The notes under the pieces were generated by a model. The model did no database searches, was not told the DNA's origin, and was given only the letters and a program-made list of their open reading frames with translations. Below are positions 1-64,000 of a stretch of DNA of 64,000 bases, one piece after another (within the stretch, counting starts at the first letter, position 1; the number at the start of each line of letters is the position of its first letter). The stretch covers positions 147,354-211,353 of the forward strand of contig MNCI01001967.1 in the NCBI GenBank assembly GCA_015680685.1, written 5' to 3'. The position numbers and the translations under genes were made by a program. The DNA is from Gnetum montanum. Lineage: Eukaryota; Plantae; Gnetophyta.

Positions 1-3000
1 GTAGCTTTCATATGTTTCCAGATTGCACAAAGTAATGGTCTATTAGCTTAGTAGCATCCTGCCACAAAGGTAGTAGAGAAAAATTGGGAACTTGCCCACT
101 ACGAGTCTTGGGAACGGGCCCATTAAAGAAACCCTTGGAGTCTTGTAGGCCTATGCTAGTAGGGGGCAATTTCCACTAGCTAAGATAGAAGAATCACCTA
201 GCCATCCCTTGCAACCATGCCCCATAGCACCTGGTTACCATGATATGCCTCACACACTAGCTTGAAAGGAGGTGTTACACCCATTGCAATGGTCGCCTCT
301 TGCCACAACTAGAAACCAAGGGCAGCAACCTGGGTGGGAGGAGGGAGTAGCTTTGATTGAAAGATCAATGTGTTGCAAGCATGCAACAAACACCAAAGGA
401 TCGTGGTTGCAAGATTGTTCCTGTCCAGCTGTATTGGTGCTTAGCACTAGATGTCAGCTGAGAAGCGGTGCTGGTAAACAAAGTGACACAACATTTTAGC
501 TTCAGACCTGCAGAGGGGACATGTGTCATTGATATTAATACCTTGTATCTTTAGCAAAATGCGCATGAGCAATGCGGCATGGGACATGAGCCAAAGGAAA
601 GATTTTGTTGTTTTTTTTTGGCAATTGCCCCACCCAAATTGTCTTCCATCCTGTTATAGTTGGGTATTTAGTTTTAACAATGTCGCGCGATTGTGCACCT
701 TGCATTCCCCATTGGGACACCACATGCACATGCCTACAGATATTACGGCAAACATGCAAGTTCCAAGTTCCTGTTGTCCATGTTTGGTGTTTGTTTTGCA
801 AGATAAGAATTCATTGAACTGAATTATCAGTCTCTTGTATTAGCTGGTTAGTGAGGTTCTAGTATCCCATTGTAATGGCATCATCAAATATGAGAATGCC
901 TAGACCCCCCATCGGCTTTGGCCTAGCCATAGTCTCTTGGTAGACAAGATGCATGCGCTCACCCCCTTATCCCCTGACCATATAAGATTTCATACTAGTT
1001 GGTCCACTTTGTGGATGATTTCTTTTAGGGATGAAGCAACAAAGTAGCAAATCTTGTGATGGCAGGTAACATAGAAGCCACAATGATAATTTTTTCTTTC
1101 CTAGTTAAGAAGCATGTGGTCCAGTGCCCAATCCTCTGTTGCAGTTTTTGGATTAATTTGAGCCATGACATCTTCCTGTTCGAAGCATACATTGGCATCC
1201 CTAAATAGGAGTCCTACACCATTCCCTAAAGAATACCAAGCTCTTGGTAGACCTGGCCCTTGATTCTACTATTTGCTTTAAAGAAGTGTATCATAGACAT
1301 CCCTTTGTTGAGTTCTAGCCCCACCTCTTTAACCATCCTGCACAATGTCCTATTCACGGCCCGAGCCTTGGGCACTGTAGCGTGAGTAACCATGATAGTA
1401 TCATCAACATAATGTTCTGTCAAATAGTTCACCCCAACAATTTCCAGCAGCCTCATCCTTTCCTTTTTACAATTTAGATTCATTGTGTCCATTGCTATAA
1501 GGAATAAGTATGGAGAGAAGGGGTTCCCTTGCCACAACCCTTTGGTAGGGAAGGAGAACCCGCAAAGTTTCCCATTAATATCAAAGGAGCATGCACCCGA
1601 AGCTTGTAAGTTAATGCATAAGTTTGCAAACTTCGAGTGAAGTCCCTTTTTTAGCATTATTTCCCCGAGGGCATTCTGGTGGACGGTATCATATACTTTC
1701 GTGCTATCACGTTTGATACACATACTTGGAAACTTAGCTTCCTGGATGGAGTGCATAATCTCCTGCAATGGGATGATCTGGACTTGAATAAATCTTTCTT
1801 TGATGAATCTAGCCTGCTAGGCATTCACCAGAGTTGGCATCAGTGGCTGCATTCATCAGACCAAAATTTTTCTCAAGATTCATAGAAGGCTATTGTAAAT
1901 CCCAATGGGCCTAAAATTGGATAGCTCAATATGGTTCGTGGTCTTTGGAATGAGCACGATTTTGGAACAATTGATCTTGCGTTGAACTTGCTGCCATTTA
2001 AGCATAAGGTTGAAGGCATCTAAAATATTCTTCCTGATTATGTCATCATATTCCTTGAAAAATTCGATGGGCCATCCATCAGGCCCTAGAGCCTTTCCAG
2101 CTTCCAGTGAGGCTATGGCCCACTCGAATTCCCGTTGGGTAATAGCCTCAAGAAGCTTTTGGTTCTCCTCCATCCCAACCACCAGTTGGATCTAAGTTGA
2201 CATCCGGGGGCTTTCTCTCCTGCTCTAGATGCCCACACAATACTTGTGCATTGCTTGGGCAATGTCATTGGTCTCATGGATGATGTTACCCTTGTGAATT
2301 AGGTGATGCTTTTGTTGCAACAAAGAAAAACCGGGTGTTTCTGTCACCATCCTTCAGCCAATGAACTCTTGAACATTGCTTACAATACTACTTCTCTTTA
2401 GTTGACAACTCCTAGAGTTCATCTAACAACTCTTGTTCTACTTCTTCCAAGGACTCATCCAACTTTTGTCCAGCCTGGATTTCAATCAACTTTTTCTTTA
2501 GCTTTGTTTTGATCACCTAGAAGAAATATTTCTTGGCCATCTTCCTAGTGTGAGTTTCTATCTTAAGCTTGGTGAGGCCATGCTTCAGAAAGTCTTGGGG
2601 ATCCATCGAAGAAGGGTAGTTAGCCTAGATGCCAACAACTAGAGGCTACATCCAGGGTTTAGACAATAAAGTCCTCTCAAAATGAAAAGGTGATCAAAGG
2701 CCTATCGCTCCTAGTAGTGAACTTGGACCTTGTAGCTCACTAGGATGTCAATGCTAACCCAGACTTGGTCAATCTTGGACATGATCCTATCCTACCCCTG
2801 CTTCCTGTTACTCCTCGTGAAAAGGCATCCCTTCATATCCATGTCCAATAGGTCATGAGAGTAGAGGAAATGTAGGAAGTGTTGACTTCCTGGTAGGACC
2901 TTAGTACCTCCTTCAATATTCTCCCAATAATGGAGCCTTTGATTGAAATCTCCAATCAGAATCCACTATCACCAATCAAGAATCAATTGCGTGATCCTCA

Positions 3001-3335
3001 TTAGCTCATGTAGTTGTTCCCCCCCAGTCCTACGGTCTGTAGACATTGGTAAGTGACAACCCAATTGATGGCAGAAATATGATCATGCTCCAGGTTGAGG
3101 ACTCAACTAGATCAAAAGGCAAATGTGATAGAGTTGCAAGTCTACCTGCCCATCCCTGATAGGCAACAAAGTGGGCATGCCAACCAGCCCAACACAACAT
3201 GTGACATTCTCTGTGCTGTAGTTTGGTTTCTTGCAAACACACCACATTGCAATCTTCCCCATGCACAATTTTTTTCATAGGACTTTTTTTATAAGGTGTA
3301 CTCTAATCCCTACAATTCCAAAAAAGAATTTTCAT
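1..3335 (-). pseudogene. L1 ORF2 (endonuclease, RT, zf-RVT, extended C-terminus), disrupted
   Basis: ATG at 3335 (MKIL.WN-type start); track ORFs 3030-3278, 1880-2182, 1226-1768; zf-RVT about 480-680; coding-like sequence continues to base 1 (PLWQDATKLIDHYFVQSGNI*KL). Confidence 0.9.
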
Positions 3336-3339
3336 GGTC

Positions 3340-5231
3340 TACTCGTAGACCGTTTTTTGTAAATCCCTTTTAGGGTTGTCTGTGAGCCTAAATCAATCTT
3401 CAACTATCTTCTTGCTTTAGGACATTGGCTTGAGCGGTCGACTAGCCTTTCTTGGCTTGGTTACCACAAGGAAACCCTAGTTATCTGCCACTACGGCTGC
3501 TCCTAAAGCCTCCTTCATTCTGGGCATCCCTGAACCTCTTACCACTAATACCCAGAGCTCCACCCTTTTTTCATATGGAATTCGAGCTTCAAGGTTTGGA
3601 GTATGACCCTCCCGATTTGGAGGCAAACATAGGCCCTTATGACCCACTAGAGTTGAAGCGGGGGAAGATAGCCCCATTGACTGGACCACAATAGCAGGTA
3701 GGACTTGCCCCTACTGGCCCACAATCATCCAACCATCCAGTCTTTTGCTTTGGCTTAGGTTTATTAGGGCAAATCCTACATTCCTTAGTTCTATGATTGT
3801 TTTTTCCGCAAATGGAGCAAGAAGCCACAATTGTAGTTTGTCCAATTATGGGCTTACCCACAGGCACCTTCTTGTACTCAACTTGAACATTTCCTCCCCT
3901 ATTGGCAGATTGAGGATAATCTCCCAAGCTAGGTCTTCGGTGGATAGTGACCTCCAAACACAAAACTTGGCATATTCCACTTTTTCCTTCGACTTGATGA
4001 ATTTATTGAAGCTAATAAACTCTTCAAAGAAGCCTACGAGGGTTTTAAAAAACTCTGTGATACACAGCTCCCATTGTATGCCCGAGAGAGAAGATCTGGA
4101 TCTTTTTGCGCCTTCAAATGCCAATGCGTGAAAGCTAAGCCCTTGGCTCTGAAGAAACTGGGCTGCCTAGCAGCACCTTGTCCTGATCTTTTGATGACTA
4201 GAACACAAACAACAACCATTCGCCCACTAGGGTACAAATCTGCACATTACTAATCCCCCTAGATGCCACCACCCACTTCTTAATCAACTCCATCATAGGT
4301 CATGCCCCTTATGAAACGAACTTCCCCACTAAGCTCAACTCTAGAGTTCATAGTCCCTTAGTTAGTGGTCGTCGATCTTGCAACCTCATGGTTCCTTCAC
4401 TATGGGAACAAGCGTCTATGCCCCCATCACTAGAGTCCCAACCTGACATTTCCTCCTTGTGACCACTAGATCCCACGATTGCCCTTGCCTTTTCCAGCCT
4501 CCCATCATCCTTTGGAGGCCACGTAGCTTGTCCTTGCAAGTGTAAGAGCAAACAACGCGGAGGCAAGTGGGAGTGCAAAGCAACATGGAGGTGAGGGGGG
4601 AAACTTGATGAAATGAACTTCCCCACTAGGCTCAACTCTAGAGTTTATAGTCCCTTAGTGGTCGCTGATCTTGCAACCTCATGGTTCCTTCAATACAGGA
4701 ACAAGCATCTATGCCCCCATCACTAGAGTCCCAACTTGACATTTCCTCCTTGTGACCACCAGATCCCACGGCTGGCCCCGCCTTTTCCAGCCTCCCATCA
4801 TCCTTTGGAGGCCATGTAGCTTGTCCTTGCGAGTGCAAGAGCAAACAATGCGGAGGCAAGCAGGAGTGCAGAGCAACATGGAGGCGAGGGGGGAAACTTG
4901 ATGAAACGAACTTCTCCACTAGGCTCAACTCTAGAGTTCATAGTCCCTTAGTTAGTGGTCGCCGATCTTGCAACCTCATGGTTCCTTCACTATGGGAACA
5001 AGCGTCTATGCCCTGATCACTAGAGTCCCAGCTTGACATTTCCTCCTTGTGACCACCAGATCCCACGGCTGGCCCTGCCTTTTCTAGCCTCCCATCATCC
5101 TTTGGAGGCCACGTAGCTTGTCCTTGCGAGTCTCTGTTTCCCCCCTTGCCTCCATGTTGCTCTGCACTCCTGCTTGCCTCCACGTTGTTTGTTCTTGCAC
5201 TCGGGTTTGTAGCTCTTGAGTTCCCACCCAT
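3340..5231 (-). pseudogene. L1 ORF1 with internally triplicated N-terminal segment
   Basis: ATG at 5231, DUF4283-like segment about 4130-4345, CCHC knuckle in ORF 3637-3963. Confidence 0.8.
4311..5202. repeat. Three ~295-bp direct repeats plus a ~67-bp inverted segment
   Basis: Units start at 4311, 4608 and 4901 (ATGAAAYGAACTTCYCCACT); 5136-5202 is the reverse complement of about 4830-4897. Confidence 0.95.
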
Positions 5232-5239
5232 CGCAACTC

Positions 5240-7860
5240 CAATTGCCTTTAATATTTACTTCGCTGTTTAGTTCTTAATCATTGTTATCTTTTACGTAGC
5301 ATTGTTCCATCAGTATCATGATCTTCAATTATTATAGTTGTATGTCAGTTTATTCCCCTTGAAAATCTATGTTGCATTATACTTTTAATCATTGTTACTA
5401 TAGTGTCTCTGATTGGCTACCAACTTAAATGTTCTCATGCTTCTCAAATTGTTTATCTCATTCTTCTCAATGGTTGATTTGTCAAATCTTAAAGGTGCAT
5501 CACCAAAGTTATATTTTTTACAAAAATTTTTGAATGTCATATTGAACTAGTTTCGCACATTGTTTATTGTATAAAAAAAGCTATACCATGATGGCAATTT
5601 GAATAACAAAATAAAAATCTTCCTTAACACCAACATTACTCTTTAATTGTTGATCACTCTTATTCATTAGGTAGTGTCGCTATGCCACCATCTTCATCTT
5701 CATAATTATACTTGCATGTCAATTTGTTCTTCTTGAAAATGTATGTTGCATTGCACTTTTAATCATTGCTCCTACAATGTTGAGCATTTTCTCCACACTT
5801 TAATGTTAAATCCTATTAAATTGATCATCACATTCTTTTCAATGATTGCTTCATCAATTCTTAAAGGTGCATCATCAATGTTACATTTTTAACAATTCTT
5901 TCATCTTCGATTTTCAAATATCATATTAAACTAACTTTACACTTATTTTCATTGAATCCAACAACCACGCAAAAGTAGTACTTCAAATAACAATTTCACA
6001 ATGCCCCTTAACACCTACTTTACTTTTTAGATGGTGATCACAATTGTCTATTACATAGCATCGTTGCACCATAAACTTGATTTCATTGATTATAGTTGAA
6101 CATCGCTTTGTTTCTCTGAAAAATTAATGTTAAACTGTATTTCTAATTGTTTCTCCTACCATCTTACTATGCCTTGCATTTGCTTAACACTTCAAACTTC
6201 AATGTTCTCACTCTAGAAATGTTCATCTTGTTACTCTCAATGGTTGATTTTCCCATTCTTAAAGTTGCATCACCAATGTTACATTTTTTAAAGTTGATTT
6301 GAATGCTCTTACTCTACAATTGCTCATCACATTCTTCTCAATGGTTGATTTGCCAATTCTTAAAGTTGCATCAACAATGTTTAATTTTTTATGCTTGACT
6401 TCAATATTCTCACTCCTCTAAATTGCTCATCACATTCTTCTCAATGGTCAATTCACCAAAACTTAAAGTTCCATCACAAATGTGATATTTCTTATGGTTG
6501 TCTTTTATCTTCACTCAAGTTTTCAAATATCATAAAGGAAATGTTGCAGTCTCCGTTAACACCTCATTTTTTACTTGTTGATTTTTCTTATCTTTTAGAT
6601 ACCATCATTGCACAAACATCTTTATCTTAAAGTATCTCCTATTTGCTATAGACATCAATGTTCTCACACTCCTCAATATTGTTCATCACTTTTTTGTTCA
6701 CAGTTGATTTGCCAATTCTTAAATTGCATCACCAATTCAACATTTTTTGCAATTGTCTATTGTGTTAAATTTTCCAATGTCATCATATTGAACTAGTTTG
6801 ACACCTAATTTTTTGGATGTAAAAACCTATACCATCATTGCACAAACTTCTTGATTTTCAATTGTGATAATTACATGTTAATTTGTTTCTCCTATAATAT
6901 CTTCCATTTACAGTATCTCCCATTTGCTACAGACATTAATGTTCTTACACTTCTCAAATTGTTTATCATTTTTTGTCAATAGTTGATTTGCCAATTCTTA
7001 AAGTTGCATCACCAATGCTACATTTTTTGCAATTGCCCCTTGTGTTAAATTTTCAAAAGTCGTATTGAACAAGTTTCACACCTAATTTATTGGATCCAAA
7101 AACTTAGGCCATGATGGTAATTCGGATAACAAAGTAACAATCTCCCTTAACACCAACATAGCTTTTTTGTTATTGATCACTTTTATCTATTAGGTAGCAT
7201 TGCTACACTGCCAACTCAATCTCAATGCTTATAGTTGCATGCCAAGTTGTTTAGTTTGCATTGTACTTTTAATCATTGCTCTTACAGTGCCTTGCATTTC
7301 CTTCAAACCTCAATGTTCCCTCCTATAGAATTCATCCTCACATTCTTCTCAATAGTTAATTCATTAATTCTTAAAGTTGCATCAACAATGTTGCATTGTA
7401 GAAATTGTCACTTGTTCTACATTTTCAAATGTCACGCTTGATTAGTTGATCAAAAAAGTTAGACTATGATGGTGATTTGGATAACAAAGTAACAATCTCC
7501 TTTAACACCAAAATTACTTTTTGGTTGTTGTTCACTCATGTCCATTAGGTAATGCTGCCACACTACCATATTCATCTTAATAATTATAGTTGTGTGTCAA
7601 TTTGTTCTTCACGAAAATTTATGTTGCATTCTACTTTTAATAATTACTCCTGCAATGTCTTACATTTCCTCCAAACCTCAATGTTCACTCCTATTAAGTT
7701 GTTCATCATGTTTTTCTTAATGGTTGATTCATCAATTCTTAGAGTTGCATCATCAATGTTCTAATTTTTATGGTCTTTTCTTCTCTTAACCAAACTTTTA
7801 AAATGCCATGTTAAATTGGTTTCATACTTAATTTCGTTAAATCTCCCTTAACTCCTACTT
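5240..7860. repeat. Degenerate AT-rich tandem repeat, ~370-bp basic unit
   Basis: Motif TTCTTAAAGTTGCATCACCAATG recurs near 5487, 5858, 6257, 6357, 6462, 6717, 6995, 7368 and 7737. Confidence 0.85.
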
Positions 7861-7869
7861 AATTCTGGT

Positions 7870-9138
7870 CCAATTATAGAGAACCTCAAAAGGAGCCATG
7901 CCTATGGACTTTTAATAGCTATTATTATAGGAAAACTCAACCAGGGGTAAGTAGTCCTCCCAACCTTTTGGATTATCAAGAACACAAGCTCTCAAGAGAT
8001 CTTCTAGCATTTGATTTACTTTGTCTACTTGACCATCTGTTTGGGGTGATCAACACTACCTGGATTTAATTCAGTTCCAAAAGCCCTTTGAATTTCTTTC
8101 CCAGATTTAGACATGGACCTTATATCCTTATCAGAAATGGAATTCAATGTAGTTTAATGATGTTTTCAATATAGATTTTTGTTATCCTTTCTGCACCATA
8201 TGTTGTCTTAACTGGGATAAAGTGTGCTGACTTGGAAAATCTGTCTACAGTCACAAGAATAGAATCATTTCCTCTTTGTGACCTTGGCAATCCGACAATT
8301 AAGTCCATGCTGATTACATTCCATTTGTTCTCTGGCACATCATGAGGACATAATAAACCTGCTAGATGCCTATGTTCACCTTTGACTTGTTGGCATGTGA
8401 GGCACTTGGCAACAAAGGATGCTACATCTGCCTTCATTCTTGGCCACCAAATTCTGATTTCATATTTTGATACATTTTGTTCCCATTAGGTTGCCCTGCT
8501 GTAGGAGGATTATGAAATTTATACATGCGCTTTTCTCTAAGGTTATTACCTTGAGGGACATATGCATATGCTATGTTCTTAAACCTTAAAACTTCATGAT
8601 TTCCCATGGTGAAAGATTCTGCCCCCTGGTTTTCTAACATTTTAGACTTGACCTTTTGGCAAAAGGAATTGTCAATTTGTGCTATAGCTATGATGGATGG
8701 AATTTGACCCCTAAATTCTATTCTGGCCTTCAAATATCCTCTTTTACTTAAAGCATTAGCTACTTTATTACCTTTGCCTTCATGATACATAATCTCAAAA
8801 TTCTAGTCACTAAGGAATCCAATCCATCTTCTTTGCCCTATATTCAGATTTGGTTGTGTAAAAATGTACTTTAGGCTTTGGTGATCTATCCACACTTAAA
8901 AACATGCTACATACAAATAGTGATGCCAAATTTTAAGTGCATGGACAACAACTGCTAATTCTAAGTCATGAGTAGGGTAATTCTTCTCATGAGTTTTGAG
9001 CCGGTGGGACCCATAAGCAATTACCCAATAATCTTGCATTAAAACATAACCCAACCGTTCCCTTGATGCATTAGTGTAGATCACATAATGTTTGCTAATA
9101 TTAGGCATGGTTAATATTGGTGCACTTGTAAGCAATTG
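7870..9138 (-). pseudogene. Ty3/gypsy (Tekay-like) pol: RNase H and integrase
   Basis: [41 protein letters not shown]; CLTCQQVKGEH; ISMDLIVGLPRSQRGNDSILVTVDRFSKSAHFIPV. Confidence 0.93.
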
Positions 9139-10336
9139 TGTAGCACCCCTAGGAGCCACCGTCTACTAAAGAGCATCGATTTGTTTTTTTTTTTTGTACA
9201 AGAATCTACAGTTACACTAGTAACTTGTGAGGATGTGACACGTAATGAGGGGTTGACTATAGAGCCCACATACCTCGTTTCTTTCTTAACTCAGGTTGTT
9301 GATGAGGGACTTTGCCACTTTTGTAATCCTAAGTATTGAAGCATCGTTTGCTTATTCATACTATGATATTTGACAATGAATACAACCTATGATTTTTGGA
9401 TGATAACTCTTTGTTATTCTTAAACACTTAGCTCATCATTCAAAGGAAAGAGTATGCAGTTGTATATCATTTAAATCCATAAAAGGGTAGCTTTTTCTAA
9501 TACCATGTCAACATCATGGTTAGCACGATTGTGTGACTCACTTGTTTCAAATTTCGATTTACAAATAGCACCAACAGATTTGGTTGGATGTTTTCCTAGT
9601 CCTCCACTTCATTTTTCACTATACAGAATTATTTAATCTACAATAGGACTCAAGCAATGGTTGGGAGTAAAAAATGTATAGGTTCCAACAACTTTGCCCA
9701 TGCAATGTGGTGTTGCATCCTCACATTGAAAGTTGTCCAACTTGAAGTATCCGGTCACCATCTGGCTATGAGTTGGGTTATCTTTAGGTACTAAATACAC
9801 ATACAAGGCTTGACTCAACCATCATTGTTGGATTACACCTTGATACACCCCCAAGATAAGTGGTCGAGGACAGTACGTGAGGTTGACACATACTTACGAA
9901 TGACACCTGCATCATTGAAAACCTTTGGGTATTGTCCAACGCAACCCCTTGGATTCAATGGCTTAGTTTATTAAGTTGAAGTAAGTGTATGTATGGGTAG
10001 GTTTCGATGATGGGGCTTATCTCCACATCTAGAGCAAGGTGTATGCAAAATAAATAAATAATGCAACTCATCCATTCAAGGTATGAGGACGAATATATTA
10101 TTATTAAAATGATTAGTTAATGGTCCCTAAAAATACTACATGTTTCACACACTGCACACCAATCAAATGCATCATCCACCTAAGCACTAACCATGACTTT
10201 AGGTTGATTGCTTATCCTTGGGCCTAAAGGACTTCTAATCATAATTCATGTGGTTTAATTTTATGGAAAGAAAAAACATATATTTTCTTTGTTTTCTTTG
10301 CACAAATAAAGGAATATAATTGTTGATAAGTAAATG

Positions 10337-12262
10337 CACCTTGTTTGTTGGGAAAAGGTGGCATGACCTAAGTGCTCTGGGGGCTTGGGGTGATGGGGTT
10401 TTAGGACATTGTTCTCATGGGATACTAATCCCTCATCAACCACTTCCTGAGTCGGGAGACACCAAGTAATGATTCTTAGAAGAAAATATGCTCAAGTAAT
10501 GATTCTTAGAAGAAAATATGCTCAATGTGAGGCCAATATTCAAGACTCCCACTTGTGGTGAAATATTTGCAAGTTTGCCCAACAGCTATCTTAGATGGGA
10601 CTTTTGGGAGCCTGACTATGGGAAACCATGAAGCATAAATACCCTGCAGCTTGGGGTGGAATAATGTTTGGAAAGGCCCCCTACTCAAGAAACTTAAATG
10701 CTTCTTATGGCTCATCAACTTGGGGGTGCTGCTAGTACGAGCACTAATCCAGGAGCGTGGCCTCCATATAAACAACATGTGCCCCCTCTACTACAGCGAC
10801 ATTGAAATTATGCATCATTTTGTGTTTTTGTGCCCATTCTCCAAAGTGGTTTGGGCCACCTCGGGGATCACACAATAGCTGTGTGAGGACTCTCCTACTG
10901 GAGTAGTGGTATGGATGCTCTAGCGGGCAAGGAACGAACACATCTTTCAAGCTGCTCCGCTACCATTGCCTATACATATTGTTGTTTGTGCCTCTAGGCT
11001 TTGGAACAAGGCCACGACTACAATGGGGGTTACCACCAACCTTTGAGCTTGACTGTCAAATCTTCAGGGCCAACTAGTTGTTGCGGGATCAGTGGTGTGA
11101 ATCACCAACCTTTGAGCTCGACTGTCAAATCTTCAGGGCCAACTAGTTGTTGCAGGATCAGTGGTGTGAATGGGATGGGAAGACCTTCCTTTCCTTCTCA
11201 CCAATGACCTAGATCTCACAGGTGCATCCTTCTTCTCATGTTGGAGGGGGGATGCCACTACCTTCTAGAGTGTTTGCATTTGGCTTATCGAAACAACCAT
11301 TGCAGATTATCTTGGTCTTCCGGTTGCAGGGGAGATAGTGTTGCCCTCGGGGCAAGGGCTCCAAGATGCTGAAAGCTTCTTCCTTGGACTACTCCGAAAG
11401 ACTAGGAGTGCCTAGGTCCCCAATTCAGGCTTGGCCCCACTTTGGTAGGATGTTGTAGAGCTTGTGGAACATTTCTTCGTCTCGTCGGGGAACATTTGGA
11501 AGCTCTAGGGGATCCATTTTTCCTTTCATTTGCTGCATGTAGCTAGGCTGACCACCTAATCTTCCGAAGTTTTTTTGGGCCTCCCTACACTGGGGAAGAA
11601 GGGGATGCCACTTTGGCTTGATCTTGGCCTTAATGGAAAGTGGTGCGACTTGTGGAACTGTTGTTGGTAAAGCCCATTTCTGTCACCATGACATATACTA
11701 GACATAGGCCATCACAGGAGGGAGAGAGTCCTCCTTTGCATGGGCCATTCTAGAGGAAAGAGAGGTGTTGGCAGGGGTGGGGGAAGATTCGGATTGGCAG
11801 GGCTCTGCCACGAGTTAGCACCCATCATTGCAGGAGCAAATCCAAGCTACCGAAGACCATATTCGTAGGGAGTTGCATTGTAAGATTGAAGTTGACCTCC
11901 ATAGGGCCATTGCTAAGGTCAGGGTAGAGGAACAAGTGTGATGGGAAGCTGAGTTCTAGTGAAGTGAAGAAGAGGCCAAGGTCAAGTGATAGGAGGAAGA
12001 ACAATAGCTCAAAGAGTTGGTGGTGGAAGAGCAGTGCCAATGGGAGCTACAAGATGCTACGTTTAGAAGTGTCATGGAGGATTAGCTCCGAGAGCAAATT
12101 AGGGAGAAGTTGTGCTGGAAGGAGTAGGAGCAACTCGAAAGAGAAGAAGAGTAGCATGTTAGGGCCTTTTTGAAGGAGCGACAAATTAAAAGAAACCAAG
12201 AGGCTATGCATGAGCCCAGTGATGGTTTTGCATGGGAAGATGCCCATCTGTGGTTATGGGAG
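10337..12262 (+). mobile_element. L1 fragment, copy B: late ORF2, zf-RVT, extension, coiled coil, start of J-domain
   Basis: HLVCWEKVA*PKCSGGLG at the start; zf-RVT ORF 10651-10878; WML*RARNEHIF; HFFVSSGNIWKL; E/Q/R-rich run; WFCMGRCPSVVMG at about 12223-12261. Interrupts sequence that is contiguous at about 19165. Confidence 0.88.
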
Positions 12263-12685
12263 GGGGTTAGGATATTGAAGTAAAAATAAATAAACAATAT
12301 TCACTTGCATAAAAGGAAAATCTAACTATGAAAAAATGTACAAAACATTCATGTAATGAAAGACTTACTCCAAGGAGACCTCCAGCCTTCCAAGATGCAA
12401 TATTCCCATTGTATAAATGAAAGAAGTAACTAGGCATTTCAAGTGTATTTTACATGTCATATAACAACCAACTCACATCATAAAATGGAGAGAGTTACAA
12501 TAGTTAGGTTTACTTCTTATGGAAAATTCAACTAAAGTTTTTGTCTCATTTTAGGCATCTTAAGTTTGAGCAAACAAATCTTGAAAATAGGGTCTGAATT
12601 TTTGGTAAGTTTGGGACTGAAATGAATCTAAAATTATAATCATCAACACAGTTCGTGGGAGTTGGGATTTAACAATTTGTTTTTT

Positions 12686-12806
12686 TTCTTCTTCTTCTTC
12701 TTCTTCTCAGCTTAGAGTATTTTTCAGCTTTTGCAATATCTGTAGTTGGGAGATGGATCTTGGAAAGTAAATTACTAGCCATTTAATAATAATAATAATA
12801 ATAATA
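12686..12806. repeat. (TTC)n and (AAT)n microsatellites
   Basis: Directly visible at about 12686-12706 and 12785-12807. Confidence 0.9.
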
Positions 12807-14693
12807 ACAGTAACTGTTCTTTTTATTCTCAAGCTAAAACAGCGAATGGACCATCTTAACAAAATAAGAGAAACAAGGGTAGATACAATCTATTATATGT
12901 TTTTCCTTTCTATTTGTCCGAACAAAGGACAGGACAGTAATCTATGATTTAGAAAAGAAAAAGAAAAAAGAAAAAAGCAGCAGAAGATAGACTGTACAGA
13001 TAACTATCTAGGAAACAGAAACTTAAATTCACAGCCAAAATAAAAATGTATTGTCTATGTAAATCATGGAATCAATCTTTGTTTCTAAACAAATGGAATA
13101 AGTGAATTATATAAACACAATTCTGAATATAAAGGAGGGAAATTAAATCTCAAATATGCCAAGCTTGATCACCCTGATGGATTAACCTGGTTCCAAACTT
13201 TGAAATCTTCATTATTAAACTTTCCAGCCTCTCCTGTTTTCACATTGAGAGAAATGTAGGCTTGAACAAAGGACCATTCAATAATGGTTTGGGACATGAC
13301 AACTCTCTTGAGAACCCTTTAAAAACTGACCCAAAAATGCTAAGCATAACAGTACATGTGCACTTCACAAAGACACCAAAAATCATCAATATGCATTAAT
13401 TTTTTTTATTTTAAAATGAGTACTCAATGGTCCCTTTAGCCATCCATCTATCACACACCAAGTCCATCCAACCCTATAGCATCTTGTAGCCGATATAAGA
13501 AGAACACTGGGGTTGGATAAAATAGTGGGGGCTAACACCACCAAGCACCTACAAGAACTAAGCCCTTGCGGGGGACATGACACAAGAAATTGCTAACTCA
13601 TAACCTCAAACATGTATACCAAAAATCAGATCAAAGGCACATGGGAGACTCCATGCATGATTCACAACAAATGTGACATTCTCTCATGAAATAATCCTCA
13701 CTTGTTGAAGCCCATACAACTCCAAACACCAACTAAAAATTTTACACAACAAGAGTTTGGAATACACACTTTTAAAGTTGAACTTGACCAATTTTGGAAG
13801 GGAGAAGACACCTCAAGTTTGGGTGGTTGTCCAGCCAAAGCCTCAAGAGTTTAACTTCAAACTACAAGTCCAAGTTGCTGTTACAACTCCCACACGAAAT
13901 CAGAGAAAATTAGTCTTTCAAATCAGCCAAACAGTCCCCAAAAATCAGTCACAAAAATCTTCGGCAGGAACAGCAAAATAACCCTCCCAAGAGCCCACAA
14001 GAACACTCGAAATAGCCCAAGAGATGGCTGAGAACAAGAAGGAATAGCCACTCTCCCTCTCATCTTCTTAACTCATCACGTCAAACTAGGATAGTCTCCT
14101 CTTACTTGGGCAAAAGTGTCTTTGAGAGCAAACCCACTCTTCTATTTATAGGAGGAATGACACCCTAAGGCTTGGAGACAAAAGTCTACTTGTTGAATCC
14201 ATTCGCCTAATATATTTTTTTAAAAATTCATGGCATCTTTGACAATCAAGCTCTCATTCAAAAAAGCCACATGGGAGTGGTTGTGTGAGAAGGACATCAC
14301 TCAAGAGGGTCAAATGGAAGTGGTTGTGTGAGAAAGACATCACTCAAAGGGGTCACATGGGAGTGAAAATGACAACACCAAAGAGAATCACATGGGAATG
14401 AGGCAACACTTAAGAGAATCTCATGCCCCTTATTAAATATGTCCTTTGTCCCTTACCCATTAATATGAAGGACCTTCGTAATGTTTAAAATTTATCTTAT
14501 TTTGCACATCTTCAAAAGTCAAACTTTTTATACATGTTACATAAAACAAGCACAAATGTTATAGCTACTAATGTACAATTAAAAATTATATTTTAATCAA
14601 ACCAACGAACCTATTGGTTTACAAGGCATTATTATTATTATTTAAAAAATGCATAGGATACTAAGGTTACATGTACAAATGTGGGGTACTACA

Positions 14694-17220
14694 AATTGTT
14701 GAAGTCGATTGAAAGATTCTCAACACTTTTTTGTCCAACTGAATTGCTTGTCTTTCCTAAGAAGATGTCAATGGTGCTGCCATCTTTGAGAAATTAAGAA
14801 TGAAGTGCCTATAGTTTCCTGCTAGAGCCAAGAAACTGTGTATTCCTGCACATTCTTCAGAATATTCCATTCTGTTATTGCTGTAATCTTCTTATTATCA
14901 ACTGCTATCCAACTTCCTGACACTAAATGCTCCGAAAATCACACACTTTCTTGCCAAAATGCACATTTGTTTAAGCTTGCATACAATTTATGATCTCTTA
15001 ACATTTGCAAAATAATTCTGAGATGTTGCTCATGTTCCTTATAACTCTTAGAGTAAATTAAAATGTCATCTATGAAGACTATCACAAATGAGTCTAAGTA
15101 TGGCTGAAAAATGTGGTTCATTAGACTCATAAACAAACACCCTTGGAGTATTAGAAAGACCAAAAAGCATCACCGTAAACTCAAAATGTCCATATCTAGT
15201 TCTAAATGTTGTCTTATGGATGCCTTCTTCCTTAATTTGAAGTCGGTGATACCCTGATTTGAGATCTATTTTGGAGAATACTTTGGCTTCCTTCAATTGA
15301 TCAAACAAATCATCTATCCTTGGCAAGGGATATTTGTTCTTGATGGTAACCTTATTCAACTGGCAATAATCAATACATAGCCTTAATGTGCCATCTTTCT
15401 TTTTAACAAATAAAATTGGTGCACTCCATGGAGACACTAGGCCTAATAAAACAGTTTTATAGAAGTTTTTCTAACTGTAACTCTAGTTCTACCATTTCGG
15501 TGGGAGACATCCTATAAGGTGCTAAAGATATAGGTGATGTTCCTAGTATCAAGTCTATAGTGCACTCAATTCCACAATGAGGTGGCATTGCTGGAAATTC
15601 TTTGGCAAAAATATCTTTGTACTCACATACAATAAGAACATCCTCTAAAGAATGTCGATCATCTTCCACAATTATTGTTTTGCAATAAACAATGAAGACT
15701 TGATTATTCTTTTGAAGTTCGCTTTTAATTCGCCTAGCAGCAACCAAGTTTCTTGTAGCTGTCTTAGGTTCCCCTTGAATGTTTATTTCCTGACCATTCA
15801 CCTCTAAAGTAATGGTCCTTTCCTTACAATCAATAATTGCTTTATGTGAACACAACTAGTCCATGCCCAATGCAATGTCAAAGGTTCCTAAATTTATGAC
15901 AGTAGGTTCTAACTCAAACTCTCCCCCACTTAAAAACAATGTACATCCTTGGACCTTTCTATTGACCTTGGCTTTAGACTCATTGGCTAACTCAATGCAC
16001 CCTTCTATTGGCACATAGCTTAAATTTTCATTTGACACCAATCTAGGTGAGATGAAGCAATGAGTGGCACCACAATCAAATAAAATTGATACCTCTTTAC
16101 CGTTTAGTGGACCCTTACCTTCTATGATAGAATTCTGAAATTACACAACTTGGTTTTCGAGTACTGCCCAAAGTCTTCCCATTGGTGGATGAACAGATTC
16201 TGACACATTTGGGTTTTCTTGGCTAGCATGCTTAGACTGATTTTCTGGACAAAACCTCTTCAAATGAGGTCCACCGCATGTGTACCATCTTTGACTTTGA
16301 GTTGATCACATACTAACGCCTTGATTTTTACCTTCCCCTATGGGATAATTACTAGCTTGACTTTGCATGGGGCAGTTCCAATTTCTATTATTTCCTTAGG
16401 TTTGATATTGGCTGAAAGACTAATTACTGTTTCTAAAGCTGTTATGAAAATTCTTGGATTTGCTTTGATGACTTGGCTGCCCATGGTTCTTAAAACTTGG
16501 ACCCTTGGGTGGTAAGGAGGCCATGTGATTAGCTTGAGATTTTTGCTAATTATCCTATGCAATTCTAGCCTTCTCTTCTACCTCCACAAATGTCCCAGGC
16601 TGAAACATTGAGACATTAGCATACAAAGGTGGAATCGAACTCTCCATAAATCAGTTAGCCTTGTCTCTCTCACTTAGGTTCATGTGGGAAACATACTTAA
16701 GGAGTTTCACAAACTTAGCTTCATGGGCACTAACATTGGTGTTAGGAGTTTGCATTAAACTAAAGAACTCTTTCCTCTTGTTATCCAAGTAGAAATGAGT
16801 AATGTATATCTCATTAAATATCCCCATAAATTTATCCCAAGTGAGGCTATGCACATTAACAATTTTTACCACTTCAGTTTGCCAACATAGGTTTGCCTTA
16901 CCTTGTAGCATGTAGATAGCAAGAGCCGCCCTTTTAGTTTTAGAACATCCCAAGGTATTATTAACTTTTTCTATATCACTCAACCATGCATCAACCCTAG
17001 TAGGATCTACTGCTCTTGTAAACTTGGGAGAATTAAGCTTTATGAATGTTGGAATACGGTTTTTTAGACCAGTTAATCCTTGCTCATTTTGATTGCCTAA
17101 AGGTTGGGCTTGATATTGTTGCATTCCTTGAGCCATCATTTGGATAAAAGTAGCCATCATGGTAGCATGTAGGACCCCTGATAACCACCCTCTAAACATC
17201 AATATAAATTTTTTTTCCAA
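14694..17220 (-). pseudogene. Ty3/gypsy (Tekay-like) gag-protease-RT; continuation of 7870-9138
   Basis: gag ORF 16651-17220; protease ILFDCGATHCFIS about 16050-16090; [43 protein letters not shown]. Confidence 0.95.
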
Positions 17221-17486
17221 GCCTCTAAAAACACATGGGATTATACTTACATTAGCAACTAATAAGGATGTGACTCATAATGATGGGATGATTATACTTT
17301 GTCACTTTTCATAATCCTGATAGGATGATAGGATGAGACTTTGTCACTTTCGTAATCCTGATAGGATGATAGGATGAGACTTTGTCACTTTTCATAATCC
17401 TAAGGATTGATGCATCTATTGTATATCATCTATCTTTAGTAGCGTTATGACACCTTAAAAACTATCTTTAGTAGTGTTATGCCACC

Positions 17487-18267
17487 TAATGAGTGGCGAG
17501 GTACCCCTACACTCAACCATACGAATACGAGCGTCTCACGTGCGATCCGGTCGAACTCCAGGGACTAAGTGCTTACACGCCTTAATGGAACACTTAAGGT
17601 TAATCAATTGCTGTCTTCCCAGACTTACTTGTATTGTCACGGTTGTATGGTTAAGTAAGCCTGAGGTGTATGATTTTTATATCTTTTATCGTTTTAACGC
17701 CTATGCTAATAGAGGAAAGGTGAAGAGACTACATGACCAACTTTCATTAACTATTCATTAATCTAAGTTCTAATTATCCTAGCACTAGTATCCGTTCCCA
17801 CTTGCCACACACACCCTAAACTAAGGCAATGCTACTGGGATTACCAAACGCTACTCGTTATTGGGTTACCAAGTGTTACACACGTGCTTGAAGCGGTCGT
17901 ATTGAATGCACTTAACTAGGAGAGTCAAGGGTTGAGAGAGATTAATTATCTAGGAAAGCATTTAAACATTTAACAATAATTAAATCCTATTTAGCTTAAT
18001 CCATATGCTGCAAGGTTTATCAGAAAGGTCATCTTTATTGCCGTACACAAATGTGTGCTCAGGTACAATTTGCTCGAATAAAGATCCGTTCACTTTGAGA
18101 CTCCTACTGTGGGCACATGGAAATTATTCTAACTCTAGAATGGTAAAACTGCTATAGTTTGGCTAAGGGTCTAGATCTAGATGATTGAACAAGGGAAAGT
18201 CACCTCTTGTTTATAGACATGACGGCGGGCTGCGATATCGCAGTTGATGTGATATCGTGGCTCATCA
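17487..18267 (-). mobile_element. Athila-type solo LTR
   Basis: Ends TAATGAG...CTCATCA; TSD CCACC (17482-17486, 18268-18272); homologous to 35560-35986 and to the ends of the LTRs at 51830 and 59216. Confidence 0.92.
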
Positions 18268-18272
18268 CCACC

Positions 18273-19900
18273 TTAAAAACTAGCTTTGTTCAAGGTGATT
18301 GCTAACACTGTGTATCACTTGCTAAGCTAGAAAACATCAAACATTTGTGTAACTCACTTGTTTCAAGTTTTATTTTACAAGTAGCAGCAACGGATGTGGT
18401 TGGATGTACTCCTAGTCCTCCACTATATATCCACCATACGAGATCATTTAATCTATAATAGGCTACAAACAATGGTTGGGAATGAAAAATGTATAGGTTT
18501 CAACAACTTTGCCCTTGCAATGTGGCATTGCATTCCCACATTGAGGGCCATCCAACTTGAAGAATTTGGTCACTATTTGGCCATGAGTTGGGTTATCTTC
18601 GAGTTCTAAACTACACAAACAAGGCTTGGCTCAACCATCGTTTTTCGACTACACCTCAATATACCCTCAAGATAGGTGACAAGGGATCATACGTGAGGTG
18701 GTCACACACATATGATTGGTGCTTGCATAATTGAAAACCTTCAGGTGTTGTGCAGCTCAACCCCCTTGGGTCCAATGGCTCAGGATATTAAGTCGAAGTA
18801 AGCATGTGTACAGGTAGGATTGGATAGTGGTGCTTATCTCCACATCTAGGGTAGGATGTGTGCAAAATAAATAAACAATGCAACCCATCCATTCAAGATA
18901 CGGGGATGAATATATTATTGTTAGAATGATCAGTTAATGATCCTTAAAAATACTACATGCTTCACACAATGCACACCAATCAAATGCATCATCCACCTAA
19001 TTACAAACTGTGCCTTTAGCTGAATTGCTTATCCTAGGATCCAAAGGGCTTCTAATCATAATTCATGCGGGTTCATTTTACGTAATGCAAATAAACATTC
19101 ATAAATACACATATATTTTCTTTCTTTTCTTTGCACAAATAAAAGGATATAATTACTAATGAATAAATGGGGTTATCATATTGAAGTAAAAATAAATAAA
19201 CAATATGGACATTGCACATGCGGGTTCATTTTACGTAATGCAAATAAACATTCATAAATACACATATATTTTCTTTCTTTTCTTTGCACAAATAAAAGGA
19301 TATAATTACTAATGAATAAATGGGGTTATCATATTGAAGTAAAAATAAATAAACAATATGGACATTGCATGAAAGGAAAATCTAATTATCACTTGATAAA
19401 ATAATTTGAAATCTATGTCAGCTTTGGAAACATTAGATTGGTTTGTCTTTCACATAAGTTAAGGATTTGGACTCACTTAGCAACTTACATAGTCAGGTTG
19501 AATTACTTGGAGCTTTGCATTGAGATCCTCTATCAGCTTCAAAGGTTCTTTTCCGTTGGCATCCAATTTATGATCGTCATTGTAAACCTTTTGTTTTCTT
19601 TCTTCAACGTTAGGCATCCCAAACTTAACAAACAAAATCTGAAAGTAGGGCTTGAATTTTTGGCAAACAACTCTGATTTTAGCAGAAAATGAGGGTCTAT
19701 GGCAAAATCTGAAATTCTAGTTATCAATAGAAGTGGAATTTCACAGTGTTCTCTTTCAGCCTAAGGCAACTTCAGTCTTTGCAATTTCTCTAAGTGTGAA
19801 GGCTGAAACGTGTAGAGTTTAGGCACAACATTTTCTAACAAACTTTGCTTTTGTTTCACATGTGTACACTCCCTACCAAGACCTAATAGTTTTGAAAGAC
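18273..19900 (-). mobile_element. LTR/leader remnant of the Tekay-like element
   Basis: Colinear homology with 9550-10335 and 12262-12610; upstream of gag; no clear PBS seen. Confidence 0.65.
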
Positions 19901-19939
19901 TTCATAACTTGACAGTGATACTAAGTACTGTGTATGCTT

Positions 19940-21335
19940 GAGCTGGGGGAGGAGAACCCCTATAGACACAAGAGTAACAAAAACATAATCCGAAACCTCC
20001 CAATAGGCAAAATTTGCATTAAAGAGGGTGTTGGACCTCCTAAACAATATAGGCCCATCACTGGCCCCTTTTGAGCACTACATTCAAAACCATACACCAG
20101 AAACTGTACTTCCCTTATTGGGAACCTTGCTTGGTCATGAGAAAACAAGTCATCCAGTAGACTATTGTATCTTGGTGCAAGGGTAGATTGCCCTTGCTTG
20201 GCTATGTATTCCATCAAGGACTACCCAAAAACGTTGTATCTTGGTGCAAGGGTAGATTGCCCTTGCTTGGCTATGTATTCCATCAAGGACTACCCAAAAA
20301 CGTTTCGTAGTGATGAAAGCGATAGCCTCCTATAATTCCTTGTACTTTGCTTTGATTGTTTGTTGGGCATCTACCATGGTAGCCTTCTCCAAGTGGAATT
20401 TAGCTGAGGTCTTCTTGATGTATCATTGCATGTTAGCCCATGAGACGTTCTAGTTCATGCCCATAACCTCATAAGGGCACCGGCCCATGCAAAACCAATG
20501 TCTAGTGTTGGCCTCGTGTGTAGCCAGTTGACCCTGCTGGATCTACTCCTCCTCTAGGAGGGCCCAAATGCGCTGCTCTTCCTCCTCTTCTCAGAAGACC
20601 TATTTTTTTTCTTTCTGGTGCAAATCCTTCTTGATCTATGCTCTTAGCTCATCCTCTAGGGTGCTTCTAAACATAGCCTCCTGCAACTCTATTTGGCACC
20701 GTTCCTCCAAGGCCACTTCTCTCAGTTACTGCTTAGCTTCCTGGTATCTATGCCTAGTCTCCTCATGTATTCTCATCTCCTCCTCCCAATGTGCTAGCTT
20801 CTGGGCCCTCGCATTTGCAATGGCCAGAAGTAGATCAGCCTCAAATTGGCTTTGAAGCTCTCGATGCACCTGTTTCTTTGCAAACTAGATTTGCTCATGG
20901 AGAGGTAGTCGATGCATGGTGGAACCTTGCCAGTCAGGATCCTCCTTGCCCTCCACCTGCATCTCCCTTTCTGAATGCTCCTCCAGCACAACCTTGGTCG
21001 AGGAGGAGGATTCACCCTTGAAAGATGGTCAGTGGTGGATATACACCCTCCTAACCTGGAGGAGTTTGGCCAGTAGTGGTTGTTGTGGTTGTGCCACATT
21101 CCTGAGTGCCAAAATCAAGCAAGAATGCCACCCTCTCCTCTCTCACCAGAGTGAAGCTAGAAAATATTTCGGAAGGTTAGGCAATTGGTCAAACTACATG
21201 TGCCAAAGGAAGGCAAAGTGTGCACCCTGGAGTTTCCACATATTTCCAGATTGCACAAAGAAACATTCAATTAGCTTTGTAGCATCTTGTGAAAGGGAGG
21301 GAGGGATGACTTTGGGACCTGCCGGTTGCCGATCA
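19940..21335 (-). mobile_element. L1 3' fragment, copy C: conserved block, coiled coil, J-domain, 3' UTR
   Basis: Homologous to bases 1-70 (QDATKLIECFFVQSGNMWKL) and to 11440-12260; encodes CPYEVMGMN*NVSWANMQ*YIKKTSAKFHLEK..KYKEL*EAIAFI. Confidence 0.85.
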
Positions 21336-24300
21336 TAATTATGCTCTTGTGATGCTTTTGCTAACACTATGTATGTAGTATGGTCTCTTCTGATCATCAA
21401 GTTGTGTTAGTACTGCACCAAGGGCATAGTTGGAAGCATTAGTCATGATATGAAAAGGTCTTGATCAATCTAGAGCTTTGAATGCCTTTTCACATGACTT
21501 AATCCCCTTGAAGGGTGCATCCTTCTTTGTGACTTCTACAAGCAATTTAGCTATCTTTGAAAAGTTTTCAATAAATCTCCTATAGTATCCTATATGGCCT
21601 AAAAAGGATCTTACATCTTTCATTGTCTATGGCCATTGAGTGATGTTTTGGATGACTTTGATCTTTTCAGGACCTACCTCAATACCCTTATGGGAGATTT
21701 TGTCTCCCAACACTATGCCTTCTTGGACCATAAGATGGCTCTTTTGCCATTTGAGCTTGTTTGAAATCTAGCCCGTATGTGGAAAAATCATCCATAAAAA
21801 CTTCAACACCATTACCTATTTGCTTCTAGAAGATACTTAAGACCAGTCTCTAGAAGGTTGCTAGTGTGTTGCAAAGATCAAAAGACATCTATTTGTAAGC
21901 AAATGTTCCCCATGGATTGGTGAACAGCCTTTTCTTGGTCTCCAGGTGCAATATGGATTTGATTGTATCCATTGTACCCATCCAAAAAAACTGTAATACT
22001 CATGGCTTAAAATTGTGTCCAAGACTTGATTAACAAATGGGAAGGGCAAATGATCCTTGAATGTAGTTGAGTTCAACATTCGAAAGTTGATGCAGATGTG
22101 CCATTTGCCTCCCTTCTTTGGAACCATCACCGAAGGATTGACCCATTCACTATCTGCAATGGGATAGATGAATCTTGCCTTTATTAACTTTTCCAATTCT
22201 TGCTTGACTACCTCCTTGAGTTTAGGATTAAGCCTTTGTTGAGCTTGGCATTTTGGTTTGACTGCAAGATCAGTGTAGATCCGGTGTTGACAAATTCGTG
22301 GATCAATTCCCGTGATCTCATCAAAAGACCATGCAAACGTTGTAGGCCATCTGTTGAGCACTTCAAGTTTTTTTTCTTTTTTTTTTCTTCTTTTTTGGCT
22401 CTTTGTCTAGGTCGACGTTGATAATCACCAGCTTCGTAGTATTTAGGAATGCATACACTAATGTTGTCGATAGGGCTTTCAATTCTAGCGATTTTGGTTC
22501 CATTGTATCTAGGATCTCCAAGTATCCCCAGTTTGTGTCTTCTTCCTGATTGTTTTGAGGATAAGAGTGTCTTTTCCTTAGCTTTCCTTAGCTGTTCCAA
22601 CTTATCTATTTCTGCAAGGTAGGTAATAATAATTTGTTCCTCTGCTTCCATGTACTTGTCAAACTGAGTTTCTTCACTTGTAATCAACCACTAGGTGCCC
22701 TCTTGTTGGATGGTTGTTGCATACAGACAATTTTGCATACATCTTGTTTCAACACATCTATTGCATATTTTAGTCTCCTCTCTTTTGATAGCCCAAATTT
22801 TTTTCACGCAATTGCACCCGTTATCATTGTATGCGATACATGGAACTCTTTGTCTTTGTATGATTCCAACCTCATTTTCCTTGGAAATATTCAAGGACAA
22901 ATCACAGATTCCAAGCTTAGCATCCATGGTGCTAAGCCAAGCTCTTCCCATGATAATCGGGAATTCTCCCTTGTTTTTCCCCACGTGAATGACTAGAAAA
23001 TTAGCAGGGTAAGACCAGCCACTAATCGTAGTAATGACATCATCCACTTGTCCAAGTGGAACTATAATTGACTAGTCTGCAAGCTCTAAGTGAATGTTAC
23101 TTTTCTTTAGTGGTGGTAAGTTCCAAGTATGATACATGTCTTGAGATATCAGGTTCACTCCAAACCTAGAATCCAATAGAGCCTTGCATGGTTTTTGTCC
23201 TAATATTTGGAGATAAACCAAGTGATTTCCTAGATCAATTCTCTTTTGTGGAAGAGCCCCTACCTTTATCCAATGAGTTATGGTCTGAGTGAGCATGATA
23301 GTTGTGACATTTGAACTTGGTGAAGTCGAAAGCTTGTTGCGTTGAGAAGGACTTGATGTAGATGGGGTGGAATTAGATGTGTTCCTCATCCCATGAGTCT
23401 TTTCAGGACTCATTCTGAAGAATGGTCATTTCCTAGGTTGAAACTCATAGGTGACCATCTCCTCATGCATATTAACTGCCTTTAAAGCATTCTGCTGGGG
23501 TTGTGATGGCAATTCCCCCTGCATAATAGGAGGTGGCATTGGTGGCAAGGGATTTAGGTGTTGGGTAGAATGACCAATTGTCTGCAAATGTACATATGAG
23601 TTGGGATTAGTCCTCAGTGACATTGATCTGTGGTATTTTAGTGGATAATACTATGGAGTCTGGACAATTGTGTTTGCTGGTGAGATTGGATGTTGAACAT
23701 AGTATCCATAAGGATCAAGTCGTTGATATTGGTGGTGGCATGGTCCATGTCTACAGTTGCTACCACTACTGCTAATATTGCTCTTACGGTTGAGGGTAGG
23801 CTCCGCTCGGGTAATAGGTTGGCTGGAAATGTTGCCTAATATTACCTTGAGGATAAGGAAGTCTTCTAGGTTATTGCTTTTTGACGAAGCTTGGATTGAG
23901 TCTGTATACTCTAGATTCTTGCAAGTGGGCCATAAGAGGACAACATTTCGTAGGATGGTCATACTGGCACACCTTGCCTCCTTCCTCTGAACTAGAGTCA
24001 GTGTACCCTTCAACGCTAGCAACTTTTCTTTTTATCTTGTAATTGTCTCATCCATAATTTCTTTTCTTATTCTTTTCCTTGTCATTGTTGAGTGCTTGTT
24101 TAGTCTTTTCCTCCATAATTTTTAGGACTATAGCAAATTTTTAGGACCTTAGCTGCTATATCATTCACTGATTTTTGAGTAGGTAGAGTCTTTTGCTGAA
24201 TGACCTGATCCAAGGTTTCCCTCTTGTGTATCGTAGACTCGTGCATCTCTCTTTCGGATTGATGAATCTCTATTGTACTCTTCAATTGATTTCTTCTTTT

Positions 24301-26755
24301 GTAGCTCACCTTCCTCTCTTGCCACTTGCTCAATTAGTTTTTGAATGTGATGGGTAGTCATTTCTGATAATTTTCCTTGGGTGTAAACCCCAAAGGTCTC
24401 TCTAGTTTTGCTCTACAACTCATCTACAATATGCCTGAGTTGTTCCTTTGATGAAAATTCATGGCTTGGGCACCTATGTTATAGTGAATAGTATTTGCCC
24501 ATTACTGCATCAAGGGTCTAATGAGTCCCTTGCTTCCATCCTTGGATTTGTTTTCTTAAATTTGACACCCATGAATAGGTCTAATACTTGTTGTTAAAGA
24601 TTTCAAGCATGGTACTCCAACGTTTGAGGGATTTAGGTTCTAGTGACCTATACTAGCTTTTCGCTTCCTTCACAAGTGTTCTTAGAAACAGCTTCAACTT
24701 TTGCCAATCACTTTCTATGTTTTGGAGGGCATAGGCATCGTGGAAAGCTTGAAGGTGATGCTATGGATCATCATTGTAGCCACCTTCAAATTTTGACATA
24801 TTGTTCATGTCTAGCCATTTGATTCAGCTATCCCTCACGTGCCTAGTTGGTATGTAAACAACTTCTTGGATATTTATCATACTTTGGGTTGCTATAAGGG
24901 GTTCATCATCATGGTCAAGTTCGTATGCTCCGTTGTAGCGGTGACCCCTTCTGTGCTTATATCTTTCTTAATCCTCTCTTCACTCTCTTCGTCTCCTTCA
25001 TTCATGTTCTTCATCTTTTGTATCCGAGTGTCATGAATATTGGTCATGATGGACATGAGCCCTCCTTTCTTCCCTATCATAGTCTCGATACTTGTGTCAT
25101 CTCTTGTTAGAGTCCTCCAATGATCGTGATGAGGCCAATGAGGTAGCAGGAGAACGGTGCTGGCTTGTTCTCCTTTCATGACTCTTGTATGCTTCTCTGT
25201 AGGATTTAGCATGAACCGTTGACCATATACCTTGAGTCAATAGCCTACCCCTTAGGTGTCTCTACTAGAGTGGAATGAAGTTGGGCTTTGATAGGTTCCT
25301 CAAGTGTAATGATAGGTGTTTTTTAAGGCTCCTCATGGTTTTGGTGGAGTTGTTTTGAAATGAATGCATTAGCATCAAGCTCTTCCAAGACAACAAAAGT
25401 ATTGGTCTGCTTCCCTTTGTTGTGTACATGTTTGATTTCCATGGCAGCATCTCTCCTCATTTGCTCCTTCGTGGGTTCGTAGGGTCTTGTCATGTGCTAA
25501 GTCACATGATACCTCTCATGGATTTGGTCCAAATGCATTCCCCTTAGGCCAATTTGTAGCATGTTAAGTGTTGCATGTTCTAGGGGCTGGAGCATGTTGG
25601 CTTGCATGTCCCTCCACCTCATTTGATTGTCCTGATGAATGATGAAAGTGAAGTCTGGATAGTAAGGATCAATGTGAGCATAAGTGATTCTTGTCTGCAT
25701 TGGCATCTCCCATTAATCATTGTCACTGCTTCTTCTTGTTTCCTTGGTAGGTGATGGTTGATCTTTGTTTGAAGCCATATTATATTTTTAGACGTTATGT
25801 GTTAAGTGTGCTTTTCTTATGGTTATAAGGTTTGACTTTATGTTTCAGATACAACGAACTTTGGAAAATCAATTATTAAGCATATATTGACGTGTCCTTG
25901 GCAACAATGCCAATGATGAGCGGTGGAGTAATACAAGTGTTTACATGTAGCTTGGTCGAATTCCGTGGACAAGGCAATGTAGTTATGCTAATAATTGGTT
26001 TGAGTTCCTAACCATTGTCTTCCCACATGAGCTAGTAAAATCAATGCATATGGTTTAACTCACAATGAGGTGTATGATAACTGATGTTGCTTTGGCCATT
26101 TTACTCTTAGTAAACATCAGGTAAATAGAAGTGGTTTTTAAGTCTAAGTAAACAACAAATGAATCTAGTCTAGCCTAGGCAATGGACATCCGTTCTTGAT
26201 TCTCCGCACACATCTTGGACTTGTGTAATCGTTATTGGAATTACAAGTATTTCACTACCGGGTTATGAAACAATCACACTTAACACTCGGAATTAGTCGC
26301 ATCCATTCTGCTTAATAGTAATAGTAAAGTGCATAGAAAGTAAAAAGTAACCAAGGAAATAGTAAATGTTATACTAGGTCAAAATAGTAAACTTTATTCT
26401 AAGTAAGCAATAAAGAAATCTAAGTGATGCTACACTGATGCAAAGTAATCTCGATCTTTATTTCTGGTCTTGAAACGTGTCCAGGGTACATTCCACTCAA
26501 ATAAAGACTCCGTTCAATCACTTAACATCACACTGCAGGCATACACTCCTAAGTGAGGAGTGCTAAGTGCTAAAATTGAGAAAACTAACAGACAGAATTT
26601 CGCTAAGTTGGAATGAAAACTGTGTGTGGACTGTGCATCTAAGTGTCGTATTTATAGGTCTGCACGTGTCCACGATGTTGGGTATCCAACACTGTAGCTT
26701 GTGCCCCAATATCGTAGCTCCAATATCCTAGCCTTGCAAAAAATTCGATTTATCA
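21336..26755 (-). mobile_element. 3'-truncated Athila-type Ty3/gypsy element (5' LTR, PBS, gag, protease, RT, part of RNase H)
   Basis: LTR 25914-26755 (TGATGAG..TATCA on +); gag 23.4-25.7 kb; protease ALLDSRFGVNLIS; RT IYPIADSEWVNPSVMVPKKGG..KDHLPFPFVNQVLD. Confidence 0.9.
25895..25912 (-). promoter_or_regulatory. tRNA-Asp-type primer binding site (decayed)
   Basis: Minus strand TGGCATTGTTGCCAAGGA next to the LTR, versus Athila-type TGGCGCCGTTGCCGGGGA. Confidence 0.75.
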
Positions 26756-26936
26756 GTGCCCCTGTACATAATTTTTTAAGTTAATTTATCTTGATATTTT
26801 CTCAAAAATAAAAGAAAATAGTTGATTCATCAATTCTTAAAGTTGTATCGTCAATGTAACATTTTATTATTGCTGACTTCAATGTTCTCACTCTTCTAAA
26901 ATTCCTCGTTACATTCTTCTCAATGATCAATTTGTC

Positions 26937-27745
26937 CCACGGACATAATGCCCGGCAATGGCTGCGGTGGGTGCGCCCACGGACATAACGCCCGGCGGAC
27001 ATAACGCCCGGCGGTGGCTGCGAGAGGGGCAGTGCCCATACTTTGTTTTGGGCATTAGTTGCGAGTGCTCCTGGGCGGAGCTCAGACGCCACATCCGCCG
27101 GACCTCGGCGCGGTACCACCCTGATGCAGGGTGTTCACAGGAGGACAGGGGTCGGCGCGAGTCGCTTATGCAAGGCATCTAGCAGGCGGCTAACTTCGTG
27201 GATACGGAGGATCCTCGGAATACCCTCGATATCCTCCATGAGCTGGAGCGCCCAAACTGCGCTTGTAGGCGGCTTCCGACTCACCTGTAGGGGGTGGTCC
27301 CTGGNNNNNNNNNNNNNNNNNNNNNNNNNNNNNNNNNNNNNNNNNNNNNNNNNNNNNNNNNNNNNNNNNNNNNNNNNNNNNNNNNNNNNNNNNNNNNNNN
27401 NNNNNNNNNNNNNNNNNNNNNNNNNNNNNNNNNNNNNNNNNNNNNNNNNNNNNNNNNNNNNNNNNNNNNNNNNNNNNNNNNNNNNNNNNNNNNNNNNNNN
27501 NNNNNNNNNNNNNNNNCCCCCCCACGGCCGTTGTGTTGTTGGGGGGTCGCCCCCCAGGTGTTTAGGCTTCCCTCGGTTTTCTCGGTTCTGGCTGGCTGTG
27601 TGTCTGTCTCCTCTGCGTTTTCTGGGGCCCAGGGGCCCTCCCTGTGGGGTTTCTCCTGATGGCCCACCGCTTGTTATCGCTTGTAATCTTTGTAACATAA
27701 TTTTGCTCCTTTAATATAATCCCGACCTCTTTCTCAAAAAAAAAA
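26937..27745 (+). mobile_element. Young 5'-truncated non-LTR insertion, copy D, carrying a J-domain
   Basis: 15-bp TSD AATGATCAATTTGTC (26922-26936, 27744-27758); A10 tail 27736-27745 after TTTAATATAA; GC/CpG-rich; N-gap 27305-27516. Confidence 0.92.
27030..27290 (+). pseudogene. DnaJ/J-domain coding segment with one internal TAG
   Basis: QCPYFVLGISCECSWAELRRHIRRTSARYHPDAGCSQEDRGRRESLMQGI*QAANFVDTEDPRNTLDILHELERPNCACRRLPTHL*; HPD at 27117-27125; spacing fits the J-domain pattern Y.VLG..S..E.....A..YHPD....I..A.....R..D. Confidence 0.82.
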
Positions 27746-30700
27746 TGATCAATTTGTCAATTCTTAATGTTCCATCACCAATCTGAAATTTTTTATGGTT
27801 GTCTCTCATCTTTACACACATTATCAAATTTCATAAAGGAAATGTTACAATCTCTTTTAACACCTACTTCACTTTTTACTTGTTGATTGTTCTTATCTTT
27901 TAGTTTCCATCATTTCCCAAGCATATTTATTCTTCAATGTTTGTTTGGATAAAAGTTGCTCATATAAGATTGAAGGGCGCAACACAAAGTTGCATTCGAA
28001 AATCTCAAGCACTCCTAATGATCTGTCAGAAAAGTTCTAAATCTGTGTCTGAGGTGTTTCCTCGGTCAATGCAGGGGTCAGCTGACCCATTATCCCTGTG
28101 GAATCAAGGTATTTTGAATGCATCGCATTGCTACCGTAATGATGTGCAACTGTTGAATTTTCGGCCTCTTTCATCAGTGCATTTGCATTCTTCAAACTAT
28201 GCAGCAGGATCCCAGAATTGCTTATAACAAACAGATTCAGGTAACAACTCGAAAATGCATGTTTATATGAAATCATGATAATCTTTATTAACAACAATTT
28301 ACATGATCTTAATAACTAGAAAGGAGACGTGGCTAATCTTTCTTCACAACAATTTGAGATTATTGCTGATTACTTTTAATTCAAAATCGTTCTTCCTTTA
28401 GGATGACGGTAACTAGCAATTTTATATACTTTGTTAGTATGGCTATTACAATTGGTAGGTGCCTGCATGGCGCATGAACAGGATGAACATTGAGCCTCTG
28501 AGTGATGACTCTGTACACTTATATAATTTGTTAGCATTGTCTCTGTGGCTCTGAAGCTGGGTGCATAACTACCGGACTTTGTAACCAACCACCAGCTAAT
28601 TTGGGTGCAAGAAAGAAAAAGTCTGCACATGATAGCCTAGGTGAAATTTGCAGTAAAAATTCTTTTGAAAATAGATTAGCAAGGATAAAAGATAGTTTTG
28701 CTTGGTCCATCTTTTATAAATATGTTGAGTTTCAGTATTTTTACTACTGCTATTTTGGTATTATAAAAATTTGGTAACATAATACAGAGGCATGCTTTAC
28801 TCGGTTCATTGGTATATAGAATAAATGCAACAAGAAGAATCTAGAAAACTGTGAATACATACATAACATATTTTCCTGTGATTAAAACAAGATCACAAAG
28901 CATTTTTATTATTATTTATTTGTAACATGAAACTGTAGACTCTGAATATGCAATAAAAAACTAATGAAAATACAAGAAGCTAGTTTCCTCAATTGAATTG
29001 TTTGCATCGTTGTTTTATTGATTTCATTTCTCCCGTATAAAATGCCTTTATACATCCAAAATGAAGGGCATTTTGAGGTATACCGGAATCTTGTTTGTTT
29101 GGCAGTTATTTATTTATTTTTTTTTTCAAAAATCGTGAATGTGATATCGTATGCTGAAGTGAAATTTCTTGGATAAACCACATATTTCATTCTCATAACT
29201 ACACAAAATGTACATCATTAGATTGGAGCGTTCACAAATCTGACCACCTTTAGAAGAAGAAGAACCATCGCAGGGTAACTTAGCCCATGTGAACTGTTAT
29301 TTTATTAAAACATGTATTTATAAACTCTATTGAATCTTACATTACGACAAGGACGTGTCTGTGCTATCGCATGTTGTTTTACCTAAGGATTTTTTTCCTT
29401 TTTTCCTCTTTTTTCCCATGTTCTAACATGTGCCATGCATCCGTGCCAGGACTACTGACTTAGTTCAGTCATCTGGGCTCTCAAAATGGAAGGAAGAGAA
29501 AAGGTAGTGGCAGGATTTATTTTGTGGGCAATGCCCTTGCATTTTGCTCGTAAAAGAAATGTATTTGAAACCCAAAGATCGTGGTCTTGGTTTTGATGTA
29601 TAGCATTAGATAAATGCGATGAGTCCCAAGTAAGATGTCATCAATGAACAAGTGAAAGCGTCACAATAAATATTCATTTTACAGGTTAGCATATGACTGA
29701 CTGAGAAATCTTCAGTAACATCATTCGACTTTGACGTTCATGGATGCTGGATTCTTTTTACGTGATATGTTCCCAGTCAGTTTCTAGTGCTGATCTTTTG
29801 TAATTTTATCCTTTTGTTCAGCATGGGGTGACCGGAGAAGAATCTCAGGTTGTTGTTGTTCATTCTTTGGTTAGTTTGTTTTCTTGTTACTTCGGTATTT
29901 GCATTATTAACCAAGCAAATTGATGGCGATGCATCACGATGTTGATGTATTACACGTTAATGTTCATCCAGAGCTTTTTATTGGTATTCATTGAGCTTAG
30001 CCGTTCTTCACAACACAAAAAGCCAGATTGCGACACAGAATGGCCCTAGCGAAAGAAAAAACAAACGCTTCAAATTTCATTTTAATCTGAATAGGTGTCG
30101 CCAAACAGACCACAAAGGAATTTCTACCACAATCCTAACGGTGAACAATCCAGAAATGACAAAGATGCAAGTGTAAATATGAAAATGAGTTAAACATCAA
30201 TACTTTAAAACACAAGTAGTTACTTCAAAATAAACTCTTATGGAGTCCAATATCAAATCAAACAGAACCAATATCAGAATGTATGTAAAATATTACCATT
30301 TAGCAAATAAAGTGCAAAACCTAAGCCATAAGAAAAGCATACCAATTTGAGAGATTCTCCAATAATTAAAGGGGAAAAATAGTAGCTTAGAAACCTGAAT
30401 CTTTTTTTAATTTAGCTTACTATTGCTTACAAGAATTGAGCTTATAACTTTAAGCTTTCAAATCAAGTAATAATTTTACTTAGAAATTAAAGAGATAATG
30501 AAACATTAGCACTTTAGAATTGCTATTTTGTGCAATGTATCCTATTGACTATTTATTTAATTATTTTAGGTTCTCACAACCCCCTTCCCATCCCTTGGAT
30601 CAACAAGATTTTTTTCAAAATATATGTCATTTGTAAGACATGGTTTGATTTTACTAGGTAGCATTAGGTTATAAATTTAAAAAATAAAATTATGTAAAAG

Positions 30701-30899
30701 GAATTCTAAAACTAGTTTGAAATATCCAAGGAGATTTAGTAGGCAAAAGTAAAAATTTTGGTTTTTAGGTTTTACCATATTCATCATCAATTGCAAAAGA
30801 ATATGTGACTGATGACTACCGAAGGTGTAGGGGTTAGGCAGAAAATCAAAAATTTCAGGGCTAGGAGAAAATTGAAAGAATCAGGCCCTGTACCCTCAT

Positions 30900-33800
30900 G
30901 ACTAATCGCGAACCTTTGGTAGCGTTAGGATGGAGAAAGAAAAGGAGTAAGAAAGATAGATAAAAAGGGACTATGGCATCGATGAAGTGGATGCCATCGA
31001 TGAAGTGGATGCCATCGATGAAGTGGATGTCAAAATGGAAATAAACAAAAATAAAATTAATTGCAAAATGTTAAGGGAAAGAATTTAACTAAGGCTCCAA
31101 ATAGGAATGTTAGTGGGTCCTCCCCAAAGCNAAACAAAGGGGAGAATGGGAAGAGAGAAGGGCCTTAGTTAGAGGTAACACGTTTGGTTCCATAACCAGT
31201 GCTTGTAGCCCAAGTTTATTCGTCTAAGGGATGTGCTTTGAATTCACACTTGGTTTTTTTTTTTTTGTGTGTTTTGTGTTTTTATGTGTGAGAACCACAC
31301 CATGCAAAGACTTTTTTTTTTTTTTGTCTCAGCTTCCGATAATTGGGTAACATCGGAACGGCAAGAAAACTCAAGAAGAAACATTCAAGCACCCAAGACA
31401 ATGACCAACACAAAAGCATCAAGTTCCTTTGAAGTCACACCCTTTTCAATCCATGAGTCCTTCCTTAGTTTGAGAAATCCCTAGTCACCGATTCATTAAA
31501 GTTCTTATTAGAAAGGGATTGTACATTTCCAAGCCAAGAGAGACCATAGAAACGGGTGGATGGATGGATGAAGTGGTCTCATTGCTTGCCATATCAAAAG
31601 AAACATACCTTAGTATCAACATTGTGACTTAAAGGTAAAAACCAAACATTAGCAATCAATATGAAAACAGTTCATACCATCATGAAGAACGCTTATTATG
31701 GGACAAACTTACAGGGTGGATCACACACACACACAAATTGAAAAAGTATAACGATGATGTAAAACAAAAACGAGAAAAGTTAAAGAAATTTGTAAAACAA
31801 AAACTTAAAAGAACTGAGGGCCCCATATGATCAGCATAGGTGGCCATCCCCCCCATGACTGAGTTGTAAGGGAGAGATTCGAAATAATGAGCATCTGTTT
31901 GAATTTCGTAAAAGTGCCCAACTTTTTCCAATTGATGATCGTAGATTGAGGGATGGTAGTTGGCGACGCTCATATTCCAATGTATCTATGTCTTCATTGT
32001 TGGCATGGGTTTCCTCAGTGCGTTCCATGTATATTTGTTTGCTCCTTCTAGTAGCTGTCAACCACGGGGTGTCTACTACTTCTTGTGTGGTTGTTACATA
32101 CAGGCATCTTTGGTTCAAAGTTTCTTGGGCACACCTGTTACATGGAGACATTTCCTCCATGTCATCACTTGATGAATCACTGTATGTGATGCATGGAACT
32201 TTCCTCTTCTCGATCTTTCCACATATGTTTATTTTAGAGATTTCCAAGGAAAGATCGCGGATCCTAAGGCATGCGTCTATTGTACTCAGCCATGCCCTTC
32301 CCATTATAATCGAGAAGTCCCCTTCGTTGTTGTTCACTTCAATCACCAGAAATTCAGCTGGGTAAGACCAACCACACATAGTGGTGATGATGTCCTCCAC
32401 TAATCCCAAGGGAATGGTGATGGACTAGTCTGCCAGCTCTAGTTGAATGTTGCTCTTCTTAAGTTGGGGTAGGTTCCAGGCGTGATACATCTCACGTGAT
32501 ATTAAGTTGACTCTAGAACCCGAGTTAAGAAGAGCCCTATGTGGTTTCTTTCTGGCGATCTGCAAATAGATCAAGGGACTCCCAGGGTCAGTTAGTTTCC
32601 TGGGAAGGTGGCCTACCTTGATCCAGTCGGTTACGGTATGCGTTAACATAACCGTATGCGTTACGCTCTGTTGGACTGAAGGGTTCTCCGAAGTGTTAGA
32701 TGGTGGAGGAGTGTACATGGCCTCAACCGCTTGTTGTTGCGAGAGTTTGTATAGGCTTTTGGTTCTGAAGTAAAGTCTTCTCTTTTTACAGTTTTCAGAA
32801 CTAGCAGCAGGTTGGATATTTACAGCTCTCGCAGCGTGATGTTGCTGTGGTTGAGGAGGAAGTTCCCCTTGCATTGTTGGAGCAGGAGGTGTTATGGGAA
32901 CTACTTGTGGTGGAAGAGGTGCGGATGGATTAGGAGGATGGAACGAGTGTGAGATGTCTCCCGGAGGAGAAGGAGTCCTTCTGAAGTACTCCCGAACTTG
33001 GTAGTGACGGTTGGGGGTTGCGTGACCCATAGAGTCACTTGGAGAAATCGGCTGCTGCACATAATAACCATATGGATCAGGCTACCGGTAAGGGTACTGT
33101 TGTGTTGGCGGTGGCATCCCCCATGACTGTGGGTATTGCCACTGCTGATGCTGTCCGATGGGCTGTGGTGGAGTTCCACTTGGATAATACGTTAAGGGTT
33201 GGTGGAACTGCCTTGGGTTACCTTGTGGATAAGGTAACCTTCGGGGTGTTTGCCGTTGGTTGAGTCTTGGATTAAGCGCATACACCCCAGACTCCTGTAG
33301 ATGTGAGATGATGGGGCAACATCCCTTAGGATGGTCATAATGGCAGATCTCACATCCACCGTCATCGTCTGAATCAGAATCCTCAGCCACATCGGAGTTA
33401 GTGATTTTTCCCTTACCCTTGTTATGTGCAGGGCCTAAATCTCTCCACTTTTTCTTACCTTTGTCACTACTTTGTTCTACCTTAGACTCTTCTACAATTT
33501 TCAAGACTGTTTCAATTCTTGAGTCTAAGGAATCCCACATTTGGTCTACCTTGGCCGATATCTCGGTTGTTAACTTTTGGATCGGCAAAGTTTTCCGATT
33601 CACCAACTTTTCGATTGGTGACTCATCCTCTTCATCACAAAATTTCACTCCCTTCTTTCGAAGGGAGAGATCATGGTTATACTCTTCCGCACTTTCCCTT
33701 TTGCGTAGCTCACCTTCTTCGTTTGCTACTTGCTCCAACAAGCTACGTACTTCATGGGCTCTAAGTTGTGAGAGTCTCCCTTGGGCATAAGTCCCAAGGG

Positions 33801-35986
33801 TTTTTCTAGTTTCATTCCTTAGACCATCCACAATGTGGCGAAGTTGATCCCGTTGAGCGTACCCATGGTCCGGGCAACGATGTAACAATGTGTAATAGCG
33901 GGCCATGGCAGCATCCAAGGGTTCGTGTGTACCTTGCTTCCAGCCTTGGATCTGCTTACGCAAATTGGACACTCTGGAGTACGTTTGATACTTTTCGTTG
34001 AACAGTTCTAGCATCGTACTCCACCTCCTGATGGTTTCCAGTTCTAAGGACCGGTATCAGCTCTCTGCTTCTTTGGTGAGTGTCCTTGGGAACAACTTAA
34101 GTTTTTGCCACTCATTTTCTATATTCTGCAAGGCACAAGCATCGTGGAATGCCTGTAAATGATTTTGCAGATCAGCATTGTATCCCCCTTCAAATTGTGG
34201 GATGTTGTTCTTGTCTAATCGTTTGATCCGGCTATCCCTTAAATGCCTTGTGGGAATCCTAACTGCCTTCGTAATGTCAAGCATACTTTGGGTTGCGAGT
34301 AGGGGCTCGTCATGATCGTCTCTTTCATGACACCTGTGATGTTTGCGTTGTTCCCTACTCTCCCTACGTCCTTGCCCTTGTCCTCTCTCTCGACTTTCAC
34401 GTCGAGGTCTTTCATCTTTCTTACTTTTATCCTCACCTTTATGTTCATGGTGGTTGCGCCCAAATGTGGAAGGAGAGGGTGAGTGATGTGAAGAAGGGGG
34501 AGAAGAAGGGGAACCATCGCCATGACGATGTTTCTTGCCTTCTCTTCGGCTGCTACGACCTCGATCGTTGTGACGATCAAAGTGCCCGTCCTTAGCATGA
34601 GTGGTTGTTTCCTCTGTGAACAGCTGGTGTTCACGAGCATCAGAACTAGGGATATGTATCGTTGATCGTAGGTTCTGATACTCATCCTCCTCACCATCGT
34701 TAGGAGGGGGAACATCCTTTGCTAAAGAACCCGTGATAAAGGGTTCCTCATCTCCTATTTCGCTAAGGACGTGCGGGGCTTTGCCCTTCAAAAAAACATG
34801 TTAACTCTCCTGTCTTAAGTCTCTCATACGTTGGGCATCTGTGGGATAATAATCCCTCATGTCAAAATCTTCTGCAACGTATTCCGCGAAATGCTCTTGC
34901 ATGCCAATCTGTACCAAGGCACGGAAAAGCATGCGAGAGATTGATCGATCTGGGGGTAACACAATGTTACCTTGCAAATCTCTCCACCATAGTTGTTCGT
35001 CTTGATGGAGAACAAAAGTAAAATTAGGAATATACTCATCGGGATGAGTATATGTCATCCTATATTGTTTAGGACTTGGCTGATTTTGGTTATGTTTTTT
35101 ATCTTGCCNNNNNNNNNNNNNNNNNNNNNNNNNNNNNNNNNNNNNNNNNNNNNNNNNNNNNNNNNNNNNNNNNNNNNNNNNNNNNNNNNNNNNNNNNNNN
35201 NNNNNNNNNNNNNNNNNNNNNNNNNNNNNNNNNNNNNNNNNNNNNNNNNNNNNNNNNNNNNNNNNNNNNNNNNNNNNNNNNNNNNNNNNNNNNNNNNNNN
35301 NNNNNNNNNNNNNNNNNNNNNNNNNNNNNNNNNNNNNNNNNNNNNNNNNNNNNNNNNNNNNNNNNNNNNNNNNNNNNNNNNNNNNNNNNNNNNNNNNNNN
35401 NNNNNNNNNNNNNNNNNNNNNNNNNNNNNNNNNNNNNNNNNNNNNNNNNNNNNNNNNNNNNNNNNNNNNNNNNNNNNNNNNNNNNNNNNNNNNNNNNNNN
35501 NNNNNNNNNNNNNNNNNNNNNNNNNNNNNNNNNNNNNNNNNNNNNNNNNNNNNNNNNNNGAGAGAATCTAATTGCGATGAGTAGCCGATTCCTTGGTTAG
35601 CCGTACACATTCGTTAATGCTTGTAACCAAGTCGTACTCATGCTGCGCTACTAGGAAAATAATAAATAACATGTAATAAACCTATTCCATGCACTGCAAG
35701 GTTTATCCACAAAGCTCGTCTTTATTGCCGTACACAACTTGTGTTCAAATACAAAGCTGCTCGAATAAAGATCCGTTCACTTGGGGACTCCTACTGCGGG
35801 CACATGGAAAATATTCTATCTCTGGAGTGACTAAACTGCCAGAGCTTTGCTACTTCTAGCCAAGGATGAGAAATGAGGGGAGTGCCGCCTCTTATTTATA
35901 AATTTGGCGGCGGACCGCGATATCACGTACGCGATATCGCGGGGGATGACGCGATATCACGGTGCATGCGATATTGCATCTCATCA
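30900..35986 (-). mobile_element. Athila-type element with gag-protease and no RT/integrase; 5' LTR partly in gap, 3' part lost
   Basis: LTR 35560-35986 ending CTCATCA; gag-PR homologous to 22.7-25.7 kb; downstream spacer resembles 54.5-54.7 kb (GGGTGTGAC.TCAA.GGAACTTG). Left boundary approximate. Confidence 0.85.
31831..35058 (-). pseudogene. gag-protease ORF, one frame with four internal stops
   Basis: Track ORFs ending at 34801, 34057, 33082, 32425 and 31831 share one frame; LKLFPRTLTKEA, CEICHYDHPKGCC, ALLNSGSRVNLIS, IIMGRAWL. Confidence 0.9.
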
Positions 35987-35999
35987 TCTTGGGAAAATT

Positions 36000-36600
36000 T
36001 TCAGATATCATAGATTGCAGAAAAATTTCATGTGGTTTGTCCAACTCAATTTTGATGGTAAATCAAATTGATATTCTCTTGCATACGCATATAAATATTG
36101 GATGCAAAACTCGAAAAATGTTTCCTAGTTCTACCATTGATGGTAAGTAGATCTTTGTAGCACTTTGCTATGTTACATAGGATACCTTCCAACAAAAATT
36201 CAATCAAAAAACTTAGAAGATGGATTTAGACAATGTGCCTCTTAATTGCTTTTACCATTCTTAGTTTTCCTCATTGAGCAAGCAAGAAGCTAAGTTTCCA
36301 TTTTTCAAACTCAGTTCTCATTTTTCAACTTGCATGACCATATTTTCCACACACCAAGATTAAGTACCTTCAACTACATTCATATCCTCCTCCTTTGCAA
36401 ACTCAAAGGAAAATGCATTTCCGTGGATTAAAGTCATTTCCACTACCATGGAGGCTTGTGCCCTCCTCACCTGTGCTTACATGTTTTAAGTGTTGGTGCT
36501 CAACTAGAGAAGATTTTGATGAGGGCAAATTGAAACTACCTTTATTGATTCTAAAGGGCTTTAGTAAAGATAGAGACCCTAAATTCCTAACTATTAGTTC
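36000..36600 (-). pseudogene. Old L1 ORF1 (DUF4283-like) remnant
   Basis: Minus strand about 36290-36425 reads GNAFSFEFAKEEDMNVVEGT*SWCVENMVMQVEK*. Confidence 0.5.
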
Positions 36601-37494
36601 CAAGAAACATAACATTTACTCCCATAATACTTTGATAGAAATTTATTTATAACTCTAGAATTGAATCTATGACTTAAGCTTCCAAATTAAGAACCTTACC
36701 ACTAGACTAACACCTCATTGTTGAAATTAATATTTCCCCTTTGGGGCAGGGCTGGTTGATGGGTGTTTTATTTATTTATTTTATTTGTTGGGGTGCATAG
36801 ATGATTATATGTAACTTGAACATATGGCCAGCACACAAACTTTCACATTACTTTTGTTAAACATAATAATGATCTTTCAAATCAATATAACCATTGGAAT
36901 CAAACCTATAAAATATAAATCAAGAGTCACACCCTCTAACTAACTAAACAACTCCTGAATGCCCTCATCAACATTTCTTAATAAGGTTTTTCAAGAGTTA
37001 CCAACGGCCCATTAAGACCTTGTAATAGTGTCTATAATAAATTGTTATTTTTCGATTGACACTTTGAGGTCTCTTCAATTTCCATTTCCAATTACTCCAC
37101 TTTACTGACTTATTTGGTATTAGTATTATTTTAAAAAAAAAGTGTAGCCTAATTTTAACTTGCGCCCAACGACTTGAAGAGATGAGCACTATGACTGATC
37201 ATTTTTTTAATTATTTTTTTTAAAAGCAAAAATGTAGCGCCCTTGGTAGATTAAAAATGATTCCTAAAGGTTTTATTTAGACCCTTACCACGCGTCGGAA
37301 CAGCTGATCACAAAATTCAGCGTGATCAATATCGCGTCGAACTAATTAGATCTGTAAGCGGAACTCCTCCTGCGAAGAAGGCAAGAGCCTTACTGTTAAA
37401 CGATTTTGGTCGCTAAAGGTTCTGTTAATGCACAGACGAGAAGGAAAATTGCTTCACCTAAATCCGATTGTGTCATTCGCAGCAATTTCAGGCA

Positions 37495-40400
37495 ATGGCG
37501 AAGGAAGTCGATTCTTCAACGGAGAACACCGGTGACAGAATTTCGCCGGCTTCCACACAAGAACCTCACGAGTCTTCCTCTTCCACGGAGAAACAGAAAG
37601 ATGAGGTTCCAGCGGATCATCCAGGGGTATTTTTTTCTGAAGTAGTATATTTCAGATTCAAAGTGTTTGCATCTTTTATAATTTTGCATAAATAATTGGA
37701 AACCTGTATTTCTGACATCAAGGTTTACATAGTCTTTTTTTATGTTTTTCGTTAATTGTCAGGAATATCCAAATGTAGGGTTTGCAGCTTACCCGAATTT
37801 GTCGGGGGCGGGAAGGACCTTGCCGATTCCATTCATGTTTCCAGGTATTTTTCCTGCCGTGACAGCCGCTGCTGCAACAACTGAGAATCCGGTGCAGCAA
37901 AACGGGAGTGGCATTTACATGGTTCCTGTTTTCCCGTTTCCAGCCTATGCTCCTGGAAATCTTGTTCCCATCACTTATAACTTGCCAAGGTCAGAGAGCT
38001 CAGTCATTTCATACATATCAGGATCGTTTATTTTGTAATCTGTTGTATTTTGATTATATATAAAATATTAAAATGCAATTTTCCTGCCCATAATGTCCGG
38101 TTTTTTGTGAATCATGTTTGAGATCACGACCATTATCACGTAAAGGTTTTCTCTGTAACCACAATAGATTTTAACGTTATAACAAAGTAAAACCTATCAT
38201 TGAGTTTTAATTGCGGAAACATTAAAGTTGGGATAAGTTGCATTCAGAAAATTGGAAAGAATATTTTGGGTGAAACAAAAGGCCAAAAATATATCCAAAA
38301 AAGAGACATGGTGGTGGAGTGATGAAGTGTAACACACAATCCAAAACAAGAAAAGTGCTTTAAGGAATGACAGCAAAGTGGTGGCCAAGAAAATAGGCTA
38401 ATATACAAAAGGGCAAAAAAGGGGGCAATTGTAGCAGTAGCCAAAGCCAAATATAAGGCCTTGAATAGCTTGTATGGGAAATTAAGAACACAGGAAGGAG
38501 AAATCTATTTATAAATTGGCAAAAATCAGAAATAAGAAATTTTAAAACATTGTTCATGTCAAATGCATTAAGGAAGCAAATGAAAGAATTTTGGTAAAAG
38601 ACAATGAAATTTTGGATAGGTGGAAAATTTATTTTCAAAATTTATTAAATGAAGAATTTCTAAGAGAAGACATCCAAGAAGAAGAACCAAATTCTAGTTT
38701 GGTTAATGGATTTTCCTTCTCTGAAGTGAAGATAGCCTTATCAAAAATGAAAAATGGAAAGGCTCTTGGACCAAATAACGTTCCTATGGAAGCTTGGAAA
38801 GCATTGGGAGATATAGGAATTACTCGGTTGACACAATTATTTAACAAAATTTGGAAGGATGGAGATATGCTCAATATTTGGAAAAAAAGTTGTGTTGTTC
38901 CCATTTACAAAATTAAAGGAGATGTACAAAATTGTGCAAACTATAGAGAGATCAAGCTAATGAGCTAAACTATGAAGTTTTGGGAGAGCATCGTAGAGCA
39001 ATGTCTCAAACTTGAATCAATAGTATCAGAAAATCAATTTGGATTTATGCTAAGGAGATCTACTATGGAGGCTATTTTCTTGATATGACAATTGATGGAG
39101 AAATTCAAAAAAACATAGAAAAAGCTTTGTATGATCTTCACTAATTTAGAAAAAGCATATGATAGAGTGCCTAAAGATATTATTTGGTGGGCCTTGTGGA
39201 GGAAAAACATATCCGATAATATATATTAAAGTGATTCAAGACATATATGAAGGAGCTACCACTAAAATTAGAATAGCTGATGGAATAACATCTGAATTTC
39301 TAGTTACAGTAGGTTTGCATCAAGGGTCTGCACTTAGCTTGTACGTATTTGCCATTATTATGGATGACTTAACAACGGAAATACAAGATGAATCCTTTGG
39401 TGTATGCTATTTGCAAATGATATTGTGTTGGTAGATACAATTCAAGAAAATATTGTTGCTAGAATGGAGAAGTAGAGATATGCTTTATAATCAAAAGGCT
39501 TAAAAATTAGCAAACGTAAGACAAAATATATGGAATGCAATTTTAATAACAACATAAATAGTGGTGAAATATAAGTGATAATTCAAGGCAAAAAAGTCCC
39601 TTACTACAAACAGTTTCGCTACCTGGTATTAATCCTCCAATCAAATAGTGAAATTGATAAAGATATTAGAAATATAAGTGAGGCAAGATGGTCAAAATGG
39701 AAGTAGGCTAGTAGTATTTTCTGTAATAAAAGAATACCAATAAAATTAAAGGGAAAATTTTACAGGATAGCAATCAGGCCTACTATCTTATATGGTGTTG
39801 AATGTTGAGCAATATAAGAGGCATGAACAACAAATCAGTGTGACAGAAATGTAAATACTTCAATGGATGTTGAATGTTATTAGAAGAGATAAACTACATA
39901 ATACAGACATCAAAAAGAAATTTGGAGTGGCTTCTATTGTGGATAAGTTGCAAGAATGGAGGCTTAGATGGTTTGGACATGTGCAAAGAAGATCAAACAA
40001 TGAATCTATATAAAAAAAAAGTTGCTCCATCGCTATTCCAGGAAAGCCACTGAAAGGAATATCAAAGAAGATATAGGGAAAAACTTATCAAAGATGATTT
40101 GAAGAAACCACAAATAAAAAAATGTCTAGCTCTACATAGAGGCAAATGGCAAAAAAGAACTCATATAACCGACTCCATTTTGTTGGGACAAGGCTAAGAT
40201 GATGATGATGATGATGAAACATTAAAGTTAAGATAAGCCTAAGATGATATCATGGAGGATTATGTAACCATTAAGCATGAAAGCTTGTCCTAGATTTACT
40301 TTTCATGGTTATGTAACCATTTAATAATTGAGGGTTTTTTTAATGTTAATCCCTTAATGGTTAGAAGAGGCTGCTTAATTAAAGTATTAAAAAATCATAG

Positions 40401-43400
40401 AAAAGTAGACCAAATTATACATGGTATGTAAGGGTATGGAAAATATAGTCAAGATCTAGGAATTAATATAACTTTTGCTTGTAAGAAAGGTGAATGGTGG
40501 AAAAGAATTCATACAGCCAACCCCATGTAGTGTTAAGGCTACTAGGATGACGACGACGATGAATTCGTCAATTGTTAAGGTTTGAATTACAAAATTTAAA
40601 ATTTGTTTCTGGAGCAGCATTGTAGTAAGCTTGGTTTGCTTAGATGGCCAATGCTGAGTTACATATCAGGTACAAATTTTGCAATAAGCATTAAGCTAGT
40701 TAACTGGAGGTCATACAATGACTTCTTCGCAAAAGACTTCAATATACTGCATCAACAAATCAAGAATCTGTACCTGCTGCATGGAGGAAAATTATACATA
40801 AATTGATGCTTTAAAAGCTTGATGAATAGATTATAAATGGACAAGTTCTGGTAAAGGATCTGATTCTTGAGGACAATCCAGATCAGTACAAAATCCAATA
40901 CAATCAAGTTCTGTTTGATGTTGAGCCCATAATTTTAATTGGAACACCCAGTGAGCCTATACATGCAGTTCATCTCTCTAATTCTAGTGTTTCCAACAAG
41001 GAGTTGGGGAATTACAAATTTTAATGTAGTTTATCTTACGTCAATGTATTCATTGAGTACATTGATGACTTAATAAAGAAAGAGTCGTTTTTGGTGGAGT
41101 ATCAATATCTTTAACTTGTGTATATGCTCATTCTGCCGTTTTCTGGGCGATGGAGAGATATGTATGGTTTAAACTTCTGATTGTGAAACAGAACTAATCT
41201 AATTGAATTAGAGTACTAATTTTGAGCATTAATATTTTGCAATCTCAGAATTTTTGTTTCAAAGTATTCAATTTGTAAAACAGAAATTGTAAGCTGTAAT
41301 GAAGTTGTCTAAGAGCTATAGAGCAAGAGCAATGTAACTGAAGAAAGATGGGATAATTGAAGTTGGAGACTGAAGGGCAAAGGGAAACTTAGTATTCGAT
41401 GGAATAACAAAGATCAGGACAGGTACAGATGACTATATGATATGTCCGTAAGGCCTGTTGCAAGTTGAGGGTTCTTTGTAGATCTACTGTTAAAGTTCAT
41501 AAAAGAATTAGAATTGAATGTTATGATATCTGGCCAGGAGTTATTTATCATAATATCTTCCAGAAAGTGAGTATCTAAATCTTTGAATATTTAACATTAA
41601 TTCTCTATGATTTTGCCTTGCAAAGTTCTGCATATTTGTTTAGTATGCGTTCCGGACTTCTAAAGAATTTTTCAAGTTCACCTTGAAACATGATTAAAGT
41701 TCTTTAGGAAATGGTAATGGAAGGCAGTCATGTTAACTCAACTCGGTAACTTGGAAGCTGACTCTAACCAGCAATATAGGAGTCAGTCAATTTAAATATC
41801 CGATCTTAGTTGGAGGGGTTTCCTAGAAAAATGAGTCGACAGAAGGGGATCGTTTGGACATTTTAAGTTGCTTCAGAGTTACATGGATACTTTGTTTAAT
41901 AGACCTTCTTTGTACAGATGTTGACTATAAAGTATTTACATTCCTTGTAGAAATGTGGACTATAAAGTATTTATCAACAGTGCAATGATCTGATTTGTTA
42001 TAGAACTGGTCTGTTTATGTGAAATGCTGAATGTTTTACGATGTTTCTGAAAATTAGGGTAGAAGTTTAACGAAGTTGGTTGTAGAAGCTTTAGGATGTG
42101 TGTTTAAGCAGAAAATTAACAGAAGAGGTATTAAAGGAATTTAACCAACATTTACTTATCTAATTATGGACATGTGAGCTTTGTCAATGATATGGATCTT
42201 CCTAAAAGCTGAAGAGAGATGTATTCAGAGTTTCAAGAAGCGTTAATGCTTACAAATAGAAGTAATTTTACTTTAATATGTTATATAAAAGGAAACAACA
42301 TATTGCTTATGGGTTGAGATGCATTGCTCATGGGTTATCAAAATGTCCTTAAAATTAGAATTTCTTAATGATAACATCATCTTCCTGCCTCTTAAGTGAA
42401 ACTAAAACTGAGATTTTTATGTCTGTAGACCCATAGGATCTATTGGACAGCCAGTACATTCATATTATGGAAAACAAAAATTGACTCAACAAAGTGGCTA
42501 ACCACCATTGGATGTATCAAAAATAAATCATACAAATTATTGATGGTAATATTGTATTTTTGCCTCGAATGTTCAATCATATGGCAACTAAGAAAAACAT
42601 GCTACTTGTCCTCAATTGCTCTAGATTGATATAACCTACAAGTGCACTCTTCCCTAGGTAGGTGAGTCCATCTTACAGTTTCTATCCTTAAATGGTGCAG
42701 ACTTAAACGAAGTTTGCTAATAAAACTATACAGTTCTTTCTTATTTGTGATTAAGTATTTATACAGTTTTAACATGTTGTAGAACTTTCAGAGCTCCTGG
42801 TGTTTTTGAAGACATGGTTCCGGGTAAACAAAAATCTTTCTAGTAATCTCTTTAGATGCATTAAATTGTTTCACTTACTTCCACCTTATTACTTCTTGAC
42901 GAACAACATCCTTCTCACCAAAATATTATAAATATATAACTAACCAAGTTAATAGTCCAAGTATTCTAGATACGATGGTAAAGATCTGTAAGTTCAATCC
43001 AGAGAAGACGGTGATTCAGATAAAGCGAAGCGCTTATCTTTTTTAATTTGTGTGGAACTGTTAGGATGCTATGCCTTTAAAAAGTCCAAACAGCAAAGCG
43101 AAACTTTGGAAAGATTACGAGCAACTATTTCTTCTATTCAAGGACGCACTGTTTACTTCATTTTCAAGATGTTTAGTGTTACTGGTTTCTCTAGCAGCAG
43201 TATGTAATGAAATATGTTGTGTTTCATCATTTTTAAACAGTTGATTTATGAATGACACAATTATGCTTTGAATTTTCTCCTTTTAAAAAAAGGAAAAAAG
43301 AAGTAAATTTCGAGTCTTTACATATGCTTTAGTGATTCTGTTCTGCAGTGCTACCACAGTTTCAACGTCGGAAAACAATCAGTCAGGAACCGGGAGTGGA

Positions 43401-44194
43401 TCATCTGCAGATGCTCAAATTCATCCTGATCAAGCTGGGCTACGTCAACGTCACGGAGCACCAGTTGCTAATGCACAAGAACAGAGACATGATCAGGCAC
43501 GTCAAGTTGTTAGGAGGATGATCGCAATCCATATAGACTTGTTACTTATGATGAAGCTTGCAGTGGTAGTCTTTATTTTCAATCAAGACGGGTCAAAAGA
43601 AAGATTGTTCTTTCTCCTCTTTCTAGCTACACTAGTTTACTTGTAGGTTTCTTCGCTACCAAATTCCCTACCAATCTTCCTCTGTTTGTATAGATTGTTC
43701 TGTTACCATTTGTAAACTAAAAAAATTGACGTTGCATCTAATGCAGGTATCAAACAGGAGCTCTATCTCCACTTATACAATGGCTTGCTCAAAGCACTCT
43801 GCGGGCACGTATGCCTCAGCCACATGCTCGTGTTGCCGAGCCTGATCAGCAGCCTGGACAACAGGGTATTGCTACTGGGAATGGTTTTTCATTTACTGAA
43901 AGTGTATATTGTTATTGTGAACGTTTTGTCCTAAACTGTTTTTTGGATTAAAAAAACTGTTTTGATCTCACAGACGGCCATCAGGAAGCTGAACGTGAAG
44001 ATGTACCAAATGTAGAAGGGCATGATCATCCTCAGCCTGCCATTGAACAAGGTCTAAATCCTAATGATGCAGGAAATGGGATAAATGAAATTCCTCGAGG
44101 TTTAAACTGGTGGGAATTTGTTAAAGAGCTTCAAATGATAGTTGTTGGATTTGTGACTTCTCTTTTACCTGGTTTCCACCATCATGCTGATTGA
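37495..44194 (+). CDS. EBS7: EBS7-like plant ERAD membrane protein; exons 37495-37626, 37763-37989, 43349-43642, 43747-43865 (or -43883), 43974-44194
   Basis: GT-AG introns with matching phases; RQVVRRMIAIHIDLLLMMKLAVVVFIFNQDGSKERL..VYLYQTGALSPLIQWL..WWEFVKELQMIVVGFVTSLLPGF matches my recollection of the Arabidopsis At4g29960/EBS7 C-terminus. Confidence 0.85.
38238..40215 (+). mobile_element. 5'-truncated RTE-clade LINE in intron 2
   Basis: RT motifs KMKNGKALGPNNVPMEAWKALG, NYREIKLMS, VGLHQGSALS; (GAT)n tail; TSD GAAACATTAAAGTT(rr)GATAAG at 38216 and 40216. Confidence 0.95.
40420..40562 (+). mobile_element. Short RTE-like 3' tail remnant
   Basis: GAATGG..AAAAGAATTCATACAGCCAACCCCA..AAGGCT..(GAC/GAT)n resembles 40144-40215. 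Confidence 0.6.
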
Positions 44195-47100
44195 AGCAAC
44201 ATTTTGTTCTTTATTTTGGAAGCGTGTTAAAATTCTTAAAAATATAACAGCTCCAAACTTTTTAGTGATATGTCTAATTCGTCTGCAATGTACGCGTGAA
44301 TAAAATTTTCCATTGTAATATGGGCTTTTGGAAGATATCATTTTCACCCTCCCCGAGTGATTTCACGCTCATTAGGTGACTTTATCCTGTTTCCACGATC
44401 TCATAGGCCAGGAATTTTTCCTGCTGTACACATTTTTATAATAATTAGTTCAAAATATGTTATGGACGATGCATTATGGACAAAGAACGTTCGTTACCAG
44501 GCTGGCTTTGCGCTGTGGATATTATAATTCGTTAAATAGATTTAACAAAAAATGGATTCCAAAAGAATTTGGGATTTAGCATTCCTCCAGATAAGCTTGC
44601 TAGTGGTGCAATGTCAATTTGCTGAAATGCTAGAAAAAGAACTGTTGTGAAACTTTTGTTGCCGTTTTTCTAACCAGCCCAGAATGCCCCTACAAATAAA
44701 TGCTCTATCAATATTCTTTATCGTTTTCTTATAGCATGAAACAAACTTTTGACTTTGTCATCACTATGGGGTTGGGGTTGGTGTGTTCCGTGTCACCTCT
44801 ATTCTTTATCTGCAAATTTAATTCTCTCTTCTTGTGTGTGTATTTTGGCCTTAACTGTTTCCAGTGTTTTGAGGTGTTAGGTTAGTGGTCAGGGTTAGTT
44901 TGGAAAAGGTAGAGGTCACAGGTTTGCCTTTGTTGAGTTATGTGAAACTTTCGTAAAAGAAAATTTGAAACTGGTCATGTCTTAGGGGACAAATAAAAAT
45001 TCAGTTTCAATTTCATATGCTATAAAGTTGCATGGGGGGGGGTGGTGTGTGTGGGTGGGTGTTGTTGGACCCCAAACAATATGTATATGATACGACTAGT
45101 GCACAATGCTACTTGATCTACAACAATAAGATAAAATTTACTTGGTCCATTATCATTATCAAAGTCAAATGTAGTTATTTTCTTGAAGTGATGGATGTAT
45201 GAACTCTTTTTTTTATCTTAGTTCATTATTTACTTTAATTTTCATATTCCTCAATTCCTCTTAATATGGTCCCAATCATTCTTTTTAAATCCAAAACCAT
45301 ACATGATTGTAATGATCAGTCAATCATGATCAGTTTTTAGCAATCAAGATTGACTTTAATTGATCATTTCTATTAGAGTTCAATTTTGCTATTAGAGTTT
45401 AGTTCTTGGACAATAATTTTACAAATATCTTTGAGGTTATTAGTTTTTGTAACTTGACTAGATTATGAATGGTTCACCTTGGATCTTCTCTTCTTATTTA
45501 GAAAGATGAATCCTCCTTCACTTCATGCATTTACGAGTAATTTGTTAACCTTTTGGTTTCTTGAATGGTCATTATGAATTTGATTGATCTTAACATCCAA
45601 TTGCTTTGGATATATCTATTATTCTTTGTTTTCCTAATTTTGATCTTTTTTTAATGATTCATTTTCACTTGCACTATATTATTGATCCCTAATTGTTCCT
45701 TACCACATTTTCTTTACACATTTTTCATAATTCATTGATGTTTGCTTATGTTTCATGAAAAAGTTGTGATGGTTCAAAGGATATGAGTCATATGTTACAG
45801 TTATGACTTGTTTGCAAGTGGTTACAAATAATCTTGATTAGTTATAAAATTGATGATTGTACATTGTGTTACACTATATTTTAACACTTCTCTTCAAGCA
45901 TTAGTTTCATAACTTCGTTTGTTGTTTTTTGCAAAGTCACAGAGTGGCAAAGAATATTTTATGAATGTACAATACTTCATAGCGGCCAATCACAAAGAAA
46001 TTATCTGACAGAGGAATAATACATCATGCAGTGCCAATTTAGAGATGATTGGGATGCTGGTGAGTAATGGATTTTCTTGTGGAACATAAAAGAACAGGGA
46101 CAGGACCATAGGATGGTTTATAGGTGGATGGAGGAAGCAGTTCAACTTCTATTACATCCACTAATGATTCTAGATGTAACACTTCTAGTTGTTGTGTCAT
46201 GGATGTCTTCAGTGCTTCCATCTCCCTTTGCAGCTCTCCCTTTGCAGCTCTGCAAGTACTACTTGGTAGGCCTTGACTTCATCTTTTTTAAGATGAGCAG
46301 TTGCCAATACTCTTTTGTTGATGAATTGGCAGCATATATTCACTCCTTGACTTCATGGATATTGACGTGTAGTGTTTGATGCTCTATCACTCATTCTTGA
46401 TTGGTCTTACAAAGATCTTTAACTTCTTGCTTCAGCTGTCCAGCTTTATCCTGACACTCTTCTTTCTCTTATAAATGTTGCTCCTTGATCTTTGTAACTT
46501 TTGCTTCTAGTTCTTTTGTAGATGGAGCTCTCTGACATGTTCCTTGCTCAAGTAACTGCAATTTAATCCTGTTGTAGATGGAGCTCTCTAACATGTTCCT
46601 TGCTCTAGTAACTGCAATTTAGTCCTGATATACACCTTGTATTGTTCCACTGTCTATGCAAACTTCTGAAAATCTTATTTCATTTTATCATATTTGCTTA
46701 TTTAAGTTTGCAAGACAATTTCCCATTCTTCTTTTCCTTCTCTATCAATGATAAGTTCTTGACCGCCGCGGAGATTGTCATATTTGCTATTTACTTGCCT
46801 AAATGCTGCATAATGGATCATATATTCAACATAAAGATATACACCAACGCTTACTATCTCATGATCATTTAGCTGATTATTTAGCACATTTAGCTTCTTG
46901 GTGTCCAACCAATACTGCATTTTTCTTTTTATTGCAGCATCTACATCCTTGCTTTATTCTTCAACTCATTCTTCCCAAAACTTCTTATCGTTGTTCCATT
47001 CATAGGAATAGGGAATTCGTATATAGGGCAAATAATTTTGTACTCATAATAACTGATATTTACTGGTTGGCATTAAGTCGATATAGGCTCTCAAACTATG

Positions 47101-47816
47101 TGATGCTTGAGTCATGTCTATGAATTGACAATGATTAACTAAGGCAGTGACTTCAGAAATTGTAAAGCCTCTACGAATTAATTAGGATGAAGAATAGAAA
47201 TAAACACATCACCTGTGACCTTCTCCTCCTTACCTGATGTAATCTTATGAACAACAGCACCTTATCCTTCGGAGGTTAATGTCAAGGTGCGTTTGGATGC
47301 TCTCCTGGATGATGACCTGATGTTGGCATATAAAGTCAACCCATTTAAATAGCTAAGGCAGAAGCAAGCTTTTCTGAGACGATACTTTCAAAAAATACAT
47401 ATAAATTGCTTAACAAAACATCTCCGTAAAATAAAAATTTCGTATTTGACAATATTGTGATTGTGTACACCTTAACACAAGACCGAAGATGGTAGAGTTA
47501 AATATATCAAAAACATCGTTTAATCAGCATGACATTTCAAAGAAGGTTGATTTGAAAAGAATCATTGCAGGACTATATTTCTAACAAATAATGATCTCAC
47601 TTCTGTAAATGCTCTGTGTACTCCGCAATGTAAGAACAATACAACGGCCGAGATGAATGAACTGAGAATGCATGTTCAACAAACCATATGAAAGAGGGAT
47701 GGAGTCGATGCTTCATTTCTGGAATTACAAAAAGCCTTGTTACGGAATGCTGATTCCATAAACTGTATCACACTTGGAAAACACCAATTAGATAAAAGGG
47801 GTTTGGACTCATAACT

Positions 47817-50049
47817 TCAGGTAGACTCACTATCCTTGTCCTGAGGCTTTTTGTCGCTCTCAGAAACAGCATCAGAAACTAGATCCATAGGACGGTGCTC
47901 AATGACTTCATCAATGAGACCAAAATCCTTGGCCTCCTGAGGTGACATGAACATATCTCTATCCATACACTTCTCGATATTATCCAATTTCTGCCCTGTG
48001 TGCTTGACATACAGCAAATTCAGCCTTTCCCTCATCTTCAAAATCTCCTGGGCATGAATGGCAATGTCAGCTGCCATGCCACTAGCTCCACCAGATGGCT
48101 GATGAATCATTATCCTCGCATTTGGCAATGCTCTGCGCTCCCCTGCAGCACCACCAGCAAGTAATAAAGAAGCCATTGATGCAGCCTGACCAATGCATAG
48201 TGTCTTCATAGGAGACCTGTTACAACACCAACTGACTAATTACAAAAAACATAGAATAATTGCAAGAACTGCTGCACCACCAAACAGTTAATTAAATGAT
48301 GAATATTGAAAAAATAGTACAAACAAGAATAACAACATGACAAATAATTATTTGGAACAACTTTACCTACAGTTTTTTGTTTATTTTATAGAGTAAATTT
48401 GAGGAAATTGCGTTAATTGTGACCCCTTGAAACACAGAACAGTAATTTTTCTATGTTTATAGAACCGAATTGCATACTCAGGATGTGTTAAGACACCTAG
48501 AAGAAACTGCACACACGTAACGTATTTATAGCTAGAATAGAACATTGCCTTAGAGCCCTGTAAAGAGATCCTTTGCAGGAGGAGCAATGAAGTTAGTGGT
48601 TACGCACATGAAAAATTTGCATTTAATTAAAGTACCAATCGGTACAGCTGTGGCAAGTAACATCACCAAAATCTTAAATGTCATTAAATGATTATCTCCA
48701 TATGCACCTTTGAAATACAAGTGAACAAACATAACAGACAAGAATAGGAAAGGCAAATAACTGATCTTCTTTTTTCAAATAAACACTACATCTGTAATTT
48801 TCTAAAGTATGCACAATCTCTTCTATAAAGAATGTAAAAGATAACAAATAAAAATAAACAAACACTCTGTAAATCCAAATCGTTGGGATTTCCTAAATCA
48901 GTTTTGATACTTTCTGAACACTTAGAGATACATGCATTACCAATCGAAGGACATAACAACATAGAAAATACTGAAACAACCCGATTTGTGTCCTAAGATT
49001 TGTTTTTGGCCGATGGTCAAATAACAAAAAATTGCTAATGTTGATTGTGCCAAGTTTTTCCAGGCATTGAAAATACACATTAAAAATTTTTGTTTTCAAT
49101 CCATAATTCATTATGCTCAAATGAGGCCAAAACGTCCCTCTTCCCTCTTGAACTGAAGCCAAGTGGCTGTAAGCGTTGTCACATCATCACACTGTTGTTT
49201 CTTCTTAATTTTCTCTTGCTGCCTGTTTTCAGTTTTCTGTTGGGATTTTTATAACACATTGCAGATGGTTTAAGTTTGTGACCTATTATAAATTCCTTAA
49301 GGGCACCTTAAACACCACCTAAAATAGCATTTCTAAGTAACGAAATTTGAAAGTTCAGTACATTACTATGCCTAGTATTCATCATGCAAGATGATTTGTT
49401 ATAAATTCAAATATCAATTGAAAAGTCCTTTGGTTTGACGTTTTATTTTGCAAATAAAAGATCCACATTAAAATTCATCCCAGAAATGCCAGTAAACTTG
49501 CCAATGTTATGGTCTAGCTCTTGCTGCTTTTGGTCAACTGCCAGTAAACTTAAACCCTAATCCTAAAGTTTATATTTTCAATTTGGGTCACAAAATACAA
49601 CTTTTGCACACTATTTGTCATAAAGCAATATCTAAAAAAAAGCATAAATTTAGAATAGAAGAGAAAAGACTGCATAAACCCTAGAAAAGAGAGACTGACC
49701 GAATGTACTGCATGGTATCATAGACAGCGAGGCCGGCGGTGACAACGCCACCAGGGGAGTTGATGTACATGTGGATGGGCTTGTGAGGGTTTTCAGATTC
49801 CAGAAACAACAACTGAGCCACAACAATGGCCGCGGTGTCGTCTGCGATGGGGCCATTGATGCAGATTATGCGTTCCTTGAGCAGACGCGAAAATATGTCG
49901 TAAGCGCGCTCCCCTCGCGAAGTGTGCTCGATCACCATTGGAATCAACCCATATCCTCTCCTCTGCAAATCTTTTACTAAGCTAAACCCCCTAAACCCTA
50001 ATATAGCTTTTTCCGCTCCTGCTTTGCCTATTTTCCACACCTTCCTCAT
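47817..50049 (-). CDS. CLPP2: ATP-dependent Clp protease proteolytic subunit, mitochondrial type; exons 50049-49700 and 48216-47817
   Basis: [39 protein letters not shown]|[30 protein letters not shown] (Ser-His-Asp triad); phase-2 GT-AG intron; basic N-terminal presequence from MRKVWK. Confidence 0.95.
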
Positions 50050-50529
50050 CTTTGTTATTCCTATCGTCGCTCGATTTTTAACGCCAAGGTTTGAAAATGC
50101 ATCGGATACAATACAATGCCGCCGCTGAACCAGTACTGTTCTTTGCCAACGACGTCGATGCCGCATCATTCAATCAATCGATCATGACTTTTGATTGTTG
50201 GGCATGGTTAGGGTTCTAGATTTGGCTTCACTTCCTTGTGTTTGAATCATATCGCATTTGAAGTTGAATATGGCAGGCAGCCATGTCGTTCTCCCAAAGA
50301 CCGACATGTTAAGTCTGGTCTATCAAAATAGATAACCATTTTCTATTAGAAAGCGATTTAAATCAAAAGATTAAGGTCTTTAGAACCTAAAATCAGGGAA
50401 TGAGGAGGCTCAAGGACAGTGCCCCAGACAGTTAAGGAGGCTCAAGGACAGTGCCCCGTACAGATGAGCGAAAAATTTGGGAGTACATGACCGTTGGTTT
50501 GGAAAAGCTTCCCAGGTTTATGTTCAATA

Positions 50530-51010
50530 GAAATGAGGTGCTCTTGATTTGAAAGCCTTGAAAGCTTTAACTCATGGGTTCAATTCTAGTGGGCAATGTT
50601 AAGTTATAAAGTTCTAATTGTACTATATATTTTTAAAAAAGATATAGGGGCCAGATTAAGATAAAGGACACTCACTTTGTAAAGGGACTAAGATAATTTG
50701 GAATGAAAATAACTCATCTATATCATTAAGACAATTGACCATAATAGCTATAATGAACAAGGTAGTGATAGAGGATGATTGGGGATGAGTTGGTTATTAT
50801 GTTGGGACCCGAAAATAAGTGAAACATAGGTACACCTCAATATATATGGTTGTTATGTTGGGACCCGAAAATAAGTGAAACATAGGCACACCTCAAAATA
50901 TATAGCCCAATTAGAACTTTATATAACTCAACATTGCCCACTGGAATCAAACCCATGACCTAGAGTTTTCAAATCAAGTTTCTTACAACTAGGTTAACAT
51001 CTCATTATTT
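50530..51010. repeat. Inverted repeat pair (MITE-like or opposed SINE-like copies)
   Basis: About 50533-50630 is the imperfect reverse complement of about 50897-51006; internal 56-bp tandem duplication 50791-50902; related copy at about 63900-63990. Confidence 0.7.
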
Positions 51011-51199
51011 TGACATTGGATGATGAAATGGAATAACTATCAGCAAAGAACAAGGATTTAACGACCAAATTGTATTTAATTAAAGGTGAAAATCAAGTAG
51101 CATTTTTACGAGGTATAACATTCGACCTACCATATTTTTGAAAAATTTGAACAATTCTAAGAAACTAAAGAAAGTAACCATCAACCTTTGAATGAGAAA

Positions 51200-51720
51200 C
51201 TTAGTACTATCATGGACATAAAAGGTGATATTGATGAATTTTCTGTCTTGATCTTGTTTGACACTAGAGCCAATCATTCTTTTGTGGATCCTAGAGTTGT
51301 TAGCCATTTATAGCTTAAGTTAACTACATCTTCTCCCATGGTAGTCCAAACATCTCTTTCACCTAGTATCATAGTTTCTAAGATATTGTCCTCAACCAAA
51401 GTAGTGATATAAGGTAATAGATGATATAGTGAAATGATGGTGATGGGACATAGGAAAGTATGATGTGATTCTTGGGATAAATTAGTTGGCTAGATATGAA
51501 GGATGTTTGATTGCAGGAATACATGGGAAGGAAGTCACAATCTGAACAAGAGACAAATTAAGAATGATTTGGTAACAATTAAGAAGTTTCAACAATTTCT
51601 CAAGCAAGGTTGCTTCATGATCTCGGTGCACAAAGAACGTAAGCAGGACATAGATAAAATTTTGGTGATTCAAGAGTTCTTATATGCTTAAGAAAGAACT
51701 TCCCTAAGTTGGTTATTTAG
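51200..51720 (+). pseudogene. Ty3/gypsy protease remnant
   Basis: VLILFDTRANHSFVDP at about 51245-51292; YDVILGI(N)*L..Y motif at about 51460-51500. Confidence 0.65.
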
Positions 51721-52715
51721 ATTCACAATTAATTTAAGCAACCTTTTGTACTATTTTGTGGCGACCTTAGCATAAAGCATATCATGGTGGTGAGCTTGAC
51801 TCTTACAACATGAAACCTATCATGGTAAGTGATGAGACGCGATATCGCATCCCCCGCGATATCGCGTTTACCCTACGATATCGCGTACTCGATATTGCAG
51901 TTCGCCACCATATCTATAAATAAGAGGCGGCTCTCCCTTGTTTGCATAATTAGGAGTTAAAAGTAGCGAAGCTCTGGCAGTTTGATCCCTCTAGAGTTAG
52001 ATTATTTTTCCGTGTCTGCCGGCAGTGTGGTGAATGCAATTGTACGGTGTCTCTATTCGAGTGTGACATACTTGGACATGCACATGACCGGCAATAAAGA
52101 TCGAGATTACTTCATCATTGCAGCATTCACTTTGTTATTTATTTATTTGTTTATTTATTTAATGTTATTTATTGTTTTCTCTCTCTCACCCTTAAACTCC
52201 TAGAACATGGAACAAGTACGACTTGATTACAAGCATTTAAGTGTGACTACTTGGTAGCCCAGTGGCGTATCTAGGATCTATGCTTGGTAACCCAGTGGTG
52301 TATTTGGGATCTGCGCTTGGTAATCCCAGTGGTGTACCTAGGATCTACACTTGGTAATCCCAGTGGTAGTCGTGCACGAGGTCCAAGATGTGTACAGTTG
52401 ATCAAGGAATCGGTTGCTCATCGCACTTAGGCTAGATTAGATCCTCTTACCCTTTTCCTCCTAGCTTAGCTTAGTTAAATATTATTTTCCACTACCTTCA
52501 GGAGTAGCATTAGAATTAGGAACACATCATACATCTCATTTGGACTAAACCATACGTGACAAATATAATACTGGTCCAAGTGGGAAGACAGCGAACTGCG
52601 ACCTAAGGATAACTGTCTAGGTGCCACAACTAGTCTGTCTACGGAGTTCGACCGGATCGCGCGTGCTACGCTCGTTTCGTATGGTTGAGTGTAGAGGTAT
52701 CTCACCACTCATCAT

Positions 52716-52733
52716 TGACACCGTTGTCGAGGA
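52716..52733 (+). promoter_or_regulatory. tRNA-Asp-type PBS (decayed)
   Basis: TGACACCGTTGTCGAGGA directly after the 5' LTR. Confidence 0.8.
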
Positions 52734-52844
52734 TGGTGCTAGTTATCTAGATTAGTTATATCATTCAAGGTCGCTATAAGAACTTAACGATATATCTCTT
52801 AGAAAGAAGTCATTATAAAAAGTCACATCAATTCACACACAACA

Positions 52845-54290
52845 ATGCCTCTCCTACAAGACGATAATAATGCCACACTTAGTGAGGAAGTTCATTGGAG
52901 AACCAACGAACTATATGACGATGAAGATTGGAGCATACAACCTGAAGTGGGAGTTTCTTATAAACATGAACAAAAACAACGTCATCGCAACACACGAAGG
53001 CATAACTTAACCGATGACGATGAACCCCCACTGGCCACTACAAGCTTAACGCAAATACAAGAGGTCGTTCGAATCTCACATAGGCATCGTAAAGAGAGCC
53101 GACTACCCAAGCTTGATTTAAATAACTTTCCCAAATTTTCAGGAGGCTATGACTTAGATCCGCAACAACACTTACTAGCCTTCTATGATGCCTGCACATG
53201 GAATAACAAAAACTTAAGCTCTTTCCCATGACACTCGTTAACCAAGCAAAAGTATGGTATAGATCGTTAAAACCAAATTCAATACAACATTGGTCAACAA
53301 TGGTAGAGGTCTTTAACGAAAAATATCAAACCTACGCAAGAGTGTCAACCTTGAGGAAGCAAATCCAAGGATGGAAACAAGCAAAACATGAACCCTTGGA
53401 CATGGCCTTAGAAAGATATTATGCACTNNTATGCCTGTACGATCACCCCAAGGGTCAATGCCCAATATTGTTACATTTACATGAGCATTGGGGAAACACA
53501 TTACATCCAGAGTTCGTACAGAGATTCTGTGTTAGACCACAGTGGCAACAATCCCAGTCATGGGGGAATCCACCCTTAGACTAGAGACACCCTTCATATT
53601 ATCCGAATCTAAATGCTTATCACGTTCAACACCCTGTTTCTTCAACTAGGCTAACATACTCTATCTCACCACAATACCATTCTCCACAATACTATCAACC
53701 CATGCCTCCAACACAACCACCACCTTATGCACCTTATATTCCTCCTAACTTTCAACATTCTTATCCTTTTCCTCCTTTCACAATGCCACCAACTGTTCCT
53801 AAGGTGTTTGTGCCACAGCAACAACCCACGAACAACACTTGTGCTACTGCTACTAACAGCAGTGAAAAGCCTCCTCAACATCAAAAGTATCCTTTCTTTA
53901 AACACGGCCGTAGGAAGGGATAACATAATTCTAGGGCCACTGCACCTTCCAACCCAGCACAAGTCCCATACTGTGGTACACCCTTACCTTCGAACCCAAC
54001 ACCTCATGTAACTTCATCAGGGCCACCAACTAACGCTCCAACAACCATAAGGCCTAATGAACACAACCATGGGAGGCATCATCCTAATCCTTGCATACCA
54101 TCTAATGGTCATAAACATCATAGTGGGTCAACTCGTTATCTGGGAACTACATCGTATAAAGTGCCCCACTATGCTTACTATAATCAAGTGTGTGAACCCC
54201 AATGGGGTAAGTATAGACCGGTTCCAATACTTCCAACATGCAAGGATCCTTATCTTTCATTTATTAATCTTTTCCATACTCAACTAATTA
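52845..54290 (+). pseudogene. gag remnant
   Basis: PKFSGGYDLDPQQHLLAFYDAC, WYRSLKPNSIQHWSTMVEVFNEKY; homologous to 33.9-34.3 kb; NN at 53428-53429 marks an apparent gap or deletion. Confidence 0.85.
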
Positions 54291-55699
54291 GTTATGAGGG
54301 ATACCCCCCATTTCAATAACAAGCAGGATTAATAAATATTTTTCATTTCTTTGATTTTACACTTTTTGTTTTCCAGTTTTTTCATTTTTCAACTTTTTGT
54401 TTTATTTTTTTTACCTTTTTATGTTTTTGTCTTTTTACATTTTTGTAAGTAATTTCATCTATGAATAAAACACTCATGTGGATCGTTGGTTGAGGTGTGT
54501 TCTATGTTATTAAGTCATGAGTGGTCAATTAATTAGAACAGTGAGCCCATTACACCCACTCATCCACTCTATAAATAAGAGGTTCTATTCGAAGGTACAG
54601 TGATATTCTTGAAATTTCTAAACTTAAAATTAATTTTGTGTTCATTGTACCCAGAATGAAGAAGGATGGACCAAGAGGGAATGATTAGGGTGTGACATCA
54701 AGGGAACTTGTGGATTCTCTTTAGTGACGTCTGTGGGAGTTATCATGCAAAATGGTTGTACTAAGATCCTTGTAGATCTAATGAAAAATGGGCGTAAGAG
54801 TAATCAAAAGGGCACTCAAAAATCAAGCGTTGTTCTAGGGGGTCCCATTGGAAAGACATGCACCCATGCCTGAAGGTTGGCGATTTCTCTGGATTTAGTA
54901 AAATTCAAAAAAAGAAAGAAAAAGAAAAGTGCCACAAAACAAAAATCACTCCTCCCTTGTACTAAACGCCAAGTGATCGTACGCCTTGTTGTTATGGTAC
55001 TTTTATAGTTGTTCACCATGGGATGACACAATGCAATGTCACTGATTCGAAGGATGGACTTGGTCCTGATCTTGGAATGATGGGTTAATGACACCTTAAT
55101 CATGCTTTACACGCAGGATTCATTGTGCCCTGGGTTAGTTACCTCATGTCCCAATCTCTACGATCCCTTCTATAGTCCATCTCATCTCACTGTTCGTGTA
55201 ATTGTAGCTCATGTCCCGTGTAACATAGAATTTTCATCTCATTCCGATGATATTTACATGTGTGTGTTTTGTGGAGTTAGTGCGGATTACATTTAACCCT
55301 TCTAGTGCCCACTGACACTTTAAGTATGATTACACAAGGGCATAATAGGTTGAAACCTGCTTTGGGGAGGACCGACTTGTGTAATTTTTCATAATCTCCA
55401 TTAATTCTCTAACTTAGACACACAGTTTTTTACCCTCAACTTAATTTTTCATAATTTTCTTTCCCTATTCTTATCCCTCTATCATTTAAACGTTCCAATG
55501 TACCATTACATTCCCTTTTCTTCATAACCGCCAAATTTTTAATTGCTAAATTCACATCATTATCATTACGAGTGCCTCTCGAATTAATGAAATTACCCTA
55601 GGATATCTTAATACTTGACAATGTCCTCAATTTACACCATTAATTTCAAGAAAATAATTAAAAATTTGATATTTTTCATGTGTCCCACATCATTGGGGA

Positions 55700-55792
55700 T
55701 GAGATATCGTGTACGTGATATCGCATACCACATGATATCGAGTACGCGATGTACCGTACATGATATCAGTCCTATTTCCCTATAAATAGGAC
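55700..55792 (+). promoter_or_regulatory. Candidate internal promoter for the extra ORF
   Basis: Cluster of GATATCG-like motifs followed by TATAAATAGG at 55781, the same layout as LTR U3 at 51838-51925. Confidence 0.55.
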
Positions 55793-56257
55793 ACCCCTGC
55801 CGCAACACTTAGAATCATTTTGCCATTTACGCGAGGGGAATTTTTGAAATTTTTCTCTGTGACTTGCGATTGCGTGACCCTTGCTTTTTCACTCATATCT
55901 CGCTCACTGGTGCTCTAATTTTAATTCCGTTTGAACCTGCTTGAACCCGAAGTGTTCAGTTTAGTCATGGGGGAGAGACACTTGCCGAAGAGCACCTAAC
56001 TTTTTTGAAATTTATCATCACCCAAAGGACATCAATTAGGGTAATTAACACTAACACTTAGAAAAATTGTGCCAAAAATGATATGACCTTAGGTACACCA
56101 GGAGATTAAAATGAAACCCACCTAAGTCACAGGATCCATTATTATAATTTTCAGGCATGATCACATGATAACATAAGATCTTTAATTAAAGGCATGTAGT
56201 AAGGTATAACTTGAATTTGAAAACAACCTTACTAACATTTGGCCCGTGTGATTACAG

Positions 56258-59045
56258 ATGGCCCTGAAATGTGCACAGCAAGGGGGTCCTGTGCAAGGTG
56301 GAGCGAAACAACCTCAGAGAGGCAGAAGACAGGTCCCTACCGGACAACATGTAGAATAGGAGGTGCAATCATTTAGCATCCATAAAGAAGAACCTCCTAC
56401 TAGACGGTCTGGGCAGGCAGAAAGAGGAGCTGCTGCTGCGCCTGAACCGGGACAACAACTCAGGTTGCCCCCGGAGTGTGTTCAGGCTATCCATGAGAAG
56501 TCCACATTCGCTGCTGTGATTGTGGAGCTAAACTTTGAATCTTTTGCAGAGTTCGCTCTTGCGGCTGTTAGGGATCACCTCAAGGGGTCTCCCTTATGGC
56601 CTGTCCTTTCTGAGTGCGGTGCCTAGTACTTAGGTGAAACGTACCTGTTTTGGCATAATAAGGAGCAAGGCACCACAGTTAACATTTATGGTGTGACAGT
56701 AGATTTTTCTGCGCAAGCAATTTTGGAAGTGTTAAACCTTCCGAATTCAGGCCCCCATGTTGCTTGGTTATCTACCCGATCGGACCCTGATGTGCGAAAG
56801 GATTGGTTAGAGAAGGCTTATGGTAGAGATAAAGCTTTTGGTGAGCTGACGATGGAAGAGCGGGTTTATTTCAAAATTGGAACCTATCACCTCTTCCCCA
56901 CAAAAGGTTTGAAAAGAATATCGACGTATGTGGCGAGAGGATGTGTAGTGTTGATGGGAAAGGTTAACGCTAACTTACCCCATCTATATTTAACGGAGAT
57001 CCTGAGGCGATTTGAAGAATAGAAGTCAGGGAAGATGGCATTGCCTTTTCCCTGCCTTATCAGAAAACTGTGCCGACAGGTTGGTATTCGGGAATACACA
57101 AATGATGTCCTCCGAAAAGCTCAGAATGCTTCTTATGCTGAGTTATTAAAGGCACCAGCTCCAAGAAAGAGCACTGGCGAAGAGCTGAGACCAGATGAAG
57201 AAGAAGAACAGATGACTGGATCACCTGCAACTCAACTTGTAGGACCCAATCAACCTCCAGCCACAGGTCCTAGCCAACGACAAGAAGTAGGACCCAGCAC
57301 AGGCCAGGATCAGCCACCGCCACTACAAGACTACAGACCGTCGATGAGCCATCTTAGATTCATCGCCAAGACGGTTAGTTGGGAAAGTCGTGATGACGCA
57401 AACCTCTTCCACGTCATCAATGATGCTAACCAGCCTACTATTTCATTAGATCGCACAAGGGGAAAATTATCAATTCAAACAGGAAGAGGGGAAAGCATAT
57501 GGTTACAACAGATCTCAGGAAACGCGGCATCTTTTCAAGTGCAGTTAGAGACTGGTGAAGGGGCCACTGTGGTGGTCATGCAACACTAGGATGCTGCGGG
57601 AGCTGCTGAAGTGGTCGCTGACCATATCAAAGAATCCTTTAATGTACCTGTTGTGCCACCGGTAGATCTTTCAGGAGCACAGGATGCTCAAACTTTTGCC
57701 GGAACCTCAATGACTCCTGCGGAACATGAGGATGCGCTAGATCAATTGCTACAAACAGGGCAAGTTCTGACGTCCTTGTTTGACATCCCCTAGGATGTAA
57801 CAACAATTCAATCAGACCTCATTTCCACAAAGGGGAAGCTGGTCATATCTGAAGTAAGCTGAGCATGCTGAAGCTGAAGTGCAGAAACTACAAGAGTAGC
57901 TCGTAGCCTTACAAGTAGCATAGCGGGATCCTCTACAATTTGTTCCTGTAGACCAGCTGAAAAATTTTAGAACCAAGTAATTAACAAAGCTAATCGCAGA
58001 AAATAAGAAGGTGGTAGAAGAAAAGGAGACAGCCACTTGGGATGCCTCCACAACACAAGCGTAAACTCATGTGCATCTTAAGGCACTCAAGGCCTTAGAA
58101 GAAGAGAATAAGTAGTTGGTTGCAGATAACCTTCGGTTGACTTCTGTGGAGAAACAAAAGAATGTTCTCGATGAACACTTTCATTAGTTACGAGAATAGT
58201 TCATTCGGATCAACCGAGATGTAAGCCGTTTAGCCAGAGAAAATCAAACCCTCTCAATGTAGGAGGTACGTGCTATTCGCCAAAAATCAGCCATCGAGAT
58301 AAGCGTGTGGCAGAATGAGGCTAAACGACACGAGAAGCTAAAGGAGAATTTCCGTGATCAGGTGGGGATGTACAAACAAATCTTGGAGAAGGAGATCTAT
58401 ATGGCCAAGGCTCAAATCAACAACATCAGTGCTCAGCACACTGATTGGAGGACCATATTGGACACTTACGCCTTCGCCCACCAAGCGGAAATTAAGAACC
58501 GGGACTTGTAGATCCAAGACTTGACCAAATACATGGAGTTGGCAAACCTTAGATATGCCAACCTGGCCAGGTTAACAGCAGGATGCCCAAGGTCAGAGCT
58601 TGAGCAGCAAGTAGCTTCCACCCATATCAAATATGAAGCAAAATTTGCAGAGTGCAAGAAGCTGGCTGAGAAACTAGATGTCGCAAATTCTGAACTTGCG
58701 GTGGTAAAAGAAAGCTACCAGGGACAGAAAGATGTTGCAACCGACTTGGCTTGACGGCTAACAGAGCTTCACAAATACAAAGACAAAGCTAGAGCCTATG
58801 AAGAGGAACAACGGGTGTTCGCGGCATAGTATGTCAAAGCTAATCAGATGTTCCCACAACTACCCTATCTGTGGGAAGTGCCGACTCCATCAAACATCGA
58901 AACATTAGCATGGACGACACAAGATCCTCGGATTGAAGAGGAGAAGCTCCAGGCCATTCTTCAGTGTTGTCAACCTTCAAAGCTTGCAGCACGTGACAAA
59001 GGGAAAGCACCCATGGAGGAGCCACTGCCACCAGGAACTACATGA
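56258..59045 (+). pseudogene. Extra (env-like) ORF, about 930 codons: plant-transposon-type N-terminal domain plus long coiled coil
   Basis: ATG 56258 in frame with track ORFs 56363, 56693, 57035 and 57611; after one net frameshift, 58305, 58521 and 58848. Motifs GVTVDFS..I..VLNLP and VN.....EI...LPFPCLIRKLC..VG resemble Athila/SIRE extra ORFs. Confidence 0.8.
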
Positions 59046-60859
59046 GTTCCATTTTTTGTAGTATAGCATTTTTTCTGTGTTGTGTCTTCCCACACTACGG
59101 CATCATTTCCTTTTTTGTTTTTCCAGTTAATAATCCCATACCTATCCACTGTGTAATCAATGAAGCTTGTTCTCCTTGTAACTCGAGGATGAGTTTTTAT
59201 TTAGTCGTGGGGGTATGATGAGACGCGATTTGCATAGGCTACAATATCACGTTTTCCCTATGATATTGCGTACGCGATATCGCAGTCTGTCATCATATCT
59301 ATAAATAAGAGGCGGCTCTCCCTTTTTTGCATAATTAGGAGTTAGAAGTAGTGAAGCTCTGGCAGTTTGATCCCTCCAAAGTTAGATTATTTTTCCGTGT
59401 CTGCCCGCAGTGTGGTGAAAGTTAGATTATTTTTTCGTGTCTTCCCGTAGTGTGGTGAATGTAATTGTACGGTGTCTCTATTCGAGTGTGACGTACTTGG
59501 ACACGCACATGATCAGCAATAAAGATCGAGATTACTTCATCATTGCAGCATTCACTTCGTTATTTATTTATTTAATGTTATTTACTATTTTCTCTCTCTC
59601 ACCCTTAAACTCCTAGAACGCGGAACAAGTACGACTTGATTACGAGCATTTAAGTGTGACTACTTGGTAGCCTAATGGCGTATCTAAGATCTACGCTTGG
59701 TAACCTAGTGGCGTATCTAGGATCTACGCTTGGTAATCCCAGTGGTAGTCGTGCACGAGGTCCAAGATATGTACGGTTGATCAAGGAATTGGGTGCTTGT
59801 CGCACTTAGGCTAGATTAGATCCTCTTACCCTTTTCCTCCTAGCTTAGCTTAGTTAAATATTATTTTCCATTGCCTTTAGGAGTAGCGTTAGAATTAGGA
59901 ACACATCATACACCTCAATTGGACTAAACCATACGTGACAAATATAATACTGGTCCAGGTGGGAAGATAGTGAGCTGCGACCTAAGGATAACTGTCTAGG
60001 TGCCACAACTAGTCCGTCTGCAGAGTTCGACCGGATCGCGCGTGCTACGCTTGTTTTGTATGGTTGAGTGTAGGGGTATCTCGCCACTCATCAGTAAGTG
60101 TCATCTATTTGCAATGACCACAGTGTAAAGCATATCACAGTGATGAGCTAGTGCTTATAATGTGAAGCATATCATGATAAGTACATTTCATTTGTTTGTT
60201 CGATTTAGTGAGTGGTGGTGGAGTTGTAATTAATATTTGACAATTGGCTAGTTTATTTTTATTATCATTATTTGTTCTTGTTTGCATTTTGTTGTATTTG
60301 TTTGGCTAACTTTGTTTGCTACTACCCATGTGTGTGATTGTGCAACTACTTGATGCCTCCAACCAAATCCACAAGGGAGTATTTTTTACTAGTTTCTTTA
60401 CCTTAATTAGTCTTAGGACTGATTTCCTTGGTTGTATGTGATGTTTAGGTGATTATGTTAGCTTAGATGAGGAGAATATAGAAGAGATAAAAGACGACTA
60501 ATTTCATGATTTAGGATCTTATCTCATATTATGTTCCTAGTTAAAGACTAATTCTATGTTGTAACGTTTAGCTAGATTATAGTATTGGAATGTTTGTATT
60601 GGCATTGTACTTTGCCTATTTTTGGTGCAAGTTAGCTTTTATTTATATTTTTTTCATATTGCATATCTTATCATGCAATTATATTTGATAGTTATGCAAC
60701 ATTAGAGGCCAATGCCTTTTGAATGCAATTGTATTTTCCTATTTATTATCAATTTCATATTTACAATTAAGTTATTTTTTCAGAATCTTATCAAAGGATA
60801 TTTTGAATGGTTTTATCACGATTCGCCAACCATTCTATAGAAATATAGGATTATAAGAG

Positions 60860-61620
60860 TCTTATTCTTTTTCCTAGCATAAGGGTTATTAAGAAAGCAC
60901 TTATGAAGTAGTTTAGGAGACTAAAACCTCTAACCTTTGATGGTGTTAAAGATCCTATAGTAGCTTTGGAGAGGTTATGTGAGGTAGAAGAAGCTTTCCT
61001 ACTCATGGATTGTGCTTCAATGCAACAAACTCATTTGACTACTCATCAACTTAAGTGTGTAGGCAACTGTTGATGGTAAATAATTAAAGTTGCTAGCAGT
61101 TGGAAGCATTTAAACTCTTCAAAGGGGGATATATATCTAAATAGTTTGGAAGGACCAAGGCCAAAGAACTATCCAATGTGGAGTAAGGTGATCTCATTAT
61201 TTCTAAGAAAGATGTGAAGTTTCTCTAGTTGGTGCAATTTGATCCTCACTTTCAAGATGATGAAAAAGAGATGACTAATCATTTGGTTGACAAAGTGATT
61301 AAGCCTATTCACATAGGCTTGATGCTCCTTGAATTGACTAAGTACAAGTTAAAATCATGCTAAGACATTGACAATAAAGTGGAACATAGGTTTAGAAAGG
61401 AAGAAGAAATTAAATCAAAATAAGATAAGATCTCAATCTATAACCAAACCTAGAAGCTCTAAACAAGCTAGGACCTCTAGAAAAAGAAGGCCTTTCAACC
61501 CTTTAGCCACATGCTTTTCTTGTGTACAAATTGGTCACTATAGGCATGACTGTCCAAATTATCTTTCCTATGGTAAACTAGAACATACACAGTGAAAGTG
61601 TCCTAACAAAGCAACTAGGA
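60860..61620 (+). pseudogene. Ty3/gypsy gag remnant
   Basis: FRRLKPLTFDGVKDPIVALE.LCEVEEAF; zinc knuckle CFSCVQIGHYRHDC. Confidence 0.75.
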
Positions 61621-64000
61621 AAAGGACTAATGGAGCAACCAACTCACAAAGCAAAAAAGACTATTTGGAACAAGGATTGAGGATGTAGAGGAAGAGTTGG
61701 CCTCAAATTTTTGAAAAATTAGGGAAGATTAAATAGCTTGACAAAACATGAAACTTTAGAATATTATTCAAATTGAACATTAAAATCTAGAATCCATTTA
61801 TATATGATTAACATTGCATGCTTATGTATAAATAACCCTATATCTAGGGCACTTTGCACCGTCAAAACATTGCTTAGCTTAACAAGCAAAAAATTCAAGA
61901 ATAATGTCTAGCATGAATGACTTGAATGTCAGGTTTTTGCATTACATCATTCAACTGCGAAGTAAACTTCAATTATGAGGCAAGTAACTTAAAATTTGAA
62001 TAAACACATATCATGATGTAAGATCAGTAACTAGTGACTCATATACATTATTAGGAAAACAAAAACATGTGTCTTAGTTGCATCAATATCACTTGAAGAA
62101 ATCATTACAAATTTTTGAATCTACATTCTTAGAATCAATAAAAATTTTCGCATCAATAGAAGAATAAAAAATTTTAGTATGGGTTGAGGAGGCTGGAAAT
62201 AATTCAAAGAAATTAGATCCACTAGAGAAAAATTAGAGATAGAAAGTCAAATTTGTTGCAAAAACATTAGATCCACTAGAGAAACATTATATTTGTTGAG
62301 AAAAAATCAGATCTTTTGGAGAAACATTGGATTTACTTTTAATTGTTTGATTGAATGCTAGTATGATTCTCATCCCCTTTCTTATTTTATCATTTAATGG
62401 ATATAAGGAAAAGAAGAAAGCTCTAATGACTTGAATGATTCCTATCCTAGAGTGAAATAAGTAGTAAGGATGATGCTTCCTTGGCTATGGTTTTAGTAAG
62501 TGAGGTGATTTCCCTTCTTGATAGTGAATCTAAATATGGCCTATAATGAATCCTATTGTGGGCATATGACAATGTAAATATATGTGTTAATACTAAGGTT
62601 ATGGTTCTTCCTATTTTGATGGGAAGATCATCTCTTTTTGTGAGCACGCAATTACTTAGCTAGTGGTATGACATGATAACTATCAATGCATTCTTGACCT
62701 CATATCAAATTTGAATTCATTATCAATGATGGTGGGCCAACCCTATTTATAAGAGACCATGATTTGAAGAAATCTTAACCAAACCCAATTCTCATTCATT
62801 AGGTATATGTTTTAACTATGCAAGGATACTATCTAGAACACATTATTATGAAAACCCTAATTTATTACTAGATTAGAGAAAATCATCCTAACAAACTAGA
62901 GGAATGTAAACATATAAATTAGGGAAATGTAAATATAAATTTATTATGATAATCATCCTAACCAAACCTAGTTTTCTCTAATCTAATAATAAATTGGGGG
63001 AATGTAAACATATAAATTTGTTGGTAACAATGAGGTGTGAGATGGATTCGATTCTATGGGAAATAATGAGTTATAAATTTCTTATTAGACTATATATCTT
63101 AGGGTGTCCTTACATTATAATTATTTGTGACATATTTGAGTAGCAATTCTATAACTTAACACACATGCATTAGTTTGTGACATTAGTGGGGTGTCAAAAC
63201 TTAAAACAATTTGATTGTAGGTACATCCTTATACTAGCAAACTTTTGCCTACAAATCCTTGTTAGATAAGGAGATAACCACTTGAGTCCTCTCTTATTGA
63301 CAAGTTTGTGACGTTGAGTTTAGTGATTTATTAGAATGAAAGTTACATTGCTTACATAGCAAATTACATGCCTTGTATGTATATATATAAACAAAGGTTG
63401 GAGCTAACCCTATAAGATAAAAGTCAAATGACTCAATTGAAAAAAAATAGACCTTAAAAAATAAATGAAAGTAAGAATTGATCTTGAAATTTCCATTTTT
63501 TAAACAAGTTATTTTTAGCACAAATTTATCATTTAACACTTGTTGAATCATGAATGACTTTTAAGATAATGTTGATTTAATAAGTTATTTTCTACTAAAT
63601 TTCTATATGTTTTGTTAACTATATATCACTCAACTAGTAAAATAGTTTCAAATTTGACACCTTCTCAAAAAAATTATAAATTATTTAAGAAAATGATTTT
63701 TTAAAATTAACAAATTTTCAAAACAACTTTTAAGTTTTTCATAACTTCTAACATACATTTAATATTACCATTTCAAGAGGAGACTCTTCCAAAAAAAACT
63801 AATAGTTTCAAAATCTTTGAGGTAGCAACTAGCAAGTATATCACTTGACCATGGAATAATGAAAAATAAGGAAAACATTTAGGTTACCAACTATGGGGGT
63901 GTTGGAACCGAAAATAAGTGAAACATAGGTACACCCTAAGATTTATAGAAGTTTATAATTCGATACTACCTAATAGAATCAAACTTGTGGCAACCTACGG

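Follow-up and report, generated by a model that had tools for sequence, protein, structure and literature searches.

The window, that is the whole 64-kb stretch of DNA analysed, carries four copies (A to D) of a plant-type L1 retrotransposon, all of which are decayed and none of which is intact (Table 1). Copies A and C lie on the minus strand, B and D on the plus strand, and each peptide quoted for them in the initial annotation was located where that annotation had placed it. In copy A, Pfam detects RVT_1 with 42 bits (cut-off 29.6) followed by zf-RVT with 26 bits (cut-off 27.5), which is the order expected of a plant-type L1-clade LINE. The endonuclease of this decayed copy gives a weak match to Exo_endo_phos (16.3 bits against a cut-off of 24.5) and another to Exo_endo_phos_2. 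From the ORF1-EN-RT-zf-RVT arrangement previously read for A, the reverse transcriptase and the zinc finger are thus retained and the endonuclease is weakly matched, but ORF1 is without Pfam support, its CCHC-type knuckle having been spotted by eye only. The 3′ end of A lies beyond the left window edge, and its coil and J part are outside the view.

Copy B possesses the better preserved zf-RVT (50.4 bits, cut-off 27.5), and the linker between this finger and a conserved block contains an internal duplication of 69 bp. A motif around 11240–11330 may resemble the N-terminus of the Plant mobile domain (PF10536); in the zf-RVT-to-block stretch, the pieces 11170–11265 and 11269–11412, which are only 32 and 48 aa long, gave no Pfam match to this domain at E ≤ 10, and the Atlas no usable one. 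A J region had also been ascribed to B, of which just the first 13 residues are left, an unrelated repeat cutting the copy at 12262. Copy C runs in a single frame all the way from the block to the J-like domain; its ORF ends near 20165, past a 71-bp tandem duplication, and the 3′ UTR follows thereafter. Downstream of C, the host gypsy element showed no continuation into integrase, and the 3′ boundary and target-site duplication of C were looked for and not found. Neither a target-site duplication nor an A-tail was seen for A, B or C, which are old or cut. An Rfam search of the window gave no match.

Table 1. Features of the four L1 copies in the 64-kb window
Feature	Position	Strand	Remarks
Copy A	1–5231	−	decayed L1: EN, RT, zf-RVT, block
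A block	2–175	−	matches B (E 2e-15) and C
A zf-RVT	450–653	−	Pfam, E 1.5e-5
A RVT_1	1229–1816	−	Pfam, E 1e-10
A Exo_endo_phos_2	2795–2965	−	Pfam, E 0.12; copy decayed
A Exo_endo_phos	3033–3278	−	Pfam, weak, E 0.0086; copy decayed
Copy B	10337–12262	+	RT C-terminus, zf-RVT, linker, block, TAG, linker and charged helical region, J start
B zf-RVT	10639–10875	+	Pfam, E 3.7e-13
B block	11344–11539	+	followed by TAG 11540–11542
B linker and charged helical region	11552–12214	+	
B J start	12223–12261	+	
Copy C	19940–21335	−	5′-truncated; within Ty3/gypsy-like pol
C block	21197–21295	−	followed by TAG 21194–21196
C linker and charged helical region	20513–21193	−	
C J-like domain	20282–20473	−	HLE 20387–20395; TAG 20330–20332
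D target-site duplication, 5′ copy	26922–26936	+	exact 15-mer
Copy D	26937–27743	+	5′-truncated insertion; young (CpG o/e 0.80, GC 0.59)
D duplicated J start	26940–26966, 26996–27022	+	at 5′ junction; imperfect
D J-domain, helices I–IV	27039–27230	+	Pfam DnaJ, PDB matches, alignment to P0005, Atlas; HPD 27117–27125; TAG 27180–27182
D terminal TAG	27288–27290	+	
D assembly gap (N)	27305–27516		in 3′ UTR
D A-tail	from 27736	+	
D target-site duplication, 3′ copy	27744–27758	+	exact 15-mer

Copy D shows all the marks of LINE retroposition, namely an A-tail, a target-site duplication and 5′ truncation. Its 15-bp duplication occurs in the window at 26922 and 27744 only, and a tail of 10 A directly precedes the second copy, which bears out the 3′ UTR, poly(A) and target-site duplication first annotated here. 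An assembly gap in the 3′ UTR begins 14 nt past the terminal TAG; since it lies 3′ of the terminal stop, the reading of the J-domain is free of it. Both sides of the gap belong to one insertion because they are GC-rich (0.63 and 0.55, against 0.35–0.36 in the surroundings of D) and lie inside the same duplication. These features establish retroposition within the window and support the retroposition of a 5′-truncated copy whose 3′ end carried the J-domain. The CpG o/e of D, compared with 0.22–0.29 in A to C, further supports recent activity of a J-bearing subfamily.

The four fragments had been proposed to overlap into a single architecture. Comparison of their translations by blastp, with stops masked as X, confirmed this for each of the pairs A-B, B-C and C-D. 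A and B overlap in zf-RVT (E 1e-20) and in the block (E 2e-15). B and C share 247 aa at 39% identity (E 1e-37), comprising block, linker and charged helical region, and additionally 18 aa at the J start. C and D align without a gap over 91 aa across the J-like domain (E 2e-13), with a BLOSUM score of 128 compared to 23.8 ± 4.1 for shuffled sequences. Beyond the J consensus, this alignment contains a W ahead of the domain, CPY and SWA in both copies, residues that support a probable single origin of the C and D modules. The homology and the architecture are hereby established within the window. A nesting of unrelated elements was rejected as both the A-B and the B-C homology span the junctions.

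We further assessed the identity of the 3′ module. For the piece of D that precedes the in-frame TAG inside helix III, the top family is Pfam DnaJ (PF00226; E 2.3e-4, 21.6 bits, gathering cut-off 27.8, profile positions 2–36 of 63); the 35-aa piece 3′ of this TAG, on its own, had no Pfam match. When the stop is replaced by X, D aligns with the J-domain of P0005 over 64 residues ungapped (score 85, shuffles 23 ± 4, z 15), and the alignment is collinear over the full length, covering helices I–IV through to the R..YD-type motif. J-domains account for 37 of the 39 PDB matches to D, over the same residues, and DnaJ clusters for 24 of its 30 Atlas neighbours. A rough J-domain HMM run over the six frames of the 64 kb matched D and C and nowhere else. 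Single-sequence modelling of the 77-aa J piece, which ends at the stop, with AF2 gave a mean pLDDT of 43.4, too low for the model to be of use. Pfam found no match in the short pieces of C, whose J identity follows from its homology to D. These sequence comparisons support the 3′ module as a true J-domain homologue, and chance resemblance was rejected (z 25 for C-D and z 15 for D against the J-domain). The J-domains reported for C and D at the outset are hence upheld in family but not in integrity: while D has kept its HPD, C shows HLE at this position and three stops, the domain of D is interrupted by the TAG, and no intact copy exists.

The question arises whether the part of the element 3′ of the block was ever under selection or merely carried along. 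Differences between B and C over the 202 codons of the extension are distributed over the codon positions as 80/70/119, with a dN of 0.46 and a saturated dS. When read in either control frame, the third-position excess stays with these nucleotide positions, and zf-RVT (65/56/87) and the block (17/12/34) display an equal pattern. In C and D, the DNA is far diverged (46% nucleotide identity) and the protein pattern is kept, as had been observed before, and the BLOSUM score is frame-specific, being 125 in frame versus 16 and 1 out of frame. Past the helix III TAG, no third-position excess is apparent in C-D (19/15/16 over 31 codons). These two pairwise comparisons, B-C and C-D, constitute the evidence that establishes selection within the window, and judged by sequence the extension is coding and not a passive passenger. 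Together with the homology that runs unbroken from zf-RVT to the J-domain in independent, diverged copies, the third-position excess and the frame-specific conservation agree with the view that the domain is a conserved part of the element and not a one-off capture.

The stops nevertheless leave room for other readings. Through 3′ transduction or a template switch, an ancestral L1 could have acquired a segment of a host gene encoding a coiled-coil J-protein and kept it as 3′ sequence, untranslated and without a role. In-frame stops common to diverged copies, namely the TAG that follows the block immediately in B and C and the TAG at the same helix III codon in C and D, would fit such a capture, as would the absence of HPD from C and of an intact ORF from the window. 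As D is young and shares this codon with C, the J-domain may already have been truncated in the common ancestor. We nonetheless consider a passenger improbable: the coil displays the third-position excess, dN of 0.46 and saturated dS of zf-RVT, C-D conservation is frame-specific at 46% nucleotide identity, and neutral sequence equally diverged would hold no protein signal. The shared stops are compatible with parallel decay: of the 16 stops that are not shared, nine stand opposite CAA, CAG, CGA or TGG in the partner copy, and two of the three stops common to B and C differ in their stop codon. Shared stops were therefore rejected as proving that the module was already dead in an ancestor.

The stop after the block could instead be genuine. 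ORF2 would then end at this TAG, and linker, coil and J-domain would be expressed as an ORF3 or as a minor read-through product of ORF2, comparable to retroviral gag-pol. An identical ATG-TAG is found at this point in C and, after allowing for a 1-nt insertion, in B despite their strong divergence, and the frame 3′ of the TAG is that of ORF2, which read-through requires. Against this architecture, which we deem rather unlikely, speak the lack of a conserved ATG 3′ of the TAG, the restart of protein conservation four codons past it, and the fact that CAG-to-TAG decay in parallel yields the same picture. That D is no L1 copy, but derives as a processed pseudogene from the mRNA of a host or domesticated J-protein akin to the L1 module and was retroposed in trans, appears very improbable to us. 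It is true that no L1-specific sequence lies upstream of the J region of D, that DNA similarity of D to A–C is undetectable and that their composition is very unlike; yet the residues just 5′ of the J-domain are common to C in a gapless alignment, the ORF ends at similar spacing past the J-domain (about 17 codons in C and 20 in D), and LINE copies are normally 5′-truncated at any point.

In our view, the locus probably represents a plant-type L1 lineage with APE endonuclease, RT and zf-RVT that once gained a selected C-terminal coding extension ending in a J-domain. This extension would comprise a conserved linker (the block), approximately 200 charged helical residues that probably form a coiled coil, and the terminal J-domain about 20 codons ahead of the stop. 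It would have been acquired before the subfamilies seen here split, been maintained by purifying selection in active master elements and travel at the 3′ terminus of each copy that is retroposed; because of this position, a 5′-truncated copy like D comprises little beyond J-domain and 3′ UTR. Judging from its family, the J-domain would recruit Hsp70 in cis. With its HPD and basic helix II it would stimulate ATP hydrolysis by the host cytosolic Hsp70 and so would load the chaperone onto the protein to which it is tethered, which would aid the folding or holding of the very long nascent ORF2 protein or serve to remodel the L1 RNP, with the helical region, we suggest, as a spacer or oligomerisation arm. 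It is highly doubtful that the J-domain acts as a counter-defence module rather than as a folding aid. On its helical arm it would in that case compete for or redirect, at its own locus or RNP, the Hsp70 pool on which the J-domain protein SILENZIO draws in plant transposon silencing, and so blunt that silencing, with HLE copies as decoys that bind without activating; such a factor would be the first LINE anti-silencing factor made from a chaperone module.

Known accessory domains of LINEs are few, among them RNase H, an esterase, a PHD finger and one viral helicase, and each has indicated a retrotransposition step which the element cannot leave to the host. Should the J-domain be selected, chaperone recruitment would be such a step. 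Hsp70 and Hsp40 are known to accompany L1 ribonucleoproteins as well as hepadnaviral RT, in both cases as host factors only. A natural co-chaperone encoded by a transposable element would also offer an experimental handle in the form of an HPD point mutant.

That no L1 with a J-domain had been described agrees with our literature search, which covered neither Repbase nor Dfam and found no description of a LINE with a J-domain; a survey of L1s across 503 genomes never mentions DnaJ or the J-domain (PMC5203782). With the D piece as phmmer query, a set of 1.84 billion representatives yielded five weak matches to multi-J-domain or repetitive proteins, none of them RT-linked. Protein searches by word index, for which the D piece and the RT ORF of A served as queries, and two metagenome scans with the block piece of C and the D piece, gave no relative; these collections are apparently poor in plant transposon protein, which makes such blanks uninformative on novelty.

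Compared to known systems, the element shares with plant L1-clade LINEs the order of RVT_1 and zf-RVT, here behind a weakly matched endonuclease, as well as A-tail, target-site duplication and 5′ truncation. Smyshlyaev et al. in 2013 and Heitkam et al. in 2014 reportedly described plant L1s with a C-terminal RNase H. Such elements likewise place an accessory domain C-terminal to zf-RVT; where present, it is an archaeal-type RNase H, whereas linker, charged helical region and J-domain are found here. Polyomavirus T antigens exploit host Hsp70 for viral complexes through a J-domain with HPD and are likewise a case of a mobile or viral replicator with its own J-domain. This likeness is not sequence-based, and the polyomavirus domain is N-terminal in a helicase/regulator of a DNA virus, while the one described here is C-terminal in a retrotransposon and follows a long helical region. 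Insect R1 LINEs carry a viral SF1 helicase domain that is likewise an extra domain at the C-terminal end of ORF2, kept within the lineage (PMC4686597); domain, clade and host kingdom differ from the L1 considered here. SILENZIO, a plant J-domain protein that acts on transposons, works with Hsp70-family chaperones downstream of MBD5/MBD6. This Arabidopsis protein is recruited by MBD5/MBD6 and silences methylated transposons (PMC8616336). Likened by description only, it provides a mechanistic lead: SILENZIO is a host silencing factor and not transposon-encoded, whereas here the J-domain would be the element's own.

The window resembles repeat-rich plant DNA and contains CpG-depleted repeats along with zf-RVT L1s, Ty3/gypsy pol and gag sequences and an ORF resembling a Clp protease exon. 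None of its L1 copies is intact. Four of them, A to D, had been proposed in the initial annotation to overlap into one architecture with a J-domain downstream of the reverse transcriptase (RT), and all peptides quoted there were found in place. Copy A is a decayed L1, and RT, zf-RVT and retroposition marks together identify the type as plant L1. At the left edge copy A leaves the window inside the block, a conserved stretch C-terminal of zf-RVT, so that the part downstream of the block is out of view. The tandem units in its 5′ part, which lie upstream of a CCHC-knuckle region and gave no Pfam match, may represent an expanded ORF1 or 5′ region.

Coordinates of the L1 copies and other features in the window
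Feature	Positions	Strand	Evidence or description
Copy A	1-5231	-	
zf-RVT in copy A	450-653	-	Pfam E 1.5e-5
RVT_1 in copy A	1229-1816	-	Pfam E 1e-10
Exo_endo_phos in copy A	3033-3278	-	weak Pfam match
Tandem units in copy A	4351-5255	-	three ~300-bp units, near-identical encoded peptides
Copy B	10337-12262	+	
zf-RVT in copy B	10639-10875	+	clear, Pfam E 3.7e-13
Duplication in copy B	11034-11171		69 bp, two tandem units, 97% identical
Retrotrans_gag ORF	16654-17220	-	Pfam E 1e-7
Copy C	19940-21335	-	
Duplication in copy C	20165-20304		71 bp, two tandem units, 100% identical
Ty3/gypsy-like pol	~21340-25240	-	
Copy D	26937-27743	+	
Junction repeat in copy D	26940-27022		imperfect, 89% over 27 bp
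Stop-free piece of copy D	26949-27179	+	
J-like domain of copy D	27039-27230	+	
HPD of copy D	27117-27125	+	
Terminal TAG of copy D	27288-27290	+	
N run in copy D	27305-27516		
Row of long ORFs	31834-35610	-	around N gap 35109-35559
Retrotrans_gag ORF	33085-34014	-	Pfam E 8.5e-5
CLP_protease ORF, 162 aa	49684-50169	-	Pfam E 2e-29, only profile positions 2-75 of 182

Among the other elements, the Ty3/gypsy-like pol adjoins copy C, whose start at ~21340 directly follows an RNase H-like stretch and which hence seems to have inserted into, or to truncate, this pol; no integrase continuation of the gypsy-like element was seen in the window below 19940. The row of long ORFs suggests a fairly intact LTR retrotransposon, and the CLP_protease ORF resembles a single exon from a nuclear ClpP/ClpR gene or else a plastid DNA fragment residing in the nuclear genome.

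DNA divergence between the L1 copies is very large, and blastn yields short patches only. We translated all frames, masked stops as X and compared the copies by blastp. Copies A and B match in zf-RVT (E 1e-20) and the block (E 2e-15), B and C over the block, linker and charged helical region (247 aa, 39% identity, E 1e-37) and at the start of the J region (18 aa, 67% identity), and C and D over the J-like domain (91 aa ungapped, E 2e-13), with a BLOSUM score of 128 for the last pair versus 23.8 ± 4.1 in 2000 shuffles. Copy C stays in one frame throughout the stretch that begins with the block and finishes with the J-like domain, and the block of copy B is in frame with zf-RVT. These overlaps, together with the frame continuity in both copies, uphold the proposed single architecture and give a composite element whose reconstructed order is EN, RT, zf-RVT and ~220 aa ending in the block, followed by ~220 aa of linker and charged helical sequence, the J-domain, ~20 codons, a stop, a 3′ UTR and an A-tail. 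Pfam and Atlas (a protein-cluster collection) searches with pieces from the window lent no support to a plant mobile domain identity for the stretch after zf-RVT. Copies B and C each carry a short tandem duplication; that of C, situated at the extreme end of the J-domain ORF, appears recent since its units are identical. The sequence terminating copy B at 12262 (12263-12300) recurs at 19169-19206 and 19322-19359 (95% over 38 bp), two sites standing 150 bp apart near 19.2 kb, and probably represents the terminus of a different repeat family.

For the stop-free piece of copy D, DnaJ is the best Pfam family (E 2.3e-4, profile positions 2-36), its 21.6 bits lying below the cut-off of 27.8 bits in a piece that stops at an in-frame TAG mid-domain. 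J-domains account for 37 of the 39 PDB-sequence matches to this piece, all over the same residues, and DnaJ for 24 of the 30 nearest Atlas clusters. With X at the TAG, copy D aligns without gaps over 64 residues to the complete J-domain of P0005 (z 15); the alignment begins at Y.VLG, includes HPD and finishes at R..YD. In all six frames of the whole window, a rough J-domain HMM matches D and, weakly, C, and nothing else; an AF2 single-sequence model of the D piece (pLDDT 43) was too poor to use. At the sequence level, we take J-domain homology as claimed in the initial annotation to be established for D, and for C via its homology to D. The HPD motif is kept in D and reads HLE in C.

Copy D contains an assembly gap, an N run beginning 14 nt past its terminal TAG, and the J-like domain with its frame lies entirely to the left of it. 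A perfect 15-bp target-site duplication occurs in the 64 kb only at 26922 and 27744, a 10-A tail precedes its second copy, and the GC content is 0.63 and 0.55 on the two sides of the gap versus 0.35-0.36 in the flanks. Owing to the unique duplication, the shared high GC and the A-tail, both sides can be assigned to one insertion, and the gap has a bearing on the 3′ UTR length alone. At the 5′ junction, an imperfect repeat of the first J-region codons would fit slippage of the template or microhomology where the copy was truncated. The CpG observed/expected ratio is 0.80 in D versus 0.22-0.29 in A-C, which together with the perfect duplication shows recent activity of a J-bearing subfamily.

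Selection was assessed in two pairwise comparisons, B-C and C-D. In 202 aligned codons from the linker and helical region, the B-C differences number 80 at first, 70 at second and 119 at third positions (dN 0.46, dS saturated), and in the two other frames of their DNA the excess remains on the same nucleotide positions. The A-B comparison gives a matching pattern in zf-RVT (65/56/87) and the block (17/12/34). The J-domains of C and D share only 46% DNA identity, and their aligned translations score 125 in frame versus 16 and 1 when read in the two alternative frames (dN 0.77, dS saturated). The third-position excess and the frame-specific conservation show that the extension was translated and selected in the master elements during most of the period since the copies diverged, which bears out the earlier view of it as a conserved part of the element. 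Residues outside the J consensus that are common to C and D point to a single acquisition that predates the divergence of the subfamilies.

An ATG-TAG directly after the block is common to B and C, its TAG lying at 11540 in B and 21196 in C. C and D carry a TAG at the same helix-III codon, at 20332 in C and 27180 in D, 3′ of which a third-position excess is not visible in the C-D comparison over only 31 codons. These shared stops could be ancestral, in which case the block would close ORF2, anything further being made by read-through or as a separate product, and the J-domain would be truncated. Parallel decay is also a real possibility: opposite nine of the 16 unshared B-C stops the other copy has CAA, CAG, CGA or TGG, two of the three shared B-C stops differ in the stop codon, and if stops fall on these four codons only, shared stops are expected in a number of about the observed order. 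Silenced plant repeats usually decay through C-to-T changes in methylated CG and CHG contexts. D looks young, making a hit after its insertion less likely.

J-domains dock on Hsp70 with their HPD and helix II, upon which ATP is hydrolyzed and Hsp70 is clamped on a nearby client. Homology, architecture, retroposition and selection are documented in the L1 copies, and by analogy with what J-domains do, the L1 J-domain may act on Hsp70 as well. The helical arm would link it to the C-terminal end of the very long ORF2 protein, where it would load Hsp70 in cis, and Hsp70 could then help to fold or stabilize the ORF2 protein or remodel the RNP. Less likely than this folding or RNP role, the J-domain might interfere with the J-protein-dependent silencing of methylated transposons in plants (SILENZIO; PMC8616336).

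Other domains have been acquired by LINE clades beyond plant L1s (PMC4686597). In full-text literature searches, we found no paper describing a LINE or non-LTR element with a DnaJ or J-domain, and an L1 survey of 503 genomes never mentions either (PMC5203782), in agreement with the initial statement that no described L1 of this kind was known. Relatives of the window's L1/J sequences were not found in external sequence collections. What plant L1s are known to carry as C-terminal additions is RNase H domains, whereas the L1 analyzed here carries a linker, a charged helical region and a J-domain.

Follow-up and report, generated by a model that had tools for sequence, protein, structure and literature searches.

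The closest described counterparts of the sequence analysed here are 5'-truncated plant LINEs of the L1 type, whose full-length forms combine an APE endonuclease, a reverse transcriptase (RT) and a zf-RVT domain. L1-type retrotransposition most often yields a copy truncated at random at its 5' end. An insert at positions 26937-27745 of a 64,000-nucleotide stretch of Gnetum montanum DNA, the window of this analysis, resembles such copies in its short A tail, its AT-rich target, its 13-15-bp target-site duplication (TSD) that starts with an A, the loss of all sequence before a random point, and in being dead on arrival. It differs from them in two respects: the coding end that it retains is a J-domain tail, and its 5' end carries small tandem duplications.

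Two other classes of sequence invite comparison. With the J-domains of cellular DnaJ/Hsp40 proteins (PF00226) the insert shares a helix I of the form Y.VLG, a basic helix II and an HPD motif at the expected spacing, but its domain is interrupted by a stop, falls below the Pfam threshold and lacks the architecture of cellular J-proteins. Like processed pseudogenes of host genes it has a poly(A) tail, a TSD and no introns; unlike them it has no detectable parent or orthologue among 1.84e9 representative proteins, and its nearest relative is a transposon. A LINE or other non-LTR element with a DnaJ/J-domain, in other words a LINE with its own Hsp70 co-chaperone module, is not described in the literature that was searched. 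It is very likely that the insert is the heavily 5'-truncated 3' end of an L1-type plant LINE that carried a J-domain tail.

Boundaries of the insertion and its empty-site paralogue

The features that delimit the insert, and the related site that lacks it, are as follows.

26922-26936, plus strand: left copy of the target-site duplication (AATGATCAATTTGTC), 15/15 identical to 27744-27758
27736-27745, plus strand: poly(A) tail, A10, read from the sequence, its last two A common to the TSD
27744-27758, plus strand: right copy of the target-site duplication, an exact repeat of the left copy
6340-6625, plus strand: paralogous empty site, a copy of the repeat with subunits of about 101 bp that forms the flanks, found by blastn and global alignment

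The 15-mer occurs exactly twice in the 64 kb, so that the two copies at 26922-26936 and 27744-27758 are the sole exact pair, against a chance expectation of about 1e-4 for an exact second copy; allowing up to two mismatches adds a single match in the window, at 63519. The run of ten A lies directly 5' of the right copy, with which it has two A in common, giving a duplication of 13-15 bp and a tail of 8-10 A. Both the perfect 15-bp TSD and the poly(A) at the 3' end of the insert, which the original prediction had called, are borne out. The bracketed block of about 810 bp, ending in A10, is supported as one target-primed insertion by its poly(A) and TSD.

The block is split by a run of N at 27305-27516, an assembly gap whose length is merely estimated, and the sequence next to it is rich in runs of G and C. 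Could unrelated GC-rich contig ends have been scaffolded across the gap, or foreign DNA joined there? The gap and the G and C runs beside it are what such an artefact would have in its favour. Against it, the exact 15-mer stands on both outer sides, and composition and orientation (ORF, UTR, poly(A)) agree across the gap. The flanks themselves are contiguous in the paralogue, which runs collinearly from left flank through a single 15-mer homologue (6443-6457) to right flank, unbroken at the junction. The reconstructed empty site matches this paralogous, not allelic, sequence at 81% over 292 bp across the junction by blastn and at 83% over 286 aligned bases in a global alignment. Because the paralogue crosses the insertion point with one 15-mer, both flanks belong together and frame one insertion. 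The idea that the TSD ties the two sides of the gap to a single event thus stands, the alternative that the sides were mis-joined is contradicted, and an assembly artefact is extremely improbable. A special hairpin as the cause of the gap was rejected, DNA folding to the right of it giving a z of 0.43. With its exact boundaries and its empty-site paralogue, this is the cleanest insertion of a J-tail LINE in the window.

The J-domain remnant and its LINE relatives

Within the boundaries, the insert consists of a short coding remnant followed by a 3'UTR, and the copy with which it is best compared lies elsewhere in the window.

26937-26996, plus strand: 5' end of the insert, made up of duplicates of the stretch immediately before the J-domain (repeat search, TRF and reading)
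26997-27287, plus strand: remnant of a LINE C-terminal tail, in which GHNARRWLREGQC precedes the J-domain (translation, Pfam DnaJ, PDB matches and tblastn)
27180-27182, plus strand: premature in-frame TAG within helix III, downstream of which protein-level homology to copy B persists in the same frame
27288-27290, plus strand: TAG, probable native stop of the tail ORF, placed from the end of the copy B frame
27291-27735, plus strand: 3'UTR, including the assembly gap 27305-27516 (from the sequence)
19850-21332, minus strand: copy B, an old 5'-truncated J-tail LINE fragment with accessory region, coiled coil, J-domain (20509-20237) and 3'UTR, its 3' boundary near 19850 being approximate

Translated from 27036, the remnant reads PYFVLGIS..SWAELRRHIRRTSARYHPD, with a helix I (PYFVLGI), a helix II (SWAELRRHIRR), the HPD codons at 27117-27125 and then a helix III/IV region. 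The HPD aligns with that of the Pfam DnaJ profile and that of DNAJA1. With the query cut at the TAG, so that positions 2-36 of the 63 in the profile are covered, Pfam DnaJ (PF00226) scores 21.8 bits (E 2e-4), under the gathering score of 27.8. J-domains make up 37 of the 40 weak matches in a PDB search, where YHPD is aligned to the KYHPD of DNAJA1, and a weak single-sequence AlphaFold2 model (pLDDT 55.6) places helices at residues 39-49 and 61-73, either side of the HPD. The motif had been described as intact; this is true of its three codons but not of the domain.

No uninterrupted frame runs through helices I-IV, since the TAG at 27180-27182 falls within helix III, as translation confirms. 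The original prediction had named this stop as the one interruption; it is real, but as a list of the damage it falls short. A 30-bp copy at 26937-26966 matches 26977-27022 in the repeat search, and a TAA at 26946-26948 lies in the J frame within that duplicated region. A perfect 16-bp tandem duplication at 26980-27014 (TRF: period 16, 2.2 copies, 100% match) shifts the frame just 5' of the J-domain. The 30-bp duplication is the older of the two, and the authentic tail frame is lost in 26937-26996.

Downstream of the helix-III stop, alignment of the next 31 codons to copy B scores 28; shuffled sequences average -33 (sd 11). The TAG at 27288-27290 lies 35 codons past the stop position that the two copies share and probably represents the original stop of the tail ORF, because the frame of copy B ends about 32 codons past that position once a 69-bp duplication is discounted. 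It ends 14 nt 5' of the gap, so the gap would sit in the 3'UTR, where the frame across it is irrelevant. No long frame carrying on the J frame was found in 27291-27735, and AATATA at 27713-27718, 18 nt 5' of the tail, may be a poly(A) signal. When the right half of the insert is aligned locally to the 3'UTR of copy B, no similarity emerges (score 17, shuffle mean 18), nor does the part right of the gap show nucleotide similarity to any LINE within the window.

The insert starts about 10 codons 5' of the J-domain and contains no endonuclease, RT or zf-RVT, an absence expected of a 5'-truncated copy, which makes it a fragment and not an element. Lacking a promoter, endonuclease and RT, and with its J frame broken, it is inert; taken alone it is an ordinary dead LINE fragment.

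What ties this fragment to LINEs is its coding part. In tblastn it matches the tail of copy B (20509-20237, minus strand) with 51 bits (E 2e-11) over 91 codons, and the match takes in pre-J residues as well as the J-domain (N.R.W...G.CPY.V.G....SWA....I..TSA..H), both copies having the pre-J motif. Copy B is the closest relative of this coding part. The two share 27% amino-acid and 46% nucleotide identity, distributed over codon positions as 0.44/0.55/0.38, with the second position best kept, as expected for coding sequence. The tail of copy B is in turn homologous to the region that follows zf-RVT in copies A and C, and an accessory and coiled-coil region is common to all three; copy C has a zf-RVT (E 3.7e-13) and copy A a weak Exo_endo_phos, an RVT_1 (E 1e-10) and a zf-RVT (E 1.5e-5). 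This homology to a LINE J-tail, demonstrated by the alignments, supports the assignment of the J-domain to a LINE-borne J-tail lineage, although the evidence for subfamily membership is a protein match of 27% identity to a single old copy. A reading of copy B itself as a long LINE was dropped, the frames of the neighbouring region being read as Ty3/Gypsy pol and gag. The large minus-strand ORFs at 20.8-25.2 kb had no Pfam match, and a tblastx comparison of 17.2-21.6 kb with 12.3-15.5 kb, which bears on whether copy B lies inside a Gypsy element, found nothing.

Could the insert instead be a processed retrocopy that LINE machinery made in trans from the mRNA of a small cellular J-protein, whose gene the host may once have domesticated from a LINE tail? 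There is no LINE sequence 5' of the J region inside it, and an ATG at 26958, 21 nt into the insert, stands before a frame of about 110 codons, with a 3'UTR, AATATA and poly(A) behind it, an arrangement that such an origin would produce. Yet the residues past this ATG are frame-shifted pre-J duplications and not a distinct N-terminus, the nearest relative is a LINE tail, and beyond a generic J-domain there is no cellular likeness among 1.84e9 representatives. Generic J-domains alone match in phmmer, at no more than 42 bits in 1.84 billion representative proteins; a 74-residue piece gave six weak matches, either generic J-domains or spurious, and the best protein reached E 1e-5, with 31-39% identity over 31-47 residues. 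By tblastn the best representative proteins score at most 35 bits against the insert and at most 22 against copy B. A host DnaJ parent, the origin that would have made this a simple retrocopy, was rejected for want of any high-identity cellular parent or orthologue among these 1.84e9 representative proteins, the scope of the search, and a retrocopy of this kind is quite improbable.

It is also improbable that the insert belongs to a short non-autonomous, tail-only and SINE-like family that descends from the 3' end of the LINE, always starts at one 5' position and is mobilised by J-tail LINEs. Its small size fits such a family, the 5' duplications might be common to the members, and a broken J frame would do no harm to a non-coding passenger. 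Set against this, L1-type elements most commonly end up randomly 5'-truncated, Rfam has no match in the whole window, with no tRNA-like or other RNA family head, and blastn with both halves of the insert finds no second nucleotide copy in the 64 kb.

For a truncated J-tail LINE, the course of events that we infer is the following. In the parent lineage ORF2, or an ORF following it, would bear an extra C-terminal tail ending in a J-domain, and this J-domain would engage Hsp70. A LINE transcript polyadenylated past its own 3'UTR would have been reverse transcribed at a staggered nick in the AT-rich repeat with 101-bp subunits, the bottom-strand cut falling at 5'-..ATCATT/GAGAAG-3' so that two T could pair with the poly(A). 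Either synthesis or integration would then have halted about 10 codons 5' of the J-domain, and the product would be some 100 terminal codons, with the 3'UTR and a short run of A, within a 13-15-bp TSD.

Composition, relative age and the source lineage

The insert stands out from its surroundings in composition. Its GC content is 0.63 left of the gap and 0.56 right of it, against 0.34-0.38 in the flanks, and the observed/expected CpG ratio of its left part is 0.90, compared with 0.42 for the whole window and about 0.45 for the flanks. The interval 26932-27299 holds 33 CpG, the maximum of all 368-bp intervals in the window (mean 5.7, second-best 26). A CpG-rich insert in a CpG-depleted background, as had been proposed, is thus well founded. 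Copy B looks quite different (GC 0.44 and CpG o/e 0.29, against 0.62 and 0.90 in the insert), and the substitutions between the two run from C/G to T/A in 50 cases and in reverse in 14, a bias consistent with copy B being a decayed, older relative. Given their 27% and 46% identities and this contrast in GC and CpG, the insert would come from a different, much fresher sublineage.

High GC, CpG density, a pure A tail and a perfect TSD, set against a CpG o/e of 0.29 in copy B and about 0.45 in the flanks, indicate that the insertion took place much later than the other LINE fragments of the window, so that its youth is a relative one. As the copy looks much fresher than its surroundings, the J-tail LINE lineage probably jumped fairly recently. 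Of the recent target-primed insertion that had been claimed, the target-primed part stands, but a very young age, and the active subfamily thought possible, go beyond the evidence; a perfect 15-bp TSD bounds pairwise divergence only to below about 20%. The two 30-bp segments at the 5' end are three transitions apart, which would argue for some age or for a duplication that existed beforehand. A stretch of about 110 codons with three or more disabling lesions is likewise odd in a very young copy, unless it was made from an RNA that had such defects from the start.

The insert points to a GC-rich, CpG-rich branch within the lineage, far fresher than the decayed copies nearby, and 26997-27304 provides a specific probe for full-length, possibly intact source elements. 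If intact members exist, a chaperone role in the assembly of LINE RNPs becomes testable in a plant system. The stronger proposal, that a GC-rich J-tail LINE sublineage continues to retrotranspose in this plant, or did so until very recently, with the rider that the shared helix-III TAG is a conserved feature, is improbable; if true, it would open to experiment the question whether the J-domain recruits host Hsp70 to the LINE RNP. Is the J-domain needed for mobility at all? The broken J frame of so fresh-looking a copy raises the question. The TAG falls at the same aligned helix-III codon in both the insert and copy B, and in two copies that are 27% identical it may, more speculatively, be a stop that is regulated or read through, and not a lesion acquired twice.

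Boundaries and uninserted state

The GC-rich insert (26937-27745) lies between two copies of the 15-mer AATGATCAATTTGTC, at 26922-26936 and 27744-27758, which are its only exact occurrences in the 64-kb window; the sole further match at up to two mismatches, at 63519, is unrelated. An A10 run at 27736-27745 closes the insert. Its final two A also count as part of the right-hand repeat, which leaves a duplication of 13-15 bp and a tail of 8-10 A. Both the perfect 15-bp target-site duplication (TSD) and the poly(A) of the original prediction are thus borne out. L1-type targets in TPRT are T-rich, and the first nick would have fallen on the bottom strand at 5'-..ATCATT/GAGAAG-3', a weak form of such a target.

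An empty site reconstructed from the left flank, one 15-mer and the right flank was searched against the window. It aligns across the junction to 6340-6625 (81% over 292 bp). Aligned globally, the two are 83% identical across 286 aligned bases and the junction is ungapped; in this paralogue the 15-mer has one counterpart, at 6443-6457. The comparison shows that the two flanks adjoin in the uninserted state and that the 15-mer was single before insertion, so that the GC-rich halves on either side of the assembly gap (27305-27516) belong to one insertion, as had been proposed from the TSD. Both flanks (26817-26936 and 27759-27930) are part of a dispersed piece of a repeat whose subunits measure about 101 bp; the same repeat also occurs as a tandem array at about 5200-7800 (TRF 6196-6504, 78-81% matches; matches recur roughly every 375 bp). 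About 400 bp left of the insertion, 26400-26546 is another dispersed repeat, matching minus-strand 52012-52157 and 59437-59572 at 75-77%.

The J-domain frame and its lesions

Features of the insert
26937-26996, plus: 5' end of the insert, small duplications of the pre-J segment
26997-27287, plus: tail remnant, GHNARRWLREGQC, then J-domain
27117-27125, plus: HPD, by translation
27180-27182, plus: in-frame TAG, premature, J-domain helix III
27288-27290, plus: second TAG, probable native stop
27291-27735, plus: 3'UTR including the gap, with AATATA at 27713-27718, 18 nt 5' of the A tail
27736-27745, plus: A10, poly(A) tail

The frame from 27036 translates as PYFVLGIS..SWAELRRHIRRTSARYHPD. A 74-aa piece of it matches Pfam DnaJ at E 2e-4 over profile positions 2-36 of 63, scoring 21.8 bits where the gathering threshold is 27.8. 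Of 40 matches in a PDB sequence search, all weak, 37 were J-domains, with the YHPD of the insert aligned to KYHPD of DNAJA1; the single-sequence AlphaFold2 prediction has helices on either side of HPD, at a pLDDT (55.6) too weak to use.

The TAG at 27180-27182 does interrupt the domain as described, in frame and in helix III. Further lesions lie at the 5' end, where a 30-bp copy at 26937-26966 matches 26977-27022 with three transitions between them and a 16-bp tandem duplication at 26980-27014 is perfect; both are frame-shifting, and a TAA (26946-26948) stands in the J frame. From the internal TAG to that at 27288-27290 there are 35 codons, and the frame of copy B, the nearest relative of the insert, ends about 32 codons past the aligned TAG position, discounting its 69-bp internal duplication. 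The coding frame thus probably ends 5' of the gap, which would begin 14 nt into the 3'UTR and make the frame across it irrelevant. The duplication in copy B is in tandem at the extreme end of its tail ORF (20164-20304, minus) and 96% identical at the protein level.

Host retrocopy or LINE tail

Had the insert been copied recently from a host DnaJ gene, its parent or orthologues should be easy to find. Searching the 74-aa piece with phmmer against 1.84 billion representative proteins gave six matches, none close (best E 1e-5), all generic J-domains or spurious repeats at 31-39% identity over 31-47 residues. We therefore reject a host DnaJ gene, which the original prediction had named as the competing best match: no parent or orthologue appeared in that set, and the nearest relative is copy B. 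In the window, tblastn finds copy B (20509-20237, minus) over 91 codons at 51 bits and E 2e-11, against at most 35 bits for the same generic J-domains versus the insert and at most 22 versus copy B, so that insert and copy B are mutually closest. Their common pattern begins 5' of the J-domain proper (N.R.W...G.CPY.V.G....SWA....I..TSA..H), and their identities by codon position (0.44/0.55/0.38) are as expected of divergence as protein-coding sequence.

5' of its J-domain, copy B continues at 20510-21332 with an accessory region and a coiled coil rich in E, both homologous to copy C (11418-12276, plus) and copy A (3-104, minus), two further LINE copies.

Domains of copies A and C
10639-10875, plus: copy C zf-RVT, E 3.7e-13, directly upstream of the tail region
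10639-12262, plus: copy C overall, zf-RVT, then accessory and coiled-coil tail
about 3640-4002, minus: copy A CCHC ORF1 remnant, first in order
3302-2795, minus: copy A endonuclease, weak Exo_endo_phos match
1816-1229, minus: copy A RVT_1, E 1e-10
653-450, minus: copy A zf-RVT, E 1.5e-5
175-11, minus: copy A start of accessory tail, running off the window start

This chain, traced within the 64-kb window, runs from the J-domain of the insert through the tail of copy B to those of copies A and C and on to zf-RVT, reverse transcriptase and endonuclease, and makes the insert the probable 3' terminus of a J-tailed LINE of L1 type. Copy A (1-4250, minus) is a decayed L1-type LINE, and copy C ends abruptly near 12262, where only a few J-domain codons (…CPSVVMG) precede unrelated AT-rich sequence. 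Upstream of copy B, frame reading of 21400-25700 gives Ty3/Gypsy pol and gag without LINE sequence, which makes copy B, too, a tail fragment truncated at the 5' end; it adjoins the Gypsy sequence at about 21350. Minus-strand Ty3/Gypsy-type LTR retrotransposon fragments lie at 21400-25700 (RT/RNase H motif string at 22260-21450, by frame reading), 31800-35600 and 14745-17220, with Retrotrans_gag matches at 33085-34014 and 16654-17220 and an RVT_1 match at 15069-15437.

Composition, age and the common TAG

GC content reaches 0.63 in the left half and 0.56 in the right half of the insert, whereas the flanks have 0.34-0.38. The retained CpGs noted earlier hold up: observed/expected CpG left of the gap is 0.90 versus 0.42 for the whole window, and the 33 CpG of 26932-27299 are the maximum among all its 368-bp intervals (mean 5.7). 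The runner-up, with 26 CpG, falls on a 162-aa ORF at 49681-50169, minus (strong CLP_protease match, E 1.9e-29 over profile positions 2-75 of 182), second-highest in CpG density and probably a ClpP/ClpR gene exon or an organelle-derived fragment.

As a guide to age the perfect 15-bp TSD carries little weight: at 95% it limits pairwise divergence to below about 20%. The high CpG ratio, pure A tail, perfect 16-bp tandem repeat and an excess of C/G-to-T/A changes toward copy B (50, against 14 in the opposite direction; copy B has a CpG ratio of 0.29 and GC of 0.44) are the stronger argument and indicate an age far below that of the window's other LINE fragments, a relative age and not an absolute date. 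The original observation is confirmed and its interpretation supported in part. Several disabling lesions leave two readings: the source RNA may already have been J-defective, or the insertion may not be extremely recent. The former, if true, would suggest that the element can do without its J-domain in cis, or that mobilisation of this copy took place in trans. An active subfamily is thus a lead rather than a result.

The copy is inert, and we rate it a fresh but broken member of a LINE lineage with J-domain tails. In mechanism and form it belongs with the standard 5'-truncated L1-type insertions; what is unusual is its lineage, and a literature search for LINE or other non-LTR elements with DnaJ or J-domains found no paper on such an element. 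Its boundaries are exact, an empty-site paralogue is available, and it can serve as a probe for recently active source elements.

Between the two copies compared, insert and copy B, which are 27% identical, the TAG codon is common: that of copy B (20329-20331, minus) sits at the exact codon aligned to 27180 in helix III (…KEL*EAIAFI versus …QGI*QAANFV). Beyond it the same frame remains similar as protein (score 28; shuffled sequences average -33, sd 11). With three stops in copy B over 90 aligned codons, chance coincidence is about 3%; the common TAG could have arisen twice independently at a mutable codon, or it could be an inherited feature or stop.
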